A stretch of DNA of 63,416 nt, filler included, from Perkinsus chesapeaki ATCC PRA-425 (taxonomy: Eukaryota > Protista > Perkinsozoa), in NCBI GenBank assembly GCA_013115145.1. It is 4 parts of 4 records of this genome, joined end to end, with 100 filler letters (N's around TTAATTAATTAA, not from the genome) between each part and the next. Parts side by side here need not be neighbours in the genome. Positions count along the whole stretch, not along the records: positions 31,820 to 60,273 come from JAAPAO010000471.1; 3 more parts are not named here. One strand, given 5' to 3'. A program made the position numbers and the translations under genes. Below are positions 1-63,416 of the stretch, piece by piece (within the stretch, counting starts at the first letter, position 1; each line of letters starts with the position of its first letter). The notes below the pieces were generated by a model, which did not search any database, was not told the origin of the DNA, and was given only the letters and a program-made list of their open reading frames with translations.

Positions 1-241
1 GTTAAGGTTATTGGCTTGCGTTATCTTATAGAACTTGGACAGTAACTGGTATTGTCGTCATTAACCCTAACACCGATTTTAGCGGAGCGAAGCATGTTCG
101 GATCGATTTGACAGAGAAATACGGTATGAATTTTAGTCTGTATCGTCCCTACTGGCTACATGAAGAGCTATATTATGTATAGCTGTACATTCAATAACTG
201 ATATATATCGACACAAGGAAGACCATCAACGGCTGAAACGG

Positions 242-490
242 CTAAGTCAAATACACAATGTGGTGAAGCCTTAAATAGGGAAGCATTAAAACATATAAAA
301 AAGGATAATTTCGATAGATGGACTAAGAACTTCAATAACTATATTAATGTCAACTACTCTGGAATGAAGCCATTTGGCTGGTGTTATGATCCTGGTCAAT
401 TGAAATGGTTCAGAAGCGAAAACTGCCAACATTTGCTAAAGGCTTGTAATGACGATAAGGCCGACGATTCTGAAAAGATTCTTCAGAGGT
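242..490 (+). CDS. Probable coding exon of an unidentified multi-exon gene (partial)
   Basis: Stop-free frame AKSNTQCGEALNREALKHIKKD...KILQR ending at an AG|GTTGAC donor-like site; no family recognised. Confidence 0.3.
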
Positions 491-684
491 TGACCTGCAG
501 TCTCTCGTGTTCATGCCACGAAATGACTGGGCTGGCAGGATATGAAATTCTTGGCATATTGCAGCGCCGACCTTACCAGCTCGGTGTTGATAAAATAACT
601 ATTGTATTTGTCGGTTTGTGTATTTGTATGTAGATGGCAATACAACGGAGGGAGTTCTCCCTCATAATAGCAGCGAAACGGCCC

Positions 685-1010
685 TTATGATGTTTGGTAT
701 GCTGCATATTGCGGTAATGCCACAAGGTTCCGAAGTGACCTCAAAAATATCTTTGAGCTCATCAAGATGTCAGGTCTAGCTTTTGAAAGATAAGACATGT
801 AGGAGCTGGTTTCGGTACTGATGAACATGCCATTGAGAACGAAGCTTATAACGTCGACTTGCTCAACGCCGTTCGAGAGGTTCTTAATGGTCACCACACA
901 GTCACTGTTATTCCTTTTTAGAGGTATCTAGAGGTCGACCTTACACTACACACGATGGCTTGCACTTCACCTGTGAGATATGCAAGCTTTGCGTGAAGAA
1001 TCCTGATATG
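685..1010 (-). CDS. 3' exons of a hypothetical protein
   Basis: Exon-like frames HIRILHAKLAYLTGEVQAIVCS and NNSDCVVTIKNLSNGVEQVD...AAYQTS* separated by a GTAAGG..AG intron; product unknown. Confidence 0.3.
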
Positions 1011-1629
1011 GTTGGTGTGTATTGGTGGATTATTAATACTATTATTGACTGTGTTGCCCACTAAAAGTCATCGTAAAATCGTTGTCTTTGCCACTAGATG
1101 ATGAAATAGGCATTTGTTCGCTTTTTGGTAGCATATGCTATCCTGAGGACCATACTTCACTTTTCATACTTGCCGCCGTTGCACAGCAAACTGCACAAAT
1201 TGACAGCTATCGCAGTACAATTACCCTTTCTGCTGCCAAGTGATAATGGTTAAGTTGCTATCTTAAAATCACACATAGACACCCTCGTCCCACTGACATA
1301 CCACTCTTCACTCCGGCACAACAGGAATCACACTTCACCATGTGTCAAAGCCGGTGGGAAGTTTCCTTTGCCACCCGACTGGCCCATCATATCACAGAAC
1401 CTGTGACTTTAAAACATGTTCTACATTCACTATGGCAGATGTCTTGTTTAAGTGATTCAATATATTAACACACATCAACGCATAGATTCATACCGTTCCC
1501 TTTTCATAAAAGTGCGCGATACGTTTGTTAAGTATCAGATAGTTCCATAGCGATCCGCGGACCCGAACACATGAGAGGCGTGAAAGTGTAGGAAACACGC
1601 CTAGTAGTGTGTTGTTGTCTGTGTCGTCC

Positions 1630-3016
1630 TACGTCGGAAGTAAGGCCTCATTATGCGGTTCTGGGGTTAAACAGTGAGATTCAAAAACTTGGGTGTTGAA
1701 CGGAACGCCCGATAGTGTCTGTTGGTTGTAGTTTTCTTTCCATAATGAGTGAGATGCGCTTGTCCAATGAATTTGATACCTTATTTCCGCTAGACATGGA
1801 TCTATCCGGTTTGAGAATAGGTAAGCCAGTCTCCCGGCTGCATCGTAGCCACGCCCGATTTTAAGGGAACGGACAGAAATTTGGGGCAAATACGACGGGG
1901 AAAGTGAAGTGTAGTGGCGTGTTGAAGTGGTGTTGCCATATACGCCCTCACTAAATAGGCGTCAGAGACTTGAACTTGTGGATGATGACTCATCACTTCA
2001 TCACTGATGAAGATAAACGGGGCAATTATATAATATCATCGACAACTGTTGAGTGGTGTTACACCAGTGTTGTTATGAAGCTACTCTTCATTATTTTAGT
2101 TATTATTGAAAGCTCCGAGAACAGGCTGATAGTTAAGGCCGTTAAAAAGGATCTCCAGGACAAGCTGGCTCTGTATAATAATGCTGCATTGGATCTAGAT
2201 GAAGTGTATCTGTTATCATTGCTATTGCTCAATAGTATGTTATTATCAGTTACATCACAAGTGCTTGGCAAATACCTTACACAGTGGGGGAAGTGTACCG
2301 ACAACATGGCCAAAGATTCGATCCATTTCCTATAATAGTAGTTTTAGCGTGCCTCATCGAAGAGAGCATTCCAACTGACTTCAGGTTAGTCAGTATTTGC
2401 TTTATTATTAATATTCACAACAGGTCACTATGTGATAGTATATCATCCAGTTTGATGAGAGTTAGTATTGATAATAACATACCGTTGGTGAATGGCGTAA
2501 TAATGGCGGCAACTGAGCTGCAAGCTGAGAGAATATGTCAAGGACGCGGCAGCAGTCTCACCGGAAACCATGTATCGATCTGGAGCTCAACTTTTGTTAG
2601 AGTGTATTCCCCAAATTTGCCACGAACTCTACTACCATACTTTTCTCCATTCTCGATATGGCATCACCTGCGCCGAGGTTGAAGGTCCTGTGCATGCCGG
2701 TCTTTGTGGTGGTGGCATGGCCATTTTTGGAAGGAAGCCTCGTTTTTGTTGTGGTGCGGTGTACACCAGGTTCCTAATTCTGGCAGAATAAAGTCGTTTT
2801 CCGGGTAGTTTTCCGAACTCCGAAATGTAGGAAGTTAAATAGGAAGAGGAGAAGTGGCTCATCCCGCAAGGAAGGCACGATAATGCTCATTCACTTCAGG
2901 AGACCTTCGGTGGTGAGCTGGCCACCGAGGCGATATGTCTGCCTGGCATCAGGAGGGTTATCAAGAACTTGGACGCCGATGAAGATATCAAAACTGAGGA
3001 CTCTGAAGTGTTATGA
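1630..3016 (+). CDS. Hypothetical multi-exon protein, possibly helical-repeat
   Basis: Series of short frames flanked by GT/AG (MSEMRLSNEFDTLFPLDMDLSGLRI; SENRLIVKAVKKDLQDKLALYNN; VLACLIEESIPTDFR; LREYVKDAAAVSPETMYRSGAQLLLE; ETFGGELATEAICLPGIRRVIKNLDADEDIKTEDSEVL*); 5' end uncertain. Confidence 0.4.
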
Positions 3017-3445
3017 CGTTTCTGTTTCAAGTGTTGGGTTTATCTAGGCCCGTGGCGAGCGAAACGAGGAGTACTTGTACGCTTTGGTAGGGAATTTTGT
3101 CCTCAACTGCACTGGTGGGATGAGGAAAGCCACACGTTGTCTTTTGGGAGCGTTCGATGTTCTATGATGACCGCTTGAGTTTGATACGTCTGGTGGTTTG
3201 TTAGTCACAATTGTGCCATTGTCTATCTTTGCGCATGCGTGCAAGCCGTTACATTGGTACGATGTGTTCTTAGAACCAACTCAAGCGGTAACTATGTAGG
3301 ATGTGACGTGTCACTTGTTGGTATGGTGGACGATATGAAAAATAATTGATGTGGCCGGGCTGTCACATTTTCCGACATTCCGTTTCCACGACTGGAATGT
3401 CATTTCTAAAATTGTCCCGCAGTAGCATATTGAGTATTATTCAAT

Positions 3446-6480
<3,035 letters not shown>

Positions 6481-7720
6481 GGTAGCTGCTGACTACTCTT
6501 ATTCAATCAACACTGCACCAAATGACATCTCAATAGCTTCTGTCTCCTTTTGTGTCGAGTTGTTGAAGATCCACGGCGTAGACAGGAATCATAAGGACAG
6601 TATCCGTATCCTGGATGTAGCGTATTTGAGGTATGCTCTCTGTTCATATCGGTATCACACCGGCCTGGTAAAGATTCCGTACAATCCTACCTGGGACCTT
6701 GTAAGGAATATCTTTTAAATATGGTAGCCTCATAATGGGCGATAGCAAGCTGCTGTACTGGTGGAGAGAGATGCATCTTCTTGTTCTAGTCCTCATGGTC
6801 CCGGTCCGGCCTTCGAGGCGCTAAGGGCCGCCAAACTTGGACTGAGCATCTAAATTGAGACTCATTGAACGTTGACAACGGAAAGTTCGTAAAAACGACA
6901 TATATGTAAAATTTCATCACAAATTTAAAACTAAGTCATAAATTTCGTTAATCACCACGTCATCTGCGGCGCTAACCCATGCCGAAGGGTATGAGACCAA
7001 CTGAGAAGGAGAACGAGTAAGTGGTAGCTTTACTGCACGAATCTGGCGTGGATTCAGCATTTAACGTTCCTTATTTATATTCCTTAATGCTTGCAAGCAA
7101 TGACAGCCCGTTGGCGAGTGTGGGTATTGATGATGATATGTATGATAGAGAGGTTGGAGTGGATATAAAGGATGCAGCCTTAGCTGTTATAAAAGGGGAA
7201 AAGAATATTAAAAGGGTACTATTGGTTTTTATCTCTCACCACCACCACCCAATCGCCACACCAAGCAGAATGTCCTTTCGTTGGGTAAAGTAGATAGTTG
7301 CCTTGCATAATATCTGACAGGTGGTATACGCATTTCGAGTTCGAGATCGACTTGCAGAATCTTGTAAAGTTTCTCAAAGCTCCACTTCTTTCGTGAGCAT
7401 ATGAAAGGGATCGTGTTTGTATTGGGACGCTCAGTAGAGGTCTGTCGTTTTTCTGGTGGGTATGATGGAGCCAAGAGAGCGGTAAACATAGGAAGATATT
7501 ATATAGTATTAGGCAGAATGTAAAACTGAAAAGGGTGGAAGGTTATAATAAGAGAGAGTGGTCGGTAGTGTTGTGTGTCATCGCTTCAGCTGACGTGCCG
7601 TACGTCATGATTATAAATTGAACGGGCGAAACACCTGAAGGTTATTGATAGGGTGAATAATGTTAAGTTTGATAATTTCGTTGGAAGCCCTTCGTTTATT
7701 AAAGTACTGTTAAGCCCAGT

Positions 7721-10700
7721 GTGAAGGACAAGATGCGCTCGCTGAACGTGGCCTTCTCTCAGCTTCGAGCGTATTATTGGCCCCACTTTATACGGACTGT
7801 AGTTGACGGCTCCGATTATGAGGCAAATAGGAGGCATTATCGTTCGCTGCTGTCGAAGCATCAACCAAAGAGTGGTGGGTTATTGACTAAGCAATTCAAG
7901 GGAATGGACCCGAATGTAGTGCTGCTGCCGCTGCTGCTAGGAGAGGGTGAATGGGGAGGACCAATGTGGTAGGTTTGCAACCCATTGTCGAAGGCATCGG
8001 AGAATCCATGGAATCAAGAGCATAAGAAAACGGATATTATGAATGAGATTTGGTTGGATGTGTCGAGTAAGGTGGTAGCAGTTAAGAATGGATGTAAAGG
8101 GGGAGCGTTATTAGGGACTAACTACAGCAATCGGGAATGGTTTGGTAAAGAGGAGAACCAAAGACGAATGCAAAGGATATTATATGTAATAGTCAACAAC
8201 ATCATGTACAGCAGGGCTGCCAGTTCGATATGTAAATGGATGAAAATTTAATTTACTTAATTCCCAAGAAAAAGGTCGTTCTGGTTTGGTTAAGTAGCAT
8301 GTCGATGTACTCCAAACTGAAGTAGACGGGAATTTGATTATCTGATGGACGACGGCAGATGAGCTGGGCTTGACCGATGTGAAGGGGGCTGATGGACAAT
8401 TGTGTGAATCTCACGTATTTATATTTTCCGGAGAGGAGTTGAGCTGGTTCAAGCTGTTGTTGTTGATGATGTTATCATCTCCGATACAGTAACGTGTTTC
8501 CTCGTCCTCATGAGTATATATAGTATTTAGCATTATTAATAACGATTACTTGTGGGCCACAAATGAAATCATGGTGGCTCATCATTCCTCTATTGGATGT
8601 GTTATAGCAAAGGTGTACTGATAATCCGGGTTTTCGGGTTTCTATCCCGTTATTCGGGTTTTCGGGTTTCTATCCCTTTATTCGGGTTTTCGGGTTTCTA
8701 TCCCTTTATCGTATTAGGTATGGTGTAAGGAACGGAATAAAGAGTATCGGCAAGGTATGAGTGATATTGCAACAGTGTTATTGTAAGTAAAGGAGAAGGG
8801 TTATGAGGGAACTGTAGGGGAGTAGTAAAGAAATAAAGGGCCTTCGCGTTTGGTAGGCAAGTTAATGGAAATTGAATATTTCGCCGAGACAAGTATATGG
8901 TAGCATTGCTTAGTGCATTCATCGACCTAAGATATTCCAATGAATCGGTTACATTTTGTCATAAATCGGTTAAGTCATAGCGTATCCTTTGATCCATGTC
9001 AGGTATGGTATAATTGGTGATGAGTCCGGCAATAATATTACCTCCGATGGAGCTGCCGATGGCGAGGCTGATGCCTACATCTTGTTCGATGCTATCATGT
9101 CTGGCCACATATCCCATTCTGATATGTTTTACTCGGATGCAGCTCCAGGTAGGATCTACACGCTTTCAGATGAAGGGCCCGGGATATCTGTCGCCATCCC
9201 TTATCGAACCGTCACGGGACATGTCCTTGTTGAAATCCAAAATTGTCAGAATTTTCCAACACATTTGGGAGGCCGCATAAATGTATTATAAGACGGCTTT
9301 TAGGCTATCACAATAACATCTCTCCTCTGGCACCATCAGCAGCAGCGCCGCCAAAGTCCAGAATACTCGAACGCTGCGAGCATATATTCAACGTCCTTCT
9401 TCCCAAAGCCGACAGGGATCTTAGCGACCATTTGCATAAGTGAGAGTTGCGGAGATCTTAGTTTTCTTATTTTGTCGGTTTAGTTCAGCCAAGGTGGCGC
9501 CATCGCTGTTTTTGATGAGGTGGGTGAGGCTACTTTTTGCCAGGGAAATGCACGTAGTCGAGGTGCTCAGAGTAAGTGAGACGTGTCTACATGCGACTTA
9601 GATTTTTTTCAGTTGTGGGACATGCTATTTGCTGATTCCTATTTGCATTGGGTTAGCACTAATGAGGTTGCGCTGCCCTTAGTGGACTTTATGGCGGTGT
9701 CTATGATACTGCAAGTTAAAAGTAAAGGGAACTTGTTTATTAGCTTGTTTAATTTGTTATTAGGCACTCTAATGGTCGGCGACAACACTGCATGTTTGCA
9801 GAGGTTAATGCGGTAAGATGATGATCGACCTACTGTCCCAGGAGGCGGTCGCTGTTAGGTACCCTCCAGTAGAGCATGTAGAGCCATTAGTCGGGGTAGC
9901 ATTGAGGCTTCGTGATGGGGACAAAGCATTGCGTCCGCGGATAGTATCTGATAACGTTGATGATGCAAGGGTAGCAGAAGATGAGTCAATCGTGGAGGAG
10001 CAGTCGGCATCTCCGGTAGGTGTGGCGTGGTTGATATGTTTCAAATTATTAATACTTATAATAAGTACTTAAGTAATAATTACTTATTAATACTAATTAT
10101 TTCATTGCATCGACTTAATCAATCTCTCGTTCCGCCATTAAGAGTCAGCCTCCACGAATGTTCTCATCTGATCAGGTTTCAGAGCACCTTGACCAGCAGC
10201 AAACGAGTGAGCCACGGTATAGTCAGGCAACTACACAGCAGACTAACTCATCGATGAGGCAGTTGCCAATCGATCCTCTTCGAGTAAGCTCACCACCCCT
10301 GACTGTCACGCAAACCGCTGCTCAGGCGGAGCATCCCGGCTCCCTGTCAGCCCTGTTTGGGTCGGTTGTACATTCCGCAGTGGATGCATTCTCAACTGCC
10401 CTTGCAGAAGGCCGTCCAACGCCACAGTCATATGATGGTAAACCTCAAGGTGTATCCAATACGAGGCTGGAGGGGCAGGGTACAGCAAGCCCGGTGAATA
10501 CAGTCACGCCACCTGACCAGGTTTGTATCTTCGAATTGATTGACGATATTGATACTGGCAGATTCGAATGCCAGGAGATCTGACAGACTCTTGGGAGGAA
10601 GGAGACTTCGGGGATAACTCACCGCAGAAGGATGAAGACAGCCATCGACCATGCGAGGTGCTCTAGTTGGGCATATACATTATTTAGAGTGGCTTTTAGG

Positions 10701-10885
10701 TTACTGATACAGAACTAGAACGGTGGCAGCGAGCTCTTGACGATACCATAGCTGTTATTAGTGGAGCTGCTCTCTCCTCTGATACCACTCTCGCTGATAG
10801 TGCTATAGATAGGTTACGTGACATATCAGCGAGTATTGGTGAGGCTCGGCGGCGACGGCAAGACTTGCCGCCCACTGTAGACTGA
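7721..10885 (+). CDS. TBC-domain Rab GTPase-activating protein, TBC1D5-like (multi-exon; start not resolved)
   Basis: Exon motifs LRAYYWPHFI, DPN|VCNPLSKASENPW..IMNEIWLDVS, EADAYILFDAIM, SRILERCEHIFNVLL..DRDLSDHLH, LWDMLFADSY, VDFMAVSMIL, GDNTACLQRLMR|YPPVEHVEPLVGVALRLRD match the remembered TBC1D5 pattern; last exon ends DLPPTVD* at 10885. Confidence 0.75.
8627..8709. repeat. 28-bp tandem repeat x3 (CGGGTTTTCGGGTTTCTATCCC[G/T]TTATT), intronic
   Basis: Units start at 8627, 8655, 8683. Confidence 0.95.
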
Positions 10886-11280
10886 CAACAAGTTTCTATG
10901 TGGCTTGACTTAGTGTTGTGTATCGAAGTAACAAACGAACTCCGAACGAGATGCTACCTTGTACAACTGAGAAAACGACTTTTCAGAAACCATGGTTTGA
11001 GGGGTCGTGATAGGATGAACTGTAGCTTTAAAGTAGTCTACCCTGTTGACCGGTAATACGCTCGGCATTGTCGATAGTAGTGCCAAGTCGCAATGAAAAA
11101 GCAGCGGTGCGGCATATCTGAATGTCAGGCGGCGTGTGACGTGACACATCTCAAGTGTATTTGGGTCACGCTAATAGTTTCGACGTATTATACCACATCT
11201 TTACCGTTTGGTTAGAAGTCGAACTGCATAGGCTAGTGGATACTGTACGCAGGTGAAATCTTGCCATACGCACCGTCACA

Positions 11281-11430
11281 ACATACGTAACTCTGGTACA
11301 ATTTAGTGCGTTATAGAATCAATATTCTACAACTCGTACGGTATGAAGTCCTCATCCTATAATTCAAGGCCCCTGTCGTACCCACATACCGGATGATATA
11401 GATAGTTAGCAGGTCAGAAGAGCAGTGGGG
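11281..11430. repeat. Diverged dispersed repeat, copy A
   Basis: Shares ordered blocks ACATACGTAACT, TGCGTTATAGAATC, ATTCTA, CACATA, AGTTA.CAG, AGAGCA with 13801-13950. Confidence 0.6.
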
Positions 11431-12027
11431 ATGAGAGACGCAACTAGGACATAACGCGGCGCCACGGTCGGCAAGCAACGCGCCCCTGGCCTCCTCGCTA
11501 CGACTCTACTAGATGATCAGAAAACGACCATGATTAGAAAGTACACCGGAAGCGATATTCAGAGTAGGATTTAATTAGGATGGAAACTCACGTAATGGTA
11601 CAAGACCCGCTCAAGGGTGACCATCTAGCAAGTCGACCTAAACGTATACGCCCCCGCCTCACCGGCGACGCTACATCAGCTCCATTCATGTCAGCGATGG
11701 AGGCGATGACGCTCCACGCCCTGCCGTGTGGCCGTGTGGACTTTGGGAGGAAATAGCCTGTGCTAGGGATCATCATCTGACCGAGTCTGTGGATACAATC
11801 TTTCTACAGACAACCCAAGGCTTGAAATATGATATATATTGCAGATCAGGTCGCCGCCATGACATTCGGGGGTGGCCCTAGACGCGCCAGGCCGAACTGT
11901 TTTTTTGTCGCGTCTCATGACGTGACACCAACACATCGCTCGGCGATTGATTAGACGAATGAAAGTCGGACTGTGAGCTTGATTGACTGTTCTTCCAGGC
12001 TCGTTAAGTTCCACTTTTTTATACCTG

Positions 12028-12389
12028 ATGCTCCGCTCTCTTCTCTCCATCATGTTCTTTTGTGAGATCACTGCCCACAGCCCGGGGAACAGTCCGCAGC
12101 CTACAAAGCCTCCGCTTACTGCTAGAGAAGAGATCCGCCGTACTGAGAAAATTTTGACGATCTGCAGGACGCCTCGTCTGGCGAAGCATTATGCGTGCTT
12201 CGAGTTGAGTTGAGTTGCTTTTACGTTGAGTTATCCCAGATATGTTATCAATGCGCCTCAGCCAACTTGGAGAATGGTGGCAACTTTCGTGAAGTTGAAG
12301 ACCTTTGCTGCTACCGTGGCCCAGGGGAGGACTTGAGGGTTTACGACTTATGTAACTCCACATTCGTTCAGGACCCTCGCATCACATAA
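12028..12389 (+). pseudogene. Small Cys-rich, possibly secreted protein interrupted by a 5-bp GAGTT expansion
   Basis: ATG 12028 MLRSLLSIMFFCEITAHS (hydrophobic N-terminus); (GAGTT)x3 at 12202-12216; deleting one unit fuses it to the 12195-12389 frame. Confidence 0.35.
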
Positions 12390-13800
12390 CCTGTTTTGCT
12401 TCTGCTGCTATCTCAAGATATATGGTGGAGGCTGCACTGCTAGATACTATGGTCTCGACACTCGTTTTTCACGCTAGTCTGCTATTACGGTCTGTTAACG
12501 AGAGCTACATGGATGGATGGAACCATTTGTCTATCTGTTTTGTCCTCTGCCGAGGACAAGAGTTAACTGTACCACCTCGGTGATTCCTCTCGTCATTACG
12601 TTTTTATTCTCTTATCTGTTAAGAGTAAATCTGAGAGTCTTACCGTTTTAACTGGAGAGTCTTGGCGTGTTGAGTTAAAGTTGAATTGAGCTCAGATATC
12701 ACGTGTTACCCTCACTGCGGGCCACACAGTGTAACCGCTGGACCACGCTAAGATTTCACAGCCCTTGCAAGTCATTTGTGGTGCATGAGCGCCTACAGCA
12801 GTGTACTCTACTAGCTTTAGAGCGAGTCAGTCGTGGTGCGACATGTAGGATCTATGTTGTAGACTAATGGAGACGAAAAAAGAGATACGACAAGTATAAT
12901 CGATAGCACTGCTGAGTTAGTAAAGGAAGCCAACTTTGCGAGAGCGAGGATTCGCTGACCACTCTTACTATCTGACGAGCATATTATACTCCAGTGGCAT
13001 AGATGAATTTAAACATCAGCTTGTTGCTCGCTTGGTATGAGCTTAACTGTGAACACCACGCAGCGCGAAGAGCGGGGAAATGAGACAGTAAGCGGGTCAT
13101 AAGTTAAGAAATGAGATTCGGCTGACGATAGGAAGCTAATAGGGAGAGTTAGCAGCGAAGTAGTAGAAATATCAAAATCCATTCAGACATCTCAATAGTG
13201 TGGGAAAGATATCTTGACGGCGGCTAGAAGATTCCTAGTTGCAACCTAGGATGGCTTCCGCGTCTGGTGGGTCGAAAGGGTAAATAGAGTTTATTATCCC
13301 TAGAGGTTGAGTAGTATGAGGCGACGCGTGTAGAGCTTGACAATCTGTGATCGGAGTAGGCTTCGGTGAAGCCCTGCCTTCCGTATACGGTACCGCTCCC
13401 TGCCGATGTCACCACATGAGAAGCCGAGTCACTTCGACGTAGTGACATGACGACACGAAGACATCTTTCTGAAGTATTCTCCGAGAGGCACCGATTCTCA
13501 TCCTCCCTATCGCAACTGTGATAAACCATGCAGTGTTCTTTTATGAATGCCAAAAGGTGACGCCAGGTGGCGTGACACACGCTGTATTCAATCACTTGCG
13601 TTTATATCACGCACATACAATGTACACATCCAGACGGTGTGAACACCTCAGCAGGGGCTGCCTTGTAACGAGCACGACTCGAGATACCACTGGGTTACCG
13701 TTGATAGATGACGTCATTCCTAAGCAGGTGATGTAATAGACATTCAAATTTGAATCTTAGTCTTCAAAAAGCTATATTCAGTAGGGAAGATCTTATTACC

Positions 13801-13950
13801 ACATACGTAACTTGGAGTTCTGTACACGGTAATGCGTTATAGAATCGGCATTCTATCATATGTGGGGTGCAAACACCTCGTCCAATACTCCAGGATCCTA
13901 GCTGTATTCACATAAAAGATTCGTAGTTACCAGAGGGTGAGAGCATAATG
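13801..13950. repeat. Diverged dispersed repeat, copy B
   Basis: Same ordered blocks as 11281-11430. Confidence 0.6.
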
Positions 13951-14937
13951 TCGACGGCCTTTCTTTCAACCCCCTCGTCAGTGTCAACGGCAGGCACAAA
14001 TTGTAACCAGTCCGTTAGTTTTCACCCAAAATATCATCAACTACCAACCTGCATAAACCTAACTACCTATTTGAGTGATATTTTCCGATAATCCTCATCG
14101 AGGCTTCCTCGGGTAATTATGTCTAATTGTGTTTATTCGGCAATTTAACACAGCTACGCAACTTCATAGAAGTTCATACCGCTTTCTCGGCAAGCGGCAA
14201 TACTTTGGATGATACATGTCTGGTCTCATATCAATAGTATGTTGAAAGTATGTTGTTCCGCGTTGAAAATCGCATTAGAATCGTTGCCTCCGTCGATCGA
14301 ACCCCATATCTCTCGGTTATAAATTTTACGCAGAGCGCTCTACTAACTTAACCATATGAACCGTTAAATACTATTCTCCTCCAGTGCATGGCGTCGTCAA
14401 GCTGGGTATGACAGTGACTGTCCATAACCCTGGCAGCCACCGAAGCGGCGTCTAGTATAGTGGTTTAGTTACTAAACTTTAGTATAGTGGTCTTTATCGA
14501 GAATGAAAAAGTCCCGAGCAACCTTGGTGAGAAGCTTCGTACTTCGGATGTGGATGTAACTTAGCGGTAGGATACATGACTATCTATCGCGAGGGCGCAG
14601 TTTCGAACCCTCCAACGTAAGATTTGAGCCAACCACAGCGGGCAAGAACTATCATCCAGTAGGTAGCCGGCGAAGCCGGCAGGAAAATTTTTCTGATTAG
14701 TGCAAAAGTGTATATTTCACCCATCGTTATGTGGGCAATTATCAATTTTTCCATCTGTAAAAACACCAATGAGAGGAAAAGCCAACAAACAGAGTTATTC
14801 CCAACCGGTTAGAAAAAAAGCAGTTGGCAAAAGGGCTTTATTCCGATGTTAGCGATAAACGCGAGGAGGCCAAAAGCGCGGCCGCCAACTACCTTGAAAA
14901 TTGAAAATAACGCAAACACTCAATCATTGGTAGTAGA

Positions 14938-16717
14938 TTACTCCGATACTCGTAGATCTCCTTGAAGGACTTGCTTAAGGTATTCGTAGGCCTCTATGAC
15001 TTCCTTATTCACTTTGCCGCTCTTCATAGCGGTCACAGAACTGTTTTCACCATCAATCCTTGAGATAATACACATCGCACGGTTGAGTGTACTCCAACTG
15101 AAGACTGGACGCGTTCTTCCCCAGTAGGCTTCGTGAGCCTTTAAAGACATCAAAGCATATTCAGCGGCGCATGTACTGTCACGGCAAGCTTCATCGTTTC
15201 GGAAAATCCTACGGAAAATTTGTATAATGCTGTAGATATGTCGGAGGTACCTTTGTATCTTCATTGCGGAGTATTTCTCAACCAGCCAGTTCCCTTCGCT
15301 CATTAGAGCGGGCCTTCGCCAATCTTTCTGGCAAGACAGGACGTCTCCTTCGGCTTGTGACTCGATAGTGGCTAACTCAAGGGAATTGGGAGAAACGCCA
15401 CATTTGGTGCAGTCGGTATACAGTTGAGGACCTAAAGATTTCGTCTGAAACTAACGGGGAGGCGAACTCACAATCTGAGAGGCCGAAGACCAACCCGTCA
15501 CATCTCCTACAAGAGAAAGCTCGAGCTCGATCGGCCGGCTCATGACAGAACGAACAGGCGCAGTAGAATGAGAATCTAGGATGGATGTTACAAGCTTTCC
15601 ATACAACTATGATGTTCACTTGGCCGACAATAGCTGTTTGCGGATAGTTCTCGGAGCAAAGGCGTCAATATAGGCTACCGAGATCGGTTCTCCTGTAGAA
15701 ATCGGTACCTTTGAGAAGTGTCCATCTTCGAGGAAATGACACCAACACCCGTCACCTGTGCGACAACGTAGGCTGCTCTCTCATGTACGTAAACAAAAGA
15801 GTTGGGGTTACAGGAATGCTCCAACAAAGAGGCTCCGTAGAAGAGATTCCGAGTCTGAGATGCAGCTAGAGCGAAAATGCTAACAGTGAAGCCGCGATCA
15901 GATAGAGTTGTAAATCCAAGCAGCCCAATTGCACTGCTGATAAGCTGTAGCGGTGGGGCCCTCACGTCATCATCAGCCCCATAGTGAGCATTTCCATCTA
16001 GAACTCTGCAGCATCGTTCGAGAACTTCAATACTCCATCCAAGCCGAGCTGGTATAACAGACGCGGCTTCAGATGCGCTCTGGTGGTGTTGGTCTGTAAC
16101 GGGACCGCTCCACAGATTGAGGATCTGATGACATGCGAAGTAAATGCCAGAAAGGAAGAGACTATCTTCTTTTCAAGAGTGACATGATGTTATATAACTC
16201 ACCTTCACGAGCTTTCCTATGTCACTCCGAGCAGCTAAATGGCAAAGTAAAAGTGAATCCTTTCCTTTGAACTTCGTCCTGTCTACAGCATCCAACCAGG
16301 ACTCTGGGCATCCACATGTATCACGATTATTAGATAAACAACAGACACAGAACCGAGAGGTGGTATGTGATGGAAATCGTATCAATGGGAATTCCTGATG
16401 AAATGAACAGCCTCACTGATCCGATCCATTCCTAGCGTGTTCACCTTCCATAACCGTTGACCCGCTACAAACGCCATCTTGGCTAAAAGCCGCCGTCCTA
16501 ACGCTTCATGCCATTGCACCTCAACAGCGCACCTTATATCTTGTCAAGGAATCATATTCAAAACACAAGCCTCGCTTCTGTTAGCTTGCATTGCTAACAT
16601 ACCTTCTGGAAGCAGCTCAGCCATCTTGCCCAAGTTCTCATCGATACTACATTCTCCAAGGGAGATGGACAAATCGCGAGGAAGGACGGAATCGATGTTT
16701 TTGCGAGTTTTGGGCAT
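14938..16717 (-). CDS. SET-domain (SMYD-like) lysine methyltransferase family protein (multi-exon)
   Basis: N-SET GRRLLAKMAFVAGQRLWK; Cys cluster FCVCCL; SET core GASLLEHSCNPNS; post-SET FYCACSFC followed by CxxC; helical C-terminal exon ending GDLRVSE*. Confidence 0.85.
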
Positions 16718-17047
16718 TTCCGTCGGATAAACAAGCCTGTGATGGGACCTCTCTTATGCTCGGCTACTCGTTCATTTCTGCATTTTCCAATAATATCGAT
16801 TTGTGGTCATTACGTATCAACTCAGTAAGTCATTGCGATCAAGCCGTCGATAGAATTATGTTGTTGTGTGTGTATGAAATAACGGAATCAACAGAGAAGA
16901 AACAGCTCTTCCAGTAGAGCTGGGAATACATGACATTTCTTACTCATCGGGATTTCTTAACCAATAGAGACGTCAACTCGCCGCGAAATTCGGATTTTGT
17001 GAAGCTCTAGAAGGGTTACGCTCAATTTCGACGACTAGTCTCATCCG

Positions 17048-17611
17048 TTAGAACCCTGACGATACATACTCGCAACTTCGCGAGGTTCTTTGCAAACTGA
17101 AATCCCCAATTTGCACGACAATCGCGGATTCCGAGAGATGTGTCACTTCGTACGGCAGCGTCGAGCTGCAGGCGAAATATTTGGATAGGTTACGGCGAAT
17201 TGCCGTGTGATGGTTATGAAATTTTATGATCAGCGTATCGTGTGTGTTTATAGTCAAATGCCAAAAAATACTCAGACAGAACATCCATTCTACGTGCAGC
17301 GATAGGGATATTGCCGACTTCCATGGCCATTATCAGCGAGAGCTTTTACGCTGAACTATCTCATCCGGACTATCAACCAGACGAGTGGCACTCAGTGGCA
17401 TCGCGCCTCGTCGTTATACAGGCTACAAAGTCATGGTGGATGAAGGTAGACCTCCAACCTCAATGCAATAGTGGATATAATGCAATAGGTCTGATGCTAC
17501 TCTTTGGTAGAGTATACAGCTTATACGCGGAAAAGCCATCAGTTTATCGTATGTTTCGTGTCCTGAACTCAAAGCGCAATCAATGTAGAAATATCGACTC
17601 CGATTGAACAT
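17048..17611 (-). CDS. Hypothetical small protein (exon structure unresolved)
   Basis: ATG 17611 MFNRSRYFYIDCAL and last frame ...HTAIRRNLSKYFACSSTLPYEVTHLSESAIVVQ...SSGF*; no confident family. Confidence 0.3.
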
Positions 17612-18097
17612 CTCCAGTGACAGAAAATGTGAGCATAATTAATACGCCATAATCCCCTCGGTCACTTATCTTATTGACATAACAATAATATAATTATGAA
17701 CCATAAGCTGTGATAATGACGAAAGAAGTATTAATACTGGTTGACTATATTGAAAAGTTGTAAATTCGAACTTGTAAATCATACCAAGTAATAATTACAA
17801 GTTGTAATTATTACAATGTGATACAACTCACTTCCAATGAAATGTTGTGCGAGCCTTGACGACCGCAACCACATCCGAATAAGAACCCGCAAGGTGGGTC
17901 TACAAATGAAAAGGATGACGGTATAAATAACACCGCATCATATTTGTATTTTAAGCAACTATTGTCCTCGTAGAATCGTTCTACACTGTAAAGAGGTGAT
18001 ACGCATAAGTGCTAAGTGCGTATCGGACCATAGAATAAATATCGTAACAATAAGTTATCAATATGGCATGCTCGGAATATGGCATGCTCGGAGTAGT

Positions 18098-20819
18098 CTA
18101 GGGCTTCTGAGCGATCCATCCTTCTACAACTTTATGAATACCTTCCACCACGTCCCTGATAAAGGCCACTGAACAGAAAGTCACAGCAGCGATCGTTTCC
18201 GATAGTAAAATCCAGAAACTCATACGTCCATTGAGTTTCTAGTTGGAATATTTATTGAGGAGGGGAAAGAGTACTTTCAGAACTTACTCGTTTTCATGCG
18301 TGCACCAATAGCAATGTGATGCTCCTTTAACCTGACCGAGAGATAGACGCCAACATGTATGTCTGCCTTATTCACCGAATATAAATCACCGAGAAGACTC
18401 ACCCACATAACTTGAAGGCCTTCTCTTTCTTGAGTGATCGAGGAGGGATACCATGGATCAGCATCACCATTAATCGATAATATATTAGTTGCTCCGGAGA
18501 GTTTGTTAACGTATGCCTGCAAATCTGCGACGTTTTTCTCAACCTTGACGTTCAGACAGTCGATTTGATTTCTAGTAGTAGCTCACCTCAGCCTTTGAAA
18601 TGCCGAAGCCTTCTTCACATACCATCAGCCAGAAGTCGACCCAACTAGCGCTTGTACAAAAAGGGCATTTATGTTCGACACATTCTGCGATGAGCCCGCG
18701 ATTTCTGCATATTTGGAAAACAGCCAGCATGTCTCGCGTTAAAACCATCTTGTTCCTGAGCCTAAAACACACCAAAACTCCCGAACTAGTCACCGTAACG
18801 TCCATTCGCAAAGTGACTCACATATTGGTAAGATCTTTGACACCGCTTTTTCGGCATGATCCGGGCTTGAGAGGTCTGTTGGTATTGAAAATAACAGCCA
18901 GCCTATCAAGTGCGGCACCACTGAAAGAAAATCTATAGAATTACTGGACTGATCTCTTGCCTCCCATCCGTGAGCTTCTCGCATATCTTTTGGATGTTGC
19001 AGTAATCCCTCGAGCACGAAGGGTCGTTGTATTGTAGAAATACCCCGAGTAGCCCACCGTCACTCGTGCTGACGAAGCTATGTCTAGTAAATAGAAAAAC
19101 GTATCGTTGTTTACGTGTATGCTTGGTTATTCACGTCATCCATATATTCTTCACAGAAACCAAACTTTGTTTCAACCTGTCGACGGCCTTCGGCTGTTAC
19201 CATAGAGCTCGCAAATTCCGTGTGTGCCTCGCCAACCTATGAGCAAATGCAACGAACAGTAACGTTCAAACTTACCAAGTTCAGACACTGTGGACTGCCT
19301 CCAAGATATTGATTGGCTAGGTCACTCGATAGAACAGGGTTGTACCTTATAAAACTTATAAAAACTTATAAGGTACAGGATTCCTGTAACAGGACTCTTC
19401 AGCAGATGACGGGTAACTTCTTGGGTTGCTATACGCGCATAATATGCGTTGGGTTGCTTCGCTATTTGCTGAAGACCGTGAAAGCGTAATTCAGGGAGAG
19501 GTCGCGAAATTGTGACTATCACGATATCTGTTATTGTCTAAAGTCTCAAATAGAAAAAACCCTAAAAATTGTCAAATACAGAACCCTTACTGCTCACGTA
19601 CTTGTAATCCACCAGTTCGAATTTGAACGGACTTGCCGAGGAAACAGCTCCAGCAAAAATTTCCGGATGCCGTTGGTGGGCCACGGCAGTGATCATCTGA
19701 AATGAATGATCGGCTTCCCGATATGTTTATTAATAGAGGATAAATAAGTGTCATACACCAGCCTGGCTGCATCCGAACAGGATTATCTTCAAATTGTCGA
19801 CCTTCGTGTGTAAATATCCTCCGAATCTTGCGACATCACCAACCATCTGTTCGACTGTTAAAAGTTTCTTGAGAGTTTCTGTTGAGAACTCGTGAGTGGG
19901 AAGGCTCTCGCCAGTATACCTGAAGAATAAAATAGTATACAATAACGCGATGCTCGATCGTAATGAACCCAGATAGATTTCCTTACCTCAGGCTGAGAAA
20001 GAAAATTGCCGCTTTAGCTTCACGTGCTGTATCGATTATATCATACCGAGGATTCATGGCCGGGTCTTCCTCGTTGACATTAACGAAGAATATCTGATCA
20101 AGAATAGAATGTTATATGATAGAAGTCCTGCTAAGCGGAACTTCTCTAATGTATTGCCGCGGTAATTAGGGTGGTTGAGGCACTTGGACTTACTGGGCCT
20201 TACCGGCCTTTTTGGATCATAGTAATCGTAGGTTCTCACATATCTTTGGTCAAAATAGCCCGCTGCTGGACCTGATCCGAAGCAGGATATTTTTAGGTCA
20301 CCCCAGAGCCCCAGAACGCGACAAGTGGGATGATGAGGCGACGAACAGATGTTGAACTGAGAAATTCAGCTACAGGGCATTGCCCTGAGAGCAACATAGT
20401 GTTCATCCACCGTCGGTGGACCACCGTTGACCTTAGCTCGCGGTTATAAGGGGGCTGCACCGAGTAAGTCTATATTTTTCTCTGGCGGCAGGGTTATGCA
20501 GAGACCGTGCCCTTGGGATGAGGTTACCGGTACTCCCCAAATAGTCTCACCTCTGTTATGGTCGATCAATTGTTCAAACACAAACCACTGCCAATCGCTC
20601 AACAGATCTGGCATTGGCGGTCTCAGCGCATCAAGCCTGACCGGAAGGGAATGAGAAATAGGAGTTATGCGGCAAACACCAATCTTGGGGTTTCGCGCGG
20701 CGAGAGGAACAAAGGTGAGGTAAATAATAACATAGTTCTCCTCACCTATCAAGAGATCCCGTCCAGTTCTGGATGGCCTTCGACCATCTTAGCCAACCAA
20801 GAAGGAGAATGAGCATCAT
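18098..20819 (-). CDS. Secreted serine peptidase family S28 (PRCP/TSSP-like), multi-exon
   Basis: Signal-like MMLILLLGWLRWSKA; FVFEQLIDHNR|GPAAGYFDQRY; YTGESLP; LLTVEQMVGDVARF; nucleophile FGCSQAG; HPEIFAGAVSSASP; GGSPQCL; EGRRQVETKFGFC; QYNDPSCSRDYCNIQKIC; NILSINGDADPW; GASHCYW; ends EGWIAQKP*. Confidence 0.9.
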
Positions 20820-22239
20820 CTTGTGAGAGACGATGAAAGCTGAACGCTCTGCTTTTGGTATCACTTATCACTCGCCCTTAGTCAACCAAGAAAGGCAAAA
20901 GCGGTCACAATGATGCCTGTCTATTCTATTACGTCACCGAAGCAAACAGTGGCTGCGAAACGGGTAGCACAGCAAACTATGGTAGCACATGCAGTGTATG
21001 CCATACACCGACAACACTGGCTCGAGTGACGATACAGCCGCATGGAAGAAATCCAACTGGTCTACTTTTGAACGTATCAATATCTATTACTCCATGTTTG
21101 TCTACCTTCAACTTCACTAGTTTCACGGTTTGAGTTTGGATTTAGGCTTTGCGACTTTATATACGAATAGCTACTTTGAGCAGTATATTTGATTGATTGT
21201 ACTTATAAATCCTCACATTCTTCTCTATTCCTCGAGTTTGTGCGGAATCATACCCCAACACCAAAAACGGCCCAGGTATACTGCCCAATCCATGCGCATC
21301 TTACAAGATGGTTTCAAACCAATGCTGTTCATTGTTAGGGTATAGGTCGCCGAATTGAAGTATAACCGGGTTTGAAATATTCTACTACTCCTAGCCGAGT
21401 TGACTAACTCAAAAACGTTTATATCACACACTGGTAAGTGCGCGGACTAGATGCAGCCACCACAACAGAAGCGCAGGTTCAAAAGCTCAATGAGGCACCT
21501 GCAGTTAAAGGTTCCAACTTACAAGCAAGAAATGGTACTAGTTCGGGAATAGGCACCCACTCGCCATGCCGAGGTGTGACAATCAAAATAAACTTAGTAA
21601 GAGCATTTGATTCATCCGTCTGGATGTTGTAAGTCCTTAGAACATGTTGTTGACTCCCAAATCAACAACCGTTGTTCTCGCACAGTTCGTTGGGTGATGA
21701 AAGGTTCTTTGCTCGTTCATGAAGAGATTTTCTCGTGTATCATTACATTGGACAGATCTTGGTGGCTACCGCTGGCTTTAATGATGATATGAAGTGATCT
21801 CCGCGAAAAACGCCAAGTGTTTCAGTCGAAAACCATTTCGCGTTGAAACACGCAAATCGCATCTGTTGATCAGTCCGAGCGGTTACTCCATGGCTATGTC
21901 TGGCGATGTCTCACACGGCGGAGGGTTTGCGAAGAAAAGATGGCTTATTGGTTCCGTTCTTAAGTTTGTCAAGTATGGCAAGATTTAAGCTCAAGTATAG
22001 CAATCTGTACACGGAGTTTTGTGTTTGGCCCAAACTGTCCAATCCGAGCTCAACGAATAGGGATATGCCATTGAGTGTAGCACCGTTTCTCACTTTGGCT
22101 CAGCAGCTCGGGTTTAACAACTGTACATGTAACCCGACGGGTTACATGTACAGTTGTACGCCTGCAACGCTCCATCGAAATAACTTACGAACCCAACATA
22201 ATAGAGTGAATAAGAACTGTACAAAAATGTGACAACGAC

Positions 22240-23366
22240 TCAAGTCGATGAGGCTGGTGATGCAGCGGGTTCAGGATTAAGATTCCTAGCAGCTCTGCGG
22301 CGTTCTCTCTCTTCCGATGGGCCAGCTTCCGATGGGTTCCAAAGATCGATCAAATGTTCTTCTAGAATAAACCTGATATCTATAAAGCTCTGCATCTGAA
22401 TTGGTCATGTCGATGTGATACCTATGCTCTTTGTACTTTTGGTCATCTTCAAAAGCTTCCTCATATGTCCAACCAATGTTCTCGAGACAGTTGACACAAA
22501 AACACACCCTGAATAACTATTATGGCAGCACATTCACTGATTGAGAGAACGCGAAGTAATATACAATGCGCAACAAAACTTTAGCAACAGCAGTTCTTGT
22601 GGCTTCTTTTCAGTATCTACAATGTATAATGTACGATGTAGAATTTCGTCATTTGCTGCCGGAGTGACAATCGTGTACTCGCGATACGACAGCGAGTTCA
22701 GATGCCACTCTCAGACATTAGATAATTTGCGTACTAGTATGAGTATGAGATTTTGTGACCTCGCAGGTGTGGAGCGGAATGATTGAGAACCCTCGCGCAG
22801 CAGTTGTTTCAAACAAGGGTGAAGAAGCGTAGAGAAACTGAAGGTCACCTTATGGAGTGCATGCCAGTGGTCATGATGGTGTCTTCTTGGGGACCGAACA
22901 CAACGTTCACGACCGAGTCCAGTAACAAAGCAGTGCCTGTTCTACCACGAAAGTTGGAACCTGGTGAACATAAAATCAGCACCGGCATCTACCAGACGAC
23001 ACATTTCTGAGCGCGCGCGACACGCTTCAATGGTGATCGCGTTGATTATCATTTCTTTGGCAGAAGATTAGCAGTTCGCTATGTTACTTGTCAACTTGAC
23101 AATGTTAAGGAAGGACCAAGGTGAAAAGTTAGACCAGACTAACCGCTACCTTTGTAACACACTAACCGTAACTTTGTATTCACGTGAATCATGGCAAACC
23201 ACCTACTCAAGAGATGTCGTCTACGTGCGAGGTGGGTATGGCAATTAGCACAGCAATAGATCAAGTCAAGATTCCTCATAGCGGAGCGTGCCTGATCTCG
23301 AGGGGTTGGCAGCCCAAAGGGATCATCTTCTGGGTCGTCCAGAGCCGCAATAAACAGCTTTCCCAT
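22240..23366 (-). CDS. Yippee/Mis18-family zinc-binding protein (multi-exon)
   Basis: MGKLF...YCCANCHTHLA; FRGRTGTALLLDSVVNVVFGPQEDTIMTTGMHSIR; CVNCLENIGWTYEEAFEDDQKYKEHR|FILEEHL; stop at 22240. Confidence 0.92.
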
Positions 23367-23600
23367 TTCAAAGCATCAAAGCTTGAATACTTTCATAGGA
23401 GAAACTACAACACAACACTGCCTGCTCAACGTCAACTTTCATGATGCCCGAGCACTCCCGAAAACAGAGTTGATGTCTGCTAATAGATCTGCAGGACTTG
23501 TGCCAGCATAGGCGAAAACTGGTGATGCAAAGGGGGCATAGCTGCAGGAACGTCTCACCATATATTGAACGAAGACCTACTCACCAGGACAAGACGAACT

Positions 23601-26199
23601 CTAGTCGAGACTGCCGGAGAGGACGAGCAAAGATATATCCGCACGTTTCGTGACTTCGTGCAAGTCTTTCCAAAGGGCCGCTGTCGTCTTTGCCATCAAT
23701 TGTGTTGTGAGGTCTGCCAGCTCTGTAGAGTAGGAATAGCAAAATATCTAATAAAACCCTCTAGGCAAAGTAGGTCTATCATGTATGTACTCTGCCGATG
23801 GAGCAATGCTCGTGAACGAAGACGTTCCAGTTTATCAGCGCCCATTTCAGTGGAGGCCATTATTATACCATAAGCTGGGGATGCCTGAATAGAATCACTG
23901 TGGAAATAAACGGTCAGATATTGATCGGGAGAGAATCCTAAAAGTGAAGAAAGCCCCTCGCTACTCGCTGAATCATCCCCTCTGCTTCATTGACAGATAT
24001 GGCCAAATCAAAGGCTAGTCCGCAACGACGAACAGCTTGCTCTGTGATGAGCTGGTCCTGAAGGAGAGTTCTAAGTACTATCGGAGTAGAGATTACTGCT
24101 GCAAAGGGCTCCAAGATTAGGACTCGAGGTCTTGCATTGGGAAAGTGTGTGGGACGGAGCCGCTCCTTAAAACCGCCAAGTTTCTTTGAATACACAACTT
24201 TGCCTTTGCGGAACATGAGCACATAGGGTAACTAGGCAACATCGATATCAATGTATTAGTAGAGCCAATTGAAGCACCACCACCTCCATTTTAATGCAGA
24301 ACTTCCTTCGAAACAGCGAGCTTTGTGTGCCCTCTGTCTGGATCAGCTGTATGGCAGCATCACGTCCATCGATCCTCAATAATGACTTCACTCTCTCCCC
24401 GATTAGTCGACCATGTCTGATAACACTCTGCGCGCCTACTGCCGCCAGGTTATTCTATTCCTACGAGTTCTGTTCTCCGGCTGCATATGCCGCAAACACC
24501 AACACCACCAGTAGGGAATCATCAGCGGTCTTGCTCAATTCAATTGCACGTTCCTGTGTTACAAACGGCACCTGGCACCCCGCTTGTCTTACGAAATCTT
24601 AAATTTACCGAAACACTCACCGTGTCTAGGGTATCGAGCTCTTTCCTCAATAGCGGATCAGTATATTTCCCAGACCATTGTTTTATGGTCGCTCTAGTAT
24701 AGCGTGGATTGGCTTTAACTGAGAGCTAGGCTGTCACTTTCAGTTGTACAATTGGAGAAGGGACATAGAAACGAGCGAAACAGAATTATGGTCGTGACTA
24801 TGCGAGCTACTATTTTCCTATAGTCAGTTTCCAAGCTTCCATTATTAATGATGCCAAGGATCACATACGTCAGTCGTTGATGACTCTTACGTAGCTTAGC
24901 ATGGAGATCTCTTTCATTTCTAAAATCTATTCGTCCCTCTAAAAGGTTACCCAACACCGCAGAGGGTCTCTTAGCGACCTTATTAGAATCTTCGTGCAGC
25001 CGAGAGCCTATGGCCTTAATCACAATCGTTCATGCTATGGGTGTCTCACAACTCGCTGAAACCGTCAATTTCGCAATGCCCTGGCTCAATAGGTTCAACT
25101 CCGATTTCGCACTGGTCAGTTGGCCTGTCGACTCGAGCGGAATCTTCTCGGCACCTAGACGATGCTGTCTACTTGAATTCCAATAGGCCATACTGTATGC
25201 CTTACCGGAATACTGCGGCATTACAGATATGTTTTCATTCCCCGGACCCGTACCGAATACGTATTCTACACCAGGGCCACATAAAATGATATCACAGTTC
25301 CCTCGGACGTCCTGACAACAGCTGCTTTATTCAAGGCTATCAGATTGCTCGTTTACATTGTAATCGACCCTGAGCGAGTCGTTGAGCTTAAGCGATGCTC
25401 GTATAGTAGCATCTGATGGTAAATTGTGGGCCTTCTTCTGGCCGTTAGAGTCAACAACAAGCAGTTTGCCTAACAACAAGCAAGTCAGGTTGATTAAGCG
25501 AATGTATTTTCAATCAAGTGCTTCTGTCATACCAAACTCGCCATCAACCGTCAAGAGATAATATGCATAGTAATGATCATCTTTCCTACTTGTAGATCTT
25601 TCAATACGTCCTGTAGCATTGGCAGCAGCCCATCCCTTGCCCCACTCATCGAATACCCCCATAGGATTAGCAGCTGATGAATCATCATAAAGTATACAGC
25701 TGTACCGTCTGCTCCCTCTACCATGACTATTAATGCACACAGCCTTGCGACCAGAGGGATAATACCTATCAAATCCTGACTGCTCATCAGCGATATACAA
25801 TGGGAGGGTGAGCTTGTATCACGGGAAACGAACAACTCAGACAGAATGATTCAAGTAGTATGAAATAGATGTTATCAATCATCTGACGAACTGATTAGAA
25901 CAACCAGAACATATTGTGCACTTCGAGCAAGAGAACGATTGTGGCGCTATTTTAATAGACATTTCTAACAAGTCTCGCGACCAAGCGCATGAGTAGCTTC
26001 AACCGAATCCGTTGGCTTCGTTAAGTAATACGCATGTTTGCAAGGGAAGAGCAGCTTCTCACCCAAAACCAGATCCATCAGTCTGTCGCATAACAGCTGG
26101 GGTACCAGAGGAGTAGTTCAATATGACCGGATCAAATACAGGTGGGTATTTATGAGAGTTACCAGTGGAAGCCCCTCGAGTAGGCGGAACCAATACCAT
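23601..26199 (-). CDS. FAM194/ERICH6-like domain protein with a possible C-terminal thioredoxin-like fold (multi-exon)
   Basis: NYSSGTPAV..DGSGF; RYYPSGRKAVC; CILYDD..MGVFDEWGKG resemble the FAM194 pattern from memory; later LLVVLVFAAY and MLMFRKGKVVYSKKLGG are thioredoxin-fold-like. Confidence 0.5.
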
Positions 26200-26705
26200 A
26201 ATAATAATATACGCTAGACTAATAATAGTATACCCTTTTACACTAGTGTAAACACATAAAGCGTAACGCTTCGCGAAACGAGCGCCTTCTAACGCAAAAG
26301 CGCGAAAAATGTCGATGTGTTCAACTCAACACGTCACACAACGCGTTGCGATTAGGCGAGAAGTGAAAGGCTTACTCGGAATAAGCTACTTCGACAAGTA
26401 ACATCCCACTGTAATACCTTCACTCTTATTAACCACTAAACACAGCTTTCATACCACAAACTCGATTATGGGTTCAACCCTTGTTTACTATTATTCTCGA
26501 GTTTGTACACAGTACCCTCAGGGTGCTATTTGGGAGTACTAGGAATATTTAGCGTGCGGCGTTTTACACTTCGCATTACGTGACAAAAGCATTAGAACGC
26601 GTTACGGCGGAAGTGTTTTTCGCGTTATCGCGGTTTTCACACGTCTTTTAACGCGAAATGGTTTCCCAATGTAACACTTTAACACCTAAACCGGGTGAAA
26701 CTCCA

Positions 26706-26999
26706 ATGAGTGATTCACAAGATGACGACAATAGGGCAAATTTGGCCTCAAAATTACCCGAAAGTCCGAATGAAATCTCCACATAGATTTACGCACATCA
26801 TCCCAATGAGTCCACTGTGCATCGACCTAACTCGTTCTATATGGCAGCCAGTGAGCGCGACTATGGCACATACAGGAATTGTGCCGATAGTCGGTACAAT
26901 GATATGCGACAGCTAAACAACTTATCTGTGGTAAGGCCCTCACGGAACTCTATACAGGTGCCACCAGAGCTAACAAACTCAAAGACATGGGTGAGATGA
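26706..26999 (+). CDS. Small hypothetical protein; frame contains one in-frame TAG (26784-26786)
   Basis: MSDSQDDDNRANLASKLPESPNEIST*IYAHHPNESTVHRPNSFY...TWVR*; head-to-head with the FAM194-like gene. Confidence 0.3.
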
Positions 27000-27090
27000 A
27001 GTATATCATTATTAGTATGAGCAGTAGTCTTTAAGACTAATAATCCTCACGTTATAAAATGTATTATACTTAATGCCTCATAGTATTAGG

Positions 27091-29092
27091 TTATAATGCA
27101 GTAATAGTCCTTGTTGGCAATGGTACAGGACGATTCACTTCTAAAGATTGGATCATTGTTTTATCAACGGAGGACTCTAGAATGATCTCGGATGGAGTGA
27201 CTGGGGGAGGGCCATCACCACGTGGAACCTAGCCTCAACATTCGCCCTGGAAGGTAACTGGATACCGTACTACGGGTTTTGCTCCAGCTGCTCGCTTAAC
27301 CATCTTATCCGCTCCAGGACGATGTCGGTTCCCATGGCCCGGCCCATCAGGAGTACTTTTGATGCTGTTCTGAAGATTAATAAGCGATAAAATGCCATAA
27401 CATTTATACGCCTCTATCTCACCACTCCTCCTCCACCGCTAGTAGCAGTCCTGTAGCACGAGAGATCTGGCAGCATGAGTTTCCGTCTAGATTGTACGCT
27501 GCTGTACTGCTGTCCTCTCCGCTGGAGGGAGCCTATCTTAGGCAAACCTTTGGGCAAGATCTAGTAACAATAATTCGCTTATCGGACCGCCCAGAGGTAT
27601 ATACCACTGTGCCGGTTCTCCTGTCGAATTGAGAATCCCACCTTCGCCACTTAAAAACGCTTTGCCGTATGTTGCCGACTGGCCCTCGGTAGTAAGGATT
27701 GTCAATACAACCGTGCTCAGAGGAATAGACACCTTTAATCTGCTCGTACCTTTATTGGCATACTTCAATAATTGTTAACACTTTATAGGGAATGATTTAC
27801 GTGGTTTGAGCAGTGAAAAGGAGGTAAGTGTGGTAGCCTGTGAGCCCGATAACAAACCACATAAAGAGACCGCAATATATGAGAATAACCAGAGTAACAG
27901 GAGACTCGGCAATGGCATCTAAACAGGGAGACTCTGAGCCAGTAATGAAATCATAAGCAAGCTACTTCCAAAGCCTTGGTCATTCTCCGCCGATAGTTCG
28001 ACATAATGTGCCACGCAGAGACCGATGGCCCATAATGTAAGCGCCGTTGTACAGAGTAAAAAAACGTAGAAAACACTAAAAACACAAGACGGTTGGCGAA
28101 TTCGACTTGCAGCGGCGCCGGCTCATCTCACCCATAATTGCCTTCGGCAATGCAGTTACCGACCCACGGGCAATGATGATCGAAACGCTGTATACAAATA
28201 TTACATACCGAGCAATGAGTCGTCCTTGGTGGACGATAGAGATGACACGTTGTGCAGTATCTGACACCTCTAGCTGTTAACTCCACAATCATAATACCTT
28301 ACTTAAGCCGAAACGGATGGCAGCTTATCGCACAGTCCTGGAATCTCGGAGGCGGCCTCGTTCGATGCTGAACAGCAATGTCCGGCACACCGACACAACA
28401 TAACAGCTGTGGTCCTATACCTCGCCAGTCGCCGAATCTATATATTCAGCATGATGCTCCAGCCTTGGCAATATACCAGGATCAGAATATATTGTCATCA
28501 TTAGTAAAGACATCGTTACGAATTGTAATAGAACAAATAGAACTCCGTTCGCCCATCCGAATGCCTAAAAGTGCATAACCAACAACATTCGCAAGTTACT
28601 TACCGGCACAACAAAAACGTCGGTTAGAATAGCCGGTGCTAGGATAGCAATGAGTGTACCATATCCTTGGTACCAATCTGGCCTAAACAACGCAACCTGA
28701 TAAGCGCTTGGAATTCACTAGGCTACCCGGTGAGGAGCATCCCTCGACACCAAGTCTTCACATCACCATAGCAAGGTTTTGAAACATAAGAGAGGGCTGA
28801 GAATGGACAACAAATCGAAAGCGAAGTTCTAGCGGGTCAAGAAATTATCGGCGCTCGTAGTGTAACGGTATCATACAAGCTTCCCATGCTTGTGACCCGG
28901 GTTCGACTCCCGGCGGGCGCAGTTTTCCTGTATATTTTTGCAAGAACATTCCGACTACTACGACACCAACAGCGTCCCTTTAACGTTACATGTAGCTTCC
29001 AAGGGTAAATTCATAGTACTAGAGTGCAGACTCCCCGGACCGAGCCGCTTCAGCTCATAGCCACTGATCCGACCATCTCCCGCCTCTAACAT
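27091..29092 (-). CDS. DHHC palmitoyl-acyltransferase, ERF2/ZDHHC9-like (multi-exon)
   Basis: [11 protein letters not shown]|PDW; SDPGILPR; [42 protein letters not shown]; TM helices; [13 protein letters not shown]|YEQIK; NPY. Exon 1 (29092-28990) and the extreme C-terminus are less certain. Confidence 0.9.
28851..28921 (+). tRNA. tRNA-Gly (anticodon CCC)
   Basis: Acceptor stem GCGCTCG/CGGGCGC, anticodon arm CAAGC-TTCCCAT-GCTTG, T-arm CCGGG-TTCGACT-CCCGG, followed by a TTTT Pol III terminator-like run. Confidence 0.95.
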
Positions 29093-29294
29093 AGCCAAAG
29101 ATGACCGACACTCTGTCGCACCTTCGTGATGGAGGCTCATACCATACAGGCTACAAAAGGGAATAACCAACTTCATGCGAAACACACTTGCATAACCCAA
29201 ATACTATATAATATAGCATAATAATAAATTATCATTATTTTGCGGAAGCATCAGTCGGACCATCCAGCCTCGTAGCTATGGATATTTCAACACA

Positions 29295-31176
29295 TCAGAT
29301 ACCCAGTTGAACAAATGCTGGCTTTGGCTTCCGCAGCAGCCCAAGGCTGCTTGGTACGTTAGTTAGTCGGAGGCCCCAGAGAGCAGATACGAAGTGCATC
29401 AGCTCGCCGTCTGAGTAAAAGCGGGTATCAGTAAGCAGACTAAGAGCTGTGTTAACAAACCTGTGGGGCTGCTTTCCGAAAGGCATTCTCTTGCATGTCT
29501 GCCGGTGGTAAACCAAACTCATCTACGGACTCTGTAACTGCCCAACCCTGCGGAGCTCCTGTATCGTCGTCATCCGAGGCAGTGCCGATCTGCCACATAT
29601 CGTCGGTAATAAGGGTTCGTTGTATCCTAGCTAACCTCGAAATCTACAGGCTGCCATCCGTTCCTCGTCGGGGAAAGCTGATTAGTGTAGTCCTTCACGT
29701 ATCTCATGCCACGCCACCGCAGCACTTGCAGCAAGCACGCTACTACGCTCAAACCGATCAGCGTTGACCTGCTGCCCAATCCCTGCCCCCCAGCCTCACC
29801 CGCCGTCTTACGTTTCCACATTGACACTAACCTCTGCGCTTACTGATCGAGTCGCCCAAAGTAGCAGTAGCAGCACAACCATCGGGTCGAAGACAACTCC
29901 GTACCGCAGCATCAACAAAGGCCGACGGATCTTTGGCCGCAGACATGGCCAACCCGTAACCAACTGAACGGCACAATGACAGATGAATCCCCCTCCCAGT
30001 GCCTACCGCCCACAGTGCAAGCTCGATAAAAGTAAGCCAGACCACCCCAAGACGACAAAGGCTTAACCCTCCCCATGGGATATCGTCAGCAGAGACAAGC
30101 TGGAACACACTGTAGCACTGCAGCGCAGATTCACCAGCCTGAAGGCTTCGCTATGAAGGCAAAAGTGCGCCGCCGTTAAGATTACCTTGGTCAAGCATAT
30201 GACATCTTGGGTCATCAACAAGGCAGATGCGAGAATCAAGGCAATCGAGATAAGGCTAAAGAATACCCTCGAGGACTGACAATATAATCTACCACCTCCA
30301 TGGCCAACAGCTTGCTTACCCTTCGTGGGCCAAGTGGACTGTGGGAAAAGCCCGGTACAGGTGGGTAAGAAACAACACTGGCTATAATGGAGAACAGACA
30401 ATACCTAATAATCGGCCATTCCAGCAGCTGACCCGCCGCCGCCACCGCCCGTATTACAGATTAACAAGCCTATAACCGTTGGTTGCATGAGCCTTCCCCG
30501 GCAAGACGGTATACACTGAGGAAAGCGCCACAACAGGCAGGCATATCCAGGGCGATAGATCTCTGGCCTAAAGGCTGGAATAAGAGGAGATGAATCAAGA
30601 GGCTCTTACAAATGCTAGCCATCCCTGATTGCCAAACCACATACCAAACGCCCACAGCACAAGCCTACCAATAACTACACCTGGAGAGACCCGCTGGATA
30701 GAGATGGGAGACAACTTATTACCGCTGGATGTTGCTGCAATAATGCCACCTAGGTAAGCCACAGAGCCTCTACGGTCAAGCCCGTCTATGATATCCGACA
30801 GGTAAAGCACAGTCTTGGTATCATCATTATTGGCCCATTCCAATAGAGGGACAAGAAAGACGGGGATCAGCAAAGAATGGGCGAGCTACCAACACTTGGC
30901 CACTTCTCTCACAATTATTATTACCAGCATCATCCCCACCGCTAACCCTTTCGGAGCTCTCAATCTTAACTGAGCCTCCCTCCGTTGTACCCGTGCCACG
31001 TTCATAATGACTCTAGTAGTCGGCGTCATTGCTAGTTCAGCAAATCGTTTGAAAGGATTGGTGGGACCTAATAAATCTCGGCGGCGGCCTCCCAAGGGTT
31101 CACGGTAACTTACTCCTGTTCGACGTGCCAGTGTAGTCCAACTCGCTGGATGCAAGCGAATCAACCTCCGCAGCAT
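29295..31176 (-). CDS. Hypothetical membrane protein(s), one or two multi-exon genes; Arg-rich mitochondrial-transit-like N-terminus
   Basis: ATG 31176 MLRRLIRLHPASWTTLARR; several hydrophobic exons (VAYLGGIIAA, LVLWAFGMWFG, WICLPVVALSSVY); exon RIQRTLITDDMWQIGTASDDDD; structure unresolved. Confidence 0.4.
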
Positions 31177-31501
31177 CTTCGTTTGAAGATATAATGGCGT
31201 CCGATGGCAGTCGCACTAAGCCAAGGACTCCGCTATTTGTTTGCTCCACCGTCATCCCTCCTTCGGTCATGTTAACAGCAAAATATCAAAGTGGCCTCTG
31301 TCGAGCGCATTGTGCGTGTGGACGGTCTCGGTGCAACCAACCACAAGAATATATTAATAAGCCTTATAAAAAGGAGTTTGGGTGTGTGAACCAATCACGC
31401 GCCAACTGATATAACTCAATAACTTCTCAAATAATAACAGATAAGGCCTTAGTTAGTATAACCAACAAAGGAACTTAACCAATATAGCTTCTAAGAATTA
31501 T

Positions 31502-31578
31502 CCACGAATTCACCACGAATTCTCCACGAATTCACCACGAATTCACCACGAATTCACCACGAATTCACCACGAATTCT
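31502..31578. repeat. 11-bp tandem repeat x7 (CCACGAATTC[A/T])
   Basis: Units at 31502, 31513, 31524, 31535, 31546, 31557, 31568. Confidence 0.95.
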
Positions 31579-31719
31579 ATCTACTTAAACGTATATGCTA
31601 TAGCGTACTAAGCTTACGTAGCTCAGCTAAAGATATGTGAGAAAGATGTTGTAGACCTGTGTGAGCGAGCCTCTCCTTCGGGATACAGGGCGAGCGAGAT
31701 TCACAGTGGTCGCGCAAGC

Positions 31720-31819
31720 NNNNNNNNNNNNNNNNNNNNNNNNNNNNNNNNNNNNNNNNNNNNTTAATTAATTAANNNNNNNNNNNNNNNNNNNNNNNNN
31801 NNNNNNNNNNNNNNNNNNN
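31720..31819. other. Artificial contig linker (N run with TTAATTAATTAA)
   Basis: 100 nt, six-frame-stop core at 31764-31775. Confidence 0.97.
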
Positions 31820-32035
31820 AAGGGAGCGGTATGACCATAAAAGATACTTTAATAATAGAAGGGAGCGGTATGACCATATAAGATACTTTAATGATAGAAG
31901 GGAGCGGTATGACCATATAAGATACTTTAATGATAGAAGGGAGCGGTATGATCATATAAGATACTTTAATAATAGAAGGGAGCGGTATGATCATATAAGA
32001 TACTTTAATAATAGAAGGGAGCGGTATGATCATAT
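31820..32035. repeat. 39-bp tandem repeat, at least 5.5 copies, truncated by the gap
   Basis: Unit AAGGGAGCGGTATGA[C/T]CATA[A/T]AAGATACTTTAAT[A/G]ATAG starting at 31820, 31859, 31898, 31937, 31976, 32015. Confidence 0.95.
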
Positions 32036-32079
32036 ATGACTACATGATGTAGTCTACATCAATGCTTCACTGAACACAT

Positions 32080-32940
32080 GAATATAAACCATCTTCAACT
32101 GCCCATCATTTTTCCCGTCCAATACTCCTACCTGGTTGCATTTGATAATACCTCGCCAAATCCTTCCATCGACACTCAAAAGTGTATTGGTCATCTGGCT
32201 TCACCTCATAAGCGTTAATAAAGGCATACCGCGACCGCTTCAACGGGAAAACGTCGTAGCTGCATGAAAATACTTCCGGAATTTCAGAGAATAATTTACT
32301 TAACCACTTAATAATTAGAATCATTTACTTTTTCCTAGTGTCTCCCCCAACAGACGGCAAACTGGATCCCGGAAATACAGTACGGTACAGGGCAATCACC
32401 AAGGACTTCGCAAAGGGTAGTTTAACTTGCTCGATAAAATTTCATTCTGACTAGCAAAGCCACACTTTCACTAAACAGCAGCCGCTGGGATTTTCGACGT
32501 CTTCGCTTCCATCTCGCTCGACTTTCCTCGAAAATTTCGTGGATTTAGTTGACCGGTGGCCGATTCGCCCGGGCACGACCCTGTTCCTATTTCCTGTATT
32601 AATCCAAATACGACTCTTTACGAGGCCCTGTAACAGCATTGACCACGCGCCACGAAATTACTTACACGTTATCTACATCCGGATTGCAGAATGCATAGGC
32701 GAGGAAGTATCCAGAGGAAAAACAAATGCCTCGATTGAGGAACCGATACCCCCACGCGACGTGGGTCTGATCGCCGGGCATGGGCAAAGGTAGGAACTCT
32801 ACGATCAAACAAAAATACGGTATGAAAAATGCCATAATGGAGAAACAAAGATAAGCTGCTATTTAGAAATGTGAGATACTCAACAGAAACTATACGGTGG
32901 CGTGAAGGTCGGATGCCGAAATACAACACCACTGAGATGC
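32080..32940 (-). CDS. Hypothetical multi-exon protein
   Basis: Exon-like frames FLPLPMPGDQTHVAWGYRFLNRG.., QNEILSSKLNYPLRSPW, EIPEVFSCSYDVFPLKRSRYAFINAYEVKPDDQYTFECRW; no family recognised. Confidence 0.35.
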
Positions 32941-33402
32941 CAGTTATGGTAGAAAAAAGTAATGTACGATTGAGTTATAAATTATCATAGAAGAGCTATC
33001 AACTAGACTCTCGCCTATGAAAGTGAGCACGTACACTTCGGACAAACAGAACGCCGTCGTTCAAAGACTCCGCCAGTTTGAGGTCAATTGACCCTTCGGT
33101 CGATCTCTGATGCCCTTTAGAACTTCATCGACAGATATATATTGACAATGAGCGCGAAGAGCAAGGATAATAATCGTCAGATATATTAAGGCATCCTCTG
33201 TTTCGGGAATTAAATATATGTATAAAGCTTGAACACTGTTTAATATACGGATGTATAAAGCTCACAATTTTTGCAACTATCAAACTTTCGAAGCGCATTT
33301 CTACGAGCTTGTCGGAAAGCAATCTGCCCAAGTAAGCTAATAAATATGAGAGAGAACTGAATCAACACAACGCCTGTCGGAAGAAAAATGTTACGAATGC
33401 AA

Positions 33403-34278
33403 TCACTCAGTGACTTTAGATTTCTTATGGATCCGATCCACTGCCTCGGCCACTCGCTTAACCATATCACTTCGTTCGGCAACAACCTTTCTCTCCGCTG
33501 ACGAAGGCCCAACGTCGAGACCGCCGGATTTGGCGAATTCCCGTATTTCCCAGGACACTCTTCGAACGGCGGTTTCGAGCTTCCTAGAACTCTTGTTGAC
33601 GCCGTCAATGTACTTCTCTCGATGAGTAGGAGATTCACAGCCGATTTCACGCGCCACGAAACTACAGATTCCATGAATCTTAATTTTAACGTTATCAGGC
33701 CGGCCGAAAAGATACGCGTTCCGCGAGGAACTAAAGGTGTACTTTTTATCGGCATAAAACTTCGCCACGTCCAGCAACCGCTCCCAGTTCTCGCCGATCT
33801 CAACGTCGATACCGTGCTCAGTGGCAGCCAGCTGGAGATCCCTCTCATATTTCCACAGAAAAGCCTCGCCTGCACTGGTTGGTTTGGCTTCGAAAGATTC
33901 ACAGGGAGCGTAAAGGGTACCAAGGCCGCGGACAACTTTGGAGCCGGAAACCTTATTAAGGTTGCTAGTAAAGTTGATGAAGTTAATTTCTTCTTTGTCG
34001 AATTCGTCGGTGGCGTCATCTCGACCTTGTACGTATCCTTCGCAACATTTCACATCGGAGATGACCTCGCCGCAATTAGTGCAAACATGCGTGGCCGTAT
34101 TGTGTTCGTATTCAACGAAGCTTATCGGATGCTTGCAGCACATAGCGCCGGAACCTCTATTAAGGGCGGGCCTGTCGTTTTGGAATGATAATATTGGCAG
34201 GGACAACGAAGGGGATTCAATCAACCTCTGGGGAATCTTTGGTATCTTGAAATCTTGCATTTCCTTAATGTAGCGCAT
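33403..34278 (-). CDS. Intronless protein with a TFIIB-type zinc ribbon (start may be Met at 34143)
   Basis: 291-aa ORF; MCCKHPISFVEYEHNTATHVCTNCGEVISD matches the TFIIB/BRF Zn-ribbon pattern C..(C/H)...VEYD...G..VC..CG.V. Confidence 0.7.
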   Translation of the reverse strand: MRYIKEMQDFKIPKIPQRLIESPSLSLPILSFQNDRPALNRGSGAMCCKHPISFVEYEHNTATHVCTNCGEVISDVKCCEGYVQGRDDATDEFDKEEINFINFTSNLNKVSGSKVVRGLGTLYAPCESFEAKPTSAGEAFLWKYERDLQLAATEHGIDVEIGENWERLLDVAKFYADKKYTFSSSRNAYLFGRPDNVKIKIHGICSFVAREIGCESPTHREKYIDGVNKSSRKLETAVRRVSWEIREFAKSGGLDVGPSSAERKVVAERSDMVKRVAEAVDRIHKKSKVTE

Positions 34279-34500
34279 GTTAGAATCTCGCTCGCCTTTA
34301 AATCAAATGCGCTGGTCGAGTTGAGAGCTTTCATTTGACGAACTTTTGTATGGAGCAAGACAGTTTGATAGATCCATCTTGATAATAAGACTAGCTTCTA
34401 GAATATCATCTCTACTGGTATCGTATTTCACTTACAGAAATGCAATCTTATCGAATTTTGCAAAGATATCTTAGCTTCAAGCTTGCACTTTATCAAATTA

Positions 34501-35160
34501 ATGTCGGACGACCTTATTATTGTCCACGATACAGCATGTCTGGAATCGGCTTTCACCGTGAAGACCATCCATAAGAGCATGCTCAGCATCCTCGGCTTCA
34601 CTGTAAGGCTATCTAAACCACGCCTATCTAACTTAGCAATTTTGATACTAATGTTGGCTCAAGGTGGTAAACATGTAGTTGATTCAACGTATTCTTACCT
34701 TTTGCTAGCAACATCCGATCTCTCTTTCCCATCCATGGCTGAGGGATAATTAGCGTTCTTAAAAAGATTGTATCTGGTGGTTTTAGTTGATACAGCAAGT
34801 GCTTGTCTGGGGCGATTTCGGTCGATGTTTCAGGTCCAGGAGCCCAAGACCGATAAAGAGAACTATGTTGTGAAATCCCAGAACATCGGCTTTTTGATAT
34901 GTAAGTCAGTCTTTCCCGGTGGAGTGAGCTTTTTTCCAGGCGGTGCGGAGACTTTTAAAAATGAGGTTGTGGTCGATGCATTAAAGCAGGCCATTGAAGG
35001 GAAGAAAAATATTGTAATTGGCTTGTGTGGCGAAATTTTTTGAGATCTCTTGTAGGTCTTGCTGCATTGGATTTCGTCGTGCCCGAATATCGAGGAAGCG
35101 ATTCAAGTGGCTCCCGAGGCGTATAAGGAAGTTCTTGGTGGGAAAAAACAAATCATCTAT
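34501..35160 (+). CDS. TIR-like domain 1 of the dynein fusion (exons 1-4)
   Basis: [26 protein letters not shown]|[13 protein letters not shown]|[25 protein letters not shown]|VLLHW: TIR beta/alpha alternation. Confidence 0.6.
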
Positions 35161-38100
35161 GTAATACTTGATGGAAAAATTTTTGGAAAAATGGGAATTT
35201 TGCGGAAATTTTATGAGTAAGTATGTATGCTTGTTAATTTCAAGATATTCTTGTTGAAAGACCTACTCTATTTATGATTGATTTTTATGAATTTTATTGA
35301 TCGGGCACGATCGGGCACGCAAGCCATCGGTGTCGGTGGGATTTTTGAACTGGTATTAGATTGGGAAATCTTAAAATTTCCTGGGTGGATCGTCTTACTT
35401 CATCAGGTCGAAGACTTAATCAATGAGTGCAACGATAGTCTTCTGAATGTTCTGAAATTGGGCGACCAGGAGAGAGTTGAGCACGTTAGAGAAGTGCGAT
35501 CGAGACAGGCCATGGATGATATATTGAGATTTGGAGCGAAGGTGGTGACGTGGGACAGATTATCATTTCGGGGGAGTATTATCTCGTCTGAGGTCTGAGA
35601 CTCACGGTGTCGGTCGAGATTTGGGATTGCTCTCCGGGCTTCTCTGGTTCGGAAATTATGGGAACGTCGCTATTTCGTTTTTGGAGGGTGGAACTGAATG
35701 TAGCGGGCTCATTGTATTTGATCGTTTCAATTGTGACTAGCGAAGAGGAAGCGTTAAAAGTAAGATGGCATTAATAAATATGTAATGAGTGAAGTGATAT
35801 AGTGTCACGATAAGATACTCTGTATAATATAATAGTGCTGATATAGCTCATTACGTATAATGTAATACAGTGTCTTGAAACTTAATTTGTATTTTTTGAC
35901 GGTGGTTTATTCGCGTTAGAAGAACATGGCTTTTATATTTGCAAAATATGCAATCTGACGACGGGGTTTTTCTAGGCATTACCGCCAAAGGAGGTGTTAC
36001 CTCTAACGGTAGACCTTCCGGCTCATAAGTGTAATGAGAATATAAGTAGTGCAGTATAATAGTGTTAATATAGTTTATTATGTCTAGCTTAAGGAATATA
36101 GTATCTAGAAATTTAATTTGTATTTTTTGAGAGTGGTTAATTTCCGCAGGTATCTAAAGCTAGGATGAGATCGTCGGTTCGCAAAAGATATGATTTCTGC
36201 ATCACTTGTGCGAAACACATAATATCTGAGAAGGCACCGAGTATGGCGGAGCATCTTCATAAGTAACATTCGAGTTGGATTTGGTCGAGCAGCAGGATAG
36301 ATCTCTTTAGGCAATTCAACTCGTTGGCGCCAGCTCTGTCGGTGGCGCTCAATAACGGTGTGTCGTCTGGTTATAATAGCGTATCTGAAACGGCTCGGGT
36401 AAGGTGGGGTTACCTGGAAAGGCACTTGTTGATGTAAATGAACGTCCGTAACTATTTGGGCTTATTTCTCACCATTTTCTTTCGTTATCGGGCTCCATGG
36501 ATTCTTCCGTTGGAATCAGATCTTGTTATAGCCATAAAGAAGGGAAAGAATGCTGAAATCGGTTCCGCTTTGAAAAAAACGACCCAAAAATCATCGTTAA
36601 GTTGAACTTGAACTAACTGTCGAAACTCGGAAAAGTACTGTTGTTTCCGAAAAGCTTTCGCAGACTTGACAAATATAGCAGCTCCGAAACGGTTGCATAC
36701 TAAAGAACGAACAACTTGTGGTTAGGAGAAATGGCGCACCTCCCTTGGCTGGATTCTCTTGTCAGGTATCAAACGTGAGAGAGTCCTTCAATTTGGTCAT
36801 TCTTGTCACGGCTAACTGTTTTACCGATGAGCAACTTTGTGAAGAGGTCAGAGTTGCACTGGAGCAAGAGGTGAGTTTCGTGGCGCGTGAGAAAATTGTC
36901 ACCGAAGTGACCCGGCAGTGTTTGTCCGTTGATGAGAGATACCACCTATTGATTTGAACTCATTGAGAGGGAGATTGTAGAGAGTTGACGTTCATCGCTA
37001 CTGGTGTTACTCAAATCGTTGCCGGGCATAGAAATGCAAAGGTATACACAAACCTACTCAGTGATATGATTACTAGTGATTTCGATATACGAGTAGCAAA
37101 ACTGAGTTAGGCAGAGACGGTTACACAGATATGTGAGACGTATCTGGCGACACGCATGCGTTGTGTGCAGCGCGCCGGCGCAACGCACTATAAATATTAT
37201 CAAGATGTTGTGATTCTTAGATAATAAAGTCACTTGCATATCTTTAATAATGGCTACGGGCACCTCTAATAGGAGATCTAGAACGCCGGAAAGAATGTTG
37301 TATAAATGATAAAAATGCTAGCAGCGAGAAAAGTCATTTATCGGACTCTAGGATCTGTATTGGTTGGGAACTATAATTAACAATTATAATTCATTTGATT
37401 TGTTCGGATGTGGATGATGTTAATTAGGTCCATATTACGCTACTTCATGTGATAACTGATGCAACAGGAGGAGTTGAGGAAGAGCTGTTGCGTTGTGAAG
37501 ATTTGGTGCATAGAGATTGTCTTAGAAGGTAGACCAAAAGGCCTTGAGAATGCTTTACGGTTTTTCTATCAGATCTCCCACGTATTCTTATCTGCAAGAG
37601 CACGCCAGTGCAGCTGTCAGAAAACTGTTGTTGCCTGGTTTGGTGAAAATGGAGGAGAATAAGTCGCCGAGGTCGGTTGCAACTTGAAGGAAATGAGGAT
37701 ACTAATTTCGCGACAGGTCACGCGCAGCCGGGGTGCCGTCATTTCGGTTGGAATATAAAAACAGTAAAGCAATGGAGCTGCCGGGAGACGGTCGCATGGC
37801 GATGTAGGGTGCCGGGATCGAACCTGGGTGATTGGGTTTCGAGATCAGATATAAGCTGGCGAAGGAGGACTCTAAGAAGAATATTAGAGTGCCGTCGGAT
37901 ATCGATACGAATATAAAGTCTTTGTTTGAACTGTACGACACAGAAAGCAAAGGGGTGGTTGACTGGAATCAGTTTGTGAAGATCGATAGAGTGGGAAGAT
38001 ACGCGCTCGGAAATCTTTATAGTGCGCAATTGCAGGTCATCACGGAGACACTGGGAGGGCAATATAGTGAAATGATCAGTCGAAGAATTTACTCCCTTAT

Positions 38101-41100
38101 GCTGTAGGTTTTGATAAATCTGCGGAGGAGTCACGCGCCTCGCCTGTCAGGTATCCTGGCCTACCTCTGGACAGCGAGATTTCGTACACCACATTTTACA
38201 ACTATCATGCTTACGTATCAAAGAAAATGGGTAAGTTGAGAACGCGTTCTTTCTTTGTAGTGTGGAGAGATGGTGGAAATTTCATCATTTTTTCCGGAAA
38301 AATCGATGGAAATTTCGGAATGATTATCGAATGCACGTTTCCAGTCCAAGGAACTGTGAAATTCAGGAGGTTTTAGGTTAGAAAAGTTCCGAGGTCGGCT
38401 AGGGCTTCTCTGTCACTGGGAGAGATGCTGATGAAGATTTGTGAAAAAGTCGGTATGAAAGTTTGGATTTAGGTGTACTTGAAGGGGACAGAGATGTCGC
38501 CATTCATTACAAGTATTTGGTGGACAAGGCAAAGCATATGCGAAAAGGAAAACGATTCCAAAAAACGTAAGTTATATTCTTTTTCTTATGTCGCTTGTTT
38601 TTGTTGGTTTTCTCACTTCGCCGAGGTCTTTGGTGATGCGCTTATTCAGTTATCCGATTTCCTAGCGATTTTGGATTCGAGGAATGAAAAACGGCCAAAA
38701 ATATCAGAATCAAGTCACTTAGGACCACCAAAATTTCGCAGTTTTTTCCCTGATCTGCGCAACCACATTGCCGCCAGCAGTTTCCTATCTATACCGTTCT
38801 TCAGGTATGACTTGTTCATATGTCACGATCGCTCAAAAGAAGGCACTTCGATGGCTCTGGATCTGCTCAAGAGTATCCGAGATCACACGCCGAATGTAGG
38901 GAATGTCTTATAATGAAATTAAGATGTCATGATGAAACTAGTGTGATGAATCTTGGAATTGAAGAGTCTGCGAGAAAAAATTCTCATTTGGGGTCTTCCG
39001 GTTTTTTCGGCCAAATTTTTCCCCCAGGTCCGCACCATGCTTTGTATCGACGCTGTGGCTGAAAAAGAGAAAGAAAAGGATGCCAAGAAGAAGGATAACA
39101 AGAAGGATGGTGGAGGAGGAGGACCTCACAAGGGGGACCCTATGACTGGTGAGAAAATACGTTTTTTCAAGACGTATGATGTTTGAATGAAATCGATCGC
39201 GCGATCGATTTAGTCGTATGCCTGTATTTTTTGTTCTTCAGCTCCCAGCAAGAGCGCCGAGAGTTTGAATGTTGTCGTTATTTTGACTCCGAACGTTTTC
39301 GAGAATCCACAAGTCCAGAAGGACCTTCTCGAGGCCACCGAGGCTGGAAGCAGTATCGTGTTGCTCAGCGATGTCACCACAACTGCTGAGATGCTCAGTG
39401 AAATTAAGAAGGCGCCGGAAAATATCAAACCGGCTCTGTCAAGGTGAGGGGGAAAATTTGGTAATATTTTTCACTTTCCAAATTTTTCGTATTTTTTCCG
39501 TGGTCTGGATTTTCCGGCGGAAAATTATTTTCGCGAGTTCCCCCATCATTCTTCTGTAACTATTGGTTTTGGTGGATTTATCGAAGCGCGGGACGTAACG
39601 GCGGAGCAAATCGATTCTCAATTGAAGACGTCTTTTATGATTGCCACTTTCAGACCTAATTGTGTAGCCTACTGGAAGCACTGTGATGCTGCATGTTCGG
39701 TGGATCTCTTAAGTCTGCTCACCTTCCCGGACTGGAGGCCCCAGGCGGCAAGATCGACTATTCTGGCGGTGCAGGGTTTTAGTCCGTTGGTGAGATATTT
39801 GTTCCAGAATTGTGACGAGGATGAGGAGGTGAGACTGGTCCAGCAGCAGCAGAGTTGTAGGGGTGTAGACTGTAAGGAGTTTGAAACGTGCCAGTGGCAA
39901 AAAGAATCTAGTGAGAAGTACGAAGTGTTTACGGAACGAGTTTGAACAACTAGTATCGGAGTTGTTCTTACGCTTTGAGTATCGTCCTTCAATCCTGCCG
40001 AGCTTGGCTCTCGCCGCCGAATAACGATTATTTTTTGCGTCTCTAATGCAGGAGAGTCGATACTTTTGCCCTCCTTGCCCAGTATTCAGCTTTTCACGTC
40101 TTCTATTTCGATTTTTCATATGGGAAATTATATTAATGCGAATAGGTTTTTATTCATGGCTCACAGTTTCCCAGCGCGATTCCCATCCCCCACTTCTTCC
40201 TTGAGATTCACTGTGTTTTCAGACCGCTATTGCTTTCCGGTGCTTGGCCAACTGCACAAGCCCGTCCACTCTAAATGGCGCCAGAGTCAGAAAATCGTTT
40301 GCTCGCGAAGGTGGCATCGACATCCTCGCCGAGAAGTTCCAGCAGTTCATGAGCGTGCCGGCCGTGGCGGAGAACGCCTGCCGAGCGGTGGCCAATTTGG
40401 CGCAAGATGTTGAGATTTGTCGGAAGCTTGCCGAGGCGCGAGTAGTTAATATGGTGGTGGAATGCATGAGCAGTCATACGGATGCGGCACTGCTACAGGT
40501 GAGTTACGGGGATTTAGTAGTTGCCCTTGGATGAGGGACGGGAGAGTCCAAAGGTTTGAATAATAGTGAATTGGTGTAATTAAACGTAGTCGAGTCGCTG
40601 GTGTAGAAATACCGCTTTTATACGTGTAGGAAATTAGTCGATCAAGACTGACGATTTCAGCCAGAAAGGGCCGAGGTTTTTATGAGATGTCTTCGTGGCG
40701 AGAAGTAAAAGATATTTCGTAAAATCCCGAAAATTTCGTGGATCTGGTATTTTCGTGTGAGATTTTCCCGTAGAGTTTGTTTGGCAGTCTGTCGGGACGC
40801 ACGAGATTGAGACAATTCTCTCGCATAGCCTACCGCGTCGGTATATATAAGGATGTTGGGTTCAGGGGGAAGCGTCACGCGCCCTGAATAACTTGGGCCA
40901 AGAGGAGGTTGCCAAGCTTCGCATCACAGAGTTGTCCGGATTCCAAGCCGTCTTGCAAAGTCAGAAAAAGTTCGAATACGAACCTGAGTTCTGGGATGGA
41001 CGGTAGGCGTGAAAAGGAAAAACTGATAAACAAAAAACGTTTCGCTCCGCCTTTTCAGGTTTGCTATGAAGCGCTTGAAGGTTGACGATGTGGTGATGGT

Positions 41101-44100
41101 GAACTACCGCGGTAAGGGAAGATGGTGCAGCGGCAAAGTCCAGGAAAGTTACGCTAATGGGACGTATGATATTACCTATGCACACGGTGGAATGGACAAG
41201 AAGGTGCCGGCGCACTGGGTTAGGCCGAAGGATGAAAGCGATGCTGTGATGGAATTATGTGGCGTGTGGGAATGGAAACCGACGGGGAAGGTTACGGAGG
41301 ACGAGCTGATATTGAAGGCGGACGGGATGTGCAGTCTTCGATCGGGTGCTGTGGGTACGTGGAATCTTGCGCAGCCGAAAGAAGGAAGAACTCGAACTGC
41401 TATTAAGTTGAATATAGGGAAGAGTATGATCGAAATGGAGAGGATATCCTTGACGACTTTGAGGAGCACGACAACGAGCGAACGGGCGCTGCTGAAAAAT
41501 GAGTTTCCGGAGTGTGTGTATACGGAGTACTTTGGATTCGGTGATGTTAGTGTCGGAGAGAGAATGCCGAGCTTGACGGCGTTGAGGCCAGATCATGTTT
41601 GTGTGGAGCAGGAGATCTGCAAGAGCGTCGATGGCTGGGCGCATTTGCCGGAAAAACTGCGGCAAAATGTTGCGGTGCGATGGTCAGGATTTTTGGTGGT
41701 GGGGAAGATGGGCAAGTATACATTCACGTTAGATAGCGGCGGACCGTCGTTGGTATTTGTTAACGATAAATTGGTGGTCGAAAATACGGAGGAAAATTCT
41801 AGCGGAGCGATGCAGTTGATGCCAGGAAATCACAGGATAGACGCCCAGTAAGTGGAATTTCAGGGCGCGCTGATTCGCAGGATCGGATTGCTACGGTTAT
41901 GTTACTTGTACAAGATGGCTGATGGACTTTCTGGACAGCAGAAACGCCCTCAGCTGTTTGCTTTATCAGATTCTTCTCGGCATCGGAAGGTCCTCAAAGC
42001 TACTTGAATCTACTCTATTCCGGTCCCGATACGGGGGATGAGCAGATGAAGGTGCCAGCGGCGGTCCTGCAGCATTCGGTTGAGCAATCGGAGGTAAGGA
42101 GGGCAGAAAATATTACTCTGTGCGAATGATAACGACAGTACGTGGAAAGGCAATCTACGTGGGTTTAATCTTTTTGAGGACCTATTCCCTGACCAGCTTG
42201 AAGTAAAAGTGCGGTATATTAATAAAGTCTCGTTGCGAACGGGATCTGCATCTGCAGGCTGTAAGAGTTAGCTGCGTTCTTGTACTGTAAGTTGTCCATT
42301 AGCCTTGTGCAAGGGACAACTTATAGTCCACAGGAAGTGAGATACAACCGGATGCCCTGCATGCGTCCACAGTTCTGTACGCACGCCCTTTGTTTATGCG
42401 TGTAAGGGGTAGTAACCCGACATAAGTCTCCACACATTGGTGTGAGAGGTAGGTATTGTCTACTCATCTCGACTCTTAATCTCAAGACTTCCCTTGCGTT
42501 ACTTTGGTAACGGGGCAACCAAAAAATGGTAGAAATGATGGTATCATTTTCGGGTCCATTCTTCTTGCCTGCCACAGCCTCGAAAGGCGTTTCTGAATGG
42601 TGTGGCTTATTGTGCACCTCATCAGGTAGCATACACGTTTGGTTGGAAAAGCGCTCTTACGTTCCAACCTTTTGCATGTGTCTGTCGTATGTCTGATTTT
42701 TTCTATGAAGATGCTCGAAATTCGATCATCTATTTCCGGGGTTTCAGGTTGTCAAGAAACCCGGGTTTCTGGGAGAGTACTTTTCTGAGGATCTTGGCGG
42801 TCGAATTCCCGAAGGAAAGTACCCTGATGTTGTCCGGGTCGAGAAGCAGCTGGATTTCGAGGCGACCTCGGAGGCTTGGGAGAATCTTCCAGCGCGGTTC
42901 AGTAAATCCTTCGCAGCGCGTTTCACGACGTATCTTAGCTTGAAGTGCGGAGGAAGGAAAAAAGCGAAGTAGGCGAAATCGGCTCTCGGTTATTCCGATA
43001 CTTCGATTTAGGTATTCGTTTGCTGTCGACTCCAACAAATGCGCGAAGGTCTACCTGGATGGCAAACTCGTCATTGAAGAGGACGCTTCTTTCGAGGTGG
43101 AGTTGTCCTCTGGTCCACACAAAATGCAGGTTGAGTATTTTTGTGGCGCGTCGGAGGCAGCTCACGCGCTGACGCTCAAGTTTTCGGGACCGGAAACGAT
43201 TCCGCCGGGAACCGAGGACGATTCGGAAACGGCCAAGAATCCACCGATGGTCAGCTTGCCAGCCGAAATTTGCTCTTACTATCTTCGACCGACCGTCGCG
43301 CTCCCTCGTGGTGACCCTCTCGAAGCTCACGAGAAGTCGGTGCCATTTGTTGGGTGCAGTGATGAGGTGACGATGGTGTCTGCGGGCGCTGATGGGAAAA
43401 TCTGCGTCTGGGATTTGCCAACTTCTGCGGTGAAATCGACGATCGATGTCGGGCAACCGATCACCTGTGGGCGACTGAGCGCATCCGGAAGATTCCTCGC
43501 AGTTGGTTTGGAGGACGGCAGCATTTCGCAGTGGGAAGTGGCGTCGGCTAGGCAGCACGGGAGCCCGATGTTTGGCCACAGTGGCGAGGTGAACTCGGTT
43601 ACGTATTGCGCCGAGGATAAGAAAATATTGTCGGTCGGACACGATTTGTCTGTTCGAATTTGGGAGGCAGAAAGTTGCGAAGAGCTGGCGAATCTGGCGG
43701 CCAATCCTCACAATCGGATCGGTGATGCGATCGAACAGTCGTGGGCGGATTGCTCGGCGGCTTATGATGACAAGATGGTGGTCACCGGAGGGAAGGACGG
43801 CTGCATTCGATTCTGGGATACGGAAAAATTGGACACCTTGCGAGGACCGGAGAAGGTGATGCCGTTGCCTGAGGAGCCTGAAGATGGATGGGGTGAAGAG
43901 GGCCCGCCGGAGCCGGAGAGGATTCCGGGCGAACCGATACTGATCGAAGGTAGACTGGGGATTTCGTGCTTACTATTGCTTCAGAAGTCTCTGCTGTTTC
44001 ATAATGTTGAGGCTCTCTAGTAATACAGTAATTATATTTGAGAGCAGCATATGATTACCGGCCGTTGTTCTCTACTCTCATTTCCCCCCCCCATCTTGGG

Positions 44101-47100
44101 ACCTCTGTGACACTGCCTGTGAATATCAACATTCTGTCGAAAAGGCCGGTGGATGCTATATAATACAGGTTCAGAAAATAAACCAGAACTTTCCTAAAGT
44201 GTGCAGGACAATTTTCATTATCGATATCGCATCGGGGCGAGGTGCATTCGTGCGATTGTCGTTCATTCGGGGATCTTCGCTTTCTCTTTCAGGCCACCCC
44301 CACAAGAGGGTCACCTGCGTAGCTCTGTGTCCAGTGAAAGGCAGTAACCTTCTGGCAACTGCGAGCTCGGACGCTACCATTAAGATTTGGGATTTGAAGG
44401 ACCACTCTCTGCACATAAAGCCGATACAGTGTCTCAGCAATGTCGTGGTAAGCATTGAAACGAAGAAATGGAAGTCGCTGGGGAGGCTCTAGCTCGTGCG
44501 GCATTTTAGAGTTGGTCACCGAATGGAGCCACGCTTGTGTCGGCGAATGAGGACGTGCTCGTGCAGCTGTTTAGTGCAGTTTCGGGGAAGCCTAGATCGG
44601 AGCCGATGCCAGGGTGAGCCCGCGGGGGTCTGGAGAGGGCTGTGGTGATGGTGGCTGGGCATCAGGCACATCGCGTCGATGAGGATGGCAGCATGGACAC
44701 CTCAAGGGCAGTGCTTGGCGACCTGCAGTGACGACGGAACGATCAGACTGTGGCATTTTACAGTCAACCGGAACATCGCCGAGATCGCTGTTCTTGAGGG
44801 GGAGGAGGGAGTCTTCCAGGAAGACATGAAAAAGTGGCAGAAGGTGAGAAGGCACTGGAAGCTCCTGTCCCGTGCAAGAGTTGGTATTTATTTCTATTAT
44901 TTTCGAAGCCCGTCAGCAGTCGAAGAGCTGCAAACTGTGGTGCTTCGGTTGAGGCTCCTCGAGAGGCTAATTTGCTTCTCTCGCGCACCACTTCATCTCG
45001 CGCGAGCTACGCAAAGTTGGAACGTTTTTTGCCATAGACGACTTGTGGTTCGACTTTTAATTGCCCTTAGGACGCGCCTTGTGTGTGAGCAATTGATTGG
45101 TGCCACTCGCATCGGTTTTAGACCTTCCGATCGAGCTGATACTGCCCACGCAGGAGTGAAACTAGCAGGGTCGGATTAAACATAGTTGCCGGAAATATAA
45201 CTTTTGATAGCCTAGTCGATTGCACCGCTGATCGGCATAAATCTTTGTGATTAGATTCTGGATCACATCCGTCACGAATGTCATGACTACAGTAAAGGAG
45301 CTTCGGAATACGAAAAGAATGTGGAGTACTTACGGGCCTCCCTGGACAAGGGAGTTGATCTGGTGAAGTCATACCGAGCTCGAGCGTCACTCTTGGGGCT
45401 CACCCCGACGGACTACTGGGACCTTGATGGTATGATCGATGACTATGCCAGTTATTACAAGTAAGCAGGCGGAGCGAAGCGATTTTTGTTGTGCATTTTT
45501 CGAGTGTAGATTGTGGAATACGGTAATAAGCTTCCAGAAGAGCCAGATTAAGTGGCAGCAAGATCCGATGAAATCCATCAACGCTGAGCAGGTGGAGCAA
45601 CTCCTCGATTCTTGGTTCAAGGAATGTTACAAAATGATCAAAGGCTTTGATAACAACAACACGAGGATGGTGAGCGGGAAAAACGAGGAAAAAAATTTTT
45701 GATTCTGGCTCGGTTTTTGTAATGGTGAAGTTTTCCAAGTCGACGTTTCTTCGCCTTATGTTTGCGAAATAGTTCACTTTCAAAAACGCAATGACTACCG
45801 TATAACAAAGAGTAGGACGATCGAAGGACACATCGCTCTTGCCGGTTCAAGAGGCCCCGCGTAGCTTCATGAAAAAGTGCGTGATGAATTTTTTCTTTCA
45901 ATAATTCTCAGGCGCAAAAAGTGGCTAAGGACTTGAAGTCTGGCATCGACGAGTTCAGGGTGAAGTTCCCGTTTTTGAGGGCCTTCTGCGTCGAGGCTAT
46001 CCTTCCGCGTCATTGGGACGAGCTATTCGCGAAAATGAAGATCCAGCCGTTTGCGGACTACAACGACATTCGAATGCAGCAAATGTTGGACAAGGGCGTC
46101 CTCAATTTTGCAGAAAGTTTCGAGGAGATCTCGGCCGCAGCGCAAAAGGAGCACTCGTTGAAGAAGGCCATGGCCGGCATGAAGCGCGACTGGGAGCCTT
46201 TGGAGTTCACCACAACACTCTACAAGGAAACGGGCTGCCCCATTCTGAAGGGCATCGATGAGATTCAGGCGGTCTTGGACGACCACATTGTCAAGACGCA
46301 AGCTATTCGGTCGTCTCCGTTCTGCAAGCCTTTCGAGCAGGAAGTGCTCGAGTGGGAGGCGACTTTGCTTTATTTGCAAGATTTTGTGGACGAGTGTTTG
46401 GCAGTGCAACGGACCTGGATGCAGCTGGAGCCGATCTTCCTGTCGGATGATATCAAGCGTCAATTGCCAGATGAGAGCAGCGGATTTGCGACGATTGATG
46501 TTACGTTCCGATCGAGGATGAAGCAAGTCGAGGGAAGTCCAGGCTGTCTGGGAGTTGCGGCTGCGGGGGGAATTGTGGAGGACTTCAAGGACGCCAATGA
46601 GAAGTTGGAGAAGATCCAAAAGGGATTGAAGGACTATCTTGAAACTAAAAGACTTTACTTCCCAAGGTGAGTCTGTTGGAAAAATTCCCCATTTCTGGAT
46701 GAGTAATAATACTGCAGCAGCTCCAGTGGGGCTTCACGGTCGTCCATGAGGATTCATTGATCCTTTTCCAGCGTATTCTTCGAACTAATGAGGGGTCCTA
46801 TCTTTCTATATTGTTGCAATTACTTCCTCTCTCTCGCCTGAGTAAACGTTCAGCGTTACTCCCGGCTGCTATCAGATTCTTCTTCCTCAACGATGCCGAT
46901 TTGCTGTCTATCCTGGCCGAGACTAAGGACCCGACACTTGTCCAGCCACACATGGGCAAAGCGTTCGAAGGCATCGCCTCGGTCCGGTTTAACGAAACTG
47001 CCACCATCATTAATGCGATGATCAGCGCCGAAGGAGAGAGCGTAGATTTCGTTAACAATGTCGATGTTGACTGTCCTGAAAATAAAGGAAATGTCGAGAA

Positions 47101-50100
47101 GTGGTTGGTGGAGGTGGAAAAGGCGATGATTGATTCCCTGACAAATGTGATATCAAGGAGCAACAAGGATTATGCATGCAAGCCTCGAACGGCCTGGTGC
47201 ATCGACTACCCGGGGCAGGTGGTGCTGGCAACCGATTGCATTTATTGGACTAAAGAAGTAACGGAGGCCCTCAATGGGAAGAGAGTTGCCGACTACGAGA
47301 AAAAGTTGAATCAGCAATTGCTGGATATTGTACAGCTTGTCCGAGGGGATCTTTCCAAGCTTGCCAGAGTCACGTTGGGTGCGATGGTCACCATTGACGT
47401 CCACGCTAGAGATGTCGTGAGCGATCTTGTTAAGAATAACGTCGAGTCTGCGGACGAGTTTGATTGGCTTAGTCAACTGCGGTACTATTGGAAGGAGCCT
47501 AATAGCTTTAAAAGGCTTGATACTGGTGAGATGAATGGCAAGGAGGAGTGTCAAGTCTCCATTGTGAATTCAACTCTGCTGTACGGATTCGAGTATCTCG
47601 GTAACACGCCGAGGCTCGTCATCACACCTCTGACGGATCGGTGCTATCGAACTTTGATGGGCGCGTTCGCACTGTATTATGGTGGAGCACCAGAAGGACC
47701 GGCTGGAACAGGGAAGACCGAGTCGACTAAGGATCTGGCGAAGGCGTTGGCGATACAGTGTGTGGTCTTCAACTGCTCTGATGGTATGGACTATATGCAG
47801 ATGGCTAAGTTCTTTAAAGGTAGGATCATTGATAATTTCAGAGAAGTTGAGGAATTAGTATTTTTCGAAAACCGCTATCAAGTAGATAAGAGGGACCCTT
47901 GACTTAAGGGCCCTGAGTGTATTTCCTAAAATGCAATTGTGAGAGACTTGGTATAATGAAAACTAGCTCGCAAAAAAACCGATGAACAAAAGGACAACTG
48001 CAGGCTTGTTGTTTTTCTGATGGAGTGGCGTGCAGGTCTGGCAAGTTCCGGTGCTTGGTGCTGCTTTGATGAGTTCAATCGTATCAACTTGGAGGTGCTG
48101 TCCGTCATTGCCCAGCAAATCCAGTGTATTTCGCTGGCCATCAAACAAAAGGCAAAAACCTTTATTTTCGAGGGTACAGAGATCAGGTGGGCATCATCTG
48201 CTCTGTGACCGCTGCGCCACGAAATTATGTCAGGCTTATTCCGTCGTGTGCTGTGAACATCACCATGAACCCGGGGTATGCTGGTCGATCGGAGCTGCCG
48301 GACAACCTGAAGGCTCTGTTCCGTCCATGCGCGATGATGGTTCCAAATTACGCATTGATTGCCGAAATCACCCTCTACTCATTTGGGTGAGTGATTTGGG
48401 GAAAGTGTGGTATGAAAGAACCGGGGGATGTTATCGGTCATTCGGCCTCGGGGCTGCTCTCTTTTCAAACGTTTTAAGCTCTAAGCCTCTCTCGGGGCCG
48501 GCTACATCTGTTCTACTTGCTTACTCGCAGCTTGAATTTGGTACTGTATGGTCGATGAGGGAGTGTCTTGTTCGGGTTGAAGAAGTTTTTGAATTCTCGA
48601 AAAACTAGTGAAACGCAATCTACAAATACCTGTTAATATCTTCTTCATTTCCGACCATAATAATTTAAAGGTCGTAGATCATTCAAGAAGTGAGATGGGA
48701 ATTCTGCGGGCCGCGTCAACGTTTTCAGCATCGTATTGCTTTCACCAGGTACGAGGATGCCAGGCGTATCGGCGTGAAGGCCACCCAAGCGTTGAAGCTT
48801 TCGTCTGAGCAGCTCTCCGCTCAGGATCACTACGACTTTGGTATGCGTGGTTTGAAGTCTCTTCTGGTGGCCGCAGGAGCGCTGAAAATGAAATACGGCG
48901 ACCAGTATCCAGAGGACGTCATTTCGTTGCGAGCATTCACGGACGTTAATTTGCCCAAGTTCACGAGCGCTGATATCCCCCTCTTCAAAGGCATCATCGG
49001 TGACTTGTTTCCGGGGGTGCATCTGCCACCGAGCGACTATGGCCCTCTTATCGCACAGGCAAGGTTTGGGGATAAGGTGCCTTAGCTGTATTTGATGCAT
49101 ATTTCCTTTTAATAAATCATTTAGCATATATACTAGTCTACCTGCTGAGGAAAGAACCTTCTGAGGGAAAACTCCGGCGGCTCTTCGCGATTAGTAGAGG
49201 ACCGACTAGAGGCTCGATTGGCTGTTCAACGTTTGGAATTGAGTGACGAACGGGTCGTCGTTGTTTTTAATGTTTTGGCATTTTCCTTTACATTTGGCTG
49301 ATATCATTTTCGCCTAGCCACTTGCGTTGCCGCTAGGAAGGAACGTATCTTTTATGTAGCGAGGTTGAAGCGCGCAAGATGCACCGAAAGTCAACTTTTT
49401 ATTGTCTCAGGTAGAGGCATGTGCAGTTGCTAAGAAACTTCAACCGACGAACGAGTTCACGAATAAAGTTATTCAGCTCTGGGAGACTGTCATGGTCCGT
49501 CACGGTCTCATGACTGTCGGACTGCCACCGTGCGGTAAGATGGCCTTCGAATGCGTGAAATTGAGGAGTTACGAACTTCTTCGAGGAAATACTTTGCTGG
49601 TGGGAAGATTTATTAATAGTGCGGAGGAGATATGATAGAAAATATGTTTATATTTTGCGAAACGAAAAAAGGGTAAATAGTGGAGGGTAGACTGTTAGTC
49701 TAGAGAGTCTAGTTTCGGAGAGGAACTCGCTGAGATGTGATTCTATCTACTCTTCAACTTTACTGATATTGAAATATTAATGCGAAATTAAATTGGAATT
49801 TGGCAGGTAAGACAATGGTGAAGGACGTCCTCGCGGACACGCTCGCTGCTGTTGCTGACGGTGGTGACATGTTCATGCCGGTCACTCAACACATTATGAA
49901 TCCAAAATCGATCACACAAGGGCAACTTTACGGCGAGGCCGATCTGAATACGCAAGAGTGGACGGACGGCGTTCTCGCTATAGCGGTGCGCGCGGCGAGC
50001 AAAGGGCCGCCAGACACGCGTCAGTGGGTCGTTCTGGACGGACCGGTCGACGCCATTTGGATTGAAAATATGAACACCGTGCTGGATGATAATAAAAAGC

Positions 50101-53100
50101 TTTGTTTGAACTCCGGTGAAATTATCAAACTTTCAGCAACCACTACGATGATTTTCGAAGTGCGTGATCTGGCGGTGGCGTCTCCGGCGACGGTTTCACG
50201 GTGCGGCATGGTCTTCATGGAGCCGGATTCGGACCTGGGATGGAAGCCGATCGTGCTGTCTTGGCTCGACTATCAGATTCCTGACTATATCAGAAAAGAG
50301 CATCGCGATCTGCTCTGGAAATTATTTGAAAATAATTTTGAGATTTGCCTCGAGTGCACGCATAGGGTTCGAACCCCAGTCGCTGTGATTGACAATTGGC
50401 TGGCGGACAGCGCGTGCAGGTTGATGGAATGCCTTTTCGAAGACTCTGAGGAGCGTTACTGCCGACCGACTACGAGCGACGATGATGAGCATTCTCAGAG
50501 CGCTGCGGACCGGGAGCAACTAATCTATGCCGTATTCTTCTTCGCAATGTTGTGGACATGTGGAGCGTGCACGGACCAGGAGGGACGAGCCTTTGTGGAG
50601 TCAGTCATCCGGGCGATGTTTGAGAATAAGAAGGAATTTATCAAAAAGCAGGATTTCGTGACGCAGTGGGAAATGACGGAGCTCGTCAGCGGGCTGTCGC
50701 CAGCACCGCTGCCGAGCAAGGGACTGCTGCACGACTATTTCATCGATTCGGCCGATGGAGGAAAGTGGAAACCGTGGACGGAAAAAATAGGGAATTTCGA
50801 CGTTCCCAAGGACGCTCAATTCCACACTATTATTGTGCCCACCAGCGATACCGTCCGGAACCAGTTTTTGATCAGGACGTTGATCGAGAAGGGGAAGCAT
50901 GTGCTGATGTCGGGGGTGACGGGAACAGGCAAAACGGTGTCGATTGCGGGCATGCTTTTGAACGGATTTGACAAGGAAAAATATTCGACGATTTCCTTTG
51001 CGTTTTCGGCGCAAACTACGGCGAACCAGACGCAGGATATTATCGATGGGAAATTGGACAAAAGACGGAAGGGCGTTTTCGGTCCGCCGATCAACAAAAA
51101 AATGCTTGTGTTTGTGGACGATGTCAACATGCCGGCAAAGGAGACCTATGGCGCTCAGCCACCAATCGAAATTCTGAGGCAAGGATTGACAATGAGTGGT
51201 TGGTATGATAGGAAGACGTGGGAGTTCAGACAGTTTGTCGATATGCAGTATCTGGCAGCGATGGGACCGCCAGGGGGAGGGAAGAACGATATCACTGATA
51301 GATACTCGAGACAGTTCAACCTTATATTCGTCACACCATTCGATGATGAATCTCTGGCGAGAATTTTCACAACGATGGTTCAAAAGTTCCTTGGGGTGAT
51401 GCCTCGGGAAGTGGCGGCGAATGCTCCTACGGTGGTGGCCGCGACTATAGAGGTTTACAATACGATGTCGGCGGAGATGTTACCAACTCCGGCGAAGTCG
51501 CATTACACTTTCAATCTGAGAGATCTCAGTAAAGTGTTCCAGGGCATTTGCCAGTGTACGAGGGAGAGCTTGCCCAAGGTGGGTCAATTGGCGAAGGATA
51601 TTTGAAATCTGTAAATGACGTTTGTGAGGTCTCTCCTACTCGCCGTCGGAATATCTCTCTCATCAAACTAGGGTACATTCTGCGCCATCTCTCAGTCGAA
51701 TCCGTCGCCGAACGATCTCTTTTCAAGCAATTTGGAAATCCGTTTTCTGAAGATATTTGTTTTTAGGCGGAAAAATCTTCCGGATTCCTTTACGTCGAAT
51801 CTTGGTGTAGTTTGCTCCCCTCATCACCGTGTGTGGGCGAGGATGCGCCTTCATCCCGACGCTGTCACTTGTCAATCCTCGCACTTGCAAAATATGCGAT
51901 TGTCTCATGGTAAATTGGTCACTTTTGTCAGGTAGACGATCTTGCAAAATGTTGGATGCATGAGTGTCAGAGAGTCTTCGAGGACCGTTTGGTTAACAAG
52001 CCCGATCACAACTGGTTCTTCTTCCTCATAAAACGCCTCCTCGATCGCCACTTTAAAAAACAATATGACCAAGTTGTAAAACAGGAGCCGATCGTCTTTG
52101 CGAGTTTTGTCGACCCGAAGTCGACAAGCTATATGGAAGTGCAGGACCACCAAAAGTTGCAGGAAAAAATGACGACGTGTTTGGAGGACTTCAACGCAGT
52201 TTCGAAGATTCGAATGGATCTTGTCCTCTTTACGGCGTTCATACAGCACATTTGCCGCGTTGTGAGGGTAAGTTGTCACGCGCCAGGAAATTATCAAATT
52301 TATAAAAACGAATTTTCCCGTGGAAAAATCGGTTCTGGTGTTAAGCAGGAAGTTTTCTTTCTTCAATATCTTAGGTCGAAGCGCGAGAAATTGGTACAAG
52401 TGCCTGGTGGTCGAATCTTTAGCATTTTAGGTCCTCAAGCTTCCGCTTGGTAACGCTTTATGTGTTGGTGTTGGTGGAAGTGGACGAAAAAGCACTGCGA
52501 CACTGGCGGCGTTCGTGGCCGACTTCAACCTGTTCCAAGTGCAGATCTCGAAATCGTACGGGATGACCGAGTGGCGAGACGATATGAGGAAGCTGCTTAT
52601 GTCTGCCGGGTGCGATGACAAAAATATGGTGTTCCTTTTCCCGGACACGCAAATTGCCAATGAGAACTTCCTTGAGGATGTCAGCAGCATGCTTAATACT
52701 GGTGAAGTGCCGAATTTGTATGCCAATGAGGACAGAATGGAAATTCTGGAGAAGTGCAGCAAGATGGCGAGTGCTGATGGCAAGACCGGACCGAATGAGG
52801 TCTTTGCTTGGTGAGTCAGTGGCTGCCTAGGTTGATTAGTGCAGCAGCGACTGGGGAAAGATTCCTGGCGTTTATGTCGTGAGGATTCATTATTTTTCAT
52901 GACTAGTACCCGTGAGAAAATTTGTGATGAAATTTCGGGTCGATCGGAAAAAATTTCCGGAAAAGTTTCCAGTAAAAAAATTCCGGAAAAGTTTTCAGTG
53001 AAAAATTTCCGGAAAAGTTTTCAGTAAAAAATTTCCGGAAAAGTTTTCAGTGAAAAATTTCCGGAAAAGTTTTCAGTAAAAAAATTTCCGGTGTATACAA

Positions 53101-56100
53101 ATTACCTGGGGGCATTTTACGTAACTTCCTAGTGTTGTTCAGGTACGTCGAGAACTGCCGTAAGAATCTTCATATCGTCTTGGCCATGAGCCCCATCGGT
53201 GACAAATTCCGAAAGCGTCTCCGTATGTTCCCGAGTCTTGTGAACTGTTGCACAATCGATTGGTAAGCAACCGCGCTCGGGCTTGAATTTTCGAATCGAA
53301 GCGTTGGCCTCTATCCAGCTGGCCAATACAATCACGAGGGACTGGATTCTGCGAAAAATGATTTTAGTAGTCTTGGTATTAGTTCCATTTCGAGGAGAAG
53401 ATATCGCGTAGCTAGTGCATGCTTGAAGCTAAGATACTTGTCGGTGCACAACGCTGTGATTTACTCAGGTTCATGGAGTGGCCGCCGGATGCCCTCACTG
53501 CTGTGGCGATGCAGTTCCTGAAGACGCAGGAGATGCCCGAGAATGTGTTAAACGGTGTGGTGAAGATTATGGTGGATATGCAGACATCGGTATCGACATT
53601 AACGGAGAGATTCCTATCCGAGCTCCGGCGGTAAGATAGGTCCACGGGTTCATAGAGCTCCGCGGAAATGGGTTTTTCAAAGCGCGCTTCGAGCTTAGAT
53701 TCGCAACGGCACAAGTGTTCCTTCTGGAAATAACATCTCTCGTTCTTCCGTGCTTTTGCATAGGACTGGTACCACCTTTCAGACATTACTATGTCACACC
53801 GACCTCTTATTTGGAGCTAATCAATTCGTTCATACAAATGCTCAAGCAACAACGACACGTCGTCTCCCAAGCCAAGTGGCGCTATGACGTGGGCCTTGAA
53901 AAATTGGCGGACACGGCGAGCCAAGTGGCGACCATGCAAAAGGAACTTGAGGACCTTCAACCTAATCTGGAGAAGGCGGCGAAGGAGACCAGTGAGATGA
54001 TGATTCTGGTGGAAAAGCAGCAGGGGGAGGCGGCCGAGAAACAGAAGCTGGTCGACGCTGAAGCGGCTGCTGCGAACGAGCAGGCGCGAGCTGCCGAGGA
54101 AATTGCTGCAGACTGCCAGAAGGACTTGGCCGCTGCAATGCCGGCCTTGGAGGCTGCTGTGGACGCGCTGAGCAAGCTGAGCAAGGGAGATATCACTGAG
54201 GTTAAAGCGATGAAGACGCCACCTGGTAGGGTAGGGAGCTTTAGTCGGCTCGCATCTCTATTCGGGAAGTCTGGTTTCAATCATTGAATCGGATCATCTT
54301 ACAAATCGATTGCATTCCGCGATGACAGATCAGATCGTACGTCGCGAATCTGTTGCAACTATTATAGGGTACCCCAAAAAATGCGTTTTTCCAACTTTTC
54401 AAGAAAGGCGAATATTTTGTCGACACCAAAAGTTCGTCGAAAAAGCACATCTTCTTGGGGACACCCTGTGGGATTTTTTTGTTAATATTCAAGGAGGTTT
54501 CAGATGGTGATGAATGTTTTAATCTAACCTCACTTCCCTGAGATAGGCTGATTGGTTATCGTAGTCATGCCGGGCACTGGGGACTCGCATCTCGGGTTTT
54601 GCCCCTATGGTCACTTCTTGCTCAGGTGGTGTCGTACTGGTGGCCCAGGCTCTGTGCTACTTCTTCGGCGTGAAGCCTAATAAAGTACCGGCGCCAGATG
54701 GAAAGGGAAAAGTGGACGATTTCTGGGAGCCTGCGAAAAAGGAGCTTCTTGGTGATCCGAGATTGCTCGATCGGCTCATCAATTTTGACAAGGACAATAT
54801 TTCGGAAGAGGCGATGAAAAAAGTGAACATATTTTTTGCCGGGCAAAGTTCATCACAATTTTCAGGTTAAACCGCTCTACGACGATCCAAACTTCGAGCC
54901 CGAGGTGATCAAAAAGGCGTCAATCGCTGCAATGGGTATCTGCAAATGGGCACGTGCAATGGTGGTGTATGACAAAGTCGCGAAGGAAGTCGGCCCTAAG
55001 AGAGCAGCGCTCGCACAAGCCGAGGGAAAGGCCGCCGCGGCGAAGGCTAAACTGGCTGAGAAGGAGGCCGAATTGGCTGAAGTGATCGCGCTGGTCGATA
55101 AGTTGGTGTCGGATTTGAACAATGCGAAGGAGTATATGGAGGAGTTGCAGAAGCAGAGAGACGATTGTGCTGCAAAGCTTATCAGGTCGGGGGTTCGATC
55201 CCGTCCTGGGGCTTTTATTTCTGCTTTTTGCTCGTTTGTTTGGAATGGGGCGCTGCTTATTGTCGAGGCATTCAAAATTTGCAGAATTGGAGAGCGAACA
55301 GCCGGTGGTCGCGAGGACAAAGCGACTGTCTGTTTTCCAGGGCCGAAAAGCTCATCACTGGTTTGGGTGGTGAGAAGTCGAGATGGACTGCTGCCTCGAA
55401 CAGACTTGGCACCGATTACAACAATCTTTCCGGCGACATTCTCATCGCAAGTGGGATCATCGCCTACCTTGGTAAGAGGGAACTCTTTGCGCAAACTGGT
55501 GGGAATTAATCGACCAATTACAATATTTTCGAAATATGTGCATAGCCGACCGCATTCGGTTAAAAAGTCGAAAGCGAAGTTGGGCCGAAGCAAACGGGCT
55601 TCGGCTGAACTTTTGTTGAGTTCCGGTCGGTTTATAGAGCTCATAGAGCGTGCTTCTGGGACGGTGTGGTTTGGAAATTGTAGAGCTTGAATGAGGGAGG
55701 GTAATAGATAGTCGAACACTAGTCGTAGAATCTTTTACTTCCTGGAATATCCGTTAGAAATCGGAATGTATTCCTTTTGTCGGGTGAGGGACGTATCTCC
55801 TATTTGGTATGGGCTTGAGGATCCCTCCCCCATCGATGAGATGGCGAGATATCAGACTCTTAGGTGTTTTCACGGCCTCCTATAGAAGTGATGTGATGGA
55901 AAAGTGGCTCGGCCGGCTACAGGATTTGAAGATTCCTGCAAGCCCTCAATTTAGCTTACAAGCTTGCATTGGCGACGCGGTGAAGATCCGGCAATGGTAG
56001 GTTTGGGAGGCGCTGTGTGGATGGAGGGCTTCATTAGGGTCATCGACAAACTGCCTAATGATTCGCTCTCGATCGACAACGCTATCATTTTGAGCAACTC

Positions 56101-59100
56101 GAGGCGATGGCCTCTGATGATAGACCCTCAGCAGCAAGCTAACAAATGGATCAAGAATATGGAGAAGAATCTTCAGGTTGGACTGACCGCTTGTTGGATC
56201 ATTACATTTCAAATGCGCTAGGTGTTGAGGCTGTCGAAGAACTATGCACGAGAATTGGAAAATGCCATCCAATTTGGGAACCCCGTTTTGATCGAGAACA
56301 TTGCTGAGACGCTGGACCCGATGCTTGATCCTTTGCTCCAGAAGGCCACCTTCAAGCAGGTGGGTCCTGAAAGTCACCGCGCCACGAAATTATTCTTGTA
56401 GGGCAATTTGGAGATGATACGATTGGGAGACAGTACGATCGAGTGGTCAAAGGATTTCCGGTTATACTTCACAACGAAGCTGCCGAACCCTCATTATGCA
56501 CCGGAGATCTGCGTGTCCGTTACCATCCTCAACTTCATGGCTACAGTCGATGGCTTGCAAGACCAGATGCTGGGTAGGTCGGATCCGTCCGGAGCGGTAA
56601 ACCCAAATCGGCGCGTTCCGGTCGGATGGTGCTCGAATTTGACTCCATCGATAATGCGAAAAGTTGCTGCACTTGGGAAACTCCACGTGTCAGTAGTTGG
56701 AAAAAGGAAAAGTTTATCCTTGAGGGAATATAAGAAAGTTTTCTGCCAAGTGAGCTGAAGACAAAGCTGGAGACATGATTCTTATTTAACGAGGACCGAA
56801 GGTTAATCGATAAATGGCTAGCGGATCGGTTGTTTTTGAGGAGCTTTTATGCGCCTTAGAGTACCGAGGGAGATAGGTTGATATATCATTGCATCGTTGT
56901 CTCATGGCTCATTGTTGATATTCATGAAGCTTCACTTGCTTGATGTTGCAGGTATTGTAGTTGCCAAAGAGGAACCAGAGATCGAGGCGAAGCGTGTGAG
57001 TCTGGTGGTGGAGAGTGCGCAGTCTAAAGCACAGCTCAAGGAGATCGAGGACCGGATACTGGCGCTACTGTCTAGCGCCACTGGTACGGGACTTCAACTA
57101 GGAGGAACTGCATCACTCCGCCTCTTTAGGCAATATCCTTGATGATGAGGAGCTGATCGAGACATTATCGAACTCGAAGATTGCCAGTCAAAAAATTGAA
57201 GAGCAAGTCCAGCAGCAGGAACGCACTGCCGCTCAAATTCAAGAGACTAGGCAATCCTATAGGCCTTTGGCTCTGAGGTGGGATACGACCTGTTCAAGCA
57301 GCGCTGAGAAAAGCCGAATTTCACTTTGTTTCTCGCACATTCCTGGCAGTTGTAGGATTAGTGGACCCATAGTGGACCTTCATTCCTCTCAGATCAGCCT
57401 CCCTTTTCTTCGTGGTATCTGACCTCTGCATTGTGGACCCTATGTACCAATACTCTTTGGATTGGTTTATTATGATATTTATAATGTCGATTGACCAAGC
57501 CGAGAAGGCACCCTCGCCAGCTGACCGAATGGCGAATCTTTCCAAGTAAGTTTGAAGTAGCCACGTCGATTACAGTATCCCTTTCAGTTCAACAATTCGT
57601 CTTTTGTATGTGATGGTGTGCCGCTCGTTGTTTGAAGCTCATCGTCTGTTATTCTCCATGCAACTGGCATTTAAGATGCAAGAAGTCGACAAGGAGCTCA
57701 ACTTCAAACAGATGCGGCTTTTCTTGACCGGAGGCGGAGGGGGTGGTGCTCCATCTGAGGAGAAGCCTCCTGACACAGCGTGGCTTACTGGTAGGCATAC
57801 CACCTCGAGTTAAAGTATGCTTTTACTTCTCCTGTGCATTCCGCTATGATAGAGAATTACTTTGCTCCAAAGATCTTGCTTACTTCTCCACACGATTTTC
57901 CCGGCTTCAGTTTGAAACTCACGGTACACTGTGAACATCAGTGAAGCAAACCGCAGGCGTCGGTTTACGTTGCTTTGCAGATATCTCATGGGGAAGAGTG
58001 CTGGAGTTGGCTAAATTAGGCGAGACTTTCGACGGTTTTCAAGAGTTATTCAAATCCCAGCTCGAAGGTTGGAAGGTGAGACGTCTCCTCCTTGATAGAG
58101 CAGCGATGACCCGTCACCTTGTCAGGCTGTGTTCGATTCTGATAATCCGCGGGACCTGGAATGGCCCATGAGCTTCGAGAAGAAGTGTAGCCCGTTGGAG
58201 AAGGCATTAGTCCTCCTGGCAGTCCGAGCAGACGCACTCGTTCCAGCCATACAGGAGATCGTCGATAAAAAATTAGGTAAGATAGACGTCACTGCGCCCG
58301 GAAATTATCGCTTTCCGGATCGGCTCGCAATATTTCGGGTTTCGCTTCACTGGACCTCTCGGATGGCATTTGACTTTGTGTTTTAGGGAGCTTCTTCTTG
58401 GAACCACCACCGTTCGATCTAGAAGCCTGCTATAACGATTCTAAGAGCTGCATACCTCTGGTCTTCGTGCTCTCGAGCGGCAGCGACCCAATGGCTGATA
58501 TTATCAAGCTAGCCGAAGGGAAGGGTATGCTTGCTAATATCTCGGCGATCAGTCTGGGACAGGGCCAGGGTGAGCTTGAGGCTCCCGTCTTGGTCTGAAA
58601 AGGGCTGTCAGGACCGAAGGCGATGGCGGCACTTGAAGAGGGAACCAAACACGGCAAGTGGGTGTTGCTGCAGAACTGTCATTTGGCAGTCAGCTGGATG
58701 CCTGTCCTCGAAAAAGTGAGAGCTTTTGGCGCCGCTGCTCATTTCACGCGCCTCAAAATTTCAGGTTGTAGAAGATTTCCGGGAGGAAGATATAAACCCT
58801 GCATTCCGTCTGTGGCTCACCGCCATGCCAAGTCCAGCATTCCCCATCTCGGTTCTCCAGAACGGCATCAAAATGACACTGGAACCGCCCAAGGGTCTGA
58901 AGAACAGTTTAGTTCGGGCGTATATGGGTAAGTGGTATTACTTGGGTTCTTACTAAGTCTTGACAATGAATGATCAACAGGTATGGATGACGAATGGTTT
59001 GAGAGCTGCAGTAAACCGCAAGCTTTCAAGAAGCTCCTGTTCGGCTTGTGCTTCTTCCACGCTGTCATTCTGGAACGAAGGCAGTTTGGCCCTCTGGGAT

Positions 59101-60273
59101 GGAATATACCGTACCAGTTCTCGGAGCCCGATCGAGATATATCTCGCCAGCAGCTGAAGAACTTCTTGGATGACTTTGAGGGTATTCCCTGGAAGGCTCT
59201 GAGCTATATGGTCGCAGAAGCCAATTATGGTGGTCGAGTTACGGACGCTCAAGACCGGAGAGCTATTGTGCACATTCTGACAGATTATTACACGGAGCGT
59301 ATCCTCAAAGAAGAGTACAAATTCAGCATCAGTGGCATTTACTTTGCTCCTAAGGAAGGAACCTTGTCATCCTACATGGAATATATCCGAGAGCTTCCTA
59401 TCAATCAAACGCCTGAGGTATTCTGGCTCCATAACAATGCCAATCTCACTGCGGCCATCAACGAGGGTATGGAAATCCTAAGAACGGCGGTTATGCTCAT
59501 GCCGAAGACTGGTGGGGGCGATGCCGAGGAGGGAGAGAAGGAGCAAAGTCCGGAAGAAATCTACGGTGAAAGAGCAGCCGAGATCGTAGCATCTTTACCG
59601 CCGAACTTCGACGTGGAAGCGGTCCAGAGAGTGTACCCGGTTCGGTACGATCAGTGCCTGAATACAGTTCTAGTACAGGAGCTTTTAAAATGCAACAAGC
59701 TGCTCAATAAACTCCGGGACACTTTGGTGAATTTACAGAAGGCCGTCAAGGGTCTGGTGGTATTCAGTCCAGATTTAGAGGAAGTAGCCGAGGGGTTGCT
59801 CAGCAACAAGGTCCCATCGGTCTGGGCAAAGGTGTCGTATCCTAGTTTGAAACCATTGGGAAGCTATGTGGCTGATTTCTTGCAACGCTTGAAGTTCTTT
59901 GATAACTGGATCAAGATGGATGCCCCGACAGTGTTCTGGTTCTCCGGCTTCTTCTTCCAACAGGCATTCCTCACAGGAGTGCTGCAAAACTTCGCACGCA
60001 AGGACAAGATCGCGATAGATCGATGCATTTGGAATATGGAGGTCCTGAAGGCTGACAATACGAGACCAGATGAACCGGAAAAAGGCTGCATTATCAGAGG
60101 CCTATTCATGGACGGTGCAAGGTGAGCTTGTTGGATCCGAGCCAACGGCTGCAGTTCTTCCTGTTAGATGGGATGATGATAAGATGGTCATTGCTGACTC
60201 CTTCCCAAAGGTGTTATTTTCGGAAGTCCCATGCATTTGGCTGAAGCCTGTTGAAATGGATAAAGATGAGACG
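34501..60273 (+). CDS. Giant multidomain axonemal dynein heavy chain (single-headed inner-arm type motor) with N-terminal 3xTIR-EF-ARM-Tudor-2xPA14-WD40 extension; 3' end lost in gap
   Basis: 28 phase-consistent GT-AG exons 34501-44843 (4845 nt) splice in phase 0 to the dynein tail exon at 45255; AAA1 GPAGTGKT 47696, [11 protein letters not shown]2 GLPPC|GKT, AAA3 GVTGTGKT 50913, AAA4 GVGGSGRKS 52467, stalk/MTBD 53900-55200, AAA5 [16 protein letters not shown]6 [10 protein letters not shown]-terminal [10 protein letters not shown]. Confidence 0.85.
36150..37671 (+). CDS. TIR-like domain 2 of the dynein fusion
   Basis: [17 protein letters not shown]|..[35 protein letters not shown]|VHITLLHV..|[19 protein letters not shown]. 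Confidence 0.7.
37849..38230 (+). CDS. EF-hand-like pair of the dynein fusion
   Basis: [23 protein letters not shown] (degenerate loop, Q at position 12) plus a second helix-loop-helix [19 protein letters not shown]. Confidence 0.6.
38805..39768 (+). CDS. TIR-like domain 3 of the dynein fusion
   Basis: [24 protein letters not shown]; [38 protein letters not shown]; [17 protein letters not shown]. Confidence 0.75.
39808..41002 (+). CDS. Armadillo repeats of the dynein fusion
   Basis: [60 protein letters not shown]|[10 protein letters not shown]. Confidence 0.8.
41059..43260 (+). CDS. Tudor/agenet-like domain followed by two PA14 domains of the dynein fusion
   Basis: [35 protein letters not shown]; PA14-1 [47 protein letters not shown]|[10 protein letters not shown]; PA14-2 [10 protein letters not shown]|[40 protein letters not shown]. 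Confidence 0.85.
43310..44800 (+). CDS. Seven WD40 repeats of the dynein fusion
   Basis: Repeats ending KICVWD, SISQWE, SVRIWE, CIRFWD, TIKIWD, LVQLFS, TIRLWH. Confidence 0.9.
52948..53091. repeat. 26-bp quasi-palindromic tandem repeat (~5.5 copies) in a dynein intron
   Basis: TTCCGG cores at 52955, 52981, 53007, 53033, 53059, 53086; unit AAAAATTTCCGGAAAAGTTTTCAGT[G/A]. Confidence 0.95.
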
Positions 60274-60373
60274 NNNNNNNNNNNNNNNNNNNNNNNNNNN
60301 NNNNNNNNNNNNNNNNNTTAATTAATTAANNNNNNNNNNNNNNNNNNNNNNNNNNNNNNNNNNNNNNNNNNNN
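60274..60373. other. Artificial contig linker (N run with TTAATTAATTAA)
   Basis: 100 nt, core at 60318-60329. Confidence 0.97.
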
Positions 60374-61617
60374 CTAGGAGTAGCTACGAACATCCAAGTT
60401 TCATATACGAATTTAAAGCTGCACTCTACGATTATGGTCTTTTGTTAGATGAAAGATACCTTTTGTTTCTTTAACTTCCTCTTTTGTTTGTCGAATTTGA
60501 GATTGAAAAGGTGTAGAAAACACGGGTCCTTAGTAAGTTTCTTGTTGCACTCACAAATGATATTAATCATATCCCTTACTGTACGCTCGTGGCGACAGGT
60601 AATCAATGCATTATGAAGGTTATCTAGTCAGGGTACGGTTATCTCAAACAGTTCATTTTAGCTACAGATGCTATCAATGTGGTCTGTAGTATCTAAACCA
60701 GCTCCAAGTCGGGGCTCGGGGCTAGGAGCGTTCTCATTGTCAGTTGTATGATGAGTCGCCCGTAATCTATTATACACATTGATGTTTTCATCGCAACCCC
60801 TCAAATGCAGTGTTAAGTTTTCATAACGAGCTTGCAACATAGACGCTATGTCGCCATAAGGAGAGCGCCAATAGTGGTTGCACGCATATGCATAGCGCAG
60901 CGGAGTAGTCGAGGAGTTCCCTTATTTCTATTAAGTATCAGTTTATGAGGAAATGTGCTATGGTAGTATCTTTATTGGTGCTTAATCCGTCAATGTCACC
61001 ACCTGTTGGGTCCGGTGAAGGGGATGGATTGATACAGCTATCTCACGCTTCTTTTCGTAAGGAAAAGAAGCTGAGGTTCCTTCAGGAAACTGGCCTCTTT
61101 TAAAACTGCATTGGACTTGGAGATCGTAGCGCTATAAAATGCTGTTGAAGATTGTGACTAATAACCTCACTTTCTAGCACTTTTATCACATCCATTTGTA
61201 AGGAATCACTCTAAAGACCCATAGAGGCAAATGACCGCATTCCATTATAATTAGCGACACTGTTAGGATGGAACACTTGGAACTCATTTCCCGGGGCCCT
61301 TGATATCCGAGGCCCTCAGAGACATCCTCAATTTGCTCATAGGGCGGTCCTTGCCTAACAGGAGGCCGCCCACAGAGCATAACAGCGTAGCGTAGCGTTG
61401 TCAATGATGAAAACATGTAGAAAAGACGAAGTCCGAGTTATGTACACATCGTTCCATCCATCCTGGTCGACGACGTTGCGGTCCGATACTCCCAAAACTC
61501 AACAAGCTTCTCTTATCCAAAAACTGCTAAATGAAAAGAGCCTTGAATAGCATCGGTAAAGATAACAAATGAGTAATAAAGGAGGGCACCATATGAACAC
61601 TTTGAGAAATTTCGGCT

Positions 61618-61870
61618 TCAGGGGCCTCGAAGCCGACTTGTGACTGGCGTGCCAGCAAGCACATTATCCTCGATGCCACACTGACCAAACGCTATTTTAA
61701 ACATACCATTATCGCCCCAATTCTTATTCCATGAGTTAACAACCAACCAGTAGTCATCACCATTCGCTTTGCCCCAACCTATTATTTTGACTGCATGGCC
61801 ACCAAGTGCGGTGTGAGATGTACGTTTGTATACGCCAGATTTATACGAAAGTGCTGTTCCGTAGAACTGT
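61618..61870 (-). CDS. Cathepsin B-like cysteine protease (C1A), last exon; 5' part lost in gap
   Basis: [45 protein letters not shown], with catalytic His and Asn. Confidence 0.93.
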
Positions 61871-61921
61871 AACCAACTCAAACGCGCAAAGCAATAAACC
61901 AGATACTTGTCCTTTGAGGCC

Positions 61922-62021
61922 NNNNNNNNNNNNNNNNNNNNNNNNNNNNNNNNNNNNNNNNNNNNTTAATTAATTAANNNNNNNNNNNNNNNNNNNNNNN
62001 NNNNNNNNNNNNNNNNNNNNN
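61922..62021. other. Artificial contig linker (N run with TTAATTAATTAA)
   Basis: 100 nt, core at 61966-61977. Confidence 0.97.
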
Positions 62022-62320
62022 TTGATGGCACATCTATATGACCTCCAAGTAGAACTGGCAAGGCTAAGGTCTACGAAGTGCTGTTGTGTAGAAGGTAAGA
62101 AGGGCAACCCGCTAGCAACAAGGGAAGCATTATACACCGGGCTAGCCTTGACGATTTGTAACTTAACCAACGTACCTACCGGTAGATCAGAAGGTGGATC
62201 CCACGCCGCAAAGGATGATAGAGAGAAAATACCAGCTCTCGCCAAGGCAGCCAACAGCTTAGATGGATGCCTTATCACAGATATGATGAGTGGGTTGATA
62301 TCCAGGGGACGATCAGACAT
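62022..62320 (-). CDS. Probable N-terminal part of the tyrosine recombinase ORF
   Basis: ATG just after the RT-RH stop; ends at the gap with FVDLSLASSTWRSY, like the S.A.ST..SY start of the YR N-terminal domain; catalytic residues not visible. Confidence 0.6.
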
Positions 62321-62332
62321 AGGAGGATGAAG

Positions 62333-63416
62333 TTAAGCTAAGCTTGGAAGTATAGCAGACCACCAGGGGGGAAGTTTGACTGTGACGAGGGAGGAGTCGC
62401 TAGAGGTAGCTAGAAAGTCCAAACCTCTCGAAAGGGAGTCGGCAATATTCAGATCGGTTCGCACATGCGCAACGAAGATGTACATTATCCGTAATTCGGC
62501 TAACCGACGCCAAAAAAGGGAAATGGAACGACCCAATAAGTCTGAGCTACTGGATCCCTTGAGAATCAAAGACTCGCATGTAGTACTATCCGTGAACAAT
62601 AGAACGGGTCTATCACCGAACCAGAATTTGCACGTTTCGATACAAGACGCTGCGGCAACGAGCTCCAGAAGGTTGATGTGTGCCTCAATGTGATGAAGGT
62701 CTAATGAACCAACCAGTGCAGGCACACTAAATTGCTGTGGAGCGAAGACCCCTATGCCGTAAGAGGTGGATGCGTCTGCATAACAAATGAACGGTAGAAC
62801 GGAGGGTAGCGACACTTCAGACCTTAGGTTTCTTTTGAAAATACTGCAAGAGAAGAGATGTACCAGCAAGGACAACGAGTGTTGTAACTTAGTGTTGTCT
62901 ATATGTAGACCTAGAGAATGTCTGATTAACAAGCGCACAGGACCTCTTCCTAGCCGACCGAATAAGGCTTCACAAGCGAATGACAACCGGCCTGCGAACT
63001 TGGAGTCGATCAGAGAGGGGTTGGAGGCAGCATTGGTCAAATCTGTTAGCAAGCGCGCTTGTCTCAGTGGAGTGAGAGTAACTGTGCATCGACCTCCCAG
63101 TAGATTTATTCTCAGTCCAAGCAATTCGGTGTCTTCCGAAGGCAGGATAGTCTTCGAATGCTTTATTTTGGCCCCTGTAAGGTAGTTGAGGAAGTTAAAA
63201 AAGTCCAAGGCTGAAGAGCTACAGTCAGAAAATTCTACCGGGAAGAAATCATCCATGTAAGAAAAGCAGTTACTAAATCCTAGGCATCTCATCAGATGAC
63301 AATGGAACTCTGCTACTCTCAAGTAAGCAGTAACGCTGCCAACGGCCCCGAAGGGGCACACCAAAGGAACTACGAGCCTGTGGTCACCTTTCACTGTGCG
63401 GTACATACCAGCGGCC
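62333..63416 (-). CDS. Reverse transcriptase-RNase H (5' truncated by window end)
   Basis: CPFG, YMDD, ELLGL, RNase H YADAS, HINLLEL, FTDS, NIADSLSR typical of YR-retrotransposon RNase H. Confidence 0.9.
   Translation of the reverse strand, partial: AAGMYRTVKGDHRLVVPLVCPFGAVGSVTAYLRVAEFHCHLMRCLGFSNCFSYMDDFFPVEFSDCSSSALDFFNFLNYLTGAKIKHSKTILPSEDTELLGLRINLLGGRCTVTLTPLRQARLLTDLTNAASNPSLIDSKFAGRLSFACEALFGRLGRGPVRLLIRHSLGLHIDNTKLQHSLSLLVHLFSCSIFKRNLRSEVSLPSVLPFICYADASTSYGIGVFAPQQFSVPALVGSLDLHHIEAHINLLELVAAASCIETCKFWFGDRPVLLFTDSTTCESLILKGSSSSDLLGRSISLFWRRLAELRIMYIFVAHVRTDLNIADSLSRGLDFLATSSDSSLVTVKLPPWWSAILPSLA

Follow-up and report, generated by a model that had tools for sequence, protein, structure and literature searches.

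A predicted Perkinsus dynein heavy chain carrying TIR-like, ARM, PA14 and WD40 domains in place of the usual tail

Does the Perkinsus chesapeaki DNA between positions 34501 and 60273 encode a single dynein heavy chain whose tail has been replaced by a module of unrelated domains, as an earlier note proposed, or do two genes lie side by side? We have addressed this question in a window of 63,416 nucleotides (the whole stretch of DNA that was analysed). Comparison with orthologues showed the segment from 34501 to beyond 60273 to be one predicted gene of at least 60 exons, with a putative product of about 5,000 residues. The explanation that we consider very probable overall is a single fusion gene in which the module substitutes for the dynein tail and the product is likely linked to the axoneme.

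The gene model was obtained with a splice/coding dynamic programme and was afterwards corrected against orthologous proteins. From the ATG at 34501, the orthologue-guided N-terminal module has 28 exons, the number first claimed, with GT..AG introns throughout and zero in-frame stops; its exons total 4971 nt, or 1657 codons, ending at 44843, which is 126 nt more than the 4845 nt (1615 codons) given in the earlier note. The whole model reads through 4938 codons in 60 exons (28 + 32) without a stop as far as 60273, where the motor crosses the 3' edge of the piece. It lies far beyond chance expectation, because a collinear alignment to the Perkinsus olseni locus takes in 4912 of the 4938 codons. 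The features are as follows.

33406..34278, minus strand: divergent neighbouring ORF of 291 aa (from the ORF list), setting the 5' boundary of the gene
34501..35418, plus strand: start codon and TIR-like unit 1 (exons 1-5, aa 1-120)
36171..37600, plus strand: TIR-like unit 2 (exons 6-10, aa 169-306)
37877..38558, plus strand: EF-hand-pair-like helical domain (aa 369-484; loop at 37937-37972)
38559..39729, plus strand: TIR-like unit 3 (exons 16-19, aa 485-650; YDLFICHD starts at 38806)
39730..41002, plus strand: Armadillo-repeat region (exons 19-21)
41059..41533, plus strand: Tudor/Agenet-like barrel (about 41060-41233), then a conserved beta-rich linker
41534..42093, plus strand: PA14 domain 1 (end of exon 22 and exon 23)
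42748..43270, plus strand: PA14 domain 2 (exon 24 and start of exon 25)
43310..44777, plus strand: WD40 beta-propeller (exons 25-28)
44778..45460, plus strand: neck across the module/motor junction (end of exon 28, 411-nt intron, exon 29)
45510..47158, plus strand: dynein linker (DHC_N2; Pfam 268.7 bits on 45912-46664)
47159..53630, plus strand: AAA1-AAA4 (Pfam AAA_6, AAA_5, Dynein_AAA_lid, AAA_7, AAA_8)
53783..60273, plus strand: stalk/MTBD, AAA5-AAA6 and C-sequence (Pfam MT, AAA_lid_11, Dynein_C), truncated where the piece ends
Module exons 1-7: 34501-34602, 34834-34900, 34940-35013, 35056-35160, 35407-35541, 36150-36262, 36311-36398
Module exons 8-14: 36766-36870, 37428-37528, 37573-37671, 37717-37803, 37849-37990, 38036-38103, 38151-38230
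Module exons 15-21: 38473-38566, 38805-38895, 39028-39148, 39242-39443, 39654-39828, 40223-40498, 40866-41002
Module exons 22-28: 41059-41847, 41970-42093, 42748-42968, 43012-43949, 44293-44447, 44510-44613, 44666-44843

The neighbouring ORF, which gave a weak TFIIB zinc-ribbon match (E=5e-3), starts 222 bp upstream of the ATG at 34501. The first 10 residues read from this ATG match the N-terminus (12 residues) of the 2491-aa P. olseni protein KAF4688458.1, and also those of dinoflagellate orthologues (MADDGVFVFDK, MGDDVVFIFDK and MDDVVFVFNK). In L004, a 10.5-kb intronless environmental contig that extends from the start codon to AAA4, an in-frame stop is found upstream of the start Met.

The case for one gene turns on the junction between module and motor. 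Exon 44666-44843 contains the expected 10-residue sequence followed by 14 further residues, just as the earlier note had read it, and is joined in phase 0 to position 45255, continuing into a 15-residue segment; a helical neck of ~90 residues thereby connects the 1,657-residue module to the linker. It could be argued that the join of 44843 to 45255 is an artefact of chaining exons, and that a 1,657-residue scaffold ending in WD40 repeats lies next to a separate, tail-less dynein gene. The junction intron (44844-45254) is long, at 411 nt against a gene median of 132, although three introns of the same gene are longer (557, 608 and 654 nt); the donor CAGAAG|GTGAGA falls in the 88th percentile among donors of the gene, and the acceptor TGATTAG|ATT at 45255 in the 20th percentile of acceptors, an average to weak site. 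Retention of the intron would leave the frame open as far as a stop at 45177. Also, perkinsid mRNAs receive a trans-spliced leader (PMC3101222), and an internal AG could in principle accept one. However, no ATG was found in the 411-nt intron, and the first in-frame Met downstream of the junction lies immediately ahead of DHC_N2, such that a separate gene would specify a wholly tail-less motor.

Against two genes, nine orthologous sequences from at least 5 organisms remain open in one frame as the final WD40 blade gives way to the dynein linker, confirming the phase 0 splice that had been claimed. The alignment across the junction is essentially gapless, with conserved residues on either side. 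The junction-spanning set includes L004, KAF4688458.1, a protein from Cladocopium goreaui (P0224), a EukProt protein (P0285) and four further environmental fragments; read-through was recorded for L001, P0151, P0152 and P0155, as well as for the P. olseni models P0154 and P0282, whose join is identical to that of the window model. The intronless contig L004 holds both halves: one ORF runs from the Met into DHC_N2, a frame slip occurs inside DHC_N2, and AAA_6, AAA_7 and AAA_8 follow on the same contig. From their absence of introns, L001-L004 are probably cDNA-derived. Furthermore, the NCBI annotation of P. olseni breaks the gene within the motor and not at the WD40/linker junction. On this evidence we regard the two-gene arrangement as highly improbable. 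No single sequence covering start to C-terminus was recovered in a database search whose length filter excludes proteins of about 5,000 aa.

In the one-gene model the C-terminal ~3,300 residues form a motor that is complete and apparently active, with all dynein motor domains recovered by Pfam. DHC_N2 model position 14 lies at 45511, and the linker stretch equates to DNAH7 residues 823-1069. We observed four Walker A motifs (at 47696, 49519/49807, 50913 and 52467), an AAA1 Walker B motif at 48062 and, as previously noted for AAA4, the sequence GVGGSGRKS (52467-52493). The segment 53783..60273 is collinear with a second P. olseni gene model that carries AAA_8, MT, AAA_9, Dynein_heavy and Dynein_C. 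The best PDB relatives of the motor were DNAH7, DNAH12, DNAH1 and Chlamydomonas monomeric inner-arm chains, with DNAH7 scoring 211 bits on the linker exon and 505-517 bits on AAA2-3. By its sequence the motor is thus of the single-headed inner-arm type that had been proposed, nearest to DNAH7, an assignment made by ranking of scores and not from a tree.

Single-headed inner-arm chains use a helical tail of 700-1,000 residues to bind actin, together with p28 or centrin, and to dock on the doublet. The Perkinsus protein shares with these chains (DNAH7/DNAH12/DNAH3, that is IAD3/class 7, and those of Chlamydomonas) a complete linker, six AAA modules, stalk/MTBD and C-sequence, but the helical tail has given way to unrelated globular domains spanning 1,657 residues. 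Pfam searches gave zero matches to the DHC_N1 tail in the window and in the orthologue, and none among the 25 families listed, of 31 in all, for L004 ORF1, and in L004 only about 80 residues separate the end of WD40 from the start of DHC_N2. The tail exchange described in the earlier note therefore holds, with DHC_N1 absent and the module preceding the motor in the proposed order and in one polypeptide. The model shows the order TIR-like, TIR-like, EF-like, TIR-like, ARM, Agenet/Tudor-like, two PA14 and WD40 propeller.

The same architecture, sought in other organisms, was found in P. olseni, dinoflagellates and environmental contigs, and the comparison shows a putative fusion kept in both perkinsids and dinoflagellates. 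Public annotations of the orthologues are fragmentary and inconsistent, which might suggest a misassembled chimera or decaying pseudogene, the fusion having no biological role. We give this virtually no credence, given zero stops in 4,938 codons, motor motifs that are all intact, and recurrence of the architecture in independently assembled genomes and in environmental contigs. Protein identity of the window to P. olseni is 73-91%, the motor being 91% identical between the Perkinsus species and 70% identical to dinoflagellate L004 over 1500 aa. Against P. olseni, pN was 0.17 for the module and 0.06 for the motor, with pS about 0.79 (saturated). Amino-acid changes are far fewer than silent ones in every domain, which points to purifying selection on every part of the module and likewise speaks against a decaying gene.

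The ARM, PA14 and WD40 domains of the module were firmly identified, in agreement with the earlier note. The Armadillo region matched Pfam ARM_ARMC5 (E=2.5e-9 on 40223-40498), as did L004 aa 655-792, L002 and L003. PA14 domain 1 scored 36.5 bits (cutoff 24; E=5e-9; 41060-41845), its nearest PDB sequence being the PA14 protein 6qdi; domain 2 is an internal duplication of it (41582-41839 cross-matches 42748-42957), with the PA14 tail matched on 43013-43096, and L004 likewise has two PA14 stretches in Pfam. Three exon pieces matched Pfam WD40 (39.3, 28.3 and 30.7 bits), and the nearest PDB sequences of the propeller are generic (Nostoc WD40, PkwA, Apaf-1, WDR5) and not dynein intermediate chains. 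Of the claimed Tudor domain there stands a weak Agenet-like match on an orthologue (E=1e-3) and nothing beyond; many large, unrelated proteins contain 10-35 copies of this 55-aa unit, and the 100 aa after it are highly conserved across orthologues. The EF-like domain, with a pN of 0.055 and 90% of its residues identical in P. olseni, is the best-conserved part of the module. Its Pfam matches are under threshold (EF-hand_6 E=8.5e-4, EF-hand_1 E=3e-3), and calcium sensing, as had been suggested, is unsupported because key acidic ligands are missing from the 12-residue loop, where ligand position 5 is Lys and position 12 is Gln.

The three claimed TIR domains all fall below the Pfam threshold, and the claim survives for the third as a predicted fold of an orthologue. 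In blastp, unit 1 matched units 2 and 3 as internal repeats; it had zero Pfam matches, and homology to unit 3 is the sole ground for calling it TIR-like. Unit 2 is collinear with L004 aa 172-300 and matches unit 1 with E about 1e-4 to 1e-8. AlphaFold confidence was low for both. The L004 counterpart of unit 3 matched Pfam TIR with E=0.017 (15.3 bits, cutoff 21.3) and ThsB_TIR with E=0.096, and a profile of unit 3 did not find TIR in the PDB. The AlphaFold2 model of the orthologue's segment (pLDDT 69, pTM 0.68) is nevertheless predicted to fold like the SARM1 TIR, the best Foldseek match (TMq 0.62-0.68, TMt 0.70-0.76), with TIR-1, SIGIRR, IL-1RAcPb, SPARTA and plant TIRs also among the top hits.

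With SARM1 and TIR-1 among these structural matches, the units might cleave NAD+ as in SARM1, making the protein a motor-coupled signalling enzyme and not a passive anchor. The L004 segment AKEIVAA may, as judged by eye, resemble the catalytic-Glu helix of SARM1, and TIR and armadillo repeats occur in one chain in SARM1 and C. elegans TIR-1 (ARM-SAM-TIR NADases). Yet the putative catalytic position varies, being Glu in some orthologues and Asp in the window, P. olseni and Symbiodiniaceae; the domain order is reversed, with three TIR-like units ahead of ARM; a SAM domain is absent; and similarity is below family thresholds. For these reasons we rejected membership in the SARM1/TIR-1 group, and consider NAD+ cleavage distinctly unlikely.

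In the fusion that we favour, the module would take over the job of the tail: WD40 propeller, PA14 and ARM, to judge from domain types, may form a platform that anchors the motor to a lineage-specific structure or cargo, while the TIR-like units could supply self-association or regulation. Self-association, if true, could allow a normally monomeric motor to work in groups. The motor would pull toward microtubule minus ends in ordinary dynein fashion, and its axonemal type suggests that the docking structure is most likely within or beside the flagellar axoneme. The label "signalling" for the module would follow from the domain names.

A less likely, although possible, reading accepts the fusion but places the protein outside the axoneme, as a cytoplasmic or cortical cargo motor running, for example, on subpellicular or apical-complex microtubules, with the module bound to vesicle, organelle or pellicle. 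Perkinsus is a non-flagellate trophozoite for most of its life; the axoneme-docking tail is entirely missing; domains such as PA14, ARM, WD40 and TIR typically bind ligands or partners; and the propeller is not of the intermediate chain type. On the other hand, the motor most resembles axonemal single-headed dyneins, its strong conservation also speaks for an axonemal role, and a single-headed dynein alone is not expected to be processive.

We found no paper describing a TIR-like/ARM/PA14/WD40 dynein, in keeping with the earlier note, but models from P. olseni, Cladocopium and Symbiodinium are already in databases as "hypothetical protein" or "DNAH7", the UniRef name for the Cladocopium orthologue being "Dynein heavy chain 7, axonemal". 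Comparative genomics has provided a precedent in the outer-arm DHC4-alpha dyneins, where a lineage-wide exchange has put beta-propeller and Ig-like domains in the position of the N-terminal tail (Kollmar 2016, PMC5100056). These differ from the Perkinsus protein in motor class, in domains (Kelch, IPT, filamin), in range (Diaphoretickes) and in keeping part of the normal tail. Class-10 dyneins likewise combine a heavy chain with seven WD40 repeats not homologous to known intermediate chains (Kollmar 2016, PMC5100056). In that class, however, the propeller is a C-terminal extension and the motor is aberrant around AAA5, whereas in the Perkinsus protein the propeller stands directly before the linker of a canonical motor.

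The piece that carries the gene (31820-60273) is eukaryotic DNA with abundant GT-AG introns, many of them 40-60 nt and the longest 654 nt. We modelled the gene with a splice/coding dynamic programme trained on long open exons, and then corrected the result by alignment to orthologous proteins. The corrected model of the N-terminal module has 28 exons between positions 34501 and 44843, totalling 4971 nt (1657 codons) with 0 stops; an earlier exon chain had the same number of exons, but its sum fell 126 nt short of ours. The motor part contributes 32 further exons before the piece ends, for a running total of 4938 codons. We reproduced exactly the phase-0 join, claimed previously, of the last WD40 exon, which ends at 44843, to position 45255. 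The donor at this junction is strong and the acceptor average, and the 411-nt intron between them, which is shorter than 3 other introns of the gene, contains no ATG. Alignment to the Perkinsus olseni locus and to L004, a dinoflagellate-type orthologue on an environmental contig, showed the ab initio exons 35687-35759, 35976-36008 and 42533-42690, together with micro-exons, to be false, and introns 37991-38035, 39829-39910 and 44844-44939, which the ab initio chain had retained, were removed on the same basis.

Exon 22, used as the query in an HMMER search of the whole library, yielded the first orthologue fragments. Among the 150 matches listed, about 10 were true orthologue fragments, none of them with a dynein motor, and the remainder were dominated by unrelated Agenet-like repeat proteins. 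One of the fragments, P0011, sits on an intronless 4-kb JGI contig (L001), in which the WD40 blades pass directly, in a single frame, into the dynein linker. A search with the junction stretch of this contig returned 3 more fragments with WD40 and the linker domain DHC_N2 in a single ORF (P0151, P0152 and P0155), as well as a partial P. olseni protein that uses the identical join. L004, a 10.5-kb intronless contig, was returned by a metagenome scan with a trimmed alignment. Its ORF begins, after an in-frame stop, with a methionine (MADDGVFVFDK) and encodes in 1871 residues the complete module plus DHC_N2 positions 1-124; beyond a frame slip in DHC_N2, the remainder of that domain is followed by AAA_6, AAA_5, AAA_7 and AAA_8, up to where the contig stops. 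The 2 ORFs overlap by 85 nt at 5664-5748, where the frame shifts within DHC_N2, probably through an assembly or sequencing slip. A similar ORF overlap is found in L001 at 2764-2794.

The earlier note had called for a search of dinoflagellates for the same architecture, which we found to be present in Cladocopium goreaui as well as in L004. The Cladocopium orthologue is 62% identical to L004, and its 1910 residues are spread over 26 kb of genome; compared with this, the intronless state of L004 suggests that the contig is mRNA-derived. In the databases the C. goreaui protein is an "unnamed protein product" of 1910 aa with PA14, WD40 and DHC_N2 (UniRef "Dynein heavy chain 7, axonemal"), the Symbiodinium necroappetens orthologue is named "DNAH7", and a EukProt orthologue of 2657 aa has PA14, WD40, DHC_N2 and AAA_6. 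All public annotations that we have seen for the gene are truncated or split, the Cladocopium model (L006) being among the truncated ones. In P. olseni (L007 10001-33130, JABANP010000151.1) one gene has been cut into models of 2491 and 1783 aa, which leave out several exons and with them part of PA14-1 and stretches of the linker. The first model (KAF4688458.1) extends from the start of the module through into AAA2 and the next from AAA_8 to Dynein_C, and the annotation therefore breaks the gene within the motor and leaves the junction intact.

Our evidence for continuity consists of the exon model of the window and of partial orthologues, each covering part of the chain. An alignment of 9 sequences across the junction is gapless but for one residue, with conservation on both sides, and the proposed fusion of module and motor in one chain is borne out by related sequences that read through the junction, including L001, L004, P0151, P0152, P0155 and P. 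olseni. Another orthologous contig, L002, reads CTTCGCTCAAG at its 5' end (positions 1-11), with one mismatch to the 3' end of the spliced leader of Perkinsus and dinoflagellates (...CTTGGCTCAAG; PMC3101222), which suggests that it represents a trans-spliced mRNA with its 5' end just upstream of the module start codon (ATG at 71). A module fragment of 479 aa covering ARM, Tudor and PA14 (P0028, MEB3327592.1) is entered at NCBI under a Synechococcus metagenome-assembled genome; its source is almost certainly a eukaryotic contig that was mis-binned.

Of the 4938 window codons, 4912 align to the P. olseni locus, and the proteins are 73% identical in the module and 91% in the motor, which places the sequence in a Perkinsus species other than P. 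olseni. Because synonymous sites have reached saturation (pS about 0.79), we give pN and pS rather than dN/dS. Non-synonymous differences per site amount to 0.17 for the module against 0.06 for the motor, and all domains have low values. Between Perkinsus and L004, identity is 43% in the module and 70% in the motor, with the domain order unchanged. The low non-synonymous change and the conserved domain order indicate that the module is functional and conserved as part of the protein; the fusion is one gene, conserved across perkinsids and dinoflagellates.

We defined a dynein heavy chain by a DHC_N2 linker with AAA1-AAA6 after it, a coiled-coil stalk with microtubule-binding domain (MTBD), and a C-sequence. 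Pfam matches to DHC_N2, AAA_6, AAA_5, AAA_7, AAA_8, MT, AAA_lid_11 and Dynein_C were all well above cutoffs, and the P. olseni continuation added AAA_9 and Dynein_heavy. The nucleotide-binding motifs are intact, comprising the Walker A (GPAGTGKT) and Walker B (DEFNR) sequences of AAA1 and P-loops in AAA2-AAA4, at the following locations:

47696, plus strand: motor nucleotide motif
48062, plus strand: motor nucleotide motif
49519/49807, plus strand: motor nucleotide motif
50913, plus strand: motor nucleotide motif
52467, plus strand: motor nucleotide motif

The motor is canonical and of axonemal type. Compared with solved structures, the linker exon matched human DNAH7 best (211 bits, residues 823-1069), followed by DNAH12, Chlamydomonas monomeric inner-arm chains, DNAH3 and DNAH1. 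The same group was indicated by the AAA2-3 exon, on which Chlamydomonas monomeric chains, DNAH7 and DNAH1 were nearly equal in score. By this ranking of scores, as distinct from placement in a tree, the motor appears nearest to the single-headed inner-arm type, with DNAH7 at the top.

Canonical dynein heavy chains have a helical N-terminal tail, DHC_N1, with dimerisation, light-chain or docking sites, and it is the tail that determines where the motor is positioned and what it pulls. We observed no Pfam match to DHC_N1 on the window exons or on orthologue ORF segments scanned alone, and none in L004 ORF1 among 25 of 31 families listed. The tail slot is occupied instead by 1,657 residues of globular domains. 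The WD40 region of L004 extends to about residue 1654, and DHC_N2 follows from 1737. The Perkinsus protein has no counterpart to some 700 residues of a tail of the DNAH7 type; the ordinary tail has been replaced by the module.

The domain adjoining the linker is a WD40 propeller, for which we looked for several repeats above threshold over about 300-370 residues. Pfam scores were 39.3, 28.3 and 30.7 bits on 3 window exon pieces, in accord with the propeller proposed before, and 112 bits in L004 (aa 1284-1654). We considered a dynein intermediate chain (DNAI/IC138/IC140) fused at this position and rejected it, since the top PDB sequence matches of the propeller were generic WD40 proteins (Nostoc WD40, PkwA, Apaf-1, WDR5 and Notchless), with no intermediate chain among the best 60. 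PA14 scored 36.5 bits in window exon 22 (cutoff 24), with a second copy backed by internal duplication, and the orthologue has 2 PA14 stretches (55.4 bits); the 2 PA14 domains predicted for the protein are both retained on these grounds, as is the ARM domain, which is of ARMC5 type (Pfam, E=2.5e-9). For the "Tudor" domain there is a weak Agenet match (E=1e-3), but its 19.8 bits do not reach the cutoff of 27 for this Tudor-superfamily model. The 55-residue Agenet/Tudor-like unit lies at the start of exon 22 (41060-41233). Units of this kind occur in 10-35 tandem copies in many large unrelated proteins, including P0001-P0010, of up to 7,637 aa.

The earlier note also described EF-hands as a calcium sensor, and this reading is not supported. 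In a calcium-binding EF-hand loop of 12 residues, positions 1, 3, 5 and 12 supply acidic or oxygen ligands and position 6 is Gly. In the loop here, and likewise in the orthologues, position 5 is Lys and position 12 is Gln, and Pfam EF-hand scores of 17-19 bits are under the 25-bit cutoffs. Because of the 2 substituted ligands, calcium binding is unlikely, and the region is better regarded as an EF-pair-like helical domain. It is, at 37877-38558, the most conserved part of the module (90% identity and pN 0.055 relative to P. olseni), with conservation comparable to that of the motor and many residues invariant across dinoflagellates. Possibly, it is a key interaction surface of the module.

The 3 TIR-like units are each spread over 4-5 short exons in the window, to which per-exon Pfam searches are blind, and we therefore used the uninterrupted ORFs of orthologues. 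No TIR match was seen on single window exon pieces. The best orthologue scores were 15.3 bits for Pfam TIR (cutoff 21.3, E=0.017) and 13.5 bits for ThsB_TIR (cutoff 21.2), so that 0 of 3 units reached the Pfam TIR threshold, and a search of PDB sequences with a unit 3 HMM gave chance matches only, with no TIR. The units are mutually related as internal sequence repeats. An AlphaFold2 model of the first 655 residues of L004 (pLDDT 50) was usable for unit 3 only, and unit 3 modelled alone gave pLDDT 69 and pTM 0.68. In this medium-confidence model the unit is predicted to have the flavodoxin-like five-stranded alpha/beta fold that superposes on solved TIRs: Foldseek placed SARM1 TIR first (E=4.5e-5 to 1e-4, TMq 0.62-0.70, TMt up to 0.76), ahead of TIR-1, SIGIRR, IL-1RAcPb, SPARTA and plant TIRs, with other flavodoxin-like folds scoring lower. 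The less reliable 655-residue model led to the same result. Of the 3 TIR domains that had been proposed, unit 3 therefore has the predicted fold, in L004, but none has the expected sequence score; the label "TIR-like" appears justified by modelled fold for unit 3 and by repetition for units 1 and 2. The candidate position for the SARM1 catalytic Glu is Glu or Asp, varying by orthologue.

Precedents for altered dynein architecture are known: the tail of outer-arm DHC4-alpha is made of Kelch, IPT and filamin domains, a C-terminal WD40 propeller that is not an intermediate chain occurs in class-10 dyneins, and some plant and stramenopile dyneins are chimeric (Kollmar 2016, PMC5100056). That survey, which covers Symbiodinium dyneins, does not mention a PA14, TIR or ARM tail, and we found no description of the architecture in the full-text literature searched. 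The architecture is new to that literature, although public databases already contain the proteins, as truncated "hypothetical" or "DNAH7" models. The gene is a further clear exception, in which a canonical axonemal-type motor has a wholly foreign, conserved tail. Since the fusion is common to perkinsids and dinoflagellates, it is an ancient trait of the whole lineage and could serve as a marker for it. Perkinsids are parasites of oysters and clams, and dinoflagellates include coral symbionts and bloom formers.

We propose that the module stands in for the tail. The propeller beside the linker, the 2 PA14 domains and the ARM repeats would form a docking or cargo platform, and the TIR-like units might act in self-association or regulation. 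We favour a lineage-specific location within the flagellar axoneme or close beside it, because the motor resembles the axonemal single-headed type and is highly conserved. The domains of the module are more familiar from innate-immune scaffolds and adhesins. For the fusion protein, a cytoplasmic or cortical role is a serious alternative, though in our view the less likely one, and the sequence is compatible with both. Less probable again, and offered as speculation, is a perkinsid/dinoflagellate-specific dynein class that lies off the standard inner-arm sites, is recruited by the PA14/WD40/ARM platform, and is either arrayed into multi-motors or switched by SARM1-like TIR domains; were this so, dynein oligomeric state or activity would be set by TIR self-assembly or NAD+ chemistry. 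The gene represents a natural experiment in re-targeting of a single-headed dynein, and it can serve as a concrete tagging target in Perkinsus, which is transfectable.

The 5' limit of the plus-strand gene is set by a divergent ORF that starts only 222 bp from ATG 34501:

33406-34278, minus strand: divergent ORF of 291 codons, with a weak TFIIB-type zinc-ribbon match (E=5e-3)

Given the short distance between the start codons, the 2 genes may have a common promoter region. The upstream neighbours of the P. olseni locus differ from those in the window. At the 5' edge of the piece, which may cut the array, there is a 39-bp tandem repeat (31820-32036; 5.6 copies, 97% identical), and a 26-bp tandem repeat, AAAAAATTTCCGGAAAAGTTTTCAGT, occurs in 5.5 copies at 52948-53091, within the intron 52811-53142 between AAA4 exons.

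Follow-up and report, generated by a model that had tools for sequence, protein, structure and literature searches.

SARM1 and TIR-1 are NADases with the domain order ARM-SAM-SAM-TIR. TIR domains require self-association, and their NADase activity requires a glutamate (PMC7282519); full activity also depends on a serine at the end of strand beta-A, which adjoins this glutamate (preprint 10.1101/2025.04.09.647920). The bacterial domains that bear comparison are the TIR_2 NADases of the YDVFISHASEDK type and the ThsB-type TIRs. TeTIR of TEP1/NWD, described in a 2026 preprint, is a divergent TIR-like domain of 200-350 residues with extra elements that precedes a NACHT ATPase. As for dyneins, a survey of 3,000 sequences makes no mention of TIR or PA14, and in that survey all of the new classes, and all but one of the orphan dyneins, keep the canonical tail (Kollmar 2016, PMC5100056).

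Here, we analyzed a window of 63,416 nucleotides (i.e., the whole stretch of DNA under study, filler included) from Perkinsus chesapeaki ATCC PRA-425. We favor, with moderate confidence, the reading that three tandem and very divergent TIR-fold domains, together with an EF-hand-like segment, head a giant dynein heavy chain, where they would act as self-association or docking modules. The features of the locus are as follows.

34501..35160, + strand: TIR-like unit 1 (T1), at the very N-terminus, assigned by homology to T2 and T3
34501-34602, 34834-34900, 34940-35013 and 35056-35137 (or to 35160), + strand: T1 exons, from splice sites read and modelled
36150..37041, + strand: TIR-like unit 2 (T2), from splice sites and the homology of its exon 3 to T3 exon 3
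36150-36262, 36311-36398, 36766-36870 and 36985 (or 36970)-37041, + strand: T2 exons, from splice sites
36682-36720, + strand: doubtful T2 micro-exon of 13 aa
37849..37990, + strand: EF-hand-like exon in the T2-T3 interval, from sub-cut-off Pfam matches and strong coding potential
38805..39828, + strand: TIR-like unit 3 (T3), from P. olseni conservation, hhalign, AF2 and language model
38805-38895, + strand: T3 exon 1, beta-A/alpha-A, motif YDLFICH
39028-39148, + strand: T3 exon 2, beta-B and a Lys/Glu/Gly-rich insert
39242-39443, + strand: T3 exon 3, beta-C to alpha-D
39654-39828, + strand: T3 exon 4, beta-E/alpha-E and linker
40223..41002, + strand: armadillo-type repeats in exons 40223-40498 and 40866-41002 (Pfam ARM_ARMC5, E 1.5e-9)
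41059..43300, + strand: Tudor/Agenet-like domain of ~55 aa, then two PA14 domains (Pfam PA14, E 5e-9)
43300..44843, + strand: WD40 beta-propeller (Pfam WD40 and several beta-propeller families)
45255..60273, + strand: dynein DHC_N2 linker, AAA1-AAA6, stalk and C-terminal domain (Pfam)

No long ORF runs across the TIR-like region, which instead has the structure of an intron-rich eukaryotic gene: the units are split by introns, and their short exons (20-66 aa) are flanked by GT..AG sites. A bacterial origin of the region was rejected on the same two grounds, the missing long ORF and the GT..AG introns. The open frame has its first ATG at 34501, and upstream of it a divergent minus-strand ORF starts 222 nt away. 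The EF-hand-like exon matches two Pfam families under the curated cut-offs, EF-hand_6 (E 8.5e-4) and EF-hand_1 (E 3.2e-3), and ligand positions 5 and 12 of its loop are degenerate.

On the same strand, T3 is followed by ARM, Tudor-like, two PA14 and WD40 domains and then by a dynein motor of the inner-arm type, whose Pfam matches (DHC_N2 4e-80, AAA_6, AAA_7 3e-76, AAA_5, MT, AAA_lid_11 and Dynein_C 2e-73) span E-values from 4e-80 to 1e-10. Its AAA1 P-loop, GPAGTGKT at ~47711, is intact. The closest PDB chains are single-headed inner-arm dyneins (DNAH7, DNAH12, DNAH1, DNAH3, DNAH6 and Chlamydomonas; E to 3e-154). The gene is truncated by the end of the piece, and ~4,900 residues are modelled up to that point. 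Like the inner-arm dyneins (DNAH7/12/3, DNAH1, DNAH6 and Chlamydomonas IDA), this protein has the linker, AAA1-6, stalk and C-terminal domain; unlike them, it carries ~2,000 residues of unrelated domains in place of the DHC_N1 tail, which was not matched in any segment scanned. Between the end of the WD40 propeller and the linker lie ~100-150 modelled residues. The class-10 dyneins (Kollmar 2016) likewise combine a dynein heavy chain with a WD40 propeller, but theirs is C-terminal and accompanied by a canonical N-terminal tail, whereas here the propeller is N-terminal and precedes the linker.

In the reading that we favor, the canonical DHC_N1 tail would have been replaced by three TIR-like units, ARM, the Tudor-like domain, two PA14 domains and WD40, a series that runs straight into the linker of an inner-arm-type motor. 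Judging from their position among the domains, the TIR-like units would most likely be self-association or docking modules, taking over the assembly job of the tail lost from the ordinary dynein plan. If true, such a tail swap would represent a new mode of dynein attachment or regulation. It would also give TIR a eukaryotic context that is neither an immune receptor nor SARM1.

An earlier note on this DNA had likened the ARM repeats to those of SARM1, a comparison that does not hold: the domains come in the opposite order, no SAM was detected in any segment scanned, and the ARM exon matches the ARMC5 type and has no SARM1 match. A SARM1 orthologue was rejected on the basis of the reversed order and the undetected SAM. 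More specifically, SARM1 has one TIR domain, C-terminal to ARM, whereas three TIR-like units lie N-terminal to ARM here and are fused to a dynein motor. The two proteins are alike in that an ARM-repeat segment occurs in the same modelled protein, that an acidic residue occupies the alpha-C column of E642, and that the best solved-structure matches of a TIR-like half-domain are SARM1 TIR (19-26% identity).

Is the fusion real? The intron-free contig of a relative (P0011/L001; 45% identical), probably a transcript, carries the tail of T3, ARM, two PA14 domains and WD40, and its second, overlapping ORF contains WD40 and DHC_N2. The T3-to-dynein link is thus real as read from this relative's transcript contig. 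In addition, the ARM exons are collinear with P0011, P0030 and P0050, two PA14 stretches occur in each of the relatives P0011 and P0012, and a weak Agenet match was found in P0063. Indeed, the ARM/Tudor-like/PA14 segment recurs in fragments from at least three further, more distant sources, two of the fragments beginning in the T3 tail; since the segment is shared in this way, the fusion is probably not an assembly accident. An exhaustive search of representatives with the PA14 exon returned fragments only and no full-length orthologue. The other top matches of that search were unrelated proteins with many Tudor-like repeats, which hit exon residues 15-70. Residues 1-110 of P0011, used as a homologue query, retrieved at most their own sequence. 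Plasmids searched by tblastn with the T3 exons yielded no match, and two metagenome scans were likewise negative.

The tie to a dynein motor proposed in the earlier note therefore stands for T3, by way of the relative's contig, while the connection of T1 and T2 to T3 depends solely on an ab initio exon chain with doubtful micro-exons. We infer that T1 and T2 belong to the same mRNA as T3 and the motor; no RNA support was found in the two small runs available under the species label. It is possible, although rather unlikely in our view, that the gene model is an artefact here, with T1 and/or T2 (and the EF-hand exon) forming one or two small upstream genes and the dynein gene starting near T3. 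The exon chain indeed needs weak micro-exons (e.g., 37221-37228 and 38377-38393), and the T2 frame stops at ~37108 if the donor at 37041 is unused; yet T2 exon 4 can splice in phase straight to 37428, bypassing the micro-exons. A tandem duplication of ~230 nt lies between T1 and T2, and the introns of the TIR-like region are longer than those of the motor part, both of which would fit separate genes. Perkinsus mRNAs are trans-spliced, and close packing of genes would be possible for that reason. Against separate genes, all of the units are on one strand with no opposite-strand gene between them, coding potential runs without a break from 34501 on, and the three units are paralogous, as the members of a single repeat array would be.

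The constraint on T3 argues for a real gene. Of the relatives found, a Perkinsus olseni fragment is the nearest, at 78% identity, and the T3 exons are 64-69% identical to P. olseni contig L005, compared with ~33% for the introns; because the exons and not the introns are conserved, this comparison confirms the exon borders of T3. Further comparison with P. olseni gave a pN of 0.05-0.15 and a pS of 0.68-1.0, which on sequence grounds indicates that T3 is under purifying selection and is a real, constrained gene. For T2, a homologue search with the T2 segment found no orthologue.

The three tandem units are also homologous to one another, with a sequence similarity beyond chance. The Smith-Waterman comparison of T2 exon 3 with T3 exon 3 reached a Z of 8.1, which none of 500 shuffles attained. 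T1 resembles T2 and T3 more weakly and is collinear with them over three exons, with shuffle p values of 0.036, 0.014 and 0.016 for pairs chosen among 14.

That the units are TIR-like was assessed by sequence, profile, language-model and structural comparisons. Searching the individual exons and the stop-free segments with Pfam, at E-values up to 10, yielded no TIR match, and PDB sequences searched by phmmer and by profile, using T3 exon 3, an exon-1 profile and an exon-3 profile, gave chance matches only. Exon-wise hmmsearch against a bacterial TIR HMM scored at most 7.4 bits. Among language-model neighbors, TIR_2 accounted for 16 of the 30 named clusters of T3 exon 3 (best 0.93/0.91); for T2 exon 3, the TIR_2 clusters lay at 0.88/0.87, and every named family was TIR_2, TIR or ThsB_TIR.

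Profile alignment was done against a reference profile, A7, of 40 bacterial domains, 39 of them assigned to Pfam TIR_2/TIR. T3 exon 1 aligned with columns 2-8 at an hhalign score of 29.9 (0 of 120 shuffles as high), a match that amounts to a motif of ~7 residues, the same motif that had fetched the reference set. T3 exon 3 aligned with columns 53-76 at a score of 19.5, again with none of 120 shuffles as high. Aligned as single exons, exons 1 and 3 of T3 thus fall on the correct columns of A7 and are collinear. Moreover, a profile of the three exon 1s (A5) matched TIR columns 1-22 (P 1.3e-4). T2 exon 1 aligned weakly with columns 2-24 of the TIR profile (11 of 120 shuffles as high, p ~0.09), and T2 exon 3 alone gave no alignment to the expected columns. 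T1 has no direct TIR match, and its TIR status follows from its homology to T2 and T3.

Predicted structures point the same way. The AF2 model of T3 exon 3 (beta-C to alpha-D; pLDDT 78.6) is a strand-helix-strand-helix arrangement whose PDB ranks 1-4 are all SARM1 TIR (TMq 0.55-0.63, 19-22% identity, E >= 0.35), and SNC1, TIR-1, RPPT and AtTIR are within its best 50 PDB matches. For the model of the P. olseni fragment, 8 of 10 ESM-Atlas family sets were TIR, TIR_2 or ThsB_TIR, and the comparison with SARM1 TIR gave a Z of 3.8 at 26% identity. These fold matches are statistically weak, with every Foldseek E-value at 0.26 or above, and the models cover half a domain, without beta-A. A TIR fold is flavodoxin-like, with five parallel strands, beta-A to beta-E, and five helices, and we infer a complete one for the units.

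An improbable alternative, the least likely of those weighed here, is that the units are generic three-layer alpha/beta repeats, flavodoxin- or HAD-like, in which TIR-like motifs arose by convergence. It would account for the lack of Pfam, HMMER and PDB sequence matches and for Foldseek E-values that all exceed 0.2, and HAD-type phosphatases (Z 5.0) do head the VIA-align list above SARM1, where all Z values are at most 5. Nevertheless, four independent kinds of test favor TIR, namely the language-model features of two different exons, the collinear hhalign placement above all shuffles, the SARM1 ranks in the PDB and the Atlas family sets. Collectively, the evidence is partial and concordant and supports in part the view that the three units are TIR-like; the three tandem TIR-like domains of the earlier note are thus retained as homologous units resembling TIR by language model, hhalign and partial models, in the face of the missing Pfam match.

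With bacterial TIR_2 and ThsB-type domains, the units share the beta-A motifs YDLFICH (T3) and YDFCITC (T2) and a beta-C/alpha-C region on the right profile columns, and the TIR_2 and ThsB_TIR clusters are their nearest by language-model features and by shape. They differ from bacterial TIR_2 in a similarity below the reach of HMMER, in the replacement of Ser by Thr, Cys or Val, in having the Glu in T2 only, and in a long Lys/Glu/Gly-rich insert in place of the BB-loop/alpha-B region of T3. TeTIR offers a parallel, being likewise a divergent TIR-like domain found by sensitive comparison only, judged for catalysis by its Glu, and part of a large multidomain protein that has WD40 repeats; unlike in TeTIR proteins, no NACHT was found here.

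We analyzed the active-site residues of all three units. The alpha-C segments of the earlier note were found on the + strand at 34963-34992 (T1), 36829-36858 (T2) and 39307-39336 (T3). The putative catalytic Glu of T2 is encoded by GAG at 36844-36846 and is the second Glu of its segment; the corresponding column holds Ala in T1 (34978-34980) and Asp in T3 (GAC, 39322-39324). This Ala/Glu/Asp column, which the earlier note had assigned by eye, was reproduced by two independent alignments, MAFFT and Smith-Waterman. The pattern is further upheld by hhalign, in which the Asp of T3 falls on Glu75 of the profile, the nearly invariant Glu of its W-x-x-x-E motif. The Trp of that motif, present in SARM1, is missing from T1, T2 and T3 (Gln, Gln and Val). 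At the beta-A position of SARM1 S567, the conserved Ser itself is absent from all three units, which have Val (T1, DDLIIVH), Thr (T2, YDFCITC) and Cys (T3, YDLFICH); only T2 has a hydroxyl residue there (ACT, 36204-36206). In one relative, the catalytic-column residue of T3 is Glu. The statement that only the second unit keeps the Glu is therefore valid for this genome and not for the family.

T1 would accordingly be a unit without either active-site marker (Ala, Val) and T3 one with conservative replacements (Asp, Cys). Because T2 alone has a plausible catalytic pair (Glu, Thr), it would be the sole candidate for NAD+ cleavage in this genome. We consider it unlikely that T2 works as an NAD+ glycohydrolase or cyclase scaffolded by T1 and T3, an arrangement that would give a flagellar motor its own NAD+ cleavage or cADPR-type signalling. 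T2 is the sole unit with the Glu on the catalytic column and with a hydroxyl at the Ser that contacts this Glu in SARM1 and plant TIRs, tandem TIRs could provide the TIR-TIR contacts needed for activity, and NADases can occur even among very divergent TIR-like domains that standard models miss (TeTIR preprint). The alpha-C Trp is missing, however, the fold and BB-loop region of T2 are undefined, and no orthologue was found in which to compare the Glu. Activity is also disfavored by the poor alignment of T2 exons 1 and 3 to the TIR profile, and the place of T2 in the motor's transcript is putative, and many Glu-bearing TIRs are not known as enzymes.

Somewhat more doubtful still is a microtubule motor that carries its own NAD+-cleaving TIR enzyme (T2), switched on by TIR-TIR packing when motors cluster, so that NAD+ loss or a cADPR-type signal would be made at the dynein or delivered along microtubules. 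If true, this would couple TIR signalling to a cytoskeletal motor, a coupling undescribed so far. Perkinsus species parasitize oysters and clams and have flagellated zoospores, and given these flagella we postulate that the protein may bear on zoospore motility. The pairs Ala/Val, Glu/Thr and Asp/Cys would form a natural series on the residues that make a TIR domain catalytic.

Across the part of interest in the piece at positions 31820-60273 (JAAPAO010000471.1), an ORF scan yielded no long ORF. Three-frame reading of the same piece revealed short open segments with GT..AG borders, which identifies the region as a + strand eukaryotic gene rich in introns. A small exon-chaining model, with the long dynein exons of that piece as its training set, covers ~2,100 codons between the ATG at 34501 and the dynein linker and a further ~2,800 up to the point where the piece is cut, with introns of ~37 to 540 nt. 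The features, in gene order, are:

34501..35160, +, TIR-like unit 1 (T1)
36150..37041, +, TIR-like unit 2 (T2)
37849-37990, +, EF-hand-like exon between T2 and T3 (EF-hand_6 and EF-hand_1, sub-threshold in Pfam)
38805..39828, +, TIR-like unit 3 (T3)
first after T3, +, ARM repeats (ARM_ARMC5, E 1.5e-9)
41100-41270, +, Tudor/Agenet-like domain after ARM (~55 aa; residues 15-70 of exon 41059-41847)
next, +, two PA14 domains (Pfam)
next, +, WD40 propeller (Pfam)
next, +, DHC_N2, AAA modules, stalk, and Dynein_C (Pfam)

The placement of T1 and T2 upstream of T3 and the motor in one gene comes from the exon-chaining model and is the main structural uncertainty; the chain around these two units includes doubtful micro-exons. 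Two candidate introns lie inside T1 (34901-34939, 39 nt; 35014-35055, 42 nt), and the 39-nt one, being in frame and stop-free, could instead be retained coding sequence. The motor part (45.9-60.3 kb) has many very short introns of 45-55 nt. In addition, a ~230-nt tandem duplication (35801-35911 and 36028-36142; two blocks, 71% and 85% identical) was seen in non-coding sequence between T1 and T2; its second copy stops a few bases 5' of the T2 exon 1 acceptor. Divergent from T1 is a minus-strand 291-aa ORF (33403-34278; weak TFIIB-type zinc-ribbon match, E 0.005), and the 222 nt between its start and the T1 ATG suggest a promoter region in common.

The predicted T3 gene model was confirmed from outside by sequence comparison with a Perkinsus olseni contig (L005). 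Its exon borders (acceptors 39028, 39242, and 39654; donors 39148 and 39443) match the limits of conservation exactly, exons being 64-69% identical and introns ~33%. Non-synonymous differences are low (0.05-0.15 per site) against high, saturated synonymous ones (0.68-1.0 per site), and T3 is therefore under purifying selection. The segment with the T3 main exon shares 78% identity with a 117-aa P. olseni hypothetical protein (KAF4743801.1).

The three segments named in the earlier note were confirmed at 34963-34992, 36829-36858, and 39307-39336 (Glu codon GAG, 36844-36846), and the Ala of T1, Glu of T2, and Asp of T3 indeed form one column by MAFFT and Smith-Waterman alignment. Exon 3 of T3 aligned to exon 3 of T2 with a Z of 8.1, unequaled in 500 shuffles. 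T1 is collinear with T2/T3 in three exons (shuffle p 0.036, 0.014, and 0.016), and because 14 pairs were tested, it is the weakest member. Judged from these alignments, T1, T2, and T3 are true repeats.

All evidence on TIR identity was drawn from single exons or pieces, searched exon by exon. Pfam matched no exon searched singly, PDB sequence and profile searches with the exons gave no match, and exon-wise hmmsearch reached 7.4 bits at most. Among protein-language-model neighbors, TIR_2 is carried by 16 of the 30 named clusters closest to T3 exon 3 (best 0.93/0.91), and the named families around T2 exon 3 (35 aa) are all TIR_2, TIR, or ThsB_TIR (best 0.88). For a reference profile, bacterial genes were fetched by the D-x-FISHASEDK motif and 40 domains were aligned (39 of them Pfam TIR_2/TIR). 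On it, hhalign placed two T3 exons, exon 1 at columns 2-8 (score 29.9) and exon 3 at columns 53-76 (score 19.5), each score reached by 0 of 120 shuffles; T2 exon 1 aligned weakly to columns 2-24 (reached by 11 of 120), and a profile of the three first exons to columns 1-22 (P 1.3e-4). AlphaFold modeled T3 exon 3 (66 aa; pLDDT 78.6) as strand-helix-strand-helix, for which Foldseek ranked SARM1 TIR structures 1-4 (TMq 0.55-0.63) and SNC1, TIR-1, RPPT, and AtTIR within the top 50, no E-value being <0.35. An ESM-Atlas shape search with the P. olseni fragment structure returned TIR, TIR_2, or ThsB_TIR in 8 of 10 family sets; against the SARM1 TIR the fragment scored Z 3.8 (26% identity), with HAD phosphatases ranked higher. 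These language-model, profile, and structure results on pieces make it very probable that T3 is a TIR-fold domain. The earlier interpretation stands in part, and its tandem TIR-like units are supported: T3 by four kinds of test, T2 because of its homology to T3 and its own language-model result, and T1 because of homology weaker than that of T2. The place of the T3 BB-loop/alpha-B is taken by a low-complexity insert (39058-39140) that is rich in Lys and Glu and contains a Gly5 run; it is shorter in P. olseni by two small deletions.

The motor (45255..60273, cut by the piece end) has single-headed inner-arm dyneins as its best PDB matches and an intact AAA1 P-loop, and none of the segments scanned gave a DHC_N1 tail. 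Past T3, the exons run collinear with P0011, a 930-aa ORF of a relative (45% identical) on an intron-free contig from a JGI sample, probably a transcript. On this contig (L001), ORF 1 encodes the T3 tail, ARM, two PA14, and WD40, and the overlapping next ORF encodes WD40 and then DHC_N2; the tail-to-linker fusion thus occurs in a second lineage too, on a contig free of introns. This bears out the earlier link to a dynein motor from the T3 tail through DHC_N2, the link of T1 and T2 being that of the exon-chain model. When 1.8 billion representatives were searched exhaustively with the PA14 exon, this architecture turned up in fragments only, and in no full-length annotated protein. According to Kollmar's dynein survey (PMC5100056), which mentions neither TIR nor PA14, every new class keeps a canonical tail, and so does every orphan dynein with one exception.

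With regard to activity, hhalign aligned the T3 Asp (39322-39324) to a residue that hardly varies in the reference profile, Glu75 of its W-x-x-x-E motif, and the T2/T3 alignment puts the T2 Glu there too. This column is that of SARM1 E642, the Glu needed by all tested TIR NADases (PMC7282519). Full activity also requires the Ser at the beta-A end (SARM1 S567), which contacts the catalytic Glu (preprint 10.1101/2025.04.09.647920). This position is Thr in T2 (36204-36206), Cys in T3, and Val in T1; Both markers are therefore usable in T2 alone, a step beyond the earlier claim that only T2 keeps the Glu. The pair favors the proposal that T2 is an NADase, but the motif Trp is absent from all three units, and at the T3 catalytic column P0011 has Glu whereas P. 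olseni and another relative (P0030) have Asp, which means that the pattern varies within the family. Both points count against catalysis, and we consider an NADase role for T2 unlikely.

Since TIR domains act through self-association (PMC7282519) and the tail through which a dynein normally oligomerises and is anchored has been lost from this motor, the likeliest role of the TIR-like array would be assembly or docking in place of that tail. The predicted protein is a dynein heavy chain whose usual tail has been exchanged for one starting in divergent TIR-like domains, a variation on known kinds that is of clear interest to specialists on dyneins and on TIR domains.

The likeness of the ARM repeats to those of SARM1 was not supported, the ARM exon matching ARM_ARMC5. 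Several chain names in the searched copy of the axoneme entry PDB 9fqr look mismatched (for example, a 4,069-aa dynein-like chain is labelled 'putative malate dehydrogenase 1B'), and the name 'CFAP251' of the ARM exon's best match there is therefore not to be trusted. At positions 5 and 12 the EF-hand-like loop ([12 protein letters not shown]) departs from the usual calcium ligands, and it may therefore not bind calcium. The Tudor/Agenet-like domain matches hundreds of proteins with 5-35 copies each, some >7,000 aa, and these dominated the representative-search matches. Further T3-tail/ARM/Tudor/PA14 fragments are L002 (NCBI GCA_035284945.1; 1449-nt contig, intron-free across 479 aa) and L003 (Logan SRR18278878). 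Given that Atlas neighbors carry haptophyte labels, the family may extend beyond Perkinsus.
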